Below, piece after piece: positions 1 to 64,000 of a DNA stretch of 64,000 nt. The stretch covers positions 1,632,001-1,696,000 of the forward strand of contig CAVZYA010000002.1 in assembly GCA_963779415.1 (NCBI GenBank), in the 5' to 3' direction. The translations under genes and the position numbers were made by a program. This DNA is from an uncultured Acidobacteriota bacterium (GTDB lineage Bacteria > Acidobacteriota > Thermoanaerobaculia > UBA5066). Under the pieces are notes generated by a model. It was not told the origin of the DNA. It saw only the letters and a program-made list of their open reading frames with translations, and searched no databases. Position 1 is the stretch's first letter, and every line of letters begins with the position of its first letter.

Positions 1-355
1 GGCCGATGCCGATCGAGGCCGTGTCGCCGTCGCCCGAGACGCCGATACCGACGAGCTTCGCGTTCGCGAGGAGGGCGCCGGTGGCGATCGACGGCATCCG
101 GCCGTGGACGCCGTTGAAGCCCCAGGCCCGGTTCAGGAAGTAGGCGGGGGTCTTCGAGGAGCAGCCGATACCGGAGAACTTCGCGACGCGGTGCGGCTCG
201 ACGCCCATCTCCCAGAAGGCGTTCACGATCTGCTTCGTGATGACGTCGTGCCCGCATCCGAGGCAGAGGGTCGACTTTCCCCCCTCGTAATCGGCCTTCG
301 GAAGGCCCATGCGGTTCGTTTTCGGGGCGGGGGCGGTCGGGATCGTGGCGCTCAT
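1..355 (-). CDS. 2-oxoacid:ferredoxin oxidoreductase beta subunit (N-terminal part; runs off the window)
   Basis: Manual translation from ATG 355 gives MSATIPT...STLCLGCGHD...SGIGCSS...HGRMPSIATG...GDGD (TPP-binding motif). Its start overlaps the alpha-subunit stop. Confidence 0.93.
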   Translation of the reverse strand, partial: MSATIPTAPAPKTNRMGLPKADYEGGKSTLCLGCGHDVITKQIVNAFWEMGVEPHRVAKFSGIGCSSKTPAYFLNRAWGFNGVHGRMPSIATGALLANAKLVGIGVSGDGDTASIGIG

Positions 356-2217
356 CAAGACCTCCTCGTCCGGGCGGCGCGGTCGGCAAGGACGCCCTCC
401 ACGACCGTCGTGGCGTCGAGCGGGAGGCCGTCGTACTGGAGGATGGAGACGAAGCGTCCCGCCTCCTCCGGAAACTCGTCGCGGAGGATCGTCCGGAGCT
501 GGCCGTCGCGGTTCTGCTCGACGACGTAGATCCGATCGTGCCGGAGGATCCAGTCGCGGACCTCGGGGCCGATCGGCAGGGCGCGGAGGCGAAGGTAGTC
601 GAGCCCGAATCCCGCCTCCCGGACGAGACGGTCACGCGCCTCGGCCGTCCCGTGGTGCGACGTGCCGAAGGCGAGGAGGCCGTCGGCGCTCTCGAAGCCG
701 TCCTCGATCCGGGGCTTCGGGACCATCGTCCTCGCCGTCTCGTGCTTTCGCGAGAGGCGGTCGACGTTCGCGACGAAGTCGTGCGGCTTCTCGGAGTACT
801 GGCCCATCTCGTTGTGCCCGGAGCCGCGCGCGAGGTACGCGGCGAACGGGCTCGGCGTCCCCGGGAGCGTCCGGTACGGGATGCCGTCGCCGTCCACGTC
901 CCGGTACCGGCCCCACGACTCCTTCACCTTCTCGAACGACTTTTCGTCGAGGACCTTTCCCTTCCTTCGCGGCCCCGTCGGATACGTGAAGGGATCGGCC
1001 ATCCAGTTGTTCATCCCGAGGTCGAGGTCGGAGAGGACGAAGACGGGCGTCTGCAGCTCCTCGGCGAGGTCGAAGGCCTCGATCGCCATCTCGAAACATT
1101 CCTCCGGGGTCGCGGGGAAGAGGACGGGATGTTTCGTGTCGCCGTGCGAGTTGTAGTAGGCGAGGAGGATGTCCCCCTGCATCGTCCGGGTCGGAAGGCC
1201 GGTGGACGGTCCGACCCGCTGGATGTCCCAGACGACCGCCGGGACCTCGACGTAGTAGCCGAGGCCGAGGAACTCGGACATCAGGGAGATTCCGGGGCCG
1301 GACGTCGCGGTGAAGGCGCGCGCGCCGGCCCACCCGGCCCCGAGGACCATCCCGATCGAGGCGATCTCGTCCTCGGCCTGGATCACCGCGACGGTCTTCT
1401 TTCCGGAGACGGGGTCGACGCGGTGGTCGTTCGTGAACTCGATGAAGGATTCGCAGAGCGAGGAGGACGGCGTGATCGGGTACCAGCAGCAGACCGTCGC
1501 CCCGCCGAAGAGAGAGCCGAGGGCGGCGGCGGCGTTCCCTTCGATGATGATCTTTCCCTTCGTCGCCTCCATCCGCTCGACCCGGAAGGGGATCTTCGAG
1601 GAGAAATTCGCCGCGGCGTACTCGAGGCCGAGGCGCATGGCGCCGAGGTTCAGCTCGATCGCCTTCTGCTTTCCCTGGAGCTGCTTCCTGATCGCGGCCT
1701 CGATCTCGGCCGGGTCGATCCCCATCAGGTCGGCCACGACCCCGACGTAGATCATGTTGACGATGAGCTTCCGGAGCTTGGCCTGATCAGACGCCATCGT
1801 CAGCTTCACGACGAGCTCGCCGAAGGGGACCGGGTAGAAGTGGAGGTCGCTCCGCCGGCCGTCGAGGCCGAGCTTCTTCTCGAAGACGACGTGCGCCCCG
1901 GGGCGGGCGGCGCGGACGTCCTCGTCGGCCGTCTCGGGGTTCATGAGGACGAGGACGTCGATCTCGCGTTTTCGCGCGATGTAGCCGTCCTTGTTCGCGC
2001 GGATCGTGAACCACGTCGGAAGCCCCTGGATGTTCGACGGAAAGAGGTTCTTCCCGGAGACGGGGACGCCCATCCGGAAGATGGCCCGCATCAGGACGTT
2101 GTTGGCCGTCTGCGATCCGGAGCCGTTCGCCGTCGCGACCTGGAGGGAGAAGTCATTGACGACGGGTTCGCCGCCGACGCTCGCGTCCGAGCTCGTCTGG
2201 GTGAGTACGCTCGACAT
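355..2217 (-). CDS. 2-oxoacid:acceptor oxidoreductase alpha subunit (gamma-alpha fusion)
   Basis: Motifs NGSGSQ, YPITPSS, QAEDEIA, ATSGPG, QRVGPSTGLPT. Start taken at MSSVLTQ (2217). Confidence 0.95.
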   Translation of the reverse strand: MSSVLTQTSSDASVGGEPVVNDFSLQVATANGSGSQTANNVLMRAIFRMGVPVSGKNLFPSNIQGLPTWFTIRANKDGYIARKREIDVLVLMNPETADEDVRAARPGAHVVFEKKLGLDGRRSDLHFYPVPFGELVVKLTMASDQAKLRKLIVNMIYVGVVADLMGIDPAEIEAAIRKQLQGKQKAIELNLGAMRLGLEYAAANFSSKIPFRVERMEATKGKIIIEGNAAAALGSLFGGATVCCWYPITPSSSLCESFIEFTNDHRVDPVSGKKTVAVIQAEDEIASIGMVLGAGWAGARAFTATSGPGISLMSEFLGLGYYVEVPAVVWDIQRVGPSTGLPTRTMQGDILLAYYNSHGDTKHPVLFPATPEECFEMAIEAFDLAEELQTPVFVLSDLDLGMNNWMADPFTYPTGPRRKGKVLDEKSFEKVKESWGRYRDVDGDGIPYRTLPGTPSPFAAYLARGSGHNEMGQYSEKPHDFVANVDRLSRKHETARTMVPKPRIEDGFESADGLLAFGTSHHGTAEARDRLVREAGFGLDYLRLRALPIGPEVRDWILRHDRIYVVEQNRDGQLRTILRDEFPEEAGRFVSILQYDGLPLDATTVVEGVLADRAARTRRS

Positions 2218-2362
2218 GCCGGTCGTTCCTCTTCCCGCCGCGGATGTGGGGTGAGACTCTGTCTCTTCCGCGGGACGCCCCGATTCTACGGGAACGGCGT
2301 CGATCTCCGGTGCTTGTTCGATCCGTCCACAAGCGGAGCCTCCAAGGTCGGATAATCCCTCC

Positions 2363-3136
2363 GTGCGGATCGTCTCCCTCTGCCCGTCCGTCACGGAGAG
2401 CCTCGTGGCGCTCGGCCTCGCGCCGCAGCTCGTGGGGGTGACGCGCTACTGCGTCCATCCAAGGGAGGTGACCTCGCGGATCCGGAAGGTGGGAGGCACG
2501 AAGAACCCGGACCTCGACGGGATCCGCTCCCTCCGGCCCGATCTCGTCTTCGCGAACGCGGAGGAGAACCGCCGCGAGGACGTCGAGGCGCTGGAGCGCG
2601 AGTTCGTGACGGACGTGTCGCATCCCCGGCGGGTCGCGGACATCCCGACTCTCCTCCGGCGCTTCGGACGGCTGACGGGGACCGACGAGAGAGCCGGGGA
2701 GATTGCTTCGAACGTGGAGAGGGCTCTGGAGAGCGCCGGGAACCGCCGCGGCATGCCTACGCGCGCCTCCTTCCGATACGTCTATCTCGTCTGGAAAGAC
2801 CCGTTCATGACCGTCGGCCCGCGAACGTACATCGCCGACCTGCTCCGCCTCTCCGGAGGCGCTCTTTCACTCGAAGAATCCTCTTCGGCCATTTCCCCGG
2901 ACTACCCGGTCGTCTCTGAGGACGAGATCGTCTCCTCGCGTCCCGACGTCCTTCTCCTTCCCGACGAACCGTACCGATTCCGCGAGAAGGACGCCGCGTT
3001 CTGGCGCACGCGCCTCCCGGCGTCGTCGCGCGTCGTCCTCGTCCCCGGGGACGACTGGTGCTGGCACGGGGTCCGGACGCTCCGGGGTCTCGCCGCGGCC
3101 GAGACGCTCGCGGCGGGGGCAGGGGTGGAGGCGTAG
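2363..3136 (+). CDS. Helical-backbone metal receptor (BtuF-like cobalamin/Fe3+-siderophore binding protein)
   Basis: RIVSLCPSVTE...LVGVTRYC...VGGTKNPD...PDLV pattern; PDEPYRF. Confidence 0.85.
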   Translation: MRIVSLCPSVTESLVALGLAPQLVGVTRYCVHPREVTSRIRKVGGTKNPDLDGIRSLRPDLVFANAEENRREDVEALEREFVTDVSHPRRVADIPTLLRRFGRLTGTDERAGEIASNVERALESAGNRRGMPTRASFRYVYLVWKDPFMTVGPRTYIADLLRLSGGALSLEESSSAISPDYPVVSEDEIVSSRPDVLLLPDEPYRFREKDAAFWRTRLPASSRVVLVPGDDWCWHGVRTLRGLAAAETLAAGAGVEA

Positions 3137-3140
3137 GAAC

Positions 3141-3821
3141 GTGAGGATCCTTCTCCTCGCAGCCCTCCTCGCCGTTCCTTTCCGGACGCCGACCCCTACG
3201 CCGGGCCCGGCGACGTACGTTCTCGTCCAGAAGGACGGCTCCGTCGTCCGCCTGGCGAAGGCGCCCAAGCTGAAGGGGAGCGCCTACGTCGGGAATCTCT
3301 GGCAGACGGGACAGCTCGTCTCGATACCGGCGTCCGAAGTCGACGAGCGAAAGACCGCCTCGGCGAACGCAGGCACGGGATCGAAGACGCCCTCCTCGGA
3401 AAAGAACATCGGGACACGTTACGACCCGGAGGGCCCTCAGACCCCTCTCGGCGACCAGATGAAGCTCAAGGGAGGACGGAAGAAGGTGGAGCGGACGCTT
3501 CAGGGGTCCACGGCGGCGTCGAAGACTCCGACGGCCGTCGCCTCGGCGGGCGTCGTCGACCGGAACGGACGGGGCGAGGCATGGTGGCGCGGACGCGTGG
3601 AGCCGCTCAAGGAGGAGCTGGCCGACGCGGAGGCCGACCTGAAGCTCTCGGGCGACGAGATCCGGAGCGCGGAGCGGTCCGGGGCGTCGGCCTCCGATCT
3701 GGAGCGCCTCCGCGGGCGCGAGGAGGAGGCCCGGAAGCGCTGCGCCTCGGCGAAGGGGAAGCTCGACGCCCTCGCGGAGGACGCGCGGAAGGCGCGAGCC
3801 CCGGCGTCGTGGCTGCGCTAG
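3141..3821 (+). CDS. Hypothetical exported protein with C-terminal coiled coil
   Basis: Signal-like N-terminus; EAWWR...coiled region; ends PASWLR. Confidence 0.7.
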   Translation: MRILLLAALLAVPFRTPTPTPGPATYVLVQKDGSVVRLAKAPKLKGSAYVGNLWQTGQLVSIPASEVDERKTASANAGTGSKTPSSEKNIGTRYDPEGPQTPLGDQMKLKGGRKKVERTLQGSTAASKTPTAVASAGVVDRNGRGEAWWRGRVEPLKEELADAEADLKLSGDEIRSAERSGASASDLERLRGREEEARKRCASAKGKLDALAEDARKARAPASWLR

Positions 3822-3827
3822 AAACGG

Positions 3828-3852
3828 AAAGGCCGCCGGGATTCCGGCGGCC
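3828..3852 (-). terminator. Intrinsic terminator between convergent genes
   Basis: Hairpin GGCCGCCGG-GATT-CCGGCGGCC (3831-3852), followed on the minus strand by TTTCCGTTT. Confidence 0.65.
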
Positions 3853-3880
3853 GGAAACGGGATCTCGGGGAAACAGGGGA

Positions 3881-4378
3881 TCAGTTCGACTTGAGCTCCC
3901 ACTTCAGCTCGTCGATCATCGCATTCCAGTTCGCGACCATCTCGGGGGTGACCGGAATCTTGAGTTTGTCGGGCGAGGCGTTGATGGCCTTGTCGGCGTC
4001 GGTCAGGGTTCGTCCCGTCGCTTTGTAGGCATCCTCGACGGTCCCGTTCATGTCCTTGTCGTTGAGCATGAGCAGCTCGACGCCGGCGGGCGTCTTCCTG
4101 CTGAGACTCAACGTGAGGAACTTTTCCCCTTTGGTCAACTCCGCGAACTTGAAGTAGGCCTTCTCGTACCCGGGGGGCGGGCTCTGGATCCATTTGTAGT
4201 AGAACGACCCCTGCGGGATCCTGTTGCTGAGGCCGGGCTTTCCCGCGGCATAGATCTTCATCTGGTCGGTGACTTCCTTGAGCTTCGGCGAGGTCGAAGT
4301 CGCCTGCTGCTGCGCGGTCGCCCCCATCGCGACCGCGAGGAGCGTGAAAGCGGTGACGATCGAGAGAATCCGGCGCAT
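3881..4378 (-). CDS. Hypothetical secreted protein
   Basis: MRRILSIVTAFTLLAVAMGATA signal peptide; Lys-rich, natural-looking composition; RBS-like GAGGAGG upstream. Confidence 0.75.
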   Translation of the reverse strand: MRRILSIVTAFTLLAVAMGATAQQQATSTSPKLKEVTDQMKIYAAGKPGLSNRIPQGSFYYKWIQSPPPGYEKAYFKFAELTKGEKFLTLSLSRKTPAGVELLMLNDKDMNGTVEDAYKATGRTLTDADKAINASPDKLKIPVTPEMVANWNAMIDELKWELKSN

Positions 4379-4538
4379 CGAAGCCCTCCTCGCCCACGGG
4401 GTTCTCATCCGCGCAGCGCCTCTTCGCAAACAACTTCGTCTTCTTTGACGACCGCGTCCATGATTCAGATCAATCACGCCGGAACCGGTTGAGTCGAAAG
4501 GAGATGACTCGGCTCGTCCGGACGCCTTGAGACGCGGT

Positions 4539-6155
4539 TCAAGCCGGACGGTGAGAGGAGACGACCCGGTTCCGGCCCTCCGCCTTGGCCCGGTAGAGAG
4601 CGGCGTCGGCGGCGGCGAGGAGCTCCTCTGCCGTCTCTCCGTCCGCCGGATAGGTCGCCACGCCGAGCGAGATCGTGATCGGCCCGATCGGCTTGCCCTC
4701 GGAGACGAAGGGGACCTCTTTCACGCCCGTCCGGATCCGCTCGGCCTGCCGCAGGGCGTTGTCGACGGAGCTTCCGGGAAGGATCAGCGTGAACTCCTCG
4801 CCGCCGAAGCGGCAGGCGATGTCGTACGTTCGGAGCTGCGACTCCAGAAACCGGCCCAGCTCGCGCAGGACGTCGTCTCCCGCCGCGTGTCCCATCGTGT
4901 CGTTGATCCTCTTGAAGAAGTCGATGTCGACCATGATCAGGGAGACCGAAGCCTTCTCGCGGACGGCCCGCCGCAGCTCCCGTTCGAGCGACTGCTCGAG
5001 ATAGCGCCTGTTGTAGAGGCCCGTCAGCGCGTCGCGGACGGCCTGGATCTGGAGCGACTCGCGGAGCTTGACGTTTGCCATCGCGAGGGCGACCTGGCTC
5101 GCGACGTTCAGTGCGAAGCGCTCGTCGGCCTCGATCCCGGAGAGGTGCAGGAGACCGTGTGCCTCGCCGTGAGCGAGGAGGGGGAAGCAGAGCGTCTTGC
5201 CCTCCGGCGCGCCCCGGACGTGCGGGCAGACGGGGCCCCCGGCGGGGAGGCGGACGACGTGCGTCTGTGAGAGACGGAGGGCCCAGCAGTCGTCGACGTG
5301 GAACGTCGGCTCGCTGAGACTTTCCCACGCGACGACGCCGTCGAGCGTCCGGTGCGCGGCGTCCAGGATGTAGAGGCCCCCCTTGGTTCCGGCGAAGAGT
5401 CGGGGCGAGACCTGCCGCAGGATCTCGAGGATGTCGGCGATGCTCCGGGCGCTCTGGAGCATCCCCGTCATCCCGTTCAGGAGCGCCACGGCCTCGCCGC
5501 GGCGCCCGATCTCCTGCGTCCTCTCGGCGAGTCGCTGGTCGAGCTCGGCGGCGCGGGCGCGGTGGTGGTCCTCGCTTTGCCGACACCGGAGGGCCAGGGC
5601 GGCGCGCGGCAGGATCCCCGCGAGCTTGTCGACGAGCGGGGCGTCCTCGTCGCGGTTCTGGGCCGAGAAGAACTCCAGGGTCGCGATCAGGTCCGTCCCG
5701 ATCCGGATCGGGAAGGCGACGCCGCACCGGAGACCGGCGTCGTTCGCGGCGTTCGCGCGGAGGAACTCCGACCGGGCGACGAGGTCGGCGTCCCAGGCGG
5801 GCTCGCCGCCGGGGAAGCCGCTCGAAAGAGCGCCGGGGACCGGTGAGGGGGGAAGGACGGCGCTGGCGGCGCAGAAATCGGCGAAGCGCTTTTCGGGGGG
5901 GTGAAAGGTCGCGGCGAGGCGGAACGCCGGGCCCGGGTCCTCGGGCACCCAGGCCTGGCCGAGCGTCCACCCGGTCGCCTTGCAGACGTCGCGGAGGATT
6001 CCGTGAAGGACCTCGGCGAATCCGGGCTCCTCGGCCGCCGTCAGGAGAAAGCGAAGGAGGAGCGCGTCTTCCGGAAGGGTCACGGCGGCAGGCGACGCGG
6101 GGCGGGGTACGGGAATCGAGGTTTCAATTCGCAGCCGCGCCGACGATTCGCTCAT
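4539..6155 (-). CDS. GAF-domain sensor diguanylate cyclase
   Basis: DALTGLYNRR, DIDFFKRIND, RFGGEEF with intact RxxD I-site (RTYD); two GAF-like regions. Confidence 0.93.
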   Translation of the reverse strand: MSESSARLRIETSIPVPRPASPAAVTLPEDALLLRFLLTAAEEPGFAEVLHGILRDVCKATGWTLGQAWVPEDPGPAFRLAATFHPPEKRFADFCAASAVLPPSPVPGALSSGFPGGEPAWDADLVARSEFLRANAANDAGLRCGVAFPIRIGTDLIATLEFFSAQNRDEDAPLVDKLAGILPRAALALRCRQSEDHHRARAAELDQRLAERTQEIGRRGEAVALLNGMTGMLQSARSIADILEILRQVSPRLFAGTKGGLYILDAAHRTLDGVVAWESLSEPTFHVDDCWALRLSQTHVVRLPAGGPVCPHVRGAPEGKTLCFPLLAHGEAHGLLHLSGIEADERFALNVASQVALAMANVKLRESLQIQAVRDALTGLYNRRYLEQSLERELRRAVREKASVSLIMVDIDFFKRINDTMGHAAGDDVLRELGRFLESQLRTYDIACRFGGEEFTLILPGSSVDNALRQAERIRTGVKEVPFVSEGKPIGPITISLGVATYPADGETAEELLAAADAALYRAKAEGRNRVVSSHRPA

Positions 6156-6176
6156 CGCCCCCGTCCTCTCCGGCCG

Positions 6177-6797
6177 TCAGCCTCGCCTTCGCAGCAGATC
6201 AAGAAACTCTTCTCGTACCGCCTTCTCGAGGAAGATCCCCCGGATCGCCGAGGTCACCGTCACGGCACCGGGCTTGCGCACCCCGCGCATCTCGACACAG
6301 AGATGACGCGCCTCGATGACGACCATGACCCCCTGCGGCTTCAGCTCCTCCTCGAGGACGGCCGCCACCTGCTCCGTCAGCCGCTCCTGGAGCTGCGGCC
6401 GCCGGGCGAAGAACTCCAGAAGGCGCGGCAGCTTCGAGAGACCGACGATCCGCTCGTTCGGGATGTAGGCGATGTGCCCGTGCCCGTAGAACGGGATGAA
6501 ATGGTGGGAGCACATGGAGTAGAAGGGGATCTCCTTCTCCATGACCATGGCCGTGTAGCGCTCGTCGTTCGGGAAGGTCGTCAGCTTCGGGCGCGTCCCC
6601 TCGTCGAGGCCGGAGAAGATGTCGAGGTACATCTTCGCGACCCGCTGGTCGGTGTCGACGAGGTTCGGGTCGGCTTCCGGCGTCAGGCCGAGGATCCGGA
6701 TGATCTCGCGGATGTGCGTGGCGATCCGGCCGACGCGCGGATCGTGCTCGTGTTCGCTCGCGGCATCGAGGATGTGGGTGGACGGGGCGGGGTCCAT
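6177..6797 (-). CDS. folE: GTP cyclohydrolase I
   Basis: SMCSHHFIPF, GLSKL, RPQLQERLT, HLCVEMRG. Start at 6797 is supported by TATCAT 7 nt upstream. Confidence 0.95.
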   Translation of the reverse strand: MDPAPSTHILDAASEHEHDPRVGRIATHIREIIRILGLTPEADPNLVDTDQRVAKMYLDIFSGLDEGTRPKLTTFPNDERYTAMVMEKEIPFYSMCSHHFIPFYGHGHIAYIPNERIVGLSKLPRLLEFFARRPQLQERLTEQVAAVLEEELKPQGVMVVIEARHLCVEMRGVRKPGAVTVTSAIRGIFLEKAVREEFLDLLRRRG

Positions 6798-6830
6798 TTG
6801 TCCCATGATACGGAATCGGGAGGATCGAGG

Positions 6831-8309
6831 ATGGAGAAGCCCGGGGCCGAGGCGAAGAAGGGGCGTTGGCGGGCCACGAAGATCGTCGCGACGCTCGGTC
6901 CCGCGAGCGAGAGTCCCGGGATGATCCGGCGGCTCCTCCGGGCCGGAGTCTCCGTTTTCCGGCTGAACGCGGCGCACGCGCGTCCCGGTGACATCCGGCG
7001 CCGTGTCGCGCTCGTCCGGAGAGCGGAGCGCGCCTCGGGACGCCCCGTCGGCGTCCTCCTCGACCTCGGGGGGCCGAAGATCCGCATGGGTCCCGTCCCG
7101 GGCGGCCCGATCCGCGTCGCGGCGGGCGAGAAGGTCGATCTCGTCCCGAGGCGCGCGGCGGCGCGGCCCTCCGGAGGCTCCCGTCGCCTCGTGGTCACCT
7201 ATGGCGCTCTCCTCTCCGACGTCGCGCCGGGCGCCGAGGTCCGGATCGACGACGGGAAGGTGAGACTTCGCGTCGTCCGTCGCCGCACGGGATCGCTCGA
7301 GTGCCGTGTCCTCGTCGGAGGGCTTCTCCGGACCGGCGCCGGCGTGAACTTCCCCGACTCCGCGCTCTCCGCGCCGGCTCTCACGGCGAAGGACCGCCGG
7401 GACCTGCGGGAGGGGCTCGAGGCCGGGGTCGACTTCGTCGGCCTCTCCTTCGTCCGGAGCGCGGAGCACGTGGGAGAGCTCCGGCGCGTCGTCGCGCGGT
7501 CGCCGAGGGAGACGCGGCCGTGGATCGTCGCGAAGATCGAGCGACCAGAGGCGCTCGACGCTCTGCCGCGGATCGCCGCCGTCTCCGACGCGCTCATGGT
7601 GGCGCGCGGGGACCTCGGCGTCGAGATCGGGCTCGCGGCGGTTCCGCGGGAGCAGGCGCGGATCCTCGAAGCGGGGCGGGTCGCGGCGATCCCCGTCATC
7701 GTCGCCACGCAGATGCTCGAATCGATGATCGAGAGCCCTGTTCCGACGCGGGCGGAGGTGTCGGACGTGGCCGGCGCCGTTCTTGGCGGCGCCGACGCCG
7801 TCATGCTCTCGGGCGAGACGGCCGTCGGCCGGTTCCCGGTGGAGGCCGTCCGGACGATGGCCGAGATCGCCCGAACCGCCGAGAGGACCGAGGAGCGTGC
7901 CGGACCCGCCGCCGGGCCGCCCCCCGGGAACGGCAGGATGGAGGTCGCCGGGGCGGTGGCCGAAGCGGCGGCCACCGCGGCAAGGGCGGCCGGCGCGTCC
8001 GCGATCGTCGTCTACACGGAGTCGGGACGGACGACACGCCTCGTCTCGAAGCTCGGCCTCGGAATCCCGATCGTCGCCTTCACGCCCGAGGAGCGCGTGC
8101 GCCGCCGAATGACGCTTCTTTCGGACGTCGTCTCCTTCCGGATTCCGCGGGCCCGTTCGGTCGAGGCGATGCTCCGGGCGGGAAACCGGTTCCTCTCGCG
8201 GATGGCGGTCCTCTCGGGCCGGACCGTCGTCGAGGTTTCGGGGGCCGCGCGCGCGGAGGGGGCGACGAACACCGTCCGGATCCGGAGGATCCCGGCGGCG
8301 CGTCGCTGA
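6831..8309 (+). CDS. pyk: Pyruvate kinase
   Basis: TKIVATLGPAS, DLGGPKIR, AKIE, MVARGDLGVE, ATQMLESM, DAVMLSGETA. Confidence 0.96.
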   Translation: MEKPGAEAKKGRWRATKIVATLGPASESPGMIRRLLRAGVSVFRLNAAHARPGDIRRRVALVRRAERASGRPVGVLLDLGGPKIRMGPVPGGPIRVAAGEKVDLVPRRAAARPSGGSRRLVVTYGALLSDVAPGAEVRIDDGKVRLRVVRRRTGSLECRVLVGGLLRTGAGVNFPDSALSAPALTAKDRRDLREGLEAGVDFVGLSFVRSAEHVGELRRVVARSPRETRPWIVAKIERPEALDALPRIAAVSDALMVARGDLGVEIGLAAVPREQARILEAGRVAAIPVIVATQMLESMIESPVPTRAEVSDVAGAVLGGADAVMLSGETAVGRFPVEAVRTMAEIARTAERTEERAGPAAGPPPGNGRMEVAGAVAEAAATAARAAGASAIVVYTESGRTTRLVSKLGLGIPIVAFTPEERVRRRMTLLSDVVSFRIPRARSVEAMLRAGNRFLSRMAVLSGRTVVEVSGAARAEGATNTVRIRRIPAARR

Positions 8310-8311
8310 CG

Positions 8312-10003
8312 TCAGGGCGCCGCGGGGGGCGTTCCGATCTCCAGGTCGTCGCCGTCCATCGAGTCGGGGTCGAACGGGATGCCGAGCCAGCCGAGGATCG
8401 TCGGAGCGAGATCCACCGTTCGGGCGAAAGGGCGGCGTCCCGGGACGACGCCGGGACCTGCGAAGACGAACGGAACGACCATCTCGCTGCGCGAGAGCCC
8501 TCCGTGTCCGGCGGCCTTTCCGGCGCGGAACCCGTAGCCGTTCTTCGGAGAGAGGTAGACGTCCGGAGCCCGCGGGGAGTCGAAGAACTCGGGGAGCTGG
8601 ACGACGAGGTCCGGGTATTCGGTCTGCGCCGTCGCCTCCAGCCATTCGTCCGACGGGTGTCCGCCCCCCGCGACGAAGCGCGCGAGGTCCCCGGACGACG
8701 CATATCCGAGCGGATCGGTCCCCTGCGTGACGCGGTAGGAGTAGAGCGGCTCGTCGCCGTCCCGCTCCTCGCGGGCGATCTCCGCGACGCCGGTGGGGCC
8801 ATAGACGAGGATGTGCCCCGCCTCCCTCCCTCGCGTGATGACGAGGGCGACTTCCGGGGCCCGCGCGAGGGTCGCCGCGAACTCCGACAGGGGAGGCATC
8901 GGGGCGGGCGGACCTTTCGCGGCGGGCTTCTTCTTCGGCGAGGGCTTCGAGGGCTTCTTCTTCCGGAGGGCGAAGGCGCGCGGTACGTCCTCGGGGGGGC
9001 GCGAGGAGGGAAGCCAGATCATGGCCCCGCGGTAAGCGCCGACGGCGATCAGCGCGTCTCCGACGTCGTACGACTTCGCCTTCTTCCCCTTCACGGGGAC
9101 GAGGACGCAGTTTCCGATCGCGCAGTCGGCCTCGGTCGGGTGGGCGAAAAGGGCCCGGTGGACGAGCTCCTCGGCGTCGACGTCGATGCCGTAGGAGCGG
9201 TTCCCGTGGTCGCCGACGATGACGAAGAGGACCTTGTCGTACGCGCCGCGGCTTCGGAGCCTCCGGACGAGCCGGGCGAAGGAGCGATCGATGTTCTCGA
9301 GGGCGGAACGGAACTCGAGGCTCTCGGGCCCGTCCGCGTGGGCGACCTCGTCCGTCCCGAGGAGGTGCGCCCACGCGAGAGACGGAAGTTTCCCCGTGTC
9401 GAGCGCCCCCATGTACGCATCGCCGATGTCGTCGAGCGTCTTGCGGTCGAGGAACTCCCAGTCCCACCGCGCGTACGAGGCGGTCAGCGCGAGGACGTTC
9501 TTCACGTCGACCGTGGCGCCGCGTGCGATCGGGCTGGTCACGGCCACCGAATCGGCCGGGAGCCTCTCGTAGAGCGTCCGGGCGTCGGGCGCGAGGAAGT
9601 CCGAGGCGGAGAGGATGCGGAAGATGTTCGTGTGCGTCTCCGCGAGGCGCAGGCGGCGGTCCAGCCAGATGTTCGCCGGGATGCCGTGGTGACCCGGATA
9701 GAGACCCGTCAGGAGGGCGCCGAGGTTCGGGTAGGTCTCGCTCGGGACCGAGGCGACGGCCGTCTCGAAGACGAGGCCCCTCTCGACGATCTCCTTCCGG
9801 AGGTTCGGAACGGCACCGGCGGCGAGGAAGTGTCGGAAGGCCTCGGCGGAGAGGCCGTCGAAGAAGAGGACGCAGACGGACCGGTCGTCCGGCGTCGTCA
9901 GGGCGCCCGCCGCGCTCCGCATCCTCTGGTGGATCGAGCAGGCGGCGAGCGCCACGGACGCCACGAGGGCGGCGGCGAGCGGAAGGAGGCGGCGCGGCGG
10001 CAT
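8312..10003 (-). CDS. Alkaline phosphatase-superfamily (nucleotide pyrophosphatase/phosphodiesterase-like) lipoprotein
   Basis: Lipobox LAAC; FDG, PSETYPN..LLTG.YP..HGI, D..AH, GDHG, GHGG, RTVDLAPTI. Confidence 0.85.
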   Translation of the reverse strand: MPPRRLLPLAAALVASVALAACSIHQRMRSAAGALTTPDDRSVCVLFFDGLSAEAFRHFLAAGAVPNLRKEIVERGLVFETAVASVPSETYPNLGALLTGLYPGHHGIPANIWLDRRLRLAETHTNIFRILSASDFLAPDARTLYERLPADSVAVTSPIARGATVDVKNVLALTASYARWDWEFLDRKTLDDIGDAYMGALDTGKLPSLAWAHLLGTDEVAHADGPESLEFRSALENIDRSFARLVRRLRSRGAYDKVLFVIVGDHGNRSYGIDVDAEELVHRALFAHPTEADCAIGNCVLVPVKGKKAKSYDVGDALIAVGAYRGAMIWLPSSRPPEDVPRAFALRKKKPSKPSPKKKPAAKGPPAPMPPLSEFAATLARAPEVALVITRGREAGHILVYGPTGVAEIAREERDGDEPLYSYRVTQGTDPLGYASSGDLARFVAGGGHPSDEWLEATAQTEYPDLVVQLPEFFDSPRAPDVYLSPKNGYGFRAGKAAGHGGLSRSEMVVPFVFAGPGVVPGRRPFARTVDLAPTILGWLGIPFDPDSMDGDDLEIGTPPAAP

Positions 10004-10016
10004 CGTCTGGTCGGGC

Positions 10017-11657
10017 TCAGCCGCGGGCGCGAAGACGTCCCAGCTTCCGGACGACCTCGCCGGTCGGGAGAGCGTTCAGGACGTCGGCCGCGGCGAAGCC
10101 GGCCTTACGGGCCGCGGCGACACCCCACCGGACGTCGAGAAGGCCGTCGAGGTCGTGAGCGTCGGGGTTGATCGACGTGAAGACGCCGTGCCGCCGCGCC
10201 TCGGCTCCCATCCGCCAGTCGAGGTCGAGCCGCCAGGGCGACGCGTTCAATTCCACCCCGCACCCCGCCTCGCCGGCGGCCGCGAGGACCGCCGGGAGGT
10301 CGACGTCGAACCCTTCCCGCGCCAGGAGAAGCCGCCCCGTCGCATGCCCGAGCATCGTCACGCGCGGGTTCCGGACGGCGCGGACGAGACGGGCCGTCTG
10401 GTCGGAGCGGGAGAGACGGAAGGCCGAGTGGACGGAGGCGATGACGAAGTCGAAGCCGGCGAGGAAGTCATCGCCGTAGTCGATCGAGCCGTCGGGAAGG
10501 ATGTCCGCCTCCGTTCCCCGGAAGATCGTGAGAGCCGGAAACTCCGGACGGAGCGCATCGATCTCGGCCCACTGCTCGCGGACCCTTTCGGGCGAAAGGC
10601 CGCGGGCGTACGCCGCCGCCGGAGAGTGGTCCGTGATGCCGAGGTAGTCATGTCCCAGCTCGACGGCGCTCCGGAAGAGCTCCTCCAGCGTCGCCGTTCC
10701 GTCCGACCACGTCGAGTGGACGTGGAAAAGGCCGCGAATGTCGGAAGGGGCGAGGAGGCTCGGAAGAGACCCCGCGGCCGCCTGCTCCACCTCGCCGCGC
10801 CCCTCGCGCAGCTCGGGAGGAATCGGAGCGAGTCCGAGACGTTCGTAGAGCGCCGATTCTTCGAATGAGGGGGAATGGAGCACGCCGTCCGTGTCGCGCT
10901 TCTCGAGTGCCGAAAGGTGCGCGTCTGCCCCCGTTGACCCTAGAAGACGATTCCCGAAATCGTTCATCGGCCCCGCGTCGAGGGTCACGGGCGGGGCGCC
11001 GGGCTTTTCGGGGATCGGCGGGAGCTTCTCCGGTTTCTCGCAGGCAACGACGAGGACGACGGAGGAGACCGTCTCGCATCCGCGCCGCAGCTCTCCCGCG
11101 ATCTCGACGCGGGTCACGCCCGCGCCCTTCGCGGCAGGGGATCGAAGCAGGCTGAGGGCTTCCTCCGCCCGGGCCTCGGCGTCCGGAAGCCGCCAGCGCC
11201 CCTCCGTCGACCGGACGAACCGGAGCCCTTCCGTGATTCTCTCCTGCGTCTTCGCGCCGAAGCCGGCGAGCGCGACGAGGCGGTTTTCGCGGATGGCGTA
11301 CTCCAGCTCGCCGAGCGACGTCACCCCCAGCTCCTTCCAGAGCGCGGCCGCCTTCTTCGTCCCGAGCCCCGGGATCCGGAGAAGGTCGGGAAGCGTCGCC
11401 GGGACCTCCTTTTCGAGCGAGGCGAGGGCCGGCGAAGAGCCGGTCTCGAGGAGAGCTGTGATCTCCGCCGCGATCGAGGCCCCGATCCCCTTCACGGAGA
11501 CGAGCTTTCCGTCGCGGACGAGCGACGGAAGGTCGGAAAGACCCGCGACGGTGGTCGCGGCGTTCTCGAAGGCCCGCACCTTGAACGGGTTCTCCCCCTT
11601 CAGCGCGAGGAGCCCGGCGATCCGCTCGAGGGCGGCGGAGACGGCGTCGCGGTCCAC
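10017..11657 (-). CDS. polX: DNA polymerase X family-PHP protein (non-canonical polymerase site)
   Basis: GENPFKVRAF, HhH motifs VKGIG/IPGLG, PPELRE; PHP motifs HVHSTWSDG, TDHS, GHATGR, DAH. Confidence 0.9.
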   Translation of the reverse strand: MDRDAVSAALERIAGLLALKGENPFKVRAFENAATTVAGLSDLPSLVRDGKLVSVKGIGASIAAEITALLETGSSPALASLEKEVPATLPDLLRIPGLGTKKAAALWKELGVTSLGELEYAIRENRLVALAGFGAKTQERITEGLRFVRSTEGRWRLPDAEARAEEALSLLRSPAAKGAGVTRVEIAGELRRGCETVSSVVLVVACEKPEKLPPIPEKPGAPPVTLDAGPMNDFGNRLLGSTGADAHLSALEKRDTDGVLHSPSFEESALYERLGLAPIPPELREGRGEVEQAAAGSLPSLLAPSDIRGLFHVHSTWSDGTATLEELFRSAVELGHDYLGITDHSPAAAYARGLSPERVREQWAEIDALRPEFPALTIFRGTEADILPDGSIDYGDDFLAGFDFVIASVHSAFRLSRSDQTARLVRAVRNPRVTMLGHATGRLLLAREGFDVDLPAVLAAAGEAGCGVELNASPWRLDLDWRMGAEARRHGVFTSINPDAHDLDGLLDVRWGVAAARKAGFAAADVLNALPTGEVVRKLGRLRARG

Positions 11658-11674
11658 GCGGGTAGGATAGTCGG

Positions 11675-12550
11675 ATGGAAAGCTTCGGCGGCGCCGACCT
11701 CCACTGCCACTCGGTCTTCTCGGACGGCGTCGAGACGCCCGCCTCGCTCGTCGCCCGCGCCGTGAAGGCGGGCCTTTCGGCGCTCGCCCTTTCGGACCAC
11801 GACGCGGTCAACGGCCTCCCGGATTTCGAAGCGGCCGCCGTCGGGACGTCGATGATTCCGGTTCCGGCCGCGGAGCTCTCGACGCGCTGCAACGGCGAGG
11901 ACGTCCACCTCCTCGGCCTTTTCGTCGACCCCCTGGAGCCGGATTTCGCGGCGCGGCTCGCACAGATGCGCCGCGAGCGGGATCTGCGGGGGGAAGCGAT
12001 GGTGGAGAAGCTGGCGGCGCTCGGTTTTCCGCTCGAGCTCGCGTCGATCCGCCACGTCGTTGGAGAGGGAACCTTCGGCCGGCCGCACGTCGCCCGTGCC
12101 ATGGTGGCCGCCGGCCACGTCAAGTGCGTCGAGGAGGCCTTCGAGAAATACCTGACGAAAGGAAGACCCGGCTACGTGCCGAAGCCGAAGTGGACGCTCG
12201 CGGAGGCGATCGCCGCGGTCCGCCGGGCCGGAGGGCTCTCCGTCATCGCGCATCCGATCTGGTACGCCGACCCCGAGAAGATCGTCGCGCAGGGGGTCGA
12301 GGCGGGGCTCGACGGCCTCGAGGTGGTCCACACGGATCACAACGGAGCGGCCACCGGGGAGTTCGCCCGGATCGCCGACCGCTACCGCCTCCTCCGGTCG
12401 GCCGGGTCGGACTTCCACGCCGACATCGAAGGCGGCAAGGGCGTCGGCGCCTGCCGGCTCGGCCTCGCCGAGTGGGAGCGCCTCGCGGAGGCCGCCGTCC
12501 GCCGCCGCGCCGAAACGGGCCGACCGCCCGTAGATTTCTCGCCACGTTGA
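11675..12550 (+). CDS. PHP-domain phosphoesterase (TrpH/YciV-like)
   Basis: DLHCHSVFSDG, SDHD, HLLG, GRPHVA, AHP, GSDFH. Confidence 0.92.
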   Translation: MESFGGADLHCHSVFSDGVETPASLVARAVKAGLSALALSDHDAVNGLPDFEAAAVGTSMIPVPAAELSTRCNGEDVHLLGLFVDPLEPDFAARLAQMRRERDLRGEAMVEKLAALGFPLELASIRHVVGEGTFGRPHVARAMVAAGHVKCVEEAFEKYLTKGRPGYVPKPKWTLAEAIAAVRRAGGLSVIAHPIWYADPEKIVAQGVEAGLDGLEVVHTDHNGAATGEFARIADRYRLLRSAGSDFHADIEGGKGVGACRLGLAEWERLAEAAVRRRAETGRPPVDFSPR

Positions 12551-13644
12551 TGCGAGGAGTGACCCTCCAAGTATGCTTCGCCGGCGCACTCGCGATCACG
12601 GTCGCTTCCTGCTCCCGCCGGACGTCTTTTTCTCCCTCCCTTGCGGAGGGGCCCACGACGATCGAAGCAATCGACGCCGAGCTCCACCGCCTGGAGGCGG
12701 CCGGTTTCACCGGAGTCGTCCTTCTCGCCAAGGGAGACCACGTGGTCCTCGAGCGGGGATACGGATTCGCCGATCGCGAGCGGCGCCGCGCAATGACCCC
12801 GACGACCGGTTTCGACATCGGCTCACTCACCAAACCTTTTACGGCTGCTGCGATTCTGACCCTCGAGCGCGACGGGAAGCTCCATCGCGGCGACACGCTC
12901 GATCGATATTTTCCTTCTGCGCCCGCCGACAAGAGGGCGATCACGATTGCGCAGCTTCTCGCCCACTCCTCCGGCCTCGCCGACATCGTCGATGCGCGCG
13001 GACGTGCGACGCGGTACACGCCGGACTTCGACTACGAGCCCGTCACGCGCGACGAAATCGTGCAGCGGGCGCTGGCGAGTACTCTCCTCTTCCCGCCCGG
13101 CACCAAGATCCACTACTCGAATCTCGGCTACAGCCTTCTCGGCGTCGTGATCGAGATCGCGTCGAACGAGTCGTATGAGGCGTACGTGCGGCGTGCGATC
13201 TTCGAGCCGTCGGGGATGAAGCGAACCGGCTACGGCCTCGCCGGCTGGTCTTCAGACGAACTGGCCACGGGCTATGTCGACGGCAAGCGCTGGGGGACGC
13301 CACTGGAGCACCCGTGGCTCGCGGACGGCCCATCATGGAACCTGCGCGCCAACGGCGGGATGCTCTCGGACGCGCGTGAGCTTTTTTCGTGGCTCCGTGC
13401 CGTCGATCGGGGCGCCGTGCTTCAGGGCGAAGCGAAGAAGGCGTTCTTCGATCTGTCCGTCCACGTCACGAAACGCGGCTCGCGTGTGATGGGTCCCGCC
13501 GGCGGCAACGACGTGTTTGACGCGGTATACGCCTGGTTCCTCGACGAAGGGCGTATTGCGATCATCCTCGCGAGCGATCCGCGCGTACGCGCAGAGGACG
13601 TGATGCCTCCTTTGCTCGGGGCCATGCGGGCGGCGGGCCTGTAG
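12550..13644 (+). CDS. Serine hydrolase, beta-lactamase/AmpC-like family
   Basis: FDIGSLTK (SxxK), LLAHSSGL, YSNLGY (YxN); possible lipoprotein signal. ATG overlaps the upstream TGA. Confidence 0.88.
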   Translation: MRGVTLQVCFAGALAITVASCSRRTSFSPSLAEGPTTIEAIDAELHRLEAAGFTGVVLLAKGDHVVLERGYGFADRERRRAMTPTTGFDIGSLTKPFTAAAILTLERDGKLHRGDTLDRYFPSAPADKRAITIAQLLAHSSGLADIVDARGRATRYTPDFDYEPVTRDEIVQRALASTLLFPPGTKIHYSNLGYSLLGVVIEIASNESYEAYVRRAIFEPSGMKRTGYGLAGWSSDELATGYVDGKRWGTPLEHPWLADGPSWNLRANGGMLSDARELFSWLRAVDRGAVLQGEAKKAFFDLSVHVTKRGSRVMGPAGGNDVFDAVYAWFLDEGRIAIILASDPRVRAEDVMPPLLGAMRAAGL

Positions 13645-13657
13645 AGCCGGCTCGAAA

Positions 13658-13686
13658 GCACGGGGGTCACGACGGCACGGGGGTCA
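13658..13686. repeat. Direct repeat GCACGGGGGTCA x2 (period 17) at the left tip of the remnant element
   Basis: Copies at 13658-13669 and 13675-13686. Confidence 0.85.
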
Positions 13687-13952
13687 GGTCTTGCACCTTT
13701 AGTCTGCTGTCAGCAGTAAGCCGACCGGTTCGACTGGAGTTCCCCGGCGCTGTCTGGCACGTCACCTCTCGCGGCTACGAATGGCGGGACGTCTTTCGGG
13801 ACGATCGGGACCGGGAATGGTTTCTCACCGTCCTCGGCCGAGCCGATTCCCTCCGCCGCTGGCGACGCAAGGCCGACGCTCTTGAAGGAACCCGATAGGA
13901 TCTGGAAGGAGATCTCAGAAGGAGAGTAGAACAGAGGTGGAAGACCTGGCCA
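13681..13952 (+). mobile_element. Internally deleted Y1/RAYT-like element (MITE-like remnant) with imperfect terminal inverted repeats
   Basis: IR 13681-13708 vs 13925-13952 match at 21/28 by hand alignment and enclose a transposase N-terminal fragment. Confidence 0.8.
13716..13898 (+). pseudogene. Truncated Y1/RAYT-like transposase fragment (not in the ORF track)
   Basis: The GTA-start frame reads VSRPVRLEFPGAVWHVTSRGYEWRDVFRDDRDREWFLTVLGR...TR*. It is homologous to the N-termini at 15097 and 58868 and stops just before the HUH motif. Confidence 0.9.
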
Positions 13953-13986
13953 TCATGAACTCTCATGAACTATGCCCTCATGAACT
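13953..13986. repeat. TCATGAACT x3 direct repeats
   Basis: Copies at 13953, 13963 and 13978, immediately outside the right IR of the remnant. Confidence 0.85.
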
Positions 13987-14016
13987 ACGGGGTTTCGACA
14001 GAGTCGAGACGGGTTC

Positions 14017-14046
14017 TTGACAGCCTCGGGGAAATGCGGATAGATT
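14017..14046 (+). promoter_or_regulatory. sigma70-type promoter
   Basis: TTGACA (14017-14022)-18 nt-TAGATT (14041-14046) upstream of the 14119 CDS. Confidence 0.6.
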
Positions 14047-14118
14047 GCTTTCAAGAGATTATGGAAAGGGGAGGACCAGCTCTTCTCGCGGGTCTTCCCC
14101 GTACGAAGGGAGGAAGAG

Positions 14119-14985
14119 GTGAAAAAACTGATGGTGACCCTGTCGGCTCTGCTCCTGCTGGCAGGAGCCCAGAATGCGGTGGCGGCCACGTTTGCTGTCT
14201 GGCTGGACGGAAACGTCACCCCCGGCGGTGGCGGTAGCGGTATCCCCTCGAGTCTGGAACACGCCTTCGGCTCGGGATCTGTGACCCTGGTGACCACTGC
14301 ACAGCTGGAGACGCCCGGCTTCCTCAATGCGTTCGACGCCGTCGTCGTCAGCCGATACGACGCCGCCTTCGGCACCGCCTTGAGCCCGGCGGCAGCTGCC
14401 AACATCGTGACGTACGTCGGAACCGGTGCTGGCCAGGGGGGCGTCGCCATCTTCCCGAACGACCTCGCCGACAACCTCTACGGGGCGGCAACTGGTGACC
14501 CGTTCGATGCAAACCTGGACCGGCTGTTCACCAATGCCGCCACGTTCGCGGCCGCCAGCCATCATGGATTCATCGCCGAGTTCAATGGCGCGGTGATGGC
14601 CGTGACCTCGAACACGGCCGGGTGGCCCGCCATGGGCCTTCTTCCCGGCGCGGCGAACGCCGTTCACGGTGTCAGCACGCCCGACGGACATTTCCACTGG
14701 GACGTGGGACCCATCGGCTCGGATAATGCGATCGACGCCGGCGTCACCTTCCCGTTCACCGACGCTGATGTCACGCTTTTCCGGACCGACATCACCGGGG
14801 CTTCTTCGAGCAACATTGTCGACGTCTTCGACGACAACGGCCTGCCCGCCCTGCTGGCCAATCAAGTCGTCATCAACGGGGGGGGCGCTCTCGCGGTCCC
14901 GGCGCTGGACCCCATCGCACGGACGGTCTTCACCGGTCTCCTAGCGGCCGCCGGGTTCCTTCTCGTAAAGCGCATAGCCAGCTGA
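14119..14985 (+). CDS. Secreted protein with IPTL-CTERM/PEP-CTERM-like sorting tail
   Basis: Signal peptide MKKLMVTL...AVA; C-terminal AVPALDP + hydrophobic helix + KR. Confidence 0.8.
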   Translation: MKKLMVTLSALLLLAGAQNAVAATFAVWLDGNVTPGGGGSGIPSSLEHAFGSGSVTLVTTAQLETPGFLNAFDAVVVSRYDAAFGTALSPAAAANIVTYVGTGAGQGGVAIFPNDLADNLYGAATGDPFDANLDRLFTNAATFAAASHHGFIAEFNGAVMAVTSNTAGWPAMGLLPGAANAVHGVSTPDGHFHWDVGPIGSDNAIDAGVTFPFTDADVTLFRTDITGASSSNIVDVFDDNGLPALLANQVVINGGGALAVPALDPIARTVFTGLLAAAGFLLVKRIAS

Positions 14986-15006
14986 GCCGTCTGGCCGTAG
15001 GAGTCG

Positions 15007-15037
15007 AAGAGAGGGGGGCGGGGCCCCCCTTTTTCTT
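15007..15037 (+). terminator. Intrinsic terminator
   Basis: AGGGGGGC-GGG-GCCCCCCT followed by TTTTCTT. Confidence 0.8.
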
Positions 15038-15038
15038 G

Positions 15039-15068
15039 AGCGCGTTAGGGTCAAGCGCGTTAGGGTCA
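15039..15068. repeat. Tandem repeat AGCGCGTTAGGGTCA x2 at the left element tip
   Basis: Exact copies at 15039-15053 and 15054-15068. Confidence 0.9.
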
Positions 15069-16083
15069 GGTCCCATATCTGTAGTATACTGAGACGGTGA
15101 GCCGACCTCTCCGACTGGAATTCCCGGGTGCGGTCTGGCACGTGACCTGCCGCGGCAACGAGCGGCGGGAGGTCTTTCGCGACGACAGTGACCGCGAGCG
15201 TTTTCTCGGCGTTCTCGGCCGGACCGTCTCGCTCTTCCGCTTTCGGCTCCACGCCTACGTGTTGATGGGGAACCACTATCACCTGCTGGTCGAAACGCCG
15301 GAGCCGACACTCTCCCGCGGCATGCGCCAGCTCAACGGCGTCTATACGCAGGCCTTCAATCGGGCTCACCGGAGAGTGGGACATCTCTTTCAGGGTCGCT
15401 TCAAGGCCATCCTCGTCGAGAAGGAAGCCCACCTTCTCGAGCTCTGCCGGTACGTCGTGCTCAACCCTGTCCGTGCGGGGATCGTCCGAACCGCCAGGGG
15501 CTGGCCGTGGAGCAGCTACCGGGCGACGGCGGGCCTCGTGGAGTGCCCGGAGTGGCTCGAGACCGGCTGGACGCTCGAGCAGTTTGGAGGAACGCGGGTA
15601 AGGGCCCTGGAGGCCTACCGGCGATTCGTGTCAGACGGAAGACAAAGCGCCTACGAGCCCTGGAAGAGCATAGAGGGGCAGATCTTCCTCGGATCGAAGG
15701 AGTTTCGGAGAAGGACGATTCGGCAGGCGTTGGCGGGCCGAAAGAGCCGGGGAGTGCCGAAAGTCCAGCGTCTTGCGGCGTCCAGGAGCCGGGACGAGCT
15801 GTTTCGGGAATGCCTGGAGGCTCTCGGACGGGACCGGGAGAGCCTCGCGAGCCGGACGCGCCTTCTGGCGGAAGAGCGGAAGGCGGTGGCGGCGATCCTT
15901 CGGCGGCGGGGCCTGATGAAGCTGACGGAGATCGGGGGGTTGCTGGGGGTTGGAGAAGGACAGGCGGGGCTGATGGCGAAACAGGGCGAATCGGCTCTTC
16001 GGGAAGACACCGGCTTGAGGCGGCGGCTGGGAGAACTGGCCGACGAAGCTTCGGAGTAGACTGTAGAAATGGGACCTGACCCC
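15062..16083 (+). mobile_element. Y1/HUH RAYT-like element with 29-bp inverted repeats
   Basis: IR 15062-15090 vs 16055-16083 match at 24/29. The right IR overlaps the stop codon. Confidence 0.85.
15097..16059 (+). CDS. Y1 (HUH) tyrosine transposase, RAYT/TnpA_REP-like, with C-terminal HTH-like extension
   Basis: WHVTCRGNER, NHYHLL (HUH), GHLFQGRFK, RYVVLNPVRAG, WPWSSY. Confidence 0.92.
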   Translation: MSRPLRLEFPGAVWHVTCRGNERREVFRDDSDRERFLGVLGRTVSLFRFRLHAYVLMGNHYHLLVETPEPTLSRGMRQLNGVYTQAFNRAHRRVGHLFQGRFKAILVEKEAHLLELCRYVVLNPVRAGIVRTARGWPWSSYRATAGLVECPEWLETGWTLEQFGGTRVRALEAYRRFVSDGRQSAYEPWKSIEGQIFLGSKEFRRRTIRQALAGRKSRGVPKVQRLAASRSRDELFRECLEALGRDRESLASRTRLLAEERKAVAAILRRRGLMKLTEIGGLLGVGEGQAGLMAKQGESALREDTGLRRRLGELADEASE

Positions 16084-16130
16084 TCTGAGACTTGACCCCT
16101 CTGAGACTGACCCCTCTGAGACGCTGAGAC
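16077..16130. repeat. Tandem repeat TGACCCCTCTGAGAC x3 plus partial at the right element tip
   Basis: Copies at 16077-16091, 16093-16107 and 16108-16122; partial CTGAGAC at 16124-16130. Confidence 0.92.
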
Positions 16131-16141
16131 GAAGCCCGGAA

Positions 16142-16165
16142 CCAGAAAAAAGGAGACCTGAACCC
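16142..16165 (-). repeat. Solo end-motif copy
   Basis: Reverse complement GGGTTCAGGTCTCCTTTTTTCTGG resembles GGGTCAGGTCTCATTTTTCTGG at 58833. Confidence 0.7.
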
Positions 16166-16684
16166 GTGACCTGCAATCGACGCGCTGCATTCACCCGGAC
16201 GGCTTCGCTCCTTCTCGGAGCGCTCCTCGTCTCCTTCCCGGGGAGCCCGGCCCGGCCCGACGGGCCTGCTCCGCCTTCCGTGCCGGGCGACTCGTGGCCG
16301 GGCGCGGAGCGGATGACGCCGGAAGAGCTCGTTCGGATCCTCCGCTCCCCGGGCGCGGAGAAGCCGGCGATCTTTCACGTCGGGTTCCGCGTCCTCTTCG
16401 CGCAGGCGCACATCCCCGGGTCGCAGTACGCCGGGCCCGGGATGAAACAGGCGGGGCTCGACGCGCTTCGAAAGGCCGTCGCATCGACGGCGAAGACGAA
16501 ATTGATCGTCCTTTACTGCGGCTGCTGTCCGTGGGAACGTTGCCCGAACCTCGAGCAGCCGTGGAGGACACTCATGGCGGCCGGGTTCACTCGCGTGAAG
16601 GTCCTCTACATACCGAAGAACTTCGGCCAGGACTGGGTCCAGAAAGGCTACCCCGTGGAGGCGGGCGATCCGGGCCGTGGTTGA
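16166..16684 (+). CDS. Exported rhodanese-like domain protein
   Basis: HIPGS, IVLYCGCCPWERCPN, GFTRVKVL, W...GYPVE; signal-like N-terminus. Confidence 0.85.
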   Translation: MTCNRRAAFTRTASLLLGALLVSFPGSPARPDGPAPPSVPGDSWPGAERMTPEELVRILRSPGAEKPAIFHVGFRVLFAQAHIPGSQYAGPGMKQAGLDALRKAVASTAKTKLIVLYCGCCPWERCPNLEQPWRTLMAAGFTRVKVLYIPKNFGQDWVQKGYPVEAGDPGRG

Positions 16685-17201
16685 GAGAGCCGCCGGCACG
16701 GTCGCGCTCCTGCTCCGGGCCATGGCCTTCGCGGGTCTCCTCGCACCCGTCGCTCGCGGCGCCGATGCGCCTCCGCCGAAGATCGGCGGACCGGCGCCGA
16801 GGCTCGGGCTGGTCGACCTGGACGGAGCGCCGCTCGATCTGGCCTCGCTTCGTGGAAAGGTCGTCGTCGTCGATTTCTGGGCAACCTGGTGCGCACCGTG
16901 CCGCTCCCAGGTGCCTCGTTTCGTGGAGCTCCAGGCGAAGTACCGCGAGAAGGGTCTCGAGGTCGTCGGGATCTCTCTCGACGATTCTCCGGCGCCGGTT
17001 CGCGAGTTCCGCCGCCGGTACGGGATGACATATCGGGTCGCCCTCGGCGACGAGAAGGTGGCCGAGCGCTGGGGAGGAATCCTCGGGCTGCCCGTGGCCT
17101 TCGTCGTCGACCGGGCGGGGCGGCTTCGCGCCCGGCATGAGGGAGAGGGGGATCTCGCCGCCATCGAGCGGGATGTCGTTCGGCTGCTCGGGGAGAAGTG
17201 A
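16677..17201 (+). CDS. TlpA-family thiol-disulfide oxidoreductase
   Basis: LRGKVVVVDFWATWCAPC, GLPVAFVVDR. Confidence 0.92.
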   Translation: MVERAAGTVALLLRAMAFAGLLAPVARGADAPPPKIGGPAPRLGLVDLDGAPLDLASLRGKVVVVDFWATWCAPCRSQVPRFVELQAKYREKGLEVVGISLDDSPAPVREFRRRYGMTYRVALGDEKVAERWGGILGLPVAFVVDRAGRLRARHEGEGDLAAIERDVVRLLGEK

Positions 17202-17215
17202 CGCGGCAAGCGGCC

Positions 17216-17284
17216 GGAGGGTCAGGTCTTGCACCTGTAGTCTGCTGGCGGATTGAAGCGGGTCGCGCCTCTTTCTGACCCTCC
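17216..17284. repeat. Solo end-motif / REPIN-like inverted doublet
   Basis: 17219-17247 matches 13681-13709 at 28/29. GGAGGGTCAG (17216-17225) pairs with CTGACCCTCC (17275-17284). Confidence 0.8.
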
Positions 17285-17361
17285 CGACCCCTCGATTTAA
17301 TAGACTCAACGGTGAATTCACCGCCCAGGGGGGTGCCCCTGCCTGAAATCCAGAAAGGAGA

Positions 17362-18418
17362 TTGCTCGTGAGAGGAAACCTCGGCGTGAGCTTTGTTCTG
17401 GCTCTGGCCGTCGCGACGCTTCCGAAGGCGGCCAGCCCTCAGCAGGTCGAGAAGAAGGACTGTATCTTCCTTTCGAGCCTTCATCAGACGTCCCGCGGAA
17501 TGGGTTACTGGTACGACAAGAAGAACGGCGGCCTGGAGATCGCTCACCGGTGTTCCCTACTCGGAGTTGAGCTGCAAGAACTGTCACGTCGCCTCGTGCG
17601 ACGGCTGCCACAGGACGGAGATCGGGGGCAAAGCCGGGTATTCCACGAAGGCGGCGAAGGATCAGGGGCTCTGTCTGAAGTGCCACGGCCGCGAGGCCGC
17701 GACGATGAAGACGGACAAGGCCCAGAACCAGGTAGACGTCCACGTTCAGGCCGGCCTGCAGTGCATGGACTGTCACACGGGGAGCGACGTCCATGGCGAC
17801 GGCTCCGAGTACGCGTCGATGAAGCAGCCCGGGGCGATCGCCCCGAAGTGTGAAAACTGCCATGCAAAGGTGACCCGGAGCCTGTCGCACACGGTCCATT
17901 CCGGGAATCTCGACTGCAAGGCGTGCCACGTGCGCCAGGTCGTGAGCTGCACGAACTGTCACTTCGAAACGCTCGTCAAGACGGGCCAGCGTGTCTCCGT
18001 TCCCATGTCCGGCTGGATCTTCCTGATGAACGGAGACGGGAGGGTGACTTCGGCGAACATGCAGACGTTCGTCGTGCCGGGCAAGAAGACCTTCCTGATG
18101 TTCGCCCCCCAGTTCAGCCATTCCGTCACGAAGAACGGGAGGCGCTGCGAGGAGTGTCACGCCACGGAAGCGGCCGCGGAGGCCCGGTCGAAGAACGTGA
18201 AGCTTCTCTGGCTCGACAAGGGGGGAGTGCAGCAGGCCAAGGGCGTGATCCCCGTGGCGGCCGGCGCCCGTTACGGGCTCGTGTTCCAGGACTTTCAGGA
18301 CGGGAAGTGGAGCGTCATCGAGAATCCGGCGGAGCCGGTGATCCACTATGCCGGCTTTGGCGAACCGCTTTCGGACGCCCAGCTCGCGAAACTGGCGACG
18401 CCGCAGAAGATGAAGTGA
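17362..18418 (+). CDS. Periplasmic multiheme (8 x CxxCH) cytochrome c, with a frameshift near 17545
   Basis: Signal peptide and CIFLSSLH..GMGYWY in the 17362 frame. CKNCH, CDGCH, CLKCH, CMDCH, CENCH, CKACH, CTNCH, CEECH in the 17393 frame. Confidence 0.88.
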
Positions 18419-18432
18419 GGCCGGCGCCCCGG

Positions 18433-18945
18433 TCAGCGGGGCGCGGCCGCGGAGCCGTGGCGCTCGATCCCCCAGCGGACCATGTCGGTGGCGACGGGGG
18501 CGTGGCCGAGGCGGCGGACCATGGAGGAGATCTGGCCCCGGTGGTAGGTCTGGTGGTTGACGACGTGCCGGACGACGATCCCGAATTGGGCCGTCTTCAC
18601 CTCGCCGGAGAGGTTCTTCCACGAGAAGGGGCGGTCGAGCTTCTCTCGCGTCAGGGACTCGACGTGGGCGCGGTGCTTCGCGTGCGCGCGAAGAAGGACG
18701 GCGACCGCGTCTTCCAGCTTCGGGAGCGCGCTTTCCTTCGGCAGCACGAGGACGTCCGCCCCCGAGAAGCGGTCGGCCCATGCGTCGGTGGCGCCGGCGA
18801 GGTGGACGAAGGTGGCGCGGACGGAGGGCCAGCCGCCTCCCATCTCGCGGAGGTAGTCGGCTTCGGGGAGGGAGCGGAGCATCGTGATGACCCGCCCGTT
18901 CGCCCATTCGTTGTAGTCGTAGAGGGAGAGAAGCTCGACGCTCAC
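18433..18945 (-). CDS. DinB/YfiT-family protein
   Basis: YNEWAN, SVRATFVHL, HVVNHQTYHRGQ. The GTG start overlaps the FAH stop (GTGA). Confidence 0.9.
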   Translation of the reverse strand: MSVELLSLYDYNEWANGRVITMLRSLPEADYLREMGGGWPSVRATFVHLAGATDAWADRFSGADVLVLPKESALPKLEDAVAVLLRAHAKHRAHVESLTREKLDRPFSWKNLSGEVKTAQFGIVVRHVVNHQTYHRGQISSMVRRLGHAPVATDMVRWGIERHGSAAAPR

Positions 18946-19937
18946 CGCGAGGGGTCCTCCACGATGTCGTGCGTCAGGGTTCCGAGGCCGTCGATCGTCA
19001 GGCTGACCTGATCGCGGGCCTTGAGCCACTGGTTCTTCGTGACGCCCGAGCCGTTCAGCTCGAGGAAACAGCCGGTACCGACCGTTCCCGATCCGATCAC
19101 CTCGCCCGGCTCCAGCATGACGCCGTCGGCGGCGCGCTGGAGGATCTGGGCGAAGGTCCAGTTCATCCCGGAGAGGTCTCCGCGGCTCACGGTGACGCCG
19201 TTCACCTCGGCGGTCATGGCCGCGCGGACGACCATTCCGCGGGGCGAGGGGAAGAGTCGCCCCTCGGCGGCGAGGTCGTCCTTCGTGACGAGCCATGGAC
19301 CGAGGGCCGTTGCGAAGTCCTTCCCTTTCGCCGGGCCGAGGTTCAGCTTCATCTCCTCGGTCTGGAGGGCGCGTGCCGAGAAGTCGTTCATGACGCCGTA
19401 GCCGAAAATGGCGGCGTCCGCCTGCTCGAGGGTAGGGTTCAAGACGCTGCGCCCGACGACGCAGAAGGCCTCCAGCTCGAAATCCAGCTGCTCGAGACGA
19501 CGGCCCCCGACGCGGAGAAGGCCGGGCCCGATGACCGAGAGGTGATTGGAGAAGTAGAAGACGGGAAACTGGTCGAACTCCGGGATCATCGGGAGGCCGC
19601 GGTTCCGCCGCGCGGTCTCGACGTGCTGCCGGAAGGCGTAGCCGTCGCGAAGGGAGACGGGGCGCGGGATGGGGGCGAGAAGCTCGGCCCGCCGCGGGTC
19701 GAGCTGCGACTTGGAGGGAAGCTCGTCGGCCATCCCGACGAGGCCGCGGATCCGCCCGAGCCGGTCGTCCTGCTCGCGGATGACGTCGAGCATGGTGGTG
19801 CCGGAGAAGACGGAATCCACTTTCGCGAGGTCGAGGACGCGTCCGGTCTCGAGCACGACGCCGATGCGGGGCTTGCGGGAGACGATCCCCGAATCGGAGG
19901 CTTCGCTCAAGGTCGGCCGGAACGTCACCAGCCTCAC
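18942..19937 (-). CDS. Fumarylacetoacetate hydrolase family protein
   Basis: SLRDGYAFRQH, PVFYFSN, LDFELE, NDFSAR, KGKDFA, GSGTVGTGC. Confidence 0.92.
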   Translation of the reverse strand: MRLVTFRPTLSEASDSGIVSRKPRIGVVLETGRVLDLAKVDSVFSGTTMLDVIREQDDRLGRIRGLVGMADELPSKSQLDPRRAELLAPIPRPVSLRDGYAFRQHVETARRNRGLPMIPEFDQFPVFYFSNHLSVIGPGLLRVGGRRLEQLDFELEAFCVVGRSVLNPTLEQADAAIFGYGVMNDFSARALQTEEMKLNLGPAKGKDFATALGPWLVTKDDLAAEGRLFPSPRGMVVRAAMTAEVNGVTVSRGDLSGMNWTFAQILQRAADGVMLEPGEVIGSGTVGTGCFLELNGSGVTKNQWLKARDQVSLTIDGLGTLTHDIVEDPSR

Positions 19938-20020
19938 GGATCAAAGTTATACGCCTCCGGCGGGTGGCGGGAAATCCGGCTCTGCCCGGCCCCGCGTAGA
20001 GGGGGTGTGGGGGGAATCCG

Positions 20021-20371
20021 ATGACGACCGCTTCCATTGCCTCCAGCGTCCTGATTCCACGTCCGCCGCGCGACGTCTGGGACTCGCTGAAGCGCTCCGG
20101 CCGGCTGCCGGGGACGGTGCTCTCCGAGGCGCCCGCGGAACGCGTTCGCTTCGTCCACGAGGGGGTCCGCGGCTGGCTTCCGGTGGGGGACGTGGTCGGG
20201 GAGTACGTTCTCGAGCCGGCAGCCGAAGGGGTGAGACTCGATCTCTCCGTCACGGCTCTCGTCCCTGACGGGGACGCCGGCCTGAGGGTCCGGAGCCTCC
20301 TCTCGGGGTGGGTCTCGGGGTCGCTCGCCGCCCGGGCGGCGGAGCTTTCGCCGATCCGACCGGCGGCCTGA
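20021..20371 (+). CDS. Hypothetical protein (possibly SRPBCC/START-like)
   Basis: IPRPPRDVW N-terminal pattern; fills the gap between neighbouring genes. Confidence 0.5.
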   Translation: MTTASIASSVLIPRPPRDVWDSLKRSGRLPGTVLSEAPAERVRFVHEGVRGWLPVGDVVGEYVLEPAAEGVRLDLSVTALVPDGDAGLRVRSLLSGWVSGSLAARAAELSPIRPAA

Positions 20372-20416
20372 CGTCGAACTCGGGCGGCGCTAACATCGCC
20401 CCCGAGGTTTCGACAG

Positions 20417-23400
20417 ATGAAGGCTTCCGCGTTTTTCGCCCGGACTCTCTGCGTACTGGTGTCGCTGGCGCTTCCCGCTCCTCCGGCTCGTTCGGCGCCG
20501 CCGGAAAAGGGGGCGAAGGCCGCTCCCGCGGCGGTGGCGACGCCCGTCCCCGAACCGCCGCCCCTCACGAAGGCCGAGCAGGAGGCGAAGTTCCATCCCG
20601 CCGCCGCCGCGATGCCGGGGGCCGAGCGCCTCCGCGGCTACGAAGAGCGCGTCGGGATGGAGAAGGCCTCTCCGCTCGCGGCGATCCGGTTCCGGAACGT
20701 CGGCCCCGAGATCCAGGGGGGGCGGATCGTCGACATCGCGGCCCCGAGAACCAGGCCCGACACGCTTCTCGTGGCGTTCGCCTCGGGCGGGCTCTTCCGG
20801 ACGGAGAACCAGGGCGGAAGCTGGACGCCGCTCTTCGACCATGAGTCGGCGATGACGATCGGCGCCATCGCGATCGGCGACGGGGACGGAAACGTCCTCT
20901 GGGTCGGCACGGGAGAGGCGAACTCCAGCCGGTCGTCGTACGCCGGCACGGGCGTCTTCAAGTCGACCGACGGCGGGAAGAGCTGGAAGAACACGGGGCT
21001 CCCGGACAGCCACCATATCGGAAGGATCGTCGTCGACGCGAAGAACCCCGACACGGTCTTCGTCGCGTCGGCGGGCCCGCTCTATACGTACGGCGGCGAC
21101 CGCGGCGTCTTCAAGACGACCGACGGAGGCGCGACGTGGAAGCGCGTCCTCTTCGTCGACGGGACGACGGGCGCGATCGACCTCGTCCAGGACCCGACCC
21201 GCCCGAACGTCCTCTTCGCCGCCACGTGGCAGCGGGACCGGAAGGCGTGGGACTTCCTCGAGTCCGGGAAGGGAAGCGGCATCTGGAAGACGACGGACGG
21301 CGGCGCGACGTGGAAGCGGCTCGCCGGCGGTCTGCCGGAAGGCGACACGGTGGGGCGGATCGGCCTCGCCCTCTCGGCGGCCCGGCCCGACCGGATCTAC
21401 ACGGTCGTCGACAACCAGGCCCGCCGTCCGGCTTCGAGGTTCCGGACGACGAGACGCCTCCCGGCGAGCTGACGGCGCGCCGGCTGCGCGTGATGACGGC
21501 CGAGCAGTTCGCGAAGCTCGACCCGGCCGTCGTCCAGACGGTTCCTTTCGTCGAACGGCTATCCGACGAAGCTGAAGGCCAAGGCACTCCAGCGTGACGT
21601 GAAGAGCGGAAAGGTCACCGTGGCCGACCTCGTCGCCTACCTCAAGGACGCGAACCGCGACCTTTTCGAGACGCAGGTGGAAGGGGCCGAGGTCTACCGC
21701 TCGGACGACGGCGGCGCCACGTGGAAGAAGCCGTATGCCGGACGGCTCGACAAGGTTTTCTACAACTACGGCTACTACTTCTCGCAGATCTTCGTCGCGC
21801 CGGACGACGCGGACCGGGTCTACTTCGGCGGCGTCCCGATGCTCCGGTCGACGGATGGCGGGAAGACGTGGGCAGGGAATCGACCGGCGCGGAGTCCACG
21901 TGGACGAGCACGCCCTCGCATTCGGCCCGAAGGACTCGCGGCACGTCGCGCTGGGGAACGACGGCGGGCTGAACCTCTCCTTCGACGGCGGGACGACGTG
22001 GGCGCGCGTCGGGAACATCCCCGTCGGGCAGTTCACGACGATCGCGGTGGACGACGGCGACCCGTACAACATCGTCGGGGGGCTCCAGGACAACGGGACG
22101 ATGCGCGGGCCGTCGAACTACCGCGCCGGCATCTTCGACCCGGGCGCGTGGAAGATGATCGCCGGCGGGGACGGGAGCATGTGCGCGATCGACCCGAAGG
22201 ACCGGAACGTCGTCTACACGGCGTCGCAGTTCGGCTTCGCGGGGCGGCAGAACCTGAAGACGGGCGAGAGGGCCCGCGTCCGCCCGCGCGGCGAGCTGAA
22301 GGAGCCGCCGCTCCGGTACAACTGGGTCACGCCGTTCCTCCTCTCGCCCAGCTCGCACGAGATCCTCTGGTTCGGGACGAACCGGCTCTTCCGCTCCTTC
22401 GACCGCGGCGACACGTTCACCGCCGTCAGCGCCGACCTCACGGCGAACCGCGAGCAGGGGAACGTCCCGTACGGGACCGCCACGTCGATCGCCGAGTCGC
22501 CGAAGAAGTTCGGCGTCCTCTGGGTCGGGACGGACGAAGGGAAGGTCTGGCTGACGAAGGACGGCGGCGCCGCGTGGAAGGACGTCTCGAAGGGGCTCGC
22601 GCCGGACCGCTGGGTGACGCGGGTCGTGGCGTCGGCCTTCGACGAGGGGACGGTCTACGTCACGCAGAACGGCTACCGGAACGACGAGTGGACGGCGTAC
22701 GTCTTCCGCTCGACGGACTACGGCGAGAGCTGGACGTCGCTCGCGAAGGGGCTCCCGCCCGAGCCGGTCAACGTGATCCGCGAGGACCCGAAGGCGAAGG
22801 ACCTCCTCTACGTCGGGACCGACCTCGGCGTCTTCGTCTCCCTCGACAAGGGCGAGACGTGGCTCGCGATGGCGGGGGACCTCCCGCACGTCCCGGTCCA
22901 CGACCTCGCGGTCCAGCCGCGCGAAGGGGACCTCGTCGTCGGCACTCACGGCCGCAGCGTCTTCGTGGCCGAGACGGCGCCGCTCCGGAAGCTCTCGTCC
23001 GACGTGAGGAAGAAGGACCTCTACGCCTTCTCCGTCAAGCCGGCCACCTGGAGCCGCTACCGGGGCTACGGCGAGCATCCGTGGATCACCTGGTTCCGCA
23101 ACCCGCCGGTGGCGCGGATCGCATGGTGGGGGACGGCGGCGTCCGCCGGTCCCGCGACCCTGACGATCCGGGACTCCTACGGAAACGTCTGGAGGGAGGT
23201 CTCGACGAAGTCCGGCGCCGGGATGAACGTCTACGAGTACGACCTGACCGCCGACGCGAAGAAGGCCGACGCGGCCGAGGCCGACGTGAAGAAGCGGCGG
23301 GAGGAGAAGGGGAAGGCGCAGGAGGAGCTGGACAAGAAGTTCGCGCCCCCGAAGTCCGACCTGAAGCCGGAGCCGGCCGGAGGAGACGACGCCGAAGAGG

Positions 23401-23618
23401 GGGAGGGCGACGCGGGGGCCGCGATGGGAGGCGGGCCCGAGAAGCCTCTCCCGCCGGACCTGGAGGCGCTTCTCGCCGACCCGTACCGCGGGACGAGGAC
23501 ACGCTACCTCCCGCCCGGGACGTACACCGTCGAGATCCGCGCCGGGAAGGCGGCGTCCGCCACGACGCTCGAGGTGAAGCGGCCGAAGAGCGAATCCCGG
23601 CGGTTCGACGAGGACTGA
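20417..23618 (+). CDS. Secreted BNR/VPS10 (sortilin-like) beta-propeller glycosyl-hydrolase-like protein, about 3 frameshifts (near 21430, 21540 and 21875)
   Basis: Repeated S/TxDGGxT/SW Asp-box motifs, GPEIQGGRIVD, GGLQDNG, GTHGRS, distributed over consecutive frames. Confidence 0.85.
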
Positions 23619-23636
23619 CGCCGGAAGCCGTCGCCC

Positions 23637-24668
23637 GTGCCACGCCCTCTCGGGACCGACCATCTCGATGTCGCCCCGGAGGGGACGCTCGTTCTCCACG
23701 CCGGTCACCCGAAAGGGTGGCGCGGGCGGGGGAGCGCCACGCAGACCTCGACGGCGCACCCCGGGACGGCGATCCACTGGGAGGGAGAGCTCTGGGAGGT
23801 GGTGTCGGCCGTCGACCTCCCGGACGGCGGCGCCCGGTACGAGCTTTCGCGCTGGGACGAGCGCCACGCGGCGCGGCACGTGGAGCGCTACGACGAGGCG
23901 AGCGAGCGGCGACTCGCCGAGGGGCGGAGGAACGACCGGCGGCGGACGCACGGGTTCGCGGGGGCGCTTCTTCTCTCGCCCCTCTGCGGGCTGTTGCCGG
24001 CCCAGGCACAGCAGCGGATCGAGAACGAGACGGCTTTCCCCGCGTCCGTGCTCACGATCGTCTCCGCTCTGATCGGCTTCGCGTTCGGCATCGTCTCCCT
24101 CATGAGCGTTCTCCTCGCGGCCATCGGCGGGGCGTCGTTCCTCCCGCTCTGGGCGGCGATCCCCGGCCTCTATGTCCTCGTCGAGTCGGGGGCCCGGGGA
24201 GCCGTCGCCATCGCGCAGGGCCGGCCCGTCGGGTCGTTCTTCGGCGAGGCCGCGTGGACGCTTCTCGGGAGGAGAGAGGCCGCGCCGGACGTGGCGCGCG
24301 AGGAGGAGCCGGGCGAGGAGCTGTACGACCTCTACCGGCTGAGGGAGCCGTTCCTCGCGCTTCTCTCCGAGGAGGACCAGCACCTCGCGGCGACGAGCTA
24401 CGGCTTCGACTTCGTCCGGTGGGGGCGCGTCACGGCTCTCTTAATCCTCGGCGGCCTGGCTCCGATGGCCCTCGCGACCGGGGTGACGCTTCTCGCCGCC
24501 CCTTCGGCGGGAGACGCGCTTCTCCTCTTCCTCTCCGCCCCGCTCGCCGTCGAGCAGATCTTCCGGCTCTCACGCCTCGCGCGCCGCCGGCCGGCCCCCA
24601 GCCTTCTTCGATTCGTCGCCCGTCCGTTCTGCGTCCGGCTCCTCGAAAAGGGGCGGCCGGAAGGCTGA
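23637..24668 (+). CDS. Hypothetical membrane protein
   Basis: Several hydrophobic helices; internally repeated L(S/A)xL motif segments. Confidence 0.65.
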   Translation: MPRPLGTDHLDVAPEGTLVLHAGHPKGWRGRGSATQTSTAHPGTAIHWEGELWEVVSAVDLPDGGARYELSRWDERHAARHVERYDEASERRLAEGRRNDRRRTHGFAGALLLSPLCGLLPAQAQQRIENETAFPASVLTIVSALIGFAFGIVSLMSVLLAAIGGASFLPLWAAIPGLYVLVESGARGAVAIAQGRPVGSFFGEAAWTLLGRREAAPDVAREEEPGEELYDLYRLREPFLALLSEEDQHLAATSYGFDFVRWGRVTALLILGGLAPMALATGVTLLAAPSAGDALLLFLSAPLAVEQIFRLSRLARRRPAPSLLRFVARPFCVRLLEKGRPEG

Positions 24669-24755
24669 TTCCCGCACCGGCGCGGAGTTGTCCGGCCCGG
24701 CGGGCAAGCTGAGACGAAATCTCGATTAATATCCGTTCATGAAGAGATCGACGAG

Positions 24756-30407
<5,652 letters not shown>

Positions 30408-30409
30408 GG

Positions 30410-32740
30410 ATGAGACCGGGCCCCAACCGCCTCGCGAACGAGCCGTCTCCCTACCTGCGGCAGCACGCCCGCAACCCCGTGGACTGGTATCCGTGGGGGG
30501 ACGAGGCGTTCGGGAAGGCGAAGCTCGAGGGAAAGCCGGTCTTCCTTTCGATCGGCTATTCCTCCTGCCACTGGTGTCACGTGATGGAGCGCGAGTCGTT
30601 CGAGAACGAGGCGATCGCCGCGCTTCTGAACGAGCGTTTCGTCGCGATCAAGGTGGATCGCGAGGAGCGGCCGGACGTGGACGACGTCTACATGACGGCC
30701 GTCCAGCTGACGAGTGGCCGCGGAGGGTGGCCGCTTTCGGCGTTTCTTCTTCCGGACGGGCGGCCGTTCCTCGCCGGGACGTACTTCCCGCCCGACGACG
30801 GGTACGGGCGCGTCGGGTTCCGGACGCTCCTTCTCCGGATCGACGAGGCGTGGCGGACGCGGCGGGAGGAGATCGAGGCGACGGCGGGGCGGCTCGCCAC
30901 GGAGATCGCGTCGAGCCAGAATCTCTCTTCGGCGCGCGGCTCCGAGCCCCTGTCGGAAGAGACGCTCCCGCGCCTCACGGCCGCGCTCTCCTCGACCTTC
31001 GATGCCCGGCTCGGGGGCTTCGGCGGCGCCCCGAAGTTTCCGCCTCATCTCTCCCTCGCGTGGCTTCTGGAGAGAGGGTTCGAAGGCGACGGCGAAGCGC
31101 GGGAGATGGCGACGACGACGCTTCGGGCGATGGCCTTCGGCGGCATCCACGATCACCTCGGCGGCGGGTTTCATCGCTACTCCACCGACGCGGAGTGGCT
31201 CGTCCCGCACTTCGAGAAGATGCTCACCGACAACGCGCAGCTCCTCGGCGTCTACTCCCGGGCCCACGCCGTGACGGGCGACCGCTTATTCGCCGAGGTC
31301 GCGCACGACACGGGCGATTACCTCCTCCGCGAGATGCGCGGGGCGGAAGGGGGCTTCTTCGCGGCGACCGACGCGGACTCGGAAGGGGAAGAGGGGAAGT
31401 ACTTCGTCTGGACGGCAGCCGAGATCCGTGAGGTCCTAGGGGGGACCGACGCCGAATATTTCTTCGAATGGTATGGGGTTCGGGAAGGCGGCAACTTCAG
31501 CGAGGAAGCCTCCGGCCACCGCACCGGCGCCAACGTTCTTCACCTTTCGAAGAAGATTTCTTCGGATGCCGAAGCGCGGCTCGTGCCCCTGCGTGCCGCC
31601 CTGCTGGCTGCGCGCGCGAAGCGCGTCCCCCCCTCTCTCGATGACAAGCGCGTCGCCGGCTGGAACGCTCTCGCCGTCTCCGGCTTCGCCGTCGCGGGGA
31701 AGGCGCTCGGCGAGCCGCGGTTCCTCGACGCGGCGCGGGAGACGGCACGGTTCCTCCTGACGACGACGCGCGACGGAGAGGGGCGGCTTCTCCGATCGTG
31801 GAAGGAAGGGAGCGGGACGATCCCGGCCTTTCTCGAGGACGAGGCGTACCTCGCCAACGCGCTGCTCGATCTGTCGGAGTCGACACCGGAGCCGGAGGCG
31901 TCCGCGTGGCTTTCCGAGGCCGTCAAGGCCATCGCGAGCCTCCGGAGACGCTTCCGCCGGCCCGAAGGTCCCGGGTTCACGCTCTCGGGCGAAGGACATG
32001 AGGAGCTCCTCTCGAAGAGCCGCGATTTTTTCGACAAGGCGATCCCTTCCGCTTCGGGCTCGTCCGCGCTGGCTCTCGCGCGCCTCGCGCGGAAGAGCGG
32101 CGACGTGGCGCTCGCGCGCGAATCGGCGGAGGCGGTCCGCGAGGTATCCTGGCTGCTGGGCCGCTCGCCGCACGGGACGGAGTCGTGGTTCTTCGCCCTC
32201 GAAGAGCTGCTGAAGTTCGAGAAGGAGAATCCGGGAACGGGCACCGGCGCCCTGCTCGCTTTGAGAGGCGACGGCAAAGCGGGCGCAACGTCCGAAGAGG
32301 ACCTTTCTTCGAAGGTGAAAGAGGCGGGGGGACGGGCCGAAGCCACTTCCGCGGATGGCGTTCTCTCCGTCTCCTTTCCCTCGAAGCACCGCGCGAAGCG
32401 CGGAACGGTTCTCTCGGATCCCGCTGACCTTCAGAGTCAAGGAAGGCTGGTACTTGCAGGGGGCGGACGGCATTCGCATCGAAGCAGCGGCGGCGGGCCG
32501 GGTCTCGCCTCTCGAAGAATCTCCGCACCCTCGCCCGAACTCCGCCGTCCCCGGCGAAGAGCTCGGAACCTCGCCGCCTACTCGGGTTCTTTCAAAGCAG
32601 ATCTCTCTTTCTCGGTCTCTTCTTCGGCGCCGGTGGGAGAGAGAACGGTCAGCGTGATCGTCCACTACCGCGCGTGCGGCGAGGGGGCGTGCCGGCCCGA
32701 GGCGGCGCTTTCGCTTTCGATTCCTGTCGAGGTGGTCTGA
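30410..32740 (+). CDS. Thioredoxin-domain protein (YyaL/SPATA20 family) with C-terminal DsbD-N-like domain; compensating frameshifts near 32415-32530
   Basis: [46 protein letters not shown]; C-terminal ACGEGAC. Confidence 0.9.
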
Positions 32741-32746
32741 CCCGGC

Positions 32747-33517
32747 TCAGCGCCTGTAGCTCTCGGGGCGTCTGTCCTTGAGAGCGCTGAAGCGGGCGCG
32801 GGAGCTTTCGACCTCTTTCGGGTCGACGTCGACGACGAGGACGGTCTCGATCTCCGCGGCCGAGGCGAGGGTCTCGCCCCAGGGGGAGATCGCCGCCGAG
32901 TCCCCCGCGTAGTGGATGCCGTCGCCGTCGCCGACGCGGTTGACGCCGAGGACGAAGGCCTGGTTCTCGATGGCGCGCGCCCGGAGGAGCGTCTGCCAGT
33001 GGGCGCGCCGGCGGTCGGGCCAGTTCGCGATGACGACGAAAGCATCAGTGGCGTCCGCGGCGAGGCGGAACGGCTCGGGGAAGCGGAGGTCGTAGCAGAC
33101 GAGGGGCGTGACCCGCGCGCCGGCGATCTCCCACGTCACGACGCGGTCCCCGCCGCCGAAAAACCTCTCCTCCCCGGCGAACGAGAAAGGATGAATCTTC
33201 GAATAGCGCCTCACCTCGCCGTCCGGCGAGACGAGGAGCGCGTTGTTGACCGGGAGCGGCGAACCGGTCTCGGCGACCCCGGCGATCAGGTGGATCGCGA
33301 GCTCGCGCGCCTTGCTCCGGAGCCACTGCTCGGTCGGCCCCCCTTCCGGCTGGGCGGTCTTCGCGACGTTCAGCGAGAAGCCGGTCGCGAACATCTCGGG
33401 AAGGATGGCGAGATCCGCTCCCGCCTCGACCGCGCGCTTCAGGTGCGCCGAGGCGATGGCGTGGCTGGCCGGCCAGTCCTCCCAGGCGATGTCCGTCTGG
33501 ATCAGGGCGGCGCGCAT
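32747..33517 (-). CDS. Carbon-nitrogen hydrolase (nitrilase/omega-amidase family)
   Basis: Catalytic triad motifs [19 protein letters not shown]; ARAIENQ. Confidence 0.93.
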
Positions 33518-33575
33518 GCCGGGATTATGGATTCGTTTCGTGGAGCCGGGCGGCGGTGCTAGCCTTTTCGCCCTC

Positions 33576-34991
33576 ATGGCGGCGACGCTCTACCGGAAAG
33601 TCTTCGATCTCCATACGGTGCGGAAGCTCCCGACGGGGCAGACGCAGCTCTTCATCGGGCTCCATCTCGTCCACGAGGTGACGAGCCCGCAGGCCTTCGA
33701 CATGGTCCGCGCCCGCGCCGGCCGCGTCCCCTTCCCGGGCCGGACGGTCGCGACGGTGGACCACATCGTCCCGACGGACGGATCGACCCGCCCCTTCCGC
33801 GACGTAATGGCCGAGGAGATGCTCCAGGCGCTCGAGCGAAACTGCCGCGAGTTCGGGATCCGGTTCTTCGAGCTGGGGTCGGAAGGGCAGGGGATCGTCC
33901 ACGTCATCGGCCCGGAGACGGGGCTGACGCAGCCGGGAATGACGATCGCCTGCGGAGACAGCCACACGTCGACGCACGGGGCGTTCGGGGCGCTCGCGTT
34001 CGGGATCGGGACATCGCAGGTGCGGGACGTCCTCGCCTCGCAGACGCTCGCCGTCGAGCCGCTGAAGGTCCGGCGGATCGAGGTCGATGGGGCGCTCGGG
34101 CGCGGGGTCTACTCGAAGGACGTCATCCTTGGAATTCTCGGCCGCCTCGGCGTGAAGGCGGGGGCAGGCTTCGCCTATGAGTACGGCGGCGCCGCCATCG
34201 AGGCGATGTCGATGGACGAGCGGATGACGCTCTGCAACATGACGATCGAAGGGGGAGCGCGGGCCGGCTACGTGAACCCCGACGCGACGACCTACGATTT
34301 CCTGAAGGGGCGCCCGTTCGCTCCGGCGGGGGAGGCGTGGGACCGCGCCGTGGCGTGGTGGACTTCGCTCGCCTCCGATCCGGGGGCGGCATACGACGAC
34401 GTCGTCCGGATGGACGGCTCGGCCCTCGAGCCGATGGTGACCTGGGGGATCAACCCGGGGCAGGTCGCGCCGGTGTCGGGGCGCGTGCCGAAACCCGGCG
34501 ACGCGCCGGCCGACGACCGTGCGTCGATCGTCGAGGCGCTCGACTACATGGGGCTCGAAGGAGGGCGCCCCGTCGCCGGGATCCCGGTCGACGTCGCCTT
34601 CATCGGCTCCTGCACGAATGGACGGCTCTCGGATCTTCGGGAAGCCGCGCGCGTGGCGAAGGGGCGCCGCGTGGCGAAGGGAGTGCGGGCGCTCGTCGTC
34701 CCCGGGTCGAATGCCGTCCGCGCCGCCGCCGAGCGGGAAGGGCTTCACGAGATCTTCCGCGAGGCCGGCTTCGAGTGGCGCGAGGCGGGCTGCTCGATGT
34801 GCCTCGCCATGAATCCGGACCGGCTCGTCGGACGCGAGACGTGCGCCTCCTCTTCGAACCGGAACTTCAAGGGAAGACAGGGGAGCCCGACCGGGCGAAC
34901 GCTCCTGATGAGCCCGGCGATGGTGGCGGCGGCCGCCGTCGCCGGCGAGGTGACCGACGTGAGGGCGTTGTTTCCGAAGGAGAAGTCGTGA
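33576..34991 (+). CDS. leuC: 3-isopropylmalate dehydratase large subunit
   Basis: [47 protein letters not shown]. Confidence 0.97.
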
Positions 34992-35614
34992 ACGTCTCCG
35001 CGATCCGCCGCATTGAAGGAAGGGCGCTGCCCCTCCCCGGCGACGACGTCGACACCGACCGGATCGTCCCCGCCCGCTTCCTCGTCTCCGTCACCTTCGA
35101 GGGGTTCGAGAGGCACGTCTTCGCGGACGACCGGGCCTCCCGCAGAGGGACGGGATCGCCCCATCCCTTCGACGAGCCCGATTTCGCGGAGGCGTCGGTC
35201 CTCCTCGTGAACCGGAACTTCGGATGCGGGTCGTCGCGCGAGCACGCCCCGCAGGCGCTTCAGCGCTGGGGGATCCGGGCGATCGTCGGGGAGTCGTTCT
35301 CCGAGATCTTCTTCGGCAATTCGCTGGCGCTCGGCCTTCCATGCGTGATCGCAGCGCCCGATGCGATCCACGCCCTCCAGAAAGCCGTCCTTCGCGACCC
35401 GCACCTTCAGGTCGAGGTGGACCTCGCCGCGAGGACCCTCCGCGCCGGGACGATCTCGGCCCCGATCTCGCTCCCCGACTCCATTCGCGAGGCATTTCTC
35501 TCCGGCGGCTGGGATGCCACGGGCCTTCTTCTGGAACGTTTCGAAGAGGTCGAGGCCGTCGCGAAAAAACTGCCGTACGTGTCAGGGTTTCAGGCCGGGC
35601 GATTTGTTTCTTGA
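34988..35614 (+). CDS. leuD: 3-isopropylmalate dehydratase small subunit
   Basis: [32 protein letters not shown] overlap with leuC. Confidence 0.96.
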
Positions 35615-35639
35615 CACGCGTCCCCGAAGTCCGTAGGGT
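35611..35639 (+). promoter_or_regulatory. sigma70 promoter of the ilv leader
   Basis: TTGACA (35611-35616, overlapping the leuD stop)-17 nt-TAGGGT (35634-35639). Confidence 0.75.
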
Positions 35640-35673
35640 TCGCCTTCAAATGTTGAGCAGGAACCAGACCCCC

Positions 35674-35778
35674 ATGTTTACCCGGTCGGCCGACATCGGC
35701 CGTCCGATGGACGGGGTCGTCCTCCTGCTTAGCGGGGTCATCGTCCTCGTCCTTACAGGCGAGGTGCAGGCGCCCTGA
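35674..35778 (+). CDS. Branched-chain amino-acid attenuator leader peptide
   Basis: MFTRSADIGRPMDGVVLLLSGVIVLVLTGEVQAP*, with Val/Leu/Ile runs. Alternative in-frame ATGs at 35650 and 35707. Confidence 0.85.
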   Translation: MFTRSADIGRPMDGVVLLLSGVIVLVLTGEVQAP

Positions 35779-35802
35779 TCAAGCAGTAGGTCAGAGAACA
35801 AC

Positions 35803-35840
35803 GCCCCGCACCTCGCCGAGGTCGCGGGGCTTTTCGTTTT
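35803..35840 (+). terminator. Attenuator terminator
   Basis: GCCCCGC-ACCTC-GCC-GAGGT-C-GCGGGGC then TTTTCGTTTT. Antiterminator 35758-35772 is complementary to 35802-35817. Confidence 0.88.
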
Positions 35841-35880
35841 CGGCCCCGCGTCATCCCGACGAGGCCCGGCGGGTAACGCA

Positions 35881-37563
35881 ATGGAGGCCGGACCGGTGTT
35901 CAGCGATGTCGTGAAAAAGGGTCCCGCGCGCGCCCCGGCGCGGGCGATGCTCCGGGCCACCGGCCTCTCCGGAGCCGACATCGAGCGTCCGCTCGTGGCG
36001 GTCGCGAATACCTGGACCGAGGTCACTCCCTGCAACCTCCACCTCCGCCGCCTCGCGATGAAGGTGAAGGAGGGGATCCGGGCGGCGGGGGGGACTCCGA
36101 TCGAGTGCAACACGATCGCCATCTCGGACGGGATCTCGATGGGGACCGACGGAATGCGCGCCTCGCTCGTCTCGCGCGAGGTGATCGCCGACTCGATCGA
36201 GCTGTTCGTCAGCGGGCACTCCTTCGACGCCGTCGTGGCGATTTCGGGCTGCGACAAGACGATCCCGGGGACGGTGATGGCGATCGCGCGCCTCGACCTT
36301 CCCGCGGTGGCGCTCTACGGAGGCTCGATCCAGCCCGGGAGCTACCACGGCACCGACATCACGATTCAGGACGTCTTCGAGGCCGTGGGCGCCTTCTCGG
36401 CCGGGAAGATGAACGAGGGCGAGCTGCGCGCCATCGAGGAGCGGGCCTGCCCCGGCGCCGGGTCGTGCGGCGGACAGTTCACGGCCAACACGATGGCGAC
36501 GGCTCTCACGTTCCTCGGGATCTCGCCGATGGGGGCGAACGACGTCCCCGCCACCGATCCGCGCAAGGACGACGTGGCGTACGCCTGCGGCCAGCGGGTG
36601 ATGGGGCTCCTGAAGGAGGGGCTGACGCCGCGACGGATCCTGACCCGGGCCGCCTTCGAGAACGCGATCGCTTCCGTGGCCGCCACCGGCGGCTCGACGA
36701 ATGCCGTCCTCCATCTCCTCGCGATCGCGCGCGAGGCGGGGGTCCCGCTCGCGCTGGACGACTTCGACGCGATCTCCGGCCGGACGCCGATCCTCGCCGA
36801 CCTGAAGCCGGCGGGCCGGTTCACGGCGGTGGACATGGAGCACGCGGGAGGCGCCCGCCTCGTGGCGAAGCGTCTGGCCGACGCGGGCCTTCTCTCGGAC
36901 GCCCTCACGGTCACGGGCCGGACGATCTTCGAAGAGGCGAGGAGCGCCGTCGAGACGCCCGGGCAGGCCGTCATCCGCCCCGTCGGGCGCCCCGTGAAAC
37001 CGTCCGGCGGCCTCGCCATCCTCCGCGGCTCGCTCGCGCCGGAAGGGTGCGTCGCGAAGCTCGTGGGGCACGAGCGGACGAAGCATGTCGGTCCGGCGCG
37101 CGTTTTCGACGGCGAGGCCGCCGCGTTCGAAGCGGTCCAGAACCGGCGGATCCGCGAAGGGGACGTCGTCGTCATCCGGTACGAGGGGCCGAAGGGAGCG
37201 CCCGGGATGCCGGAGATGCTCGGTGTCACCGCCGCTCTCGTCGGGCAGGGGCTCGGGGGGTCGGTGGCGTTGATCACCGACGGCCGCTTCAGCGGCGCGA
37301 CGCACGGCCTCATGGTCGGACACGTCGCCCCCGAGGCCGCCTCCGGCGGCCCGATCGCCCTCCTCGAGGAAGGGGACCCGATCACGATCGACGTCAAGGC
37401 GCGCCGCCTCGACGTGGACGCCCCTCTCGAGGCGCGCCGCCGGACGTTCCGGCCGAGGGCCCCGCGCGCCACGACCGGAGCGCTCGCCAAGTACGCCCGC
37501 CTCGTCTCGTCCGCCTCGGAAGGGGCGATCACCGGATTCGCGCCCGAAGGAGCCCGCGCATGA
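35881..37563 (+). CDS. ilvD: Dihydroxy-acid dehydratase
   Basis: [44 protein letters not shown]. Confidence 0.97.
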
Positions 37564-39293
37564 GCACCGTCCTCCGCACGGACACCGAAACCCGCCCGCG
37601 CGTTCGCGCCGCCCGTCTCTTCGTCGACGAGCTGGTCCGGCTCGGCGTCACGCACGTCTTCGGCCATCCGGGGGGCGCGGCGCTTCCGCTCTACGACGCG
37701 CTCTACGACACCCCGGCCATCACGCACCTTCTCGTCCGGCACGAGCAGAGCGGCGCGCACGCGGCCGAAGGGTTCGCTCGGGCCACGGGGCGCCCCGGCG
37801 TCTGCATCGCGACCTCCGGCCCCGGCGCGACGAACCTGATCACCGGCCTCGCCGACGCGATGATGGACTCGACGCCGATCGTCGCCCTGACGGCGCAGGT
37901 GCCGACGCACCTGATCGGGCGGGACGGCTTCCAGGAAGCGGACGTCGTCGGCCTGACGCAGCCGGTCACGAAGCACAACTGGCTCGTCCGCGACGCGGAG
38001 AGCCTCGTTCCGACGATCCGGAAGGCGTTCCGGACGGCGACGTCCGGACGCCAGGGCCCCGTTCTCGTCGACATCCCGCGCGACTTCCTGCAGGTCGAGA
38101 TCGAGGAGGCCGAGGAGGACGCCGAGGCGGCGCCGCGGGGGCGCCACGCCGAGGCTTCGGCTCTTCGGCATGCGGCGCTCGCAATCTCGAACGCGCGGCG
38201 TCCGGTTCTCTACGTCGGCGGCGGCGTCATCTCGTCGGGCGCGTCGGAAGAGCTGCGGCGTCTCGCGCGGAAGGCGCGGATCCCCGTCACGACGACCCTG
38301 ATGGGGAAGGGGGCCTACCCCGAGACCGACCCGCAGGCGCTCGGGATGCTCGGAATGCACGGCACGGCGTACGCGAACTGGGCGATCCACGAGAGCGACC
38401 TGATCATCGCCGTCGGCGTCCGGTTCGACGACCGCGTCACGCTGAAGATCGCGGCGTGGGCGCCGCACGCGCGGATCGTCCATATCGACGTGGACGAGGC
38501 GGAGATCGGAAAGAACCGGAAGGCGGACTACCCGCTCGCCGGCGACGCGCGGACCGTCCTCCACCAGCTGATCCCGCTCGTCGGCGCCCCCGACACGAAG
38601 GGGTGGTGGGAGCGGATCGAGGAGCTGAAGGCGCAGTACCCGCTCCGGTACTTCCAGGGGGAGGAGACGATCCTCCCGCAGTTCGCCATCGAGCGTCTCT
38701 GGGAGAAGACGAGGGGCCGGCGCCCGGTCCTGACGACCGACGTCGGGCAGCACCAGATGTGGGCGGCGCAGTACTGGAAGTGCGACGAGCCTCGGACCTT
38801 CATCACGTCGGGCGGCCTCGGGACGATGGGGTTCGGCCTCCCCGCCGCGATGGGGGCGCAGTGCGGCCTGCCGGACCGGCTCGTCATCAACCTGAACGGC
38901 GACGGGAGCTTCCAGCAGACGATGCAGGCGCTGATCACCGCCGCCGAGGCGAAGCTCCCGATCAAGGTCGTCATCCTCGACAACGGAAATCTCGGGATGG
39001 TCCGGCAGTGGCAGGAGCTCTTCTACGGGAAGCGGTACATCTCCGTGGCGATGTCGAACCCGGACTTCGCGAAGATCGCCGAAGCGATGGGGGCCGCGGC
39101 ATTCAGCGCCCGGCGCCCCGGGGAGCTGGACGCGGCGTACGACGCGATGCTCGCCGTGACGGACCGTCCCGCGGTCGCCCACGTCGTCGTCGAGCCGTCG
39201 GAGAACTGCTATCCGATCTGGCCCGCCGGCGTCGGGATCGAGGGGATGATCCCGCGGGATCCGCGGCACGAGGGCGAGGAGGCTTCCCGATGA
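37560..39293 (+). CDS. ilvB: Acetolactate synthase large subunit
   Basis: [44 protein letters not shown]. Confidence 0.96.
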
Positions 39294-39565
39294 AGCGGAC
39301 CATCGTCGCCCACGTCGAGAACGTCCCCGGGATCCTCGCGCGCGTGGACGGCCTCTTCCGCCGCCACACCCTTCCGATCGAGAGCCTCTTTCTCGAGGCC
39401 GGAAGCGGAGCGACTGCCCGTCTCACGGTCGTCCTCCGGGCGTCGGCCGACGCCGCCGCCCTCGTCGTCCGTCAGATGCGTCGCCTCGGCGACGTGCGGG
39501 AGGCCCACGAGGCCGGTCCCGAGATTTCCCACGACACCGTCGCCCGCCTCCGCCCCGCCGGCTGA
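39290..39565 (+). CDS. ilvN: Acetolactate synthase small subunit (single ACT domain)
   Basis: [20 protein letters not shown] motif; ATGA overlap with ilvB. Confidence 0.82.
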
Positions 39566-39591
39566 GGAGGAGAGAGAGCAAGGAGTTCGAG

Positions 39592-40605
39592 ATGGCCAAG
39601 ATCTACTACGACAAGGACGCCGACGTCTCCCGGCTGAAGGGGCGGACCGTGGCCGTGATCGGCTACGGCAGCCAGGGGCATGCCCACGCCCTGAACCTCC
39701 GCGACAGCGGCGTCTCCGTCCTCGTGGGGCTCCACGACACGTCGGCTTCCGCCGCGAAGGCGCGCGCCGAGAAGCTGACGGTTCTCTCCGTCGACGAGGC
39801 GGCGCGGCGCGCGGAGATCATCATGATCCTGACCCCGGACACGGGGCAGAAGAAGCTCTACGAAGAGGCGATCGCGCCGCACCTCGGGAAGGGAAAGACG
39901 CTCCTTTTCGCCCACGGCTTCAACATCCGCTTCGGCCAGATCGTCCCGCCGCCGGACGTGGACGTCGCGATGATCGCTCCGAAGGCGCCGGGGCACCGCG
40001 TCCGCGAGCTGTACAAGGACGGCGAGGGGACGCCGGCTCTCGTCGCGATCGACCAGAACGCGAGCGGCCACGCCCGCGAGGACGCTCTGGCGTACGCCAA
40101 GGCCCTCGGCTGCACGCGGGCGGGGGTCCTCGAGACGACCTTCGCCGAGGAGACGGAGACCGACCTCTTCGGCGAGCAGGCCGTCCTCTGCGGCGGCGTT
40201 TCGGCCCTCGTGAAGGCGGGCTTCGAGACGCTGGTGGCCGCGGGGTACCAGCCCGAGGTCGCGTACTTCGAGTGCCTCCACGAGCTGAAGCTCATCGTCG
40301 ACCTCTTCTACCGGGGAGGCCTCAACTACATGCGCTACTCCGTGAGCGACACGGCCGAGTACGGCGACTACACCGCCGGGCCGCGCCTCGTCACGGACGG
40401 GACGCGCGCCGAGATGAAGAAGCTCCTCGCGGAGATCCAGGAAGGCGTCTTCGCCGAGAAGTGGATCGCCGAGAACGCCGCGGGGCGGCCGAACTTCGAG
40501 AGGCAGCGGGAGGCGGAGCGGGAGCATCAAATCGAGAAGGTCGGCAGGGAGCTTCGCGACCGGATGCCCTTTCTCCATCCCGTCGTCGTGGACCGGGTGG
40601 CCTGA
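39592..40605 (+). CDS. ilvC: Ketol-acid reductoisomerase
   Basis: [33 protein letters not shown]. Confidence 0.97.
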
Positions 40606-40606
40606 G

Positions 40607-41899
40607 ATGGAGACGAACGACATCCGCCGCATCGTCATCTTCGACACGACCCTGCGCGACGGCGAGCAGGCCCCGGGCTACTCGCTCCGCCACGACGAGA
40701 AGCTCCGCTTCGCGCGGACGCTCGACGAGCTGGGGGTGGACGTCATCGAGGCCGGCTTCCCGATCGCGTCCGCCGACGACTTCGAGGCCGTCCGCGCCGT
40801 CGCGAAGGACGTACGGCGCCCGGCCGTGGCCGGCCTCGCCCGCAGCGTCCCGGCCGACATCGACCGGGCCGGCGCGGCGCTGGAGGGGGCCGCTCACCCC
40901 CGGATGCACGTCTTCATCGCGACGTCGGACCTGCACCTTTCGCGCAAGCTCGGCATCTCCCGCGAGCAGGCGCTCGAGGCGGCGGTGACCGGCGTCGAGC
41001 GCGCCCGCCGCTTCGCGGACGACGTGGAGTTCTCCGCCGAGGACGCGACGCGGAGCGACCCGGACTTCCTCGCGGCGATCGTCGCGGCGGTCGCCAATGC
41101 CGGGGCGACGACGGTGAATCTTCCCGACACGGTCGGCTACTCGGTCCCCGAGGAGATCCGCGAGATGTTCCGGAGGGTGCGGGCGCACCTCCCGGCCGGG
41201 AGGGACGTGATCCTCTCCGCCCACTGCCACAACGACCTCGGCCTCGCCGTGGCGAACTCGATCGCCGCGATCGAGGGGGGCGCCCGGCAGATCGAGTGCA
41301 CGGTGAACGGCATCGGAGAGCGGGCCGGGAACGCCTCGCTGGAGGAGTTCGCGATGGCCCTCAGGGTCCGCGGCGACCGGCTTCCCTTCGAGACGGGGAT
41401 CCGGACGCCGGTCCTCTTCGCCGCGAGCCAGCTCCTCTCCGAGCTGACCGGCGAGGCCGTCCAGGCGAACAAGGCGATCGTCGGGCGGAACGCCTTCGCC
41501 CACGAGGCGGGGATCCACCAGGACGGCCTCCTGAAGGACCGACGGACTTACGAGATCATGCGGGCCGAGGACGTCGGCCGCCCGAGCGCGACGCTCGTCC
41601 TCGGAAAGCACTCAGGGCGCCATGCGGTCAAGGCGCGCTGCGAAGCGCTGAAGATCACGCTGACCCGCTTCGAGCTGGACGACGTCTACCGGCGGATGAT
41701 CCTTCTTTCCGAGCGGAAGAAGGCCGTGGAGGACCCGGACCTCCTCGAGATGGTCGAGGAGATGCGCCGGGCCGAGGCGCGGCGCGCGGCCCCGACGCCC
41801 GTGGCCTCGGGGCCTTCCGCCGGGACGGCCCCGGCCCGCCGTCCGCGCTGGGACTCCCCGGCCGCGATCGACGAGCCGGGATACGGCTTCGGAGTCTGA
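40607..41899 (+). CDS. leuA: 2-isopropylmalate synthase (short form)
   Basis: [37 protein letters not shown]. Confidence 0.94.
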
Positions 41900-42982
41900 G
41901 TGGGAAGACGCGCGCGGATCGCCCTCCTCCCTGGCGACGGCATCGGCCCCGAGGTGGCCGCCGCCGCCGTGAGGGTGCTGGAGAGCGTTGCCGCGCGGCA
42001 CGGGCACGTCTTCACGTTCGACACGCGCCCGATCGGCGCCGCGGCGCTCCGCGCCGGAGAATCGCCGCTCCCCGACGCGACGCGGAAAGCCTGCCTCTCC
42101 TCCGACGCCGTCTTCCTCGCCGCCGTCGGCGATCCGGCTTTCGACGCTGCGCCGCCGGAAAAGCGCCCCGAGGCGGGGCTCCTCGCGCTCCGGAAGGCCC
42201 TCGGCGTCTACGCGAACCTCCGGCCGGGACGGCTCTTCGCCGGCCTGAACGGGGCGGGTCCCCTCAAGCCCGAGATCGCGCGCGGCCTCGACCTCGTCAT
42301 CGTCCGCGAGCTGACGGGGGGCCTCTACTACGGAACGCCGCGTCGCCTCGATCTGGCGGCCGGGACGGCCGTCAACACCCTTCCCTACACCCGCGGCGAG
42401 ATCGTCCGCGTGGCCGAGGTCGCCTTTCGGATCGCCGAGGGGCGGCGGAAGCTCGTGACGTCGGTCGACAAGTCGAACGTCCTCGAGACGTCGCAGCTCT
42501 GGCGCGCCGTCGTGACCGAGGTCGCCACGCGGCACCCGGACGTGAGGCTCGAGCACCAGCTCGTCGACTCGTGCGCGATGAGCCTTGTGGCGAACCCCTC
42601 CCGCTTCGACGTCCTCGTCATGGAGAACCTCTTCGGGGACATCCTCTCCGACGAGGTCGGGGCGCTCGTCGGGTCGCTGGGGCTCCTCCCGTCCGCGAGC
42701 CTGGGGGACGGGCCGGGGCTCTTCGAGCCGGTGCATGGCTCGGCTCCGGCGCTCGCCGGAAAGAACGTCGCGAACCCGGTCGGCGCGATCGCCTCGGCTG
42801 CGCTTCTCCTCAGGCACGGCCTCTCGCTCCCCGCGGAGGCCGATGCCGTCGAGCGCGCCGTCGAGAAAGTCCTCGCCGCCGGGGCTCGGACCCAGGACCT
42901 TCTGCCGCCCGGATCCGCCGGCGCGGCTTCCACCACCGGCATGACCGACGCCATCGTGACCGCGCTCGAGACGGCGCACTGA
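41900..42982 (+). CDS. leuB: 3-isopropylmalate dehydrogenase
   Basis: PGDGIGPEV, RELTGGLY, NLFGDILSD, EPVHGSAP. Confidence 0.97.
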   Translation: MGRRARIALLPGDGIGPEVAAAAVRVLESVAARHGHVFTFDTRPIGAAALRAGESPLPDATRKACLSSDAVFLAAVGDPAFDAAPPEKRPEAGLLALRKALGVYANLRPGRLFAGLNGAGPLKPEIARGLDLVIVRELTGGLYYGTPRRLDLAAGTAVNTLPYTRGEIVRVAEVAFRIAEGRRKLVTSVDKSNVLETSQLWRAVVTEVATRHPDVRLEHQLVDSCAMSLVANPSRFDVLVMENLFGDILSDEVGALVGSLGLLPSASLGDGPGLFEPVHGSAPALAGKNVANPVGAIASAALLLRHGLSLPAEADAVERAVEKVLAAGARTQDLLPPGSAGAASTTGMTDAIVTALETAH

Positions 42983-42992
42983 AAGGTACCCC

Positions 42993-43965
42993 ATGGCCGC
43001 CAAGACCATCGAGACGAAGACCATCTGGATGAACGGGGAGTTCGTGGACGCCGCGAAGGCGACGGTCTCCTTCCTGACGCCCGGCTTTCACTACGGGATC
43101 GGAGTTTTCGAGGGAATCCGCTGCTACGCGACCGCGGAGGGCCCGGCAGTCTTCCGGCTCCGCGAGCACGTGGACCGGCTTCTCGAGTCGGCGCGGTGCC
43201 TCGGCTTCCGCGAGGTTCCCTGGTCCGCCGCCGACCTGATCGCGGCCATCGAGGAGACGATCGTCCGTAACGGCTACGACGAGTGCTACATCCGCCCGCT
43301 CATCTGGCTCGACGCCGGCGGCTGGAACCTGAACATCGACGGCGGGACCCCGTCTCTCGGCATCGCCGTCTGGCCGTGGAAGGACTACCTCGGCCCCGAC
43401 GCCCTGAAGAAGGGGATCCGCGCGAACGTCTCCTCGATCACCCGCCACCACCCGAACGCGACGGCGACGAAGGCGAAGATCAGCGGGAACTACGTCAACA
43501 GCTTCCTCGCGAAGACCGAGTCGGTCCGGCTCGGGTTCGACGAGGCGATCCTCCTCGATCCGGACGGCTACGTCGCCGAATGCACGGGGGCGAATCTCTT
43601 CGTCGTCCGGGGCGGGAAGATCTTCACGCCCCCCGCGGCGCCGGTCCTCGAGGGGATCACGCGGGACTCCATCATGACGCTCGCCGGCGACCACGGCATC
43701 CCGGTCGTCGAGGGCCTCATGTCGCGCGATCAGCTCTACATCGCCGACGAGGTCTTCGTCTGCGGCACGGCGGCCGAGTGCGTCGCCCTTTGCGAGATCG
43801 ACTTCAGGAAGATCGGCTCGGGCGAAGCCGGCCCGGTGACGCGTGCGCTTCAGGCGGCCTATCACGGCGCCGTCACGTGGCGAGGATCCGCGCTCCGACG
43901 GGTGGTGCCATCCGGTCGAGAAGGCCGCGCCGCGCCGGGTCGCCTCCTTCGGCCGCCGGCGCTGA
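42993..43965 (+). CDS. ilvE: Branched-chain amino acid aminotransferase; probable 1-nt insertion near 43875
   Basis: HYGIGVFEGIR, AKISGNY, EGITRDS, GTAAE. Removing one base gives the typical end GAVRGEDPRSDGWCHPV...* at 43965. Confidence 0.92.
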
Positions 43966-43978
43966 GACCCCGGCCCTC

Positions 43979-45489
43979 TTGAAGCGCGACTATCTCGAGC
44001 GGATCCTCTCGGCCCGCGTCTACGACGTGGCGGTGGAGTCTCCGCTCGAGCCGGCCCCGAGCCTCTCGCGGCGGCTGGGGGACCAGGTTCTCCTCAAACG
44101 CGAGGACCTGCAGCCCGTCTTCTCCTTCAAGCTGCGCGGCGCCTACAACCGGATGGTCCGTCTCTCGCCGCCGGCCCTCGCCCGCGGCGTCGTCGCGGCG
44201 TCGGCCGGGAACCACGCGCAGGGAGTCGCCCTCGCGGCGCAGCGGCTGGGCTGCCGGGCGACGATCGTCATGCCGGTGACGACGCCCCGGATCAAGGTGG
44301 ACGCCGTGGCGGCGCGTGGCGCCGAGGTCGTCCTCCACGGCGACTCCTACGACGACGCGTACACCGAGGCTCGCCGGCTCGCCCGGAAAGGGCGGAGGAC
44401 CTTCGTCCATCCGTACGACGACCCGGACGTCATCGCCGGGCAGGGGACGATCGGGATGGAGATTCTCCGCCAGCATCCCCGGGGGATCGACGCGATCTTC
44501 GTGGCGGTCGGCGGCGGAGGCCTCGTCGCCGGCATCGCCGCGTACGTCAAGAGGCTCCAGCCCCGGATCAAGATGATCGGCGTGGAGCCGGCCGACGCGG
44601 ACGCGATGTCCCGCTCGATCGCGGCCGGGCGGCGCGTGACGCTCCCCGAGGTCGGCCTCTTCGCGGACGGCGTCGCGGTGAGGAAGGTCGGGAAGGAGAC
44701 GTTCCGGCTCTGCCGGAAGCTCCTCGACGAGGTCGTCCTCGTCGACACGGACGCGATCTGCGCGGCGATCAAGGACGTCTTCGAGGAGACGCGCTCGATC
44801 CTCGAGCCCGCGGGGGCGCTCCCGGTCGCGGGGCTCAAGAAGTGGGCCGAGCGCGGCCGGCGCCGCGGGCGGACGCTCGTCGCCGTGACGAGCGGCGCGA
44901 ACATGAACTTCGACCGGCTGCGCCACGTGGCCGAGCGGGCCGAGCTGGGCGAACGGCGCGAGGCGATCCTCGCCGTCACGATCCCGGAGCGTCCGGGGAG
45001 CTTTCGCGCGTTCTGCGCGCTCGTCGGCCCGCGGAACATGACCGAGTTCAACTACCGCTATGCCGACCGCGAGAAGGCGCACGTCTTCGTCGGGCTGGAG
45101 CTGCGCCACGCGGGGGAGGTGCGGGACCTCCTCGGGCGCCTCCGGGCGCCGGCTTCCCGGCGCTCGACCTGACCGACAACGAGATGGCGAAGCTCCACGT
45201 CCGCCACCTCGTCGGCGGGCGGGCGCCGGAGGCGCACGACGAGCGTCTCTTCCGCTTCGAGTTCCCGGAGCGCCCCGGCGCGCTCCTGACCTTCCTCTCG
45301 AAGATGCGGCGCGACTGGAACATCAGCCTCTTCCACTACCGGAATCACGGCGCCGACTACGGGCGCGTCCTCGCCGGGATCCAGGTTCCGCACCGCGACG
45401 ACGCGAAGTTCCGCGACTTCCTTTCGGACCTCGGCTACCGCCACTGGGACGAGAGCGCGAATCCCGCCTACCGGCTCTTCCTGAGCTGA
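43979..45489 (+). CDS. ilvA: Biosynthetic threonine ammonia-lyase; frameshift near 45145
   Basis: [36 protein letters not shown]. The C-terminal [15 protein letters not shown] region lies in the shifted frame. Confidence 0.93.
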
Positions 45490-45517
45490 GAGGGGAGCGT
45501 CCTTCCCGGTCCGCGAC

Positions 45518-46318
45518 TCAGCGGGCCGGCGTCTCCCAGCGGATCTCCGAGCCCCAGGTGCTGTGGGGAATCGCGAAGACGACGAGAGTTGCGAGGGCCG
45601 CGAGGACGACGGCCGTCCGGGCCTCGCCGCCGCGGCGCTGAAGAAGGACCGCCGCCGCCCAGAAGAAGGCCGCGAAGAGCGTCTTGTTGTCGGTCAGGTC
45701 CCATCCGAAGGGGATCCCGGTCCACAACGCTCCGAAGGCCGCCTTCTGGACGACGGGGCCGAGGACGAATCCGCCGAGGAGTATCAGCACGAGGGTGATG
45801 AGAGTCCGTTTTCGGAGCGGCAGCCCCGGCACGAGAGCGGCGAGCCCGGCGGCGCTGGAGACGAGCATGGCGGAGAACATGACGGCCACATGCGTGACGA
45901 GGAGGGGCGTCGAGACCTCCCCCTTGAACCGCGTGACGGCCGGGCGCGGCGGAAAGAGCTGTGTCTCCACGCCGCGGTCCAGCCGTACCTGGTACTCGAG
46001 CTTTCCCGCCGGGGGCTGGTGGGGGAGCGCGGCCTCGAGCACGTCTCCCTTCCGCTCCATCGGAAGGATGGTCCACGCGTCGTTCGTCGGGAAGCGGCGC
46101 CATGCCACCTTCCCCGTGACGGTCGCATCGGGCGCGACGACCGTCACGGGCTGGTCTCCCTCTCCTCCGTGCGTCCGGGTCAGCCGGAGGCGGATCTCCC
46201 GGCCGGCGAGTGTGACGTTCCCGCGGACGGGATAGGTCGGGCCGGTCACCCGCTGCCAGACGGCCGAGACGATCGTGATCAGGAAGGCGAGCCCATAGCG
46301 GACGGCGGGCCTCTGCAT
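45518..46318 (-). CDS. Hypothetical membrane protein
   Basis: QRVTGPTYP, PPAGKLEY, RFKG, WTGIPFGWDLTDNKTL and several TM helices. Confidence 0.75.
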   Translation of the reverse strand: MQRPAVRYGLAFLITIVSAVWQRVTGPTYPVRGNVTLAGREIRLRLTRTHGGEGDQPVTVVAPDATVTGKVAWRRFPTNDAWTILPMERKGDVLEAALPHQPPAGKLEYQVRLDRGVETQLFPPRPAVTRFKGEVSTPLLVTHVAVMFSAMLVSSAAGLAALVPGLPLRKRTLITLVLILLGGFVLGPVVQKAAFGALWTGIPFGWDLTDNKTLFAAFFWAAAVLLQRRGGEARTAVVLAALATLVVFAIPHSTWGSEIRWETPAR

Positions 46319-46426
46319 CCCGGGTCTTTTCGCAGAGGCGAGGCTTTCGGTCAATAGGGCATCTACCCGGTCGCGGCGGCCCGGGGGTATCGTGGAGCGG
46401 GTTTCTTCGCGAATGCGGGTGCTCGC

Positions 46427-47380
46427 GTGATCCGATCCGCCCTCCCCGGCGCGGCCGTGGCGGGGCTGGCTTTCTCGCTATCTGCCTGTGTCTCGAACGT
46501 CCCTCCCACGGACCTGATCCCGGCCGGTCCGGCCGTGACGCGCATGGAGGACCTGAGCGGCGACTACTGTTACGTCGGGCCCGAAGCAAACGTCCGCTCG
46601 TACCGCAGGGGGCCGGTCTTCATCCCGTTCGTCGACGTCCCGGCGCTCGCGACTCCGGGCGTCGTCTCCGTCCAGGCGACGAAGGAGCGGGTTGCCATCG
46701 TCTTCACCCGTTCGGACGGCACGGAAGAGGAGCGCGTCTTTGGTCCGGGAAAGGCCGGGGCCGTCTGGCGAAAGAACGCCCTCGTGATTTCGTCCGGGAG
46801 CGGGGGAGGCTCGATGCACTCGGACAATTACGGATTCACGACGGACCTCGGAGGACACAGCGAAAGCCGGCTTTCCCGGCTGAAGGACGGCCGGCTGGTG
46901 ATGAGCGATTCGTTCCGCCGGAAGACCTACAGCTCGCCGCCGGGCGGGCAGAATTTCGTGTTCATCGTCGACGAGTACCTCGTGGCCGTGATCCTGGATC
47001 CGGCGATCGGAGAGTGCGGACAGGACGCCAAGGGCCGGCCCGCCCAGCCGTGGTTCGGACGCGGCCCGAATCTGCGCGATCCGGCTTGCGCCTCCCGATT
47101 CGAAGAGCAGGTCACCGCGATCCTCGTGGACCAGGGTGAAGCGCCGGAAAACGCCGCTCTCTTCGCGGGTGACGCGCTCCAGTCGGGCATCGGGGGCGCA
47201 TGGAGCCGGGACTTCTACGTGTCGTCCTGGTCCGGAGCCACCTACCGGTTCGAGGTCGCGAAGATGGGATCGGGAGGCGTTCTACGCCTCTTCGAGCGAC
47301 AGAACCAGAACGGTTCCCTCCTGAACACACTCTCGTACATCGCAACCCGTCCGCTACCGGAATGCGCCTGCAATGACTGA
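46427..47380 (+). CDS. Hypothetical lipoprotein
   Basis: Lipobox LSAC after a hydrophobic leader. Confidence 0.65.
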   Translation: MIRSALPGAAVAGLAFSLSACVSNVPPTDLIPAGPAVTRMEDLSGDYCYVGPEANVRSYRRGPVFIPFVDVPALATPGVVSVQATKERVAIVFTRSDGTEEERVFGPGKAGAVWRKNALVISSGSGGGSMHSDNYGFTTDLGGHSESRLSRLKDGRLVMSDSFRRKTYSSPPGGQNFVFIVDEYLVAVILDPAIGECGQDAKGRPAQPWFGRGPNLRDPACASRFEEQVTAILVDQGEAPENAALFAGDALQSGIGGAWSRDFYVSSWSGATYRFEVAKMGSGGVLRLFERQNQNGSLLNTLSYIATRPLPECACND

Positions 47381-47403
47381 GAGGAAGACTTGAGGCTTCC
47401 TCT

Positions 47404-47404
<1 letters not shown>
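47379..47404. terminator. Hairpin between convergent genes
   Basis: GAGAGGAAG-8 nt-CTTCCTCTC. Confidence 0.5.
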
Positions 47405-50726
<3,322 letters not shown>

Positions 50727-50759
50727 GCGCGTCCTCTCCGGCCGATCCTACAACGAAAA

Positions 50760-50796
50760 ATGAGCCGTGGCTCATCGAAAATGAATGCCGGCTCAC
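50760..50796. promoter_or_regulatory. Putative tandem repressor operators upstream of fadB
   Basis: Perfect palindrome ATGAGCC-GT-GGCTCAT (50760-50775) and related ATGAATGCCGGCTCAC (50781-50796). Minus-strand -10 TAGGAT at 50745-50750. Confidence 0.55.
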
Positions 50797-50889
50797 CGCA
50801 TCCGGCCGGACGCCAGCGGGATGCGGAGGGCATCAGCGAAGCCAGGGAGCTTTCGCGGCAAGGCCTTGAAATCGCGATTGAGGTCCTGA

Positions 50890-53281
50890 TTAGTGCATTG
50901 CCAGCGGCGCCCCTTTCGGCAGCTTCACAGTGCGACAAATCCGCGCGAGGAGGTCGTCAAATCGTGGCTCTCCCCGGAAAAGGCCGAAGATCGGGTCGGT
51001 CGTGCACGCGAACGACAACATGGGCGTCCGCTCTTCGAACCCACGCTCCAGGGCGTGATAGGCATCCTTCTTCTCCCCCAGGCCCAGGTGGACGAGGGCG
51101 AGCTGGTAGGGCGACACGTAGCGGGCTTTCGAGAGGTCTTGGAGCTCGCGGAGGATCCGGCGGGAGTCGTCGCGCCGCCCCGCCTGCCCGTAGGCAAGGC
51201 CTAGGCAGGCGAGAAAGTTCAGATTCCGGCCCGAGGGCTCAATCGTCGCCTCGAAATCGGCGACGGCGCGCTGAGGCTTCCCTGCGGCCAGGTAGGCCTG
51301 CCCCTGATCCAGCGGACGAGGAAGTTACCTGGGCTCCGGGCAAGAGCCTGTCCGCACTCCTCAATCGCCCGGTCGAACCGGCGCTCGAAATTGAGAATCG
51401 CGCAGCCGTTGATGTCGTTCCATGGCGAGAACGGGTCAAGCTCGCGCGCAGTCTTCAGGTGCTCGCGCGCCTCGCCGAAACGGTCAAGGAAGAAATAGAG
51501 GAGCTGCGCGTACAAACCGTGTGCGGCCGCATATCCCGGCCGCAGCTCCAGGGCCTTCCGGTAATGACGCTCGGCGGCCTCCACGTCCCACTCCCCGTCC
51601 AGTGCGATCACGGCCCGGGCGTTATGAGCCTCCGGTAGGTGGTCGTCGAGCTCGAGGGCCTTTCGGGCCGCGCCGAGCGCTTCGTCCTGCACGGAGCCGG
51701 GCGGGACGAACTCGAAACCAGTTTCCGCCAGCGTCCACGTCGCCTCTGCCAGCCCCGCCCAGCCTGGTGCGTAAAGGGAGTCCAGCTCCGTCGCCCGCTT
51801 GAAGAAGTCGATCGCGGCCCGTAATTCTTTCTCGGTTGCTCCGTGCTCGAGGAGAGGCCGTCCCTTTAGCACGGCCTCGTAGGCTCCTGGGTCCACCTTC
51901 CGCTGGGAGGCAAGCCGCTGGCTTTCCTGCGGCGACACCTGCACCCGGATTTCGCTGGCGATGGCGCGCACCACCTCCCCTTGCAGCGCCAGTACATCCG
52001 TCATCTCGCGTTCGTAGTTGCTGGCCCAGAGGTGCCGGTCCTGCTGCGCGTTTATGAGCTGCGCCGTGATTCTGACTCGCGAGCCGGAGCGCACCACAGA
52101 GCCCTCGACGATCCCTTCGACCCCCAGTTCTCTTGCGATCTCGGAAATTGTCTTTTTCGAGTCCTTGTACTGCATCGCCGACGTCCGGGAGATCACCTTC
52201 AGGGCGCGGATCTGCGCGAGATCCGCGATGAGCGCATCCGTCATCCCGTCTGCGAAGAAGTCCTGAGAGGCGTCGCCGGAGTAGTTCTTGAGGGGAAGGA
52301 CGGCGAGGGACTGGATCGGTGTGGCGCCGGCGGGCTTCGATGCGAAAGGCTTCAGGACGAGCACGATGGCGGCCGCCGCCAGTAGGGCTGCCGCGAGCGC
52401 GGCGATCAAGACCCAGCGCCTCCTCGCGACAGGCTGCGATGGCGGTGTTGCCATAGCCAGCGCACCGGGCCGGGTCCTCAGCTCCTCGGCCAGGTCCGAA
52501 AGCTCGTGCCGAAGATCGCGAGCCGACTGGATGCGCGCGCGCGGGTCCTTTTCGAGACAGTGCTCGACGATCCTGACGTAGGCGGCCGGGAGGTCGGTCC
52601 GGATCCCTTCGAGCGGCGGAGGGTCTTCCTTGAGGATGGAGGCGGCGATCTCGGCTCCGGTCGCCCCCGTGAAGGGCCGCCGGCCGCTCGCCAGCTCGTA
52701 GAGCAATGCGCCGAAGGAGAAGATGTCAGCCCGCGCGTCGGCCTTCTCGCCCCGAAGCTGCTCCGGAGCCATGTAGGGCACCGTGCCGAAGATGTTCCCT
52801 GCCGCCGTCAGCGCCTCCGTCACCGACTCGGTGTGGAGGGACGGCGAAGATGACGGAGCCGAGACCCGGGCGAGGCCGAAGTCGAGAATCTTCGGCGGCC
52901 CTCGTCGTTGACCATCACGTTTCCCGGCTTGAGGTCCCTGTGAACGACGCCGCGGGCGTGGGCGGCGGCGAGGGCGTCGGCGATCGGGATCGCCCAGTCG
53001 AGGATCTTCTTCAAAGAAAGCCCGCCCGGCTCGATCAGCTCCGAGAGCGCCCGGCCCTGTATCCGCTCCATCGCGAGGAAGCGGATGCCGCCGGCTTCCT
53101 CGATGCCATAGAGCGTGACGATGTTCGGGTGATTGAGGGCGGCGACGGCCTTTGCCTCGCGCTCGAAGCGGGCGAGGCGGTCGGGATCAGCGGCCACCTC
53201 GGACCGAAGGATCTTCAAGGCGACAAGGCGGTCGAGACGCGTGTCCCGAGCCTCGTAAACCTCCCCCATCCCTCCGGCACC
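50890..53281 (-). pseudogene. Ser/Thr kinase-TM-TolB-like/TPR protein, 5'-truncated and frameshifted
   Basis: GAGGMGEVY, VALK, HRDLKPGN, DFGLAR, YMAPEQ, SLAVLPL..FADGMTD, TPRs, spread over at least 3 frames. No start codon seen before the Gly-rich loop. Confidence 0.75.
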
Positions 53282-53346
53282 GGGTCCGGACGCGGGCGTA
53301 GACTTTCGTCGGGAAGCCGGAGAGGCTGACCCGGCGAGGTGAAGTC

Positions 53347-53562
53347 ATGGCCGAGAGCGTCTACAAGATCATCGAGCTCGTCGGTACGAGCAAGGAGTCG
53401 TGGGAAAAGGCCGCGGCGGCGGCCGTGGCGGTCGCGTCGAAGAGCCTTCGCGACCTCCGGATCGCCGAGGTCTGCCAGCTCGACATGCAGGTCGAGGGAG
53501 GAAAGGTCACCGCTTACCGGGCGAAGGTCAAGGTCTCCTTCAAGTACACGCCCGGGAAGTGA
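53347..53562 (+). CDS. Dodecin (flavin-binding protein)
   Basis: SVYKIIELVGTSKESWEKA...YRAKVKVSFKY. Confidence 0.93.
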   Translation: MAESVYKIIELVGTSKESWEKAAAAAVAVASKSLRDLRIAEVCQLDMQVEGGKVTAYRAKVKVSFKYTPGK

Positions 53563-55005
53563 GTGCCGCGTCTCGCTGACGGCGCCACGACAGGCGGGAC
53601 GGGAAGCGCCCGGCTCGAGCGGCGGCTCGGGGCGTGGGACGGGGCGCTCCTGACCATCGGATCGGTCGTCGGGACGGGGATCTTCCTCACGACCGGAGAC
53701 ATGGCGAAGGCCCTGCCGCACGCGGGGCTGATCCTCCTCGTCTGGCTCCTCGGAGGGCTCCTCACCCTCGCGGGCGCCCTCACCTACGCCGAGCTGGGAG
53801 TCCTCTTCCCGCGTGCGGGCGGCATCTACCATTTCCTCAAGGAAGCCTTCGGCCCGTTCGTCGGCTTCCTCTACGGCTGGACCTCGTTCGTCGTGATCAT
53901 GTCGGGGGGGGTCGCGGCGATCGCCGTCGGATTCGGGGAGTACTTCGGGGCTTTCGTCCCGGCCTTCGCCCCCGCGCGGCTCCTCGTCGAGATTCCCCTC
54001 GGTCCCCTCACGTGGAAGATCGCCGGGCCGCAGGCCTCGGGCGCGATCGCGATCCTTCTCCTGACGCTTCTCAACCACGCCGGCCTTCGCGAAGGGGCGG
54101 CCGTGCAGAACTTCCTCACCGTGGCGAAAGGGGGCGCGCTCCTCGTCCTCGCCCTTCTCGGGCTCGGGGGGATCGGCGCCGTCTGGCACGCGGCCACCGC
54201 GCCGGTCGACCTCTCCCTGCGAATGCTCATCGCCGGTCTCGGCAGCGCGATGGTCGCCTCGCTCTGGACGTACGACGGGTGGTACGCGCTGACGCTCTCG
54301 GCGGGCGAGGTGCGAAACCCTTCGCGCGACCTTCCCCGAGGCCTCGTCGGCGGGACGGCGGCGGTCGTGGCGCTCTACCTCCTCGTCAACCTGACGTACC
54401 TCCGGGCCCTCCCGATCGACCAGCTCGGCCGGACGACGCGCGTGGCCGAGGCGGCCGCCGAGGCGCTGCTGGGGCCGGCGGGCGCCCGGCTCGTCACCGC
54501 GACGATCGCCGTCTCCATGCTCGGCTGCCTCGCCGCGACGATCCTCTACGCCTCGCGCCTCTACGTGCCGATGGCCGAGGACGGGGTCTTTTTTGCGGCG
54601 GCGGGGCGTGTCGATCCGGTGCGCCATACCCCCACCGGCGCTCTCTGGATGCAGGGGGTCTGGAGCGCCCTTCTCGCGGCGACGGGCGGGTACCGCTCGC
54701 TCTACACGTGGGCCACTTTCGCGGTCGTCCTCTTCAACGTGGCCGGCGGGACGGCCCTCTTCGTCCTCCGACGCACGAGACCCGATGCCGACCGCCCGTA
54801 CCGTGCGTGGGGCTATCCGGTCGTTCCGGCGTCGTTCCTCCTCGCCTGCCTCGCTCTCACCGTCGCCACTCTCTTCCAGAGCCCGGTCGAATCGGGTTTG
54901 GGCCTCGCCGTCGTGGCCTCGGGCGTGCCGGCGTGGCTCTGGTGGCGGAGGCCGAAGGGACGGCGTCCCGCGGCGCTTGACAGGCCGAGAGGCGGCAATC
55001 AATAG
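53563..55005 (+). CDS. APC-family amino acid permease
   Basis: GSVVGTGIF, AELG..FPRAGG, YDGW, EVRNPSRDLP, RPYRAWGYP; about 12 TM helices. Confidence 0.93.
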   Translation: MPRLADGATTGGTGSARLERRLGAWDGALLTIGSVVGTGIFLTTGDMAKALPHAGLILLVWLLGGLLTLAGALTYAELGVLFPRAGGIYHFLKEAFGPFVGFLYGWTSFVVIMSGGVAAIAVGFGEYFGAFVPAFAPARLLVEIPLGPLTWKIAGPQASGAIAILLLTLLNHAGLREGAAVQNFLTVAKGGALLVLALLGLGGIGAVWHAATAPVDLSLRMLIAGLGSAMVASLWTYDGWYALTLSAGEVRNPSRDLPRGLVGGTAAVVALYLLVNLTYLRALPIDQLGRTTRVAEAAAEALLGPAGARLVTATIAVSMLGCLAATILYASRLYVPMAEDGVFFAAAGRVDPVRHTPTGALWMQGVWSALLAATGGYRSLYTWATFAVVLFNVAGGTALFVLRRTRPDADRPYRAWGYPVVPASFLLACLALTVATLFQSPVESGLGLAVVASGVPAWLWWRRPKGRRPAALDRPRGGNQ

Positions 55006-55034
55006 TCGTCGAAAGAGAGAAAGCGGAGATCCTT

Positions 55035-55679
55035 TTGTACGCAGAGATGCAGGAAGCCGTCGTCCAGGGGGATGCGGCCCGGGCGAGGAGGCTGGCCGAA
55101 GCCGTCGTGAACGGCGGGGGGGACCTCGTCGCGGCGATCGAGCAGGGGTTCGCCGCCGGGATCCGGAAGGTGGGTGACCTCTGGGAAGAAGGAGAGTACT
55201 TCCTTCCCGAGCTGGTCCAGGGTGCAGAGGCGATGAAGGCCGCCATGGGGGTCCTCCAGCCCGCGCTTCGGAAAGCCCACGGCGCGAAGGCCTCGAAGGG
55301 GCGGGTCGTCATCGGCACGGTTCAGGGAGACCTCCACGACATCGGGAAGACCCTCGTCGCAACGCTCCTTTCGGCGGGGGGGTTCGAGGTGGACGACCTC
55401 GGCAGCGACGTCCCCGTCGACCGCTTCCTCGCACGGGCAAAGGAAAACGGCGCCGACATCATCGCCGCCTCGGCCCTCCTGACCACCACCATGCCGGTCC
55501 AGAAAGCGATCGCCGAAGGGATCCCGTCCCTTGGGCTCGCCCCGCAGCCCCGGCTTCTCGTCGGTGGCGCGCCGACGACGGCGGCCTGGGCTGCGGAGAT
55601 CGGCGCGGGCTGGGCGGAGAACGCCCTTCGCGCCGTCGCGGTGGCCGAGGCGCTCGTGAACTCCGCCCGGCGCGCGTGA
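55035..55679 (+). CDS. Corrinoid (B12-binding) protein, MttC/MtbC-like
   Basis: Cap domain YFLPELV; GDLHDIGK (DxHxxG), SALLTTT, VGGAP. Exact start uncertain. Confidence 0.92.
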   Translation: MYAEMQEAVVQGDAARARRLAEAVVNGGGDLVAAIEQGFAAGIRKVGDLWEEGEYFLPELVQGAEAMKAAMGVLQPALRKAHGAKASKGRVVIGTVQGDLHDIGKTLVATLLSAGGFEVDDLGSDVPVDRFLARAKENGADIIAASALLTTTMPVQKAIAEGIPSLGLAPQPRLLVGGAPTTAAWAAEIGAGWAENALRAVAVAEALVNSARRA

Positions 55680-56566
55680 ACGCCTTCGCCGAGCGCCTGC
55701 GCCTCCGCGAGACGACCCTCCTGGACGGGGGCCTCGGTAGCCTGCTCATCGCGCGGGGGCTCGCTCCGGGCGCGGCGCCCGAGTCGTGGGTCCTTTCGCG
55801 CCCCGACGACGTCCGCCGCGCGCACGGCGACTACGCTTCCGCCGGGAGCGACGCGGTTCACGCGGCGACTTTCGGGGCGAACCCGATCCGTCTCGCGAGG
55901 TTCTCTCTGGCCGACCGGTGCGAGGCCGTGAACGGAGAGGCCGTCCGGCTGGCCCGTGAGTCCGGCGCGCGTTTCGTCCTGGCGGACGTCGGCCCGACGG
56001 GCGAGTACCTCCCTCCGGTCGGGACGGGCGACCCGCAAGCCTGGAGAGCCGCGTTCCTTCGGCAGGGGCGGGCGCTGGCCGCAGCCGCGCCGGACGCTCT
56101 CCACGTCGAGACGATGACGGACCTGCGCGAGGCCCTGATCGCGCTCGAAGCCCTTCACGAAACCGCGCCGTCGCTCGCCGTGCTGGTCTCGCTGACCTTC
56201 GAGAAGAAGAAGCGGGGCTTCTTCACGATCATGGGGGACCCGCTGGCGAAATCGCTCCGGACGCTCGCCGAAGCCGGGGCCGTCGCCGTCGGCGCGAACT
56301 GCACGCTCGCGAGCGGAGAGATGCGGCCTCTCGCCGAGGAGGCCCGGGCTGCCGTGGATCTGCCTCTCGTCATCCAGCCCAATGCAGGGTCGCCGGAGAT
56401 GCGGAACGGCTCGGTCTTCTACTCGCAGTCGCCCGAGGCCTTCGCCGAGGAGATGGCGTTCGTTGCATCTCTCGGCGTCGAGCTGGTGGGGGGATGCTGC
56501 GGAACCGACCCTCGCTTCATACGTGCCCTCGGGAACCGCCTCGACTCGAAGAGGCCCCGGCCGTGA
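55676..56566 (+). CDS. Homocysteine S-methyltransferase domain protein (stand-alone MetH Hcy domain)
   Basis: LLDGG, TFGAN, ETM, and Zn ligands GANC and GGCCGT; PNAG. Confidence 0.92.
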   Translation: MNAFAERLRLRETTLLDGGLGSLLIARGLAPGAAPESWVLSRPDDVRRAHGDYASAGSDAVHAATFGANPIRLARFSLADRCEAVNGEAVRLARESGARFVLADVGPTGEYLPPVGTGDPQAWRAAFLRQGRALAAAAPDALHVETMTDLREALIALEALHETAPSLAVLVSLTFEKKKRGFFTIMGDPLAKSLRTLAEAGAVAVGANCTLASGEMRPLAEEARAAVDLPLVIQPNAGSPEMRNGSVFYSQSPEAFAEEMAFVASLGVELVGGCCGTDPRFIRALGNRLDSKRPRP

Positions 56567-57297
56567 CCGGTCTCCGCGAGCAGGACAAGAAGCCCCCTGC
56601 CGCCGTCTCCAACCCGGGGCCTCCTGTGATCGTCCCTTCGATTCGGCTCTCCATCCTGGAGAGCGACGTCCTCCACTTCCTCGGCTATCCGAAGGGGCGG
56701 CGGCCGGCGGCTCGGCTCGAGCCCGTTCTCGAAGGCGTCCTTCGCGAAGCGAGAAAGCTCGCCGCCGCGCGCGGCGCGTTCCGGACGCTGCCCGTCTCCT
56801 CGGCCGCCGAAATCGGGCTGGAGGAGGAGGAGGCCGACGGGCTCGTTCTCGGCCTCGTCACTGCGGGGGGTGGGATCGAGCGGCGCGTGACGGAGCTTCT
56901 CGGCCGGGGAGAGGATTCCCGCGCCCTCCTGCTGGATGCCGCCGGAAGCGCCGCTGCCGAGGAAGCCGCGAACCGGCTGAGCGTCAGGGTCGTCGGCGGC
57001 AGGAGAGACGGGGACCTCGACGTCGGCTGTCGGGTCAGTCCCGGATACGGCCGCTGGCCCCTCTCTGCCCAGAAAGCCCTTCTCGCGCGTCTCCCTCACG
57101 AGACGCTCGGCGTGTCGCTTAATCCTTCGATGATGATGACTCCACGCAAGTCGATCTCCTTCGCCCTCTGGCTCGGCGCGAAAAGGGCGCCGAGGTCCGG
57201 GCTCTCGGGATGCGACACGTGCGGCCTGCCGCACTGTCGCTACCGCCGCTCCGCCGGGGGCAGGAGATCACGTTCTTCCCGCGAGGTGACGAGTTGA
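56563..57297 (+). CDS. B12-dependent methionine synthase activation-domain protein
   Basis: LLDAAGSAAAE, SPGYG.WPL..Q, MMTPRKSIS, C-terminal CDTCGLPHCRYR. Confidence 0.85.
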   Translation: MTGLREQDKKPPAAVSNPGPPVIVPSIRLSILESDVLHFLGYPKGRRPAARLEPVLEGVLREARKLAAARGAFRTLPVSSAAEIGLEEEEADGLVLGLVTAGGGIERRVTELLGRGEDSRALLLDAAGSAAAEEAANRLSVRVVGGRRDGDLDVGCRVSPGYGRWPLSAQKALLARLPHETLGVSLNPSMMMTPRKSISFALWLGAKRAPRSGLSGCDTCGLPHCRYRRSAGGRRSRSSREVTS

Positions 57298-58757
57298 TGG
57301 CATCGCAAGTGAGGCCCACGGTTTCCCTCCTCTCTTCCGACGACGTCGAGACCATCGTCCAGGAAGCCTGTGACGTCCTCTCCGAAACGGGAGTTCTCGT
57401 CGAGAACCATGACGGACGGCTCCTTCTCCGGGACGGGGGAGCCACGGAAGCCAGCGGTCGCTTCAGGATTCCGGAGGCCATGGCTCGCCGGGCGCTGGCG
57501 ACGGTTCCGCCGCGCATCGAGCTTTTCGACCGGGACGGCGCTCCCGCGATGGACCTGGGCGGAGACCGAGTCCACTTCGATCCCGGCTCGGCGGCCATCC
57601 ACCTCTTCGACGCCTCCACGCGGCGGCGCCGGGCGATCTCGACCCGCGACGTCGTCCGGTTCGCCCGCCTCGTCGACGGCCTGCCGAACTACGCCGCCCA
57701 GTCGACGGCCCTGACGCCGGGCGACGTCCCGGGCGAGGTGGCGGACCGGTACCGCCTCTACCTGATTCTCCGCTCTGCCCGCAAGCCGGTGGTCACCGGC
57801 ACCTTCAGGAAGGACGGCTTCGCCCCGATGCGCGAATTGCTCCTCGCCGCGCGTGGGAGCGACACCGAGCTGAGGCGCCGTCCGCTCGCCATCTTCGACT
57901 GCTGCCCCAGCCCTCCGCTGAAATGGAGCGACCTGACCGGACAGGCGCTCGTCGACTGCGCCCGCTCGGGGATCCCCGCGGAGCTGGTCTCCATGCCGCT
58001 GGCGGGCGCCACCTCGCCGGTCACCCTTCGCGAGGCGGTCGTCCAGCAGTGCGCGGAGAACCTGAGCGGTGTCGTCATCCACCAGCAGGCGGCTGCCGGC
58101 TCGCCGCTGATCTGGGGCGGCTCGCCCGCGGCGATGGACATGCGCCACGGCACGACCCCGATGGGCGCCGTCGAGACGATGATGATCGACCTCGCCGCGT
58201 CGCAGGTGGGGAAGCGGCTCGGCCTCCCGACGCACGCCTACATGGGGCTGTCGGACTCGAAGTGTCCCGACTATCAGGCGGGCTTCGAAAGCGGGATCGG
58301 AACGATCCTCGCGGCGCTGGCCGGCATCAACGTCGTCTCGGGCCCCGGAATGCTCGACTTCGAGATCTGTCAGTCGTTCGAGAAGCTCCTTCTGGATCAC
58401 GACGTCTGCGGCATGGCGCTGCGGCTCGTCCGCGGGATCGACCACCGCGAGGGGGATGCCGCCGCCCTGATCCGGCAGGTCGTCGAGTCGTCCGAGTTCC
58501 TCTCGCACCCCCACACCCGGAAACACTGGAGGGAGGAGCTGACCGTCCCGTCGGGGCTCGTGGCCCGCGACACGTACGGCGACTGGGAGGCCCGTGGCGC
58601 GCCCTGGGCTCACGAGGAGGCCGCGAAGGAGGTCGAGCGCCGGCTCTCGAAGTGCCCGCCCCGCCCCCCGTCGCCCGACGTGACGCACGCTCTCGACGGG
58701 ATCATGCGGCACGAGGTCCGCGCCGCCGGCCTCTCGGAGCTCCCCTCCCTCGAGTGA
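57297..58757 (+). CDS. Trimethylamine methyltransferase (MttB) superfamily, non-pyrrolysine
   Basis: PSPPL, PLAGATSPVT, AENLSG, MDMRHG, HAYMGLSDSK, QAGFE, GPGML, FLSHPHT. No in-frame TAG. Confidence 0.92.
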   Translation: MASQVRPTVSLLSSDDVETIVQEACDVLSETGVLVENHDGRLLLRDGGATEASGRFRIPEAMARRALATVPPRIELFDRDGAPAMDLGGDRVHFDPGSAAIHLFDASTRRRRAISTRDVVRFARLVDGLPNYAAQSTALTPGDVPGEVADRYRLYLILRSARKPVVTGTFRKDGFAPMRELLLAARGSDTELRRRPLAIFDCCPSPPLKWSDLTGQALVDCARSGIPAELVSMPLAGATSPVTLREAVVQQCAENLSGVVIHQQAAAGSPLIWGGSPAAMDMRHGTTPMGAVETMMIDLAASQVGKRLGLPTHAYMGLSDSKCPDYQAGFESGIGTILAALAGINVVSGPGMLDFEICQSFEKLLLDHDVCGMALRLVRGIDHREGDAAALIRQVVESSEFLSHPHTRKHWREELTVPSGLVARDTYGDWEARGAPWAHEEAAKEVERRLSKCPPRPPSPDVTHALDGIMRHEVRAAGLSELPSLE

Positions 58758-58766
58758 TCCCGTCAA

Positions 58767-58794
58767 AGCCGTCGGGGTCAAGCCGTCGGGGTCA
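58767..58794. repeat. Tandem repeat AGCCGTCGGGGTCA x2 at the left element tip
   Basis: Exact copies at 58767-58780 and 58781-58794. Confidence 0.9.
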
Positions 58795-59840
58795 GGCACC
58801 AATTTTCTATTATACGAAACGGACGATCCGAAGGGTCAGGTCTCATTTTTCTGGTATTCTGTAAGGCATGAGCCGTCCCCTTCGACTCGAGTTCGCCGGA
58901 GCCCTCTGGCACGTCACTTCCCGCGGGAATGAGAAGCGGGAGATCTTCCGCGACGAGGCGGACCGCGAGATGTTCCTCGCGATCCTCGGCCGGACGGTCG
59001 GCCTGTTCCGCTGGACGCTCCACGCGTACGTCCTCTTGGGAAACCACTTTCACCTCCTCGTCGAGACGCCGGAGCCGACGCTCTCGCGCGGGATGAGGCA
59101 GCTGAACGGCCTCTATACGCAGGCCTTCAACCGCCGACACCGGCGTGTCGGGCATCTGCTTCAAGGACGCTTCAAGTCCGTCCTCGTCGACAAGGAGACG
59201 CACTTCCTCGAACTCTCCCGGTACCTCGCTCTGAACCCGGTCCGGGCGGGGGCCGCCCGCTCGGCCCGCGCCTGGCCCTGGAGCAGCTACCGCGCGACCG
59301 CCGGCCTTGCTGCGGCGCCGGCATGGCTGGAGACCGACGCGACCCTCCGGCGTTTCGGGGCGAAGAAGGGCCCGGCCGAGGAGGCGTACCGGAAGTTCGT
59401 CGCCGACGGGAAGAACTCCGGGTACGACCCCTGGGAGCAGGTACAGGGACAGGTCTATCTCGGATCGGACGATTTCGTCGAGGCGGCCGAGAGGCGCGCC
59501 GAGGGACGCGGGGAGGCAGGGAAAGCGCGCCGTCCGCGACTCGTGCGATCGGGCTCGCTTTCCGAGCGGCTCGAGGAGGGGGCGGAGCGCCTCGGGGTTT
59601 CTCTGGAGGAGATGAAGCAGCATCCCCGTTGGCACATCCGCGAGCGGCGTCTCCTCGCGTGGGACGTCCGGCGGCGCGGCCTCTTCCGCCTTCAGGAGAT
59701 CGGCGCGGCGCTCGGCGTCGGGGCCGCCCAGGTCTCGGTGCTCATCCGGGGAGGCGAAGCGCTGGCCGCCTCCGGAGACCGCCTTGCACGGAAGCTCCTT
59801 ACCGGCCGGCCGCTATAATTGAAAATAGGTACCTGACCCC
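58788..59840 (+). mobile_element. Y1/HUH RAYT-like element with 28-bp inverted repeats and a second inner left motif
   Basis: IR 58788-58815 vs 59813-59840 match at 24/28. Extra GGGTCAGGTCTC motif at 58833. Confidence 0.85.
58868..59818 (+). CDS. Y1 (HUH) tyrosine transposase, RAYT/TnpA_REP-like
   Basis: WHVTSRGNEK, NHFHLL, GRFKS, RYLALNPVRAG, WPWSSY. Paralog of the 15097 CDS. Confidence 0.92.
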   Translation: MSRPLRLEFAGALWHVTSRGNEKREIFRDEADREMFLAILGRTVGLFRWTLHAYVLLGNHFHLLVETPEPTLSRGMRQLNGLYTQAFNRRHRRVGHLLQGRFKSVLVDKETHFLELSRYLALNPVRAGAARSARAWPWSSYRATAGLAAAPAWLETDATLRRFGAKKGPAEEAYRKFVADGKNSGYDPWEQVQGQVYLGSDDFVEAAERRAEGRGEAGKARRPRLVRSGSLSERLEEGAERLGVSLEEMKQHPRWHIRERRLLAWDVRRRGLFRLQEIGAALGVGAAQVSVLIRGGEALAASGDRLARKLLTGRPL

Positions 59841-59864
59841 CGTCCTTTGACCCCTGTCCTTTGA
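59834..59864. repeat. Tandem repeat TGACCCCYGTCCTT x2 at the right element tip
   Basis: Copies at 59834-59847 and 59848-59861, then TGA. Confidence 0.88.
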
Positions 59865-59874
59865 AGGACCCGTC

Positions 59875-61161
59875 ATGGAGAGATGGAGGCAGAAGACGTT
59901 CGAGGCGATCGTCATCGGGTCGGGCCCCGGCGGAGCCGCCGTCGCGGCCGGGTTGAGCCGTCAGGGGAAGAAAGTCCTGATCCTGGAATGGGGTCAGGGG
60001 ACACCGGTCAGGGGGACGATGCTCCAGAGCATCGCCATGGCCATGGTGCCGGGGCGCAGCCTCCTCATCACCCAGGAACTCCTCGCGCTCGTCCGCGGCA
60101 TCACCGTCGGAGGGAGCTCCATCATGGCCTATGCGACGGCGTTCGATCCGCCGTATGGGATGTTCGAAGCGAGGAAGATCGACATCCGGCCGGAGGTCGA
60201 GGAGACCAGGAGGGAGCTGCCGATCGCTCCGCTCGCGGAGGGTCTCGTGGGCCCCGCCGCCCGTCGCCTCATGGCCAGTGCACGGGATCTGGGGCTCGCC
60301 TGGACGACCTTGCCGAAGATCGTCTTCCAGGACAAGTGCCGCTCCGGCTGTGACAAGTGCACGATGGGATGCCCCTACGGCGCCAAGTGGACGGCCCGCG
60401 CCTACATCGACGAGGCGTGCGCTCGAGGCTCGGAGCTTCTGACCGGAGCCCGCGTCCGGAGCGTGACGGTCCAGAACGACCGCGCGACGGGAGTCCTCTT
60501 CTCGAAGGGCGGAACCAGCTACCGGGTGTCGGCGCCGGTCGTCATCGTGGCGGCAGGGGGCATCGGCACGCCGCTCATTCTCCGCGCATCCGGCATTCCC
60601 GATGCCGGACACGACTTCTTCTTCGATCCGCTGATCGTCGTGATGGGAACCGTGGACGACCTGGACGGTGGAAGGGAATTCCCCATGGCCGCCGGTTTTC
60701 ACGATCCCCGCGAAGGCTACGTCCTCACCGATCTCGTATGGCCCGGATGGCTCTACCGGCTCTTCACGGCGCAGGCGCTCCGGCCGGACCGCCTCGGAGC
60801 TCACGCCCGAACGCTCCCCGTCATGGTGAAGATCAAGGACGATCTCGGTGGCCGCCTCACCCCCCGCGGCGGCGTCCGGAAGCGGCTGACCGAAAACGAT
60901 CGGACGAGACTCCGGCGGGGCGCCGATGTGGCGAAGAGGATCCTCGAGAACGCCGGAGCCCGCCACATCTTCCGTACCCGCTGCATGGCCGTCCATCCGG
61001 GCGGGACGGCAAAGATCGGCGACGTTGTGAACCCGGATCTCCGAACGCGGTTCGAGAACCTCTACGTCTGCGACTGCTCGGTCATTCCGGAGTCGTGGGG
61101 CCTCCCCCCCACGCTCACCCTGATCGCGCTGGGCAAGCGCCTGGTCCGCCATCTCGCCTGA
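59875..61161 (+). CDS. GMC-family FAD oxidoreductase
   Basis: IGSGPGG, VGGSS, C...C..C..GCPYGAK, AAGGIGTP, HPGGT, NLYVCDCS, PPTLT. Confidence 0.9.
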   Translation: MERWRQKTFEAIVIGSGPGGAAVAAGLSRQGKKVLILEWGQGTPVRGTMLQSIAMAMVPGRSLLITQELLALVRGITVGGSSIMAYATAFDPPYGMFEARKIDIRPEVEETRRELPIAPLAEGLVGPAARRLMASARDLGLAWTTLPKIVFQDKCRSGCDKCTMGCPYGAKWTARAYIDEACARGSELLTGARVRSVTVQNDRATGVLFSKGGTSYRVSAPVVIVAAGGIGTPLILRASGIPDAGHDFFFDPLIVVMGTVDDLDGGREFPMAAGFHDPREGYVLTDLVWPGWLYRLFTAQALRPDRLGAHARTLPVMVKIKDDLGGRLTPRGGVRKRLTENDRTRLRRGADVAKRILENAGARHIFRTRCMAVHPGGTAKIGDVVNPDLRTRFENLYVCDCSVIPESWGLPPTLTLIALGKRLVRHLA

Positions 61162-61195
61162 CTGCTCCCGCCGCGCATATCTCCCGAGGCCGCGC

Positions 61196-62128
61196 TCAGC
61201 CGAGGGTCCGGAAGTACTCGATCGTCTCCCGCAGACCCTCGTCGAGCGGAACCTTCGGCTCCCAGCCGAGGAGGGTGCGGGCCTTCGTGATGTCGGGGCG
61301 GCGCTGCTTTGGGTCGTCGACGGGGAGGGGGCGCCGGACGATCGGAGCGGCCGTCCCGGTCAGCTTCCGGATCGTCTCGGCAAACTCGAGGACGGTCATC
61401 TCGGCCGGGTTTCCGACATTGACCGGGTCGCGGATGTCGGACTTGAGGAGCCGGGCGATGCCGTCGACGAGGTCCGAGACGAAGCAGAAGGAGCGCGTCT
61501 GGGAGCCGTCGCCGAAGACGGTGAGCGGTTCGCTCCGGAGCGCCTGCCCGATGAGGGACGGAACGATGCGGCCGTCGTTCGGGCGCATCCGGGGGCCGTA
61601 GGTGTTGAAGATCCGGGCGATCCGCGTGTCGATGCCGTGGAAGTCCCGGTAGGCGACCGTCATTGCCTCGGCGAAGCGCTTCGCCTCGTCGTAGCAGCCG
61701 CGCGGGCCGACGGGATTGACGTTTCCCCAGTAGCTCTCCGGCTGCGGGTGGACGAGCGGGTCGCCGTAGACCTCGCTCGTGGAGGCGAGGAGGAAGCGCG
61801 CCTTCTTCGCCCGCGAAAGGCCGAGCGCCTTGTGCGTCCCGAGCGCCCCGACCTTCAGCGTCTGGATCGGGATCTGGAGGTAGTCGATCGGCGAGGCCGG
61901 GGAGGCGAAGTGGAGGATTGCGTCGACGGGACCGTCGAGGAAGATGTACTCCGTCACGTCGTGGAAGACGAACCGGAACTTCCGGTTCCCGGCGAGGTGC
62001 CGGATGTTCCGCTCGTGGCCGGTGACGAGGTTGTCGAGCCCGACGACCTCGTGCCCCTCCGCGAGGAGCCGGTCCGCGAGGTGGCTTCCGAGGAAACCGG
62101 CGACGCCCGTGACGACGACGCGCATCAT
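61196..62128 (-). CDS. UDP-glucuronate decarboxylase-like SDR
   Basis: [42 protein letters not shown]. Confidence 0.92.
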
Positions 62129-63423
62129 CCTCTTCCGAGGCCCGCGTACGTCCAGCCGCGACGGCGCATCTCGGCAGGCTCGTAGAGGTTCCGAAGGTCG
62201 ATGAAGTTCTTCGCCTTCATCGTCCGCTCGATCCGCTCGAGGTCGAGCTTCCGGAACTGGTTCCAGTCGGTCGCGAGAACGAGGGCGTCCGCCCCTTCGA
62301 GGCAGGAGTAGACGTCCTCGGCCAGCTCGAGCCCCGGGACCTCCTTCCGCGCGTTCTCCATCGCGGCGGGGTCGTAGGCCACGACCGAGGCGCCCCGGGA
62401 GGTCAGGTCCCGGATCAGGCGGACGCTCGCGCTCTCGCGGATGTCGTCCGTCTCGGGCTTGAAGGCGATGCCGAGGACGGCGACGCGCTTGCCCGAGAGG
62501 CTTCCGCAGACTCTCTCGACCTTCTCGACCATCCGCGCCTTCACCGCGTCGTTCACCTCGAGGACGGTCTCCATGATCCGGAAGCGGGTCCCGTACTTCC
62601 TCGCGAGGTCGACGACGGCGGAAGAGTCCTTCGGGAAGCAGGAGCCGCCGTAGCCGGGCCCCGGAAGGAGGAAGGCGGGAGCGATCCGCTTGTCGAGGCC
62701 CATGCCGCGGGCCACGTCCTTCACGTCGGCCCCCATCCTCTCGCACATCGCGGCGATCTCGTTGATGAACGTGATCTTCAGGGCGAGGAAGCCGTTCGAG
62801 GCGTACTTGATCAGCTCGGCGGACTCCACGTCGGTCACGACGAAGGGGACGCCCGAGACGAGGAGCGGCGAGTAGACGTCCCGGACGATTGCGATGGCCT
62901 GCTCGTCCCGCGAGCCGATGACGACGCGGTCGGGCCGCATGAAGTCCTCGATGGCAGAGCCTTCGCGCAGGAACTCGGGGTTCGAGACGATCGAGAACTT
63001 GTGGCCGCGCGGGTTCTTCCGGAGGATCTCCTCGATCTGCGCGCCCGTCCCGGTCGGGACCGTCGACTTCGTGACGACCACCTTGTAGCCGTTCATGTGG
63101 CCGGCGATCGACTCGGCGACCTGGAAGATGAACGAGAGGTCGGGCGATCCGTCGTCCTTCGGAGGCGTCCCGACGGCGATGAAGATGACGAGGGCTCGCT
63201 CGACCGACTCCGCCAGCTCGGTCGTGAAGCGAAGCCGCCTGGCCTTCTCGTTCTTGTGGATGATCTCCTCGAGCCCGGGCTCGTAGATCGGGGAGATCCC
63301 TTCCTTCAGAAGGGCGATCTTCGCCTCGTCCTTGTCCACGCAGGTGACGTCCATGCCGAAGTCGGCCAGGCACGCGCCCGTGACGAGGCCCACGTAGCCC
63401 GTCCCGACCATGCAGATGTTCAT
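62125..63423 (-). CDS. ugd: UDP-glucose 6-dehydrogenase
   Basis: [48 protein letters not shown]. Confidence 0.95.
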
Positions 63424-63505
63424 GAAGCGATCCTCTCCTTCGCCCGAAGGTTCCGGGCGGGCGGACGCAGTTTACCGTCGGCCCTGCGCGCGGGCGAGCG
63501 CGGGG

Positions 63506-64000
63506 TCAGCCGCGCCGGCTTCCGCCGAAGGGGCGGCGGAAGATCCCGAACAGCTCCCTCCGGGAGACGGGCCCGGCCGGCTCCCTCTCCGGCGCGTGCG
63601 CCGTCTTCACCCGCGCGTCCGTCGAGCGGACGCCGCCGGTCCCCTGTCGGGCAGAGAGGAGGGAGGCGACGATCCCTCCCATGTTGTAGGCGGGCGACCA
63701 GCCGAGCGTCCCGAAGGCGGCGTCGAGGTTCGCCGCTCGGCGCGGGCGGAGCGGTCCGCGCGGAGCGGTCACCGTGAGGCGAAGGGGCCGGTGCGCGTCC
63801 CGGGCCAGGAGCGCGAGGACCGTGCGCGGGTTGACGAGAAGGCCGCCGCCGAGGTTGAGGACGCGCCCGATCGGGCGGCGGCGAAGGGCCTCGACGACGC
63901 CGCGGACGGCGTCCTCGACGTGGAGAAAGTCCGAGAAGCCCTCCTCCTCGAAGCTGAACTCTTCGCCCCCGAGAATCGCCTCCAGCTCGCGCACCGGGAA
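63506..64000 (-). CDS. NAD-dependent epimerase/dehydratase family, C-terminal part (start lies outside the window)
   Basis: DFLHVEDAV, LNLGGG, LGWSP; next to nucleotide-sugar genes. Confidence 0.7.
   Translation of the reverse strand, partial: FPVRELEAILGGEEFSFEEEGFSDFLHVEDAVRGVVEALRRRPIGRVLNLGGGLLVNPRTVLALLARDAHRPLRLTVTAPRGPLRPRRAANLDAAFGTLGWSPAYNMGGIVASLLSARQGTGGVRSTDARVKTAHAPEREPAGPVSRRELFGIFRRPFGGSRRG

Follow-up and report, generated by a model that had tools for sequence, protein, structure and literature searches.

Short tandem duplications at TIRtron tips mostly start at a shared C|T step and may be scars of nick-extend-rejoin cycles

The elements found in our window, a stretch of 64,000 nt from the genome of an uncultured Acidobacteriota bacterium, are TIRtrons (TIRYT, RAYT subclass 2.1), a class assigned here by features, and their tips often carry short tandem duplications with a shared start base, which probably marks the nick-and-rejoin point of the element's own enzyme. 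We give slightly better than even chances to an account in which these arrays are scars of nick-extend-rejoin cycles by TIRYT. The repeats, their enrichment, both of their boundaries and the flanks common to separate copies are the part of this account that is directly observed, and from these we infer all of the enzymatic steps.

Results

TIRtrons in the window

Features are listed by window coordinates and strand; arrays have no strand.

13653..13686: tip array, 2 x 17 nt (period 17, 15/17 identical), left end of the broken element
13681..13708, + strand: left terminal repeat (GGGTCAGGTCTTGCACC...) of the broken element; profile score 26.8
13716..13895, + strand: remnant of the 5' part of a TIRYT gene, with 69% identity to the intact protein across 59 residues, followed by a stop
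13922..13990, - strand: decayed right terminal repeat with a decayed three-copy array; too weak for the profile threshold and recognised by eye
15039..15068: perfect tip array of 2 x 15 nt, covered in full by a short-read record
15063..15090, + strand: left terminal repeat of element 1, matching the right one at 24/29 bases
15097..16059, + strand: TIRYT gene, 320 aa, with HYH motif (H60, H62), Y119 in Y---NP and a C-terminal helical HTH-like domain; from Pfam PF01797, NCBIfam NF047646 (over cut-off), alignment and fold match 4ER8
16055..16082, - strand: right terminal repeat of element 1; presumed nick at 16076/16077 (C|TGACCC)
16077..16122: tip array, three copies (16, 15 and 15 nt)
17219..17290, + strand: mini element with no gene, made up of a terminal repeat that lacks a tip duplication and a degenerate partner that ends in TGACCC at 17276
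58767..58794: tip array, 2 x 14 nt, perfect
58789..58860, + strand: two tandem left terminal repeats 44 nt apart, the outer at 58789 and the inner, without tip duplication, at 58833
58868..59818, + strand: second TIRYT gene, coding for 316 aa that share 58.5% identity with the first, with HFH and Y---NP; NF047646 73 bits, under the cut-off of 80
59812..59839, - strand: right terminal repeat of element 2
59834..59861: tip array of two 14-nt copies that differ by one mismatch

The five tip repeats described in a first-pass annotation of this DNA all lie where it placed them, with periods of 17, 15, 16 then 15, 14 and 14 nt. Its sixth, degenerate end with three copies represents the decayed remains of a terminal repeat (GAAGACC-TGGCCA), after which TCATGAACT stands at 13953, 13963 and 13978, the last copy being preceded by the degenerate tip TGCCC. 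All six ends fit, and two further window ends that it missed (17219 and 58833) are free of tip duplications. At 16077..16122 the inner unit also contains the T that opens the next copy, which is what two successive events should leave.

The enzymes had initially been taken for IS200/IS605 transposases, an assignment that gives way to TIRtrons, described in 2013. Membership in IS200/IS605 was rejected on protein length (320 and 316 aa), on a Y---NP rather than Y---Q motif and on a score of 13.8 bits against NF033573 (cut-off 55). TIRtron build is seen here as an HUH/Tyr core, an HTH tail and GGGGTCAG terminal repeats. The catalytic motifs of the two window proteins (NHYH...RYVVLNP and NHFH...RYLALNP) combine HUH with the Tyr of Y---NP, the signature given for class 2 of TnpA-Y1 (Quentin et al. 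2018, PMC6006769). In an alignment Y119 is invariant and H60 and H62 nearly so, a conservation that counts for an enzymatic (HUH) origin of the duplications. The best fold match is 4ER8, E. coli TnpA-REP (rmsd 1.9 A over 148 columns). In both intact elements the terminal inverted repeats are complementary at 24/29 bases, with tips reading RGGGTCAG where the class has GGGGWSAS. A helical domain at 232-314 corresponds to the C-terminal, DnaA-C-like HTH; the DnaA DNA-binding domain 3PVP is a weak fold match to it (E 0.015, rmsd 2.3), and a Pfam search of the window proteins gave no HTH match. Sequence inspection for REPtrons (RAYT groups 2 and 3) showed no GTAG-tagged hairpin beside the genes, which have terminal inverted repeats instead.

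Enrichment at element ends

The window genome (G000; 4.36 Mb, three contigs, 92% complete) has 42 ends defined solely by sequence inside the tip, 34 via a profile and 8 via a pattern, and its 1,606 other GGGTCA sites served as controls. The first-pass annotation had proposed a comparison with random tip-motif sites, and in it duplications prove far commoner at ends, with 15/42 ends against 4/1,606 control sites under a strict test (Fisher p 3e-22) and 17/42 against 8/1,606 under a looser one. Across the whole genome, 12 perfect tandem duplications of 12-21 nt have a period that is no multiple of three, and seven of them lie at listed tips; tip duplications were also present at 25/132 gene-linked ends from several phyla. 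Duplications confined to the flank occur at 6/42 ends in G000 and 12/132 gene-linked ends compared with 23/1,606 controls; a required C before them was considered and dropped (20/29 vs 11/23 controls, no clear difference). The earlier suggestion that repeated events build arrays is in keeping with the existence of long ones, such as that at locus L240, where a 16-nt unit occurs 19 times on the two sides of a scaffold gap; its further idea, that copy number counts past activity, is a conjecture.

An assembly artefact, or a target-site duplication, has in our judgement almost no chance of explaining the pattern. The genome is a three-contig assembly of unstated method, which leaves an opening for artefact; however, the pattern recurs in many independent assemblies, and 151-nt public short-read records over 15030-15180 and 13571-13721 show 0 differences and 0 gaps. 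A read check of the kind named by the first-pass annotation refutes artefact for the arrays at 15039 and 13653, two of the five arrays, through records from three runs that all belong to a single study, possibly the source of this genome, with contigs at depth 2-3, the record over 15039 extending just 9 nt past the outer copy. Target-site duplication, which that annotation had already set aside, is contradicted by units that differ between the two ends of one element and by the position of both copies on one side.

Boundaries of the duplicated unit

Units range from 12 to 21 nt overall (14-17 nt in 29/36 unselected units) and usually leave the recognition body outside. Duplications start exactly at C|TGACCC in 28/40 unselected cases and in 84/122 of all, and a repeat start on the T of C|TGACCC is found at 11/42 ends in G000 and 16/132 gene-linked ends compared with 0/1,606 controls. 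The proposal of a nick at or near the tip can be sharpened accordingly to a fixed boundary at a C|T step, where a RAYT-type nick would be expected; REPtrons are cleaved at C|T, with formation of a 5'-phosphotyrosine. RAYTs cleave between C and T, remain linked through Tyr to that T and can join a foreign 3'-OH to it (Corneloup 2021, PMC8266576). Both this chemistry and the C|T-anchored starts speak for a nick-extend-rejoin reaction.

The far boundary lies at 13-18 nt in 15/18 clean junctions, and at 15-16 nt in two 98.7% identical element copies of one genome (G003). A pyrimidine stands at -2 in 84/99 junctions (vs 0.59, p 3e-8), with 14/19 in the unselected GTDB subset (p 0.2, not significant). 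A second C|T cut at this boundary was rejected, being found in only 4/79 and 4/79 cases on the two strands. Just 16/99 junctions have a C immediately ahead of the outer TGACCC, whereas E. coli TnpA-REP requires C as the attacking 3' base (Corneloup 2021, PMC8266576); if the polarity of our best model is right, the REPtron rule is not followed here, and the scarcity of both C and C|T argues against that model.

Junctions are flush with the last templated base in 79/99 cases, unlike microhomology slippage. Host slippage or repair provoked by bound protein or by the repeat sequence, without HUH catalysis, is very unlikely in our view. It could draw on the tip itself being a 5-nt direct repeat (GACCT GACCC), on slipped bases inside some units and on a related genome, G021, whose ends form one homogeneous repeat family with no tip duplication (0/56, against 15/42 in G000; p 5e-7), a rate gap that could be a host trait and that also counts against nick-extend-rejoin. 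Flush junctions, one dominant start base, an outward-only direction, the narrow length range and the lack of duplications at control GGGTCA sites all speak against slippage.

Longer duplications re-enter the element interior at non-CT sites, with flush or 1-nt-overlap joins and variable inner points, and under nick-extend-rejoin polarity these inner sites need extra cuts. Both sides of their junctions follow a pyrimidine-N step in 12/14 cases (7.6 expected, p 0.014, by a rule picked post hoc). This symmetry favours a two-site strand exchange without dedicated synthesis, in which the enzyme, acting at a replication fork, would cut one sister strand at C|T and the other at the far site and then swap them, and RAYTs do recombine two cleavage sites in vitro (Ton-Hoang 2012, PMC3333891). 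Such an exchange, which would also leave reciprocal products (ends lacking TGACCC plus flank), has against it a far site that is not C|T, and we regard it as quite improbable.

A proposed nick-extend-rejoin account

In the nick-extend-rejoin account, TIRYT would bind the 27-bp terminal repeat, probably via its HTH tail, and nick the outward-reading strand at GACC|TGACCC, staying on the 5' T via Tyr119 by analogy with RAYT chemistry. Host polymerase would then lengthen the 3'-OH outward, displacing the protein-bound strand, and a 3' end 12-21 nt out would arise when the polymerase lets go or when a further cut of loose specificity is made behind a pyrimidine-N step. Attack of this far 3' end on the phosphotyrosine would write the stretch from the T to that point twice, and repeated cycles would yield arrays. 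Joined elsewhere, the far 3' end could give longer tandem copies with the repeat body, or a moved element carrying 6-13 nt of old flank. Ku-dependent end joining was rejected as a requirement, as a search found no Ku in G000 (92% complete) nor in 21/22 genomes with a duplicated end; Ku is present in 8/20 hand-picked genomes without one. Many of the genomes compared are incomplete, and kin among them are not independent.

A tandem duplication looks alike whichever boundary was nicked, which leaves polarity ambiguous from sequence. In the opposite polarity, which we consider unlikely, the inward-reading strand would be nicked in the flank 6-15 nt outside the tip and its 5' end held, and synthesis would run inward. 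In most cases it would halt or be cut after GGGTCA, in others short of that point or deep within the element, and rejoining would follow in the manner of an IS91-like donor strand. One nick rule would then cover tip, flank-only and long duplications, and moved copies do begin at the far boundary. However, the scheme needs a nearly sequence-independent nick together with an exact one-base stop in most events, and the fixed boundary fits the C|T step at which RAYTs are known to cut, which lies on the opposite strand.

Shared flanks and empty sites

The duplicated flank, at first thought to be each site's own, is not always so: near-identical element copies at different sites have 6-13 nt beyond the tip in common, and the far boundary therefore looks like the element's real moving edge. 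In two copy pairs with a common flank (one in G003, the other L419/L420) the duplication is present in one member only, which indicates that it was gained after copying. Among the solo repeats of G021, 12 pairs share at least 6 flanking bases (7.5 expected), within the range of shuffles, a result that lends no support to carried flanks in that genome.

For the window's own elements, an empty-site comparison met with a lack of synteny beside them in congeners. In genus g2, where 5 sites were tried and 3 were not alignable, a 60-bp paired repeat is missing at the same place in 3/3 congeners and a solo repeat in 1/2 alignable ones; no target duplication is visible there, at an identity of 85-90% that leaves the edges unfixed. 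Plasmid and phage searches returned 1 record in 72,556 and 0 in 50,697, respectively, and so offer no insertion series.

Discussion

Taken together, our data allow a wider reading, put forward tentatively and with more doubt than belief, in which TIRtrons are an undescribed double-ended HUH transposon with real edges ~15 nt outside the C|T nick, past the visible terminal repeat. The two ends would be handled separately, with the flank 3' end joined near any terminal repeat, so that an element would travel with a short passenger flank that changes all the time and would rearrange the genes around it. Tip arrays would be self-targeted events, and the enzyme and host polymerase would form a sequence-addressed tandem-repeat writer behind most non-coding short perfect duplications in G000.

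Subclass 2.1 is found in 14.9% of strains (Quentin 2018, PMC6006769), and the main texts of Di Nocera 2013 (PMC3733652) and Quentin 2018 give neither an assay nor a cleavage site for it. The scars yield base-level predictions of strand, nick site, far boundary and product for this subclass, and genomic products of this type are predicted by the nick-extend-rejoin model of 2012; both can thereby be put to a direct test. How RAYT-type enzymes move and multiply repeats in cells has been stated to be unresolved (Corneloup 2021, PMC8266576). For many bacterial phyla, the tip scars also suggest that tandem repeats, small satellites and rearrangements have a local source.

Comparison with known systems

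IS200/IS605 elements (IS608, ISDra2 TnpA) have the Y1 HUH fold and the lack of target-site duplication in common with ours, but they have hairpin ends, a short protein and a Y---Q motif where ours have terminal inverted repeats, a longer protein and Y---NP. Published TIRtrons (Di Nocera, De Gregorio, Rocco 2013, PMC3733652; TnpA-Y1 subclass 2.1 of Quentin et al. 2018, PMC6006769) share with those described here a Y1 gene between GGGGWSAS-tipped terminal inverted repeats, a C-terminal HTH and families of repeats, both solo and paired, throughout the genome. The main texts of both papers report no tip duplications, cleavage site or carried flanks, and in them the word 'duplication' occurs 0 times (Di Nocera) and once, in another sense (Quentin). 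Literature searches with the motif itself and with HUH nick/duplication wording returned nothing relevant.

The nick-rejoin chemistry is already proposed; for the tip-duplication footprint we found no earlier report. The first-pass annotation knew of no described mechanism, yet the same chemistry (nick, polymerase extension and 3'-OH attack on Tyr-5'P) appears in the model for BIME amplification (Ton-Hoang 2012, PMC3333891, Fig. 7B), with a related rolling-circle model in Nunvar 2010. Pseudomonas REPIN clusters (Bertels and Rainey 2011, PMC3116915) resemble our long class in placing element and flanks in tandem near RAYT targets; their units of ~100 bp or more contain whole REPINs, and the available text of that paper reports no fixed nucleotide boundary. 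A close likeness in chemistry is E. coli TnpA-REP/BIME (PMC3333891, PMC8266576, 4ER8), with its C|T nick, 5'-phosphotyrosine, 3'-OH-primed synthesis, resolution of the link by the new 3'-OH and gain of one tandem unit. In contrast to that system, the TIRtrons lack a GTAG hairpin, their protein carries an HTH tail, and entire elements are copied together with the gene; the unit, 12-21 nt and mostly without the recognition body, has a far boundary with neither a C|T step nor a terminal C.

Results

Tip duplications, that is, tandem copies of the element tip (TGACCC/GGGTCA) together with adjoining flank, are real and widespread, but unevenly spread. The five repeats that the first-pass annotation described in the window are present, among the following features:

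13658, tip duplication, period 17 nt
14119-14985, ORF of 288 aa between the two left elements
15039, tip duplication, period 15 nt
15097-16059, ORF encoding a Y1_Tnp protein
16077, tip duplication, period 16/15 nt
17219, additional element end without tip duplication
58767, tip duplication, period 14 nt
58833, additional element end without tip duplication
58868-59818, ORF encoding a Y1_Tnp protein
59834, tip duplication, period 14 nt

Read by eye, the sixth, degenerate end also fits the pattern: its terminal repeat has decayed, as has the three-copy array next to it. Since short-read records (3 runs from one study, possibly the source study, depth 2-3) cover 13571-13721 and 15030-15180 without difference or gap, the arrays there are not assembly errors. 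The 288-aa ORF has a signal-peptide-like start, a hydrophobic, basic C-terminal tail and no match in Pfam or NCBIfam.

The two Y1_Tnp proteins are 58.5% identical to each other; the product of 15097-16059 passes the NCBIfam model for REP-associated tyrosine transposases (RAYTs) at 85.7 bits (cut-off 80), and that of 58868-59818 lies just under it (73 versus 80 bits). The predicted structure (pLDDT 86) best matches E. coli TnpA-REP (4ER8, E 8e-8, rmsd 1.9 Å) and includes a C-terminal helical domain weakly matching the DnaA DNA-binding domain. Terminal inverted repeats of 27-29 bp with the tip RGGGTCAG lie on both sides of each gene. The NCBIfam IS200 model is far off; the elements are the TIRtron/TIRYT of Di Nocera 2013 (PMC3733652), which in the part available gives the repeat consensus GGGGWSAS, and which the accessible text of Quentin 2018 (PMC6006769) equates with subclass 2.1. 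Among the matches listed, the closest titled relatives are Acidobacteriota, many of them Thermoanaerobaculia, and the source genome itself (G000) holds four full or nearly full TIRYT genes plus several remnants.

We defined 42 ends in G000 solely from sequence inside the tip and applied a strict search, which required another GACCC at a distance of 9-30 nt outward and, after it, a match at 5/6 or more flank bases. Such duplications adjoin 15/42 ends versus 4/1,606 other GGGTCA sites (p 3e-22), bearing out the proposed association with tips. Perfect tandem duplications with a period of 12-21 number 57 in the genome, 9 of them at listed tips; among the 12 with periods other than multiples of three, 7 are at listed tips, and 4 of the remaining 5 adjoin tip-like sequence by eye. 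The only inward case in the census, at C2:1157068, is a 13-nt duplication just inside the tip (TGGAATAGGTGCC twice before TGACCC).

Across species-representative genomes, the best 80 of at least 607 related loci yielded a scorable end in 70, and 25/132 gene-linked ends, in 22 loci, were duplicated; these counts are descriptive, kin not being independent. Within this sample, duplicated-end records are titled Acidobacteriota, Nitrospira, Gamma- and Betaproteobacteria, delta-proteobacterial groups, Mariprofundaceae, Thermotogae and Bipolaricaulia. A second Acidobacteriota sample, partly picked for multi-copy genomes, gave 6/58, among them ends that have TGTCCC as a variant tip, and a metagenome scan gave 82/144, which is no frequency because ends were preselected for two tips 14-21 nt apart. 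One locus (L240:1340-1654) carries a satellite in which a 16-nt tip unit occurs 19 times, interrupted by a scaffold gap, so that its true length may differ. Speaking against generality, G021, a genome of the same family, has tip duplications at 0/56 ends. Its repeats may be young, because they are more alike (identity 0.85 versus 0.63), or host or enzyme may differ. Base composition just outside G021 tips is skewed towards C, followed by A/G and T, and towards C again at the fifth position, perhaps reflecting a target preference.

Read from inside outward, duplicated units begin at the T of GACC|TGACCC. When the start was not assumed, exact repeats of at least 9 nt began there at 11/42 G000 and 16/132 gene-linked ends, versus 0/1,606 controls; a smaller peak (2 and 7 ends, respectively) lies 5 nt further out, again after GACC. 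In these two sets, which are unselected, the start lies exactly at that T for 28/40 duplications and one base later for 4; another 4 run inward by 1-2 bases, which chance could produce, and the last 4 extend further in; across all sets the exact start holds for 84/122. Slippage without catalysis appears improbable as their source, and two-site exchange between sisters only marginally less so. Units in the unselected sets measure 12-19 nt in 35/36 cases and 14-17 nt in 29/36. The junction is flush with the last templated base in 79/99, and the far boundary rarely falls on a C|T step (4/79). A pyrimidine stands one base before its end in 84/99 (background 0.59), namely in 12/12 G000, 58/68 selected metagenome and 14/19 GTDB junctions, the last not significant. 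Minor classes comprise flank-only duplications (6/42 and 12/132 ends; controls 23/1,606) and tandem copies of greater length (period about 23-115), in which the repeat body comes with that same flank stretch of 5-16 nt and the joins are often flush or overlap by 1 nt.

Whole-element copies bear on the flank. In genome G003, two copies share 98.7% identity across 1,027 bp; the match continues 10 nt beyond the left tip and 9 nt beyond the right before unrelated DNA begins. Their left and right neighbours come from different places, all four neighbour sequences also occur intact nearby, joins are flush or overlap by 1 nt, and just one copy has a 14-nt tip duplication. Three G352 copies (94-96%) have 7-13 nt in common at the right end but 3-8 nt at the left, and a G363 pair has 8 nt, with a duplication in one member. 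Pairs from different genomes (L377/L379, L391/L395/L422; 90-95%) and within loci L208 and L213 have at most a few flank bases in common. On the basis of four genomes, then, flank is carried during recent copying and turns over fast.

TIRtrons also occupy the same gene neighbourhood across species (L197, L198, L203, L223; L206, L209, L216, L221), the 5-12 nt adjoining the tip differing in nearly every genome. The G003 region L375:7500-17300 brings together a near-identical TIRtron pair, repeats of a variant family (GGGGTCGGGTCTCAATTATCAATTAT), IS3-like pieces, a truncated RHS-repeat gene copy and several fragments duplicated from a single host gene; it has the appearance of a rearrangement hot spot created by TIRtron ends. 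Perfect palindromes of ~60 bp in G021 and G014 (L031, L040, L041, L043, L069) consist of a terminal repeat pair in head-to-head orientation. Inverted symmetry reaches 4-7 nt outside the tips in some of them (L069 has CATCTTC on either side), a hint that a solo repeat may have been copied by fold-back along with its flank.

Discussion

The arrays are less mysterious than first held, when no described mechanism was recognised, because a nick-extend-rejoin model is in print for BIME amplification (Ton-Hoang 2012, PMC3333891, in the part available). We somewhat favour this model for the scars: the enzyme would nick at GACC|TGACCC, a polymerase would extend outward, and rejoining would follow when a 3' end located 12-21 nt further out attacks the 5'-phosphotyrosine. 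In a mirror arrangement, the nick would fall within the flank on the opposite strand and synthesis would run inward; this predicts identical products and is the simpler account of the minor classes, yet we consider it a distinctly weaker candidate. Ku is dispensable for tip duplications; it occurs in 1/22 genomes with a duplicated end versus 8/20 without (Fisher p 0.008), a difference that is only a lead, the negatives being hand-picked and partly kin.

Element kind and chemistry are already published. In the literature covered, we found no report of the tip duplications, their boundary rule or the carried flank, although Fig. 9 or the additional files of Di Nocera 2013 could show cases. It is conceivable, if rather doubtful, that a TIRtron is a double-ended HUH transposon whose edges lie beyond its repeats. 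The scars yield base-level predictions for the untested enzyme subclass 2.1. According to the available text of Corneloup 2021 (PMC8266576), RAYTs cleave C|T, keep the T by phosphotyrosine and take an outside 3'-OH. The E. coli enzyme requires a 3' C, whereas C ends the far boundary in 16/99 TIRtron junctions, and those without it fit the outward-extension model poorly.

Follow-up and report, generated by a model that had tools for sequence, protein, structure and literature searches.

A candidate B12-dependent methionine synthase operon with a non-pyrrolysine MttB-family protein in an uncultured acidobacterium

An operon in the genome of an uncultured member of the Acidobacteriota probably codes for a cobalamin-dependent methionine synthase of modular build, fed by an imported methylated amine rather than by methyl-tetrahydrofolate. 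Six genes, for dodecin, an APC permease, an MtgC-like corrinoid protein, a homocysteine S-methyltransferase, a TM0269-type activation protein, and a non-pyrrolysine MttB, are packed in that order on one strand (+) over positions 53347-58757 of the window, the whole 64,000-nucleotide stretch of DNA that was analyzed (Table 1). In the proposed cycle, a methylated ammonium compound would be imported by the APC permease, and the non-Pyl MttB would move one methyl group from it to Co(I) of the corrinoid protein. The zinc-dependent homocysteine S-methyltransferase would then convert methyl-Co(III) and homocysteine to methionine, with regeneration of Co(I), while Co(II) arising by oxidation would be repaired by the TM0269-type protein through reductive methylation with S-adenosylmethionine. 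We infer all steps of this cycle from family membership and chemistry. The cassette would thus be a functional B12-dependent analogue of betaine-homocysteine methyltransferase (BHMT).

This reading is not new. The four-gene core was proposed from genomes by Williams et al. (2022, Environ Microbiol 24:2576, PMC9324843); the available text of that paper describes the same four-component cluster in Electryoneota and "diverse bacteria" and offers a likewise genome-based hypothesis of corrinoid-dependent methionine synthesis, in which the methyl donor is left unnamed.

Organization of the operon and its methionine synthase modules

The tight coupling noted for the six genes is evident at their junctions. 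The GTG start of the permease gene directly abuts the dodecin stop, GTGA overlaps join the corrinoid gene to the homocysteine methyltransferase gene (55676-55679) and the latter to the activation gene (56563-56566), and a TGATG overlap joins the activation gene to mttB (57295-57299). Two gene starts are revised: most likely, that of the activation gene is GTG 56563 instead of ATG 56494, and that of mttB is ATG 57297 instead of 57210, the identical database protein being 486 aa long. No methionine-linked regulatory element, riboswitch included, was found for the operon.

Table 1. Genes of the operon and the codon opposite the pyrrolysine codon of MttB (positions in the window)
Feature	Position	Strand	Evidence
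Dodecin, 71 aa, operon gene 1	53347..53562	+	Pfam PF07311, E 2.3e-25
APC-superfamily permease, 480 aa	53563..55005	+	Pfam PF13520 (AA_permease_2), E 1.4e-54
Corrinoid (B12-binding) protein, MtgC/MttC-like, 214 aa	55035..55679	+	PF02607 (B12-binding_2), E 1.1e-19; PF02310 (B12-binding), E 4.7e-25
Homocysteine S-methyltransferase, stand-alone, 296 aa	55676..56566	+	PF02574 (S-methyl_trans), E 1.3e-56
MetH activation (AdoMet-binding) protein, TM0269-type, 244 aa	56563..57297	+	PF02965 (Met_synt_B12), E 7.2e-6
MttB-superfamily methyltransferase, non-pyrrolysine, 486 aa	57297..58757	+	PF06253 (MTTB), E 3.4e-75
CTG (Leu) codon opposite the pyrrolysine UAG of MttB	58248..58250	+	phmmer alignment to 7xcl, X334

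A four-module MetH carries its Hcy, pterin, B12, and activation modules in one chain, whereas the operon has three of these as separate genes and no pterin module. The corrinoid protein scores 195.9 bits against the MtgC model NF047995, under the cut-off of 310. The motifs first noted in the genes for the corrinoid protein and the homocysteine methyltransferase are present and are kept in homologues. DLHDIG of the corrinoid protein corresponds to D99, H101, and G104, and this D-x-H-x-x-G motif, like the S-x-L and GG motifs, is found in at least 95% of the 114 corrinoid proteins compared; in the homocysteine methyltransferase, GANC and GGCC contain C209, C274, and C275, the three zinc-ligand cysteines, which are kept in at least 95% of 104 sequences. 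Gene adjacency and motif conservation are compatible with a single corrinoid protein shared by the MttB-family enzyme and the stand-alone homocysteine module.

The Pfam call for the activation protein is marginal (PF02965, 26.1 bits against a cut-off of 25). It is strengthened by the phmmer match to PDB 1J6R (T. maritima TM0269; E 3.6e-8) and by a Foldseek search with the predicted model (pLDDT 82.5), for which the best match is 1j6r_A (E 1.3e-10, TM 0.73 on target) and every match listed at E ≤ 0.001 is a MetH activation domain (19 counted). The MetH-type reactivation domain read from the DNA is thereby borne out. An R-x-SPGYG-x-W motif is invariant in 17 alignment rows, and the R-x-x-P-G-Y motif is presumably the AdoMet-contacting site; with both this motif and the activation-domain fold, the window protein belongs to the TM0269 type.

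The MttB-family protein, the permease, and the methyl donor

The window MttB, the sole PF06253 gene of its genome, is by phmmer score about equally near to the Pyl enzyme MttB (7xcl; E 9.7e-52, 179 bits) and to MtgB (2qne; E 1.9e-49, 172 bits). Williams et al. (2022) assign the MttB of their cluster to an uncharacterized clade apart from both. Opposite Pyl334 of M. barkeri MttB, written X in 7xcl, stands the Leu of YMGLSDSK, the residue that had been predicted at this position; it is encoded by CTG, and the gene contains no in-frame TAG. The features of a trimethylamine MttB are missing, the residue at 334 being Leu and not a UAG-encoded pyrrolysine and the score against TIGR02369 being 332 bits, under the cut-off of 525. 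A sub-threshold PYLIS_3 match also starts at 58248 (27.4 bits against a gathering threshold of 38); this is coding-sequence homology and no functional element.

The glycine-betaine site of MtgB is made up of Y97, F356, R312, and H348, and R312 is conserved in all characterized members (Picking et al. 2026, PMC13080624). In the alignment to 2qne, where the chain index equals the native number + 16, residues Y97, R312, H348, and F356 of MtgB are replaced by S, H, S, and E in the window MttB. With none of the four kept, R312 included, glycine betaine is probably not the donor. At three of the four betaine-binding positions, the window residues (S98, H313, and S348 in the 486-aa numbering) are invariant across the clade of the window MttB and differ from those of MtgB. 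All members of this clade probably use one and the same donor.

The best NCBIfam match of the permease is the LAT-type model TIGR00911 (228 bits, far under the cut-off of 701.8), and no substrate-specific curated model in NCBIfam reaches its cut-off. APC genes adjoin the cassette in 13 of 160 pooled loci, and 10 of these 13 permeases cluster together (support 91/97), with seven paralogues from the own genome outside the group. The permease is a probable importer of the methyl donor. The original prediction had taken a further step, from an amino-acid permease to an N-methylated amino acid as the substrate. A related permease does recur beside the cassette, but the step is weak, because no substrate-specific cut-off is reached and APC transporters also carry organocations. 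The conserved non-betaine pocket, together with the cassette-linked permease, makes the question of the donor directly testable.

A co-transcribed permease from a group that recurs in linkage with the cassette would also suit an operon that is mainly catabolic. On that account, the imported nitrogen compound would be demethylated for use or export, homocysteine would be a recycled methyl sink, and methionine would be a side effect. The LAT type, to which the best match of the permease belongs, has many members that are exchangers, the own genome contains MetH, and the characterized MttB-family enzymes serve catabolism. We nevertheless consider a mainly catabolic role quite unlikely, since no conserved flank gene for breakdown of the demethylated product was found (the most frequent family in the flanks is present at 15 of 160 loci), homocysteine recycling would limit the methyl flux, and some genomes are without another methionine synthase.

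Conservation of the cassette and the source of the methyl group

Conservation of the cluster holds across phyla. The order corrinoid protein-homocysteine methyltransferase-activation protein-MttB is seen in 52 of the 80 best loci, which come from species genomes of many phyla; genomes labelled Myxococcota, Krumholzibacteriota, Eisenbacteria, Ignavibacteria, and others carry the MttB, as do 79 of 401 sampled Acidobacteriota genomes. For an acidobacterial set of 79 loci, from 78 MttB-carrying genomes of at least 90% completeness, the orders are mttB-act-corr-hcyMT (17), hcyMT-mttB-act (9), mttB-corr-hcyMT (7), APC-hcyMT-corr-mttB (4), and others, and the homocysteine methyltransferase gene lies within 5 kb in 50. 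The four core genes co-travel in at least seven gene orders. Among the 160 pooled loci, the corrinoid gene is found in 125, the activation gene in 106, the homocysteine methyltransferase gene in 104, all three in 75, and a pterin domain in one. The activation protein and RamA are nearly exclusive (activation protein only, 104 loci; RamA only, 18; both, 2; neither, 36), which fits one shared role. No homocysteine methyltransferase gene is nearby in 56 of the 160; some of these loci are cut by contig ends, and the complete ones suggest that acceptors of another kind can serve MttB as well.

The cluster had been described as having neither a gene for binding methyl-THF or pterin nor a RamA-type activator. 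This is correct for the operon and its flanks, and in the own genome (92% complete) no stand-alone pterin methyltransferase (the PF00809 matches are MetH and a DHPS only), RamA (PF14574), DUF1638 (PF07796), or MetE was found. Together with the co-travel of the four genes, the absence of a stand-alone pterin methyltransferase and of RamA supports the idea that MttB feeds a corrinoid protein, with unloading by the homocysteine methyltransferase and repair by the MetH-type activation domain. Full-length MetH and a yitJ-like MTHFR are encoded outside the operon. Because this ordinary MTHFR-MetH route is present, the organism does not need the cassette for its methionine, unless a frame change observed in the own-genome MetH proves to be real, and the cassette would act as a second methionine path or as a methyl harvest.

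The original prediction that MttB replaces the folate module of a split MetH has to be qualified. No MetH-length match occurs in 39 of the 78 acidobacterial MttB genomes (metagenome bins, for which absence means "not found"), and 26 of these 39 have a second, weaker PF00809 gene elsewhere, by a count of the raw matches. The same was seen in 11 of 25 MetH-less genomes. Two second pterin-domain genes from another set best match the methyl-THF:corrinoid methyltransferase NF005719, with 220.6 and 228 bits (cut-off 259), and in one acidobacterial family (f42) a second locus has the corrinoid gene next to pterin and MTHFR genes. Such findings would be expected if the corrinoid protein, the homocysteine module, and the activation protein made up a split MetH that still took its methyl groups chiefly from methyl-THF, delivered through a pterin module encoded elsewhere. 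MttB would then be a secondary input or, as in the MtgBCDE system of Ruegeria, would mainly pass methyl groups on to folate for use in catabolism. Genetics are available for this related system of Ruegeria pomeroyi and Phaeobacter inhibens and, in the accessible text, neither methionine synthesis nor betaine use proceeds without MtgC or without the pterin protein MtgD (Mausz et al. 2025, PNAS, PMC12478193). In relatives with a second pterin gene, MttB probably supplements a split MetH, like its counterpart in MtgBCDE, and does not replace a module of it. The corrinoid protein and the homocysteine module of many lineages may therefore work chiefly for a split MetH that depends on folate. As an account of the window operon, methyl-THF as main donor appears unlikely, given the own genome without a stand-alone pterin module and the single pooled locus with an adjoining pterin domain.

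Folate independence is further supported by six of the 39 MetH-less genomes (91-100% complete) that are also without PF01717 and a second PF00809 match. MTHFR is missing in four of these six cassette-only genomes vs. one of the other 33, and methyl-THF is for this reason an unlikely donor in those genomes. These four genomes, from four families (G207, G072, G244, and G425; 94-100% complete), have the cassette but show no MetH, MetE (PF01717), second pterin-domain gene, or MTHFR, which also counts against methyl-THF as main donor. It is possible, and we propose it tentatively, that some lineages have the cassette as their primary and sole methionine synthase, cobalamin-dependent and folate-independent, with MTHFR, MetH, and MetE dropped and the supply tied to one widely available methylated nitrogen compound. 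The cassette in the window organism would then be an auxiliary route with its own dedicated permease.

The seeming dependence of some genomes on the cassette alone could also be accommodated if the MttB-family protein used an endogenous donor, a methylated pterin or other metabolite, and not an imported quaternary amine. Most loci are without a conserved transporter in their flanks and, according to the available part of PMC9842639, MttB is a TIM barrel, like pterin modules. An endogenous donor is very improbable, however, as quaternary amines are the substrates of all characterized non-Pyl members, MTHFR is missing in four of the six cassette-only genomes, and the permease is co-transcribed in the window.

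Relation to known systems

In MtgBCDE, insofar as the available text of PMC12478193 describes it, an MttB-family enzyme and a split methionine synthase share one corrinoid protein, as may be so in the window operon, and both systems have a homocysteine module that stands alone (MtgE). The Ruegeria genes lie scattered, the system there depends on MtgD, and RamA and DUF1638 are the predicted means of reactivation; the window, in contrast, has one operon with a TM0269-type protein, a genome in which no stand-alone pterin module, RamA, or DUF1638 was found, and an MttB that lacks the betaine residues of MtgB. MtgB-MtgC-MtgA of Desulfitobacterium hafniense (2QNE; PMC13080624) likewise pairs a PF06253 enzyme, which has Leu in place of Pyl, with an MtgC-like corrinoid protein. 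The acceptor in that glycine betaine:tetrahydrofolate system is the pterin protein MtgA, whereas in the window it would be the homocysteine methyltransferase, and the window MttB is no closer to MtgB than to the Pyl enzyme by phmmer.

As in Thermotoga maritima TM0268/TM0269 (1J6R; Huang et al. 2007, as cited in the available text of PMC7857596), a stand-alone activation protein of ~215-245 aa replaces the fused C-terminal domain of MetH. In TM0268, a single polypeptide carries the homocysteine, pterin, and B12 modules, while the window has separate genes and no pterin module. Unlike TM0269, the window activation protein has an extra C-terminal C-x2-C-x4-C tail, outside the range aligned to 1J6R.

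Homocysteine is methylated without methyl-THF by BHMT and by the "core MetE" families MesA-D (Price et al. 2021, PMC7857596, available text), as is proposed for the cassette. BHMT transfers the methyl group directly and without B12, whereas the cassette would be B12-dependent; the Mes enzymes are MetE-like (PF01717), whereas the window has PF02574 with a dedicated corrinoid protein and MttB. For both the Mes families and the cassette, the argument for folate independence rests on MTHFR-less genomes. If the cassette works as proposed, folate-independent methionine synthases gain a B12-dependent member, methionine in many as yet uncultured bacteria of soils, sediments, and groundwater rests on vitamin B12 and a methylated amine instead of folate, and genome-based predictions of auxotrophy and cross-feeding would change.

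The closest precedent is the cluster of Williams et al. (2022). The region 55035-58757 of the window contains the same four components, with an MttB homologue that has no pyrrolysine, and in both cases, as far as the available text goes, a full-length MetH is encoded in the same genome. The window differs in its co-transcribed dodecin and APC permease. Dodecin adjoins the cassette in one of the 160 pooled loci, the window itself, and is a local addition specific to it.

Genes, junctions and products of the operon

The operon is real. As the original prediction had proposed, it comprises six coupled genes on one strand, and each product could be assigned to a Pfam family (see the table). Because of the junction overlaps, the start of the activation gene is placed at 56563 and that of mttB at 57297. 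The upstream ATG codons at 56494 and 57210, respectively, were dropped, the latter also in view of an identical 486-aa database protein. In NCBIfam, the corrinoid protein comes nearest to MtgC (195.9 bits, below the cut-off of 310) and to the "pyl_corrinoid" subfamily, again below cut-off. The homocysteine S-methyltransferase (hcyMT) scores best with YitJ-type fusions, over their N-terminal half (205.7 bits), followed by "BHMT" PRK07534 (169.7 bits), both below cut-off. No riboswitch or leader was detected upstream of the operon in 52000-59500 at E ≤ 1; a PYLIS_3 match in this interval is below threshold and reflects coding-sequence homology. The datasets listed as containing the operon are 17 of DNA, each with a small share, and none of RNA.

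Features of the operon and its flanks (window coordinates)
Feature	Position	Strand	Detail
Ser/Thr kinase-TPR gene	51219-53269	-	two ORFs, 52820-53269 and 51219-52823
Operon	53347-58757	+	six genes
Dodecin gene		+	Dodecin
Dodecin/permease junction	53562/53563	+	TGA and GTG abutting
APC permease gene		+	AA_permease_2
Permease/corrinoid junction		+	gap of 29 bases, GGAG ahead of corrinoid gene
Corrinoid protein gene		+	B12-binding_2 and B12-binding
Corrinoid/hcyMT junction	55676-55679	+	GTGA overlap
hcyMT gene		+	S-methyl_trans
hcyMT/activation junction	56563-56566	+	GTGA overlap
Activation gene	56563-57297	+	Met_synt_B12; 244 aa, start set from junctions
C-x2-C-x4-C tail	57211-57243	+	residues about 217-227
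Activation/mttB junction	57295-57299	+	TGATG
mttB	57297-58757	+	MTTB; 486 aa, identical to database protein P0001
Leu codon at pyrrolysine position	58248-58250	+	CTG
Tandem repeat	58766-58793		14-base unit AAGCCGTCGGGGTC, twice
IS200-like (Y1 transposase) gene	58868-59818

At 26.1 bits, the Met_synt_B12 assignment of the activation protein only just clears the cut-off of 25 and is marginal. Its identity as an activation domain is nevertheless more than Pfam-based, because the protein matches the T. maritima TM0269 activation protein (PDB 1J6R; phmmer, E 3.6e-8) and because Foldseek ranks 1j6r_A first, at E 1.3e-10 and a target-based TM of 0.73, for its AlphaFold2 model, made with 17 homologues (pLDDT 82.5, pTM 0.80). 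Every Foldseek match listed at E ≤ 0.001 is a MetH activation domain, be it of Thermus, human or E. coli origin; the tool's own count of such matches is 19. In the 17-row family alignment, an R-x-SPGYG-x-W motif is invariant, and a C-terminal C-x2-C-x4-C tail occurs in 15 rows, the other two stopping short of it. This tail, which lies outside the TM0269-aligned range and is poorly modelled, may be a candidate metal or Fe-S site serving electron entry in reactivation.

Distribution of the cassette

At least 6295 database relatives of the window MttB were found at E ≤ 0.001 among 8000 candidates scored; the best 120 share 59-100% identity with it. Among the matches listed, with one genome per species, at least 587 of 598 pattern matches encode an MttB relative. 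The conservation check called for in the original prediction came out in its favour: the partners recur, and 52 of the best 80 loci (species genomes) have the window order corrinoid protein, hcyMT, activation protein, MttB. Among 401 Acidobacteriota genomes at least 90% complete, 79, including the window's own, encode an MttB homologue (E ≤ 1e-100). Since none of the three same-family and none of the four same-order genomes does, the distribution is patchy. The 79 loci of the other 78 genomes carry the same partners in many gene orders, with hcyMT in 50.

The pooled set has 160 loci and includes one or more duplicates (L074 = L127); a locus truncated by a contig end counts as lacking the gene. 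The corrinoid protein is encoded in 125, the activation protein in 106, hcyMT in 104 and all three in 75; a pterin gene occurs in one. In 18 loci a RamA/RACo activase stands in for the activation protein; two loci encode both and 36 neither. Dodecin was rejected as a general cassette component, being found in the window alone (1 of 160). In the two closest relatives, the cassette is preceded, at a distance of about 3 kb, by a second, divergent homocysteine-methyltransferase gene (L004:145-1002 and L005:1822-2679, both on the - strand) together with a corrinoid-like gene on the opposite strand; one of the two has cassette and MetH within a few kb of each other on one contig.

This cluster type is already published, the permease and dodecin being lineage-specific additions in the window. 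Williams et al. 2022 (PMC9324843) report the same four genes in Ca. Electryoneota and in diverse bacteria, and hypothesize a corrinoid-dependent route to methionine whose donor is unknown. In Ruegeria, Mausz et al. 2025 (PMC12478193) provide genetic evidence for a single corrinoid protein that serves both an MttB-family betaine methyltransferase and a split MetH; that system, MtgBCDE, includes an essential pterin protein and RamA/DUF1638. Our search of the literature on trimethylamine methyltransferase and homocysteine in Acidobacteriota found no earlier description. Judged from sequence, the predicted function of the cassette is a sound reading.

The MttB pocket and the methyl donor

The leucine that had been placed at the pyrrolysine position is confirmed: in a phmmer alignment, the Leu of YMGLSDSK aligns with X334 of M. 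barkeri MttB (7xcl). MtgB (2qne) likewise has Leu there. According to Picking et al. 2026 (PMC13080624), Y97, F356, R312 and H348 make up the glycine-betaine site of MtgB, and R312 is conserved in every member whose function is known, each of them using an acidic quaternary amine. Mapped through the 2qne alignment (chain index = native + 16), these residues correspond to S98, E356, H313 and S348 of the window MttB, so that none of the four is kept and glycine betaine is disfavoured as the donor. Across 16 clade members (61-100% identity), S98, H313 and S348 do not vary, yet they differ from MtgB. The pocket is therefore conserved in a form of its own, which argues for a single specific donor other than glycine betaine.

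The original prediction also took the permease to point to an N-methylated amino acid. An APC permease adjoins the cassette, upstream or downstream, in 13 of the 160 loci, and ten of the 13 fall into one group of the permease tree. Its support, 91/97, is short of the level at which the tool stars a group. The group takes in the window protein and its 84%-identical neighbour from L008 but none of the seven own-genome paralogues; the permeases of L011, L117 and L142 lie elsewhere. This grouping supports a putative dedicated transporter. The family match, LAT-type at 228 bits where the cut-off is 701.8, names no substrate.

Conserved flank genes gave no general substrate clue: the best families occur in 15, 13 and 12 of the 160 loci and are lineage-bound, namely a thioredoxin-reductase-like flavoprotein and isochorismatase (Krumholzibacteriota-type), RamA (Aminicenantes-type), M49/M20 peptidases, and EamA (the acidobacterial family f42). 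In Krumholzibacteriota-type loci (L042:4669-5559, L047:7658-8323 and 14 more), mttB is followed on the same strand by the flavoprotein gene, in 16 loci, and by an isochorismatase-family hydrolase gene, in 13. The two may represent an electron donor for reactivation and a hint at the substrate.

The folate route and the genomic setting

With the own-genome MetH as query, 50 of the 52 window-order genomes were searched (all but L006 and L044); a MetH-length match is present in 25 and absent from the other 25. Among the latter, PF01717 occurs in six and a second, weaker PF00809 gene in 11; two of these genes, when scanned, matched best a methyl-THF:corrinoid methyltransferase, below its cut-off. 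Eight of the 25, of unrated completeness, have neither. Of 78 quality-controlled Acidobacteriota genomes, 39 lack a MetH-length match, as judged by per-genome best E-values. PF01717 is found in 16 of them (in one as a 22.5-bit fragment only) and a second PF00809 match in 26 (counted at the level of profile matches). Six (G207, G072, G166, G244, G363 and G425) have no MetH-length match, PF01717 or second PF00809. MTHFR is absent from G207, G072, G244, G425 and G443, that is, from four of the six cassette-only genomes versus one of the other 33 MetH-less genomes. Cys/Met-family PLP enzymes are present in all five cassette-only genomes tested (G166 excluded). Bin incompleteness explains such a coherent loss of the methyl-THF branch poorly, and it is this loss that chiefly adds to the case for folate independence.

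The proposal that MttB replaces the folate module of a split MetH thus holds in part. It gains from these MTHFR losses and from the lack of a stand-alone pterin gene in the window's own genome, but the second PF00809 matches tell against it, and many relatives probably use the cassette for a folate-fed split MetH as well. Some MetH-less Acidobacteriota have, distant from the MttB gene, a homocysteine module immediately ahead of a pterin module or fused to it, and lacking a B12 domain (G289:C53:5989-7551, G076:C10:35364-36823), which is another mode of MetH splitting. In f42, an hcyMT-mttB-activation cassette with an EamA transporter (L188, L178) is complemented by a corrinoid gene at a second locus, adjoining pterin and MTHFR genes (G251:C38, G321:C57), a layout close to the MtgBCDE logic.

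The window's own genome (4.36 Mb, 3 contigs, 92.4% complete) has a single PF06253 gene, and profile searches of it found no RamA, DUF1638 or PF01717. Its two PF00809 matches are a full-length MetH and a DHPS, which passes TIGR01496 (242 bits, cut-off 162.6). Directly upstream of MetH is a yitJ-like HcyMT-MTHFR gene. MetH itself has a frame change early in the activation domain, in an A-rich stretch (L085:1650-1700; C2 about 255,010-255,030), with both parts otherwise open and conserved. Either an indel in the assembly or a recent frameshift could account for this; were the frameshift real, the cassette would weigh more for this organism.

The flanks of the operon are unrelated to it. Upstream, the two ORFs of the kinase gene match Pkinase profile positions 13-135 and 156-260, and this second apparent frame break, near the operon, hints at assembly indel errors. 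Downstream, the tandem repeat lies just past the mttB stop, and after it come the IS200-like gene and a GMC oxidoreductase gene. Taken with the cassette's patchy distribution, the repeat and the IS200-like gene may indicate mobility.
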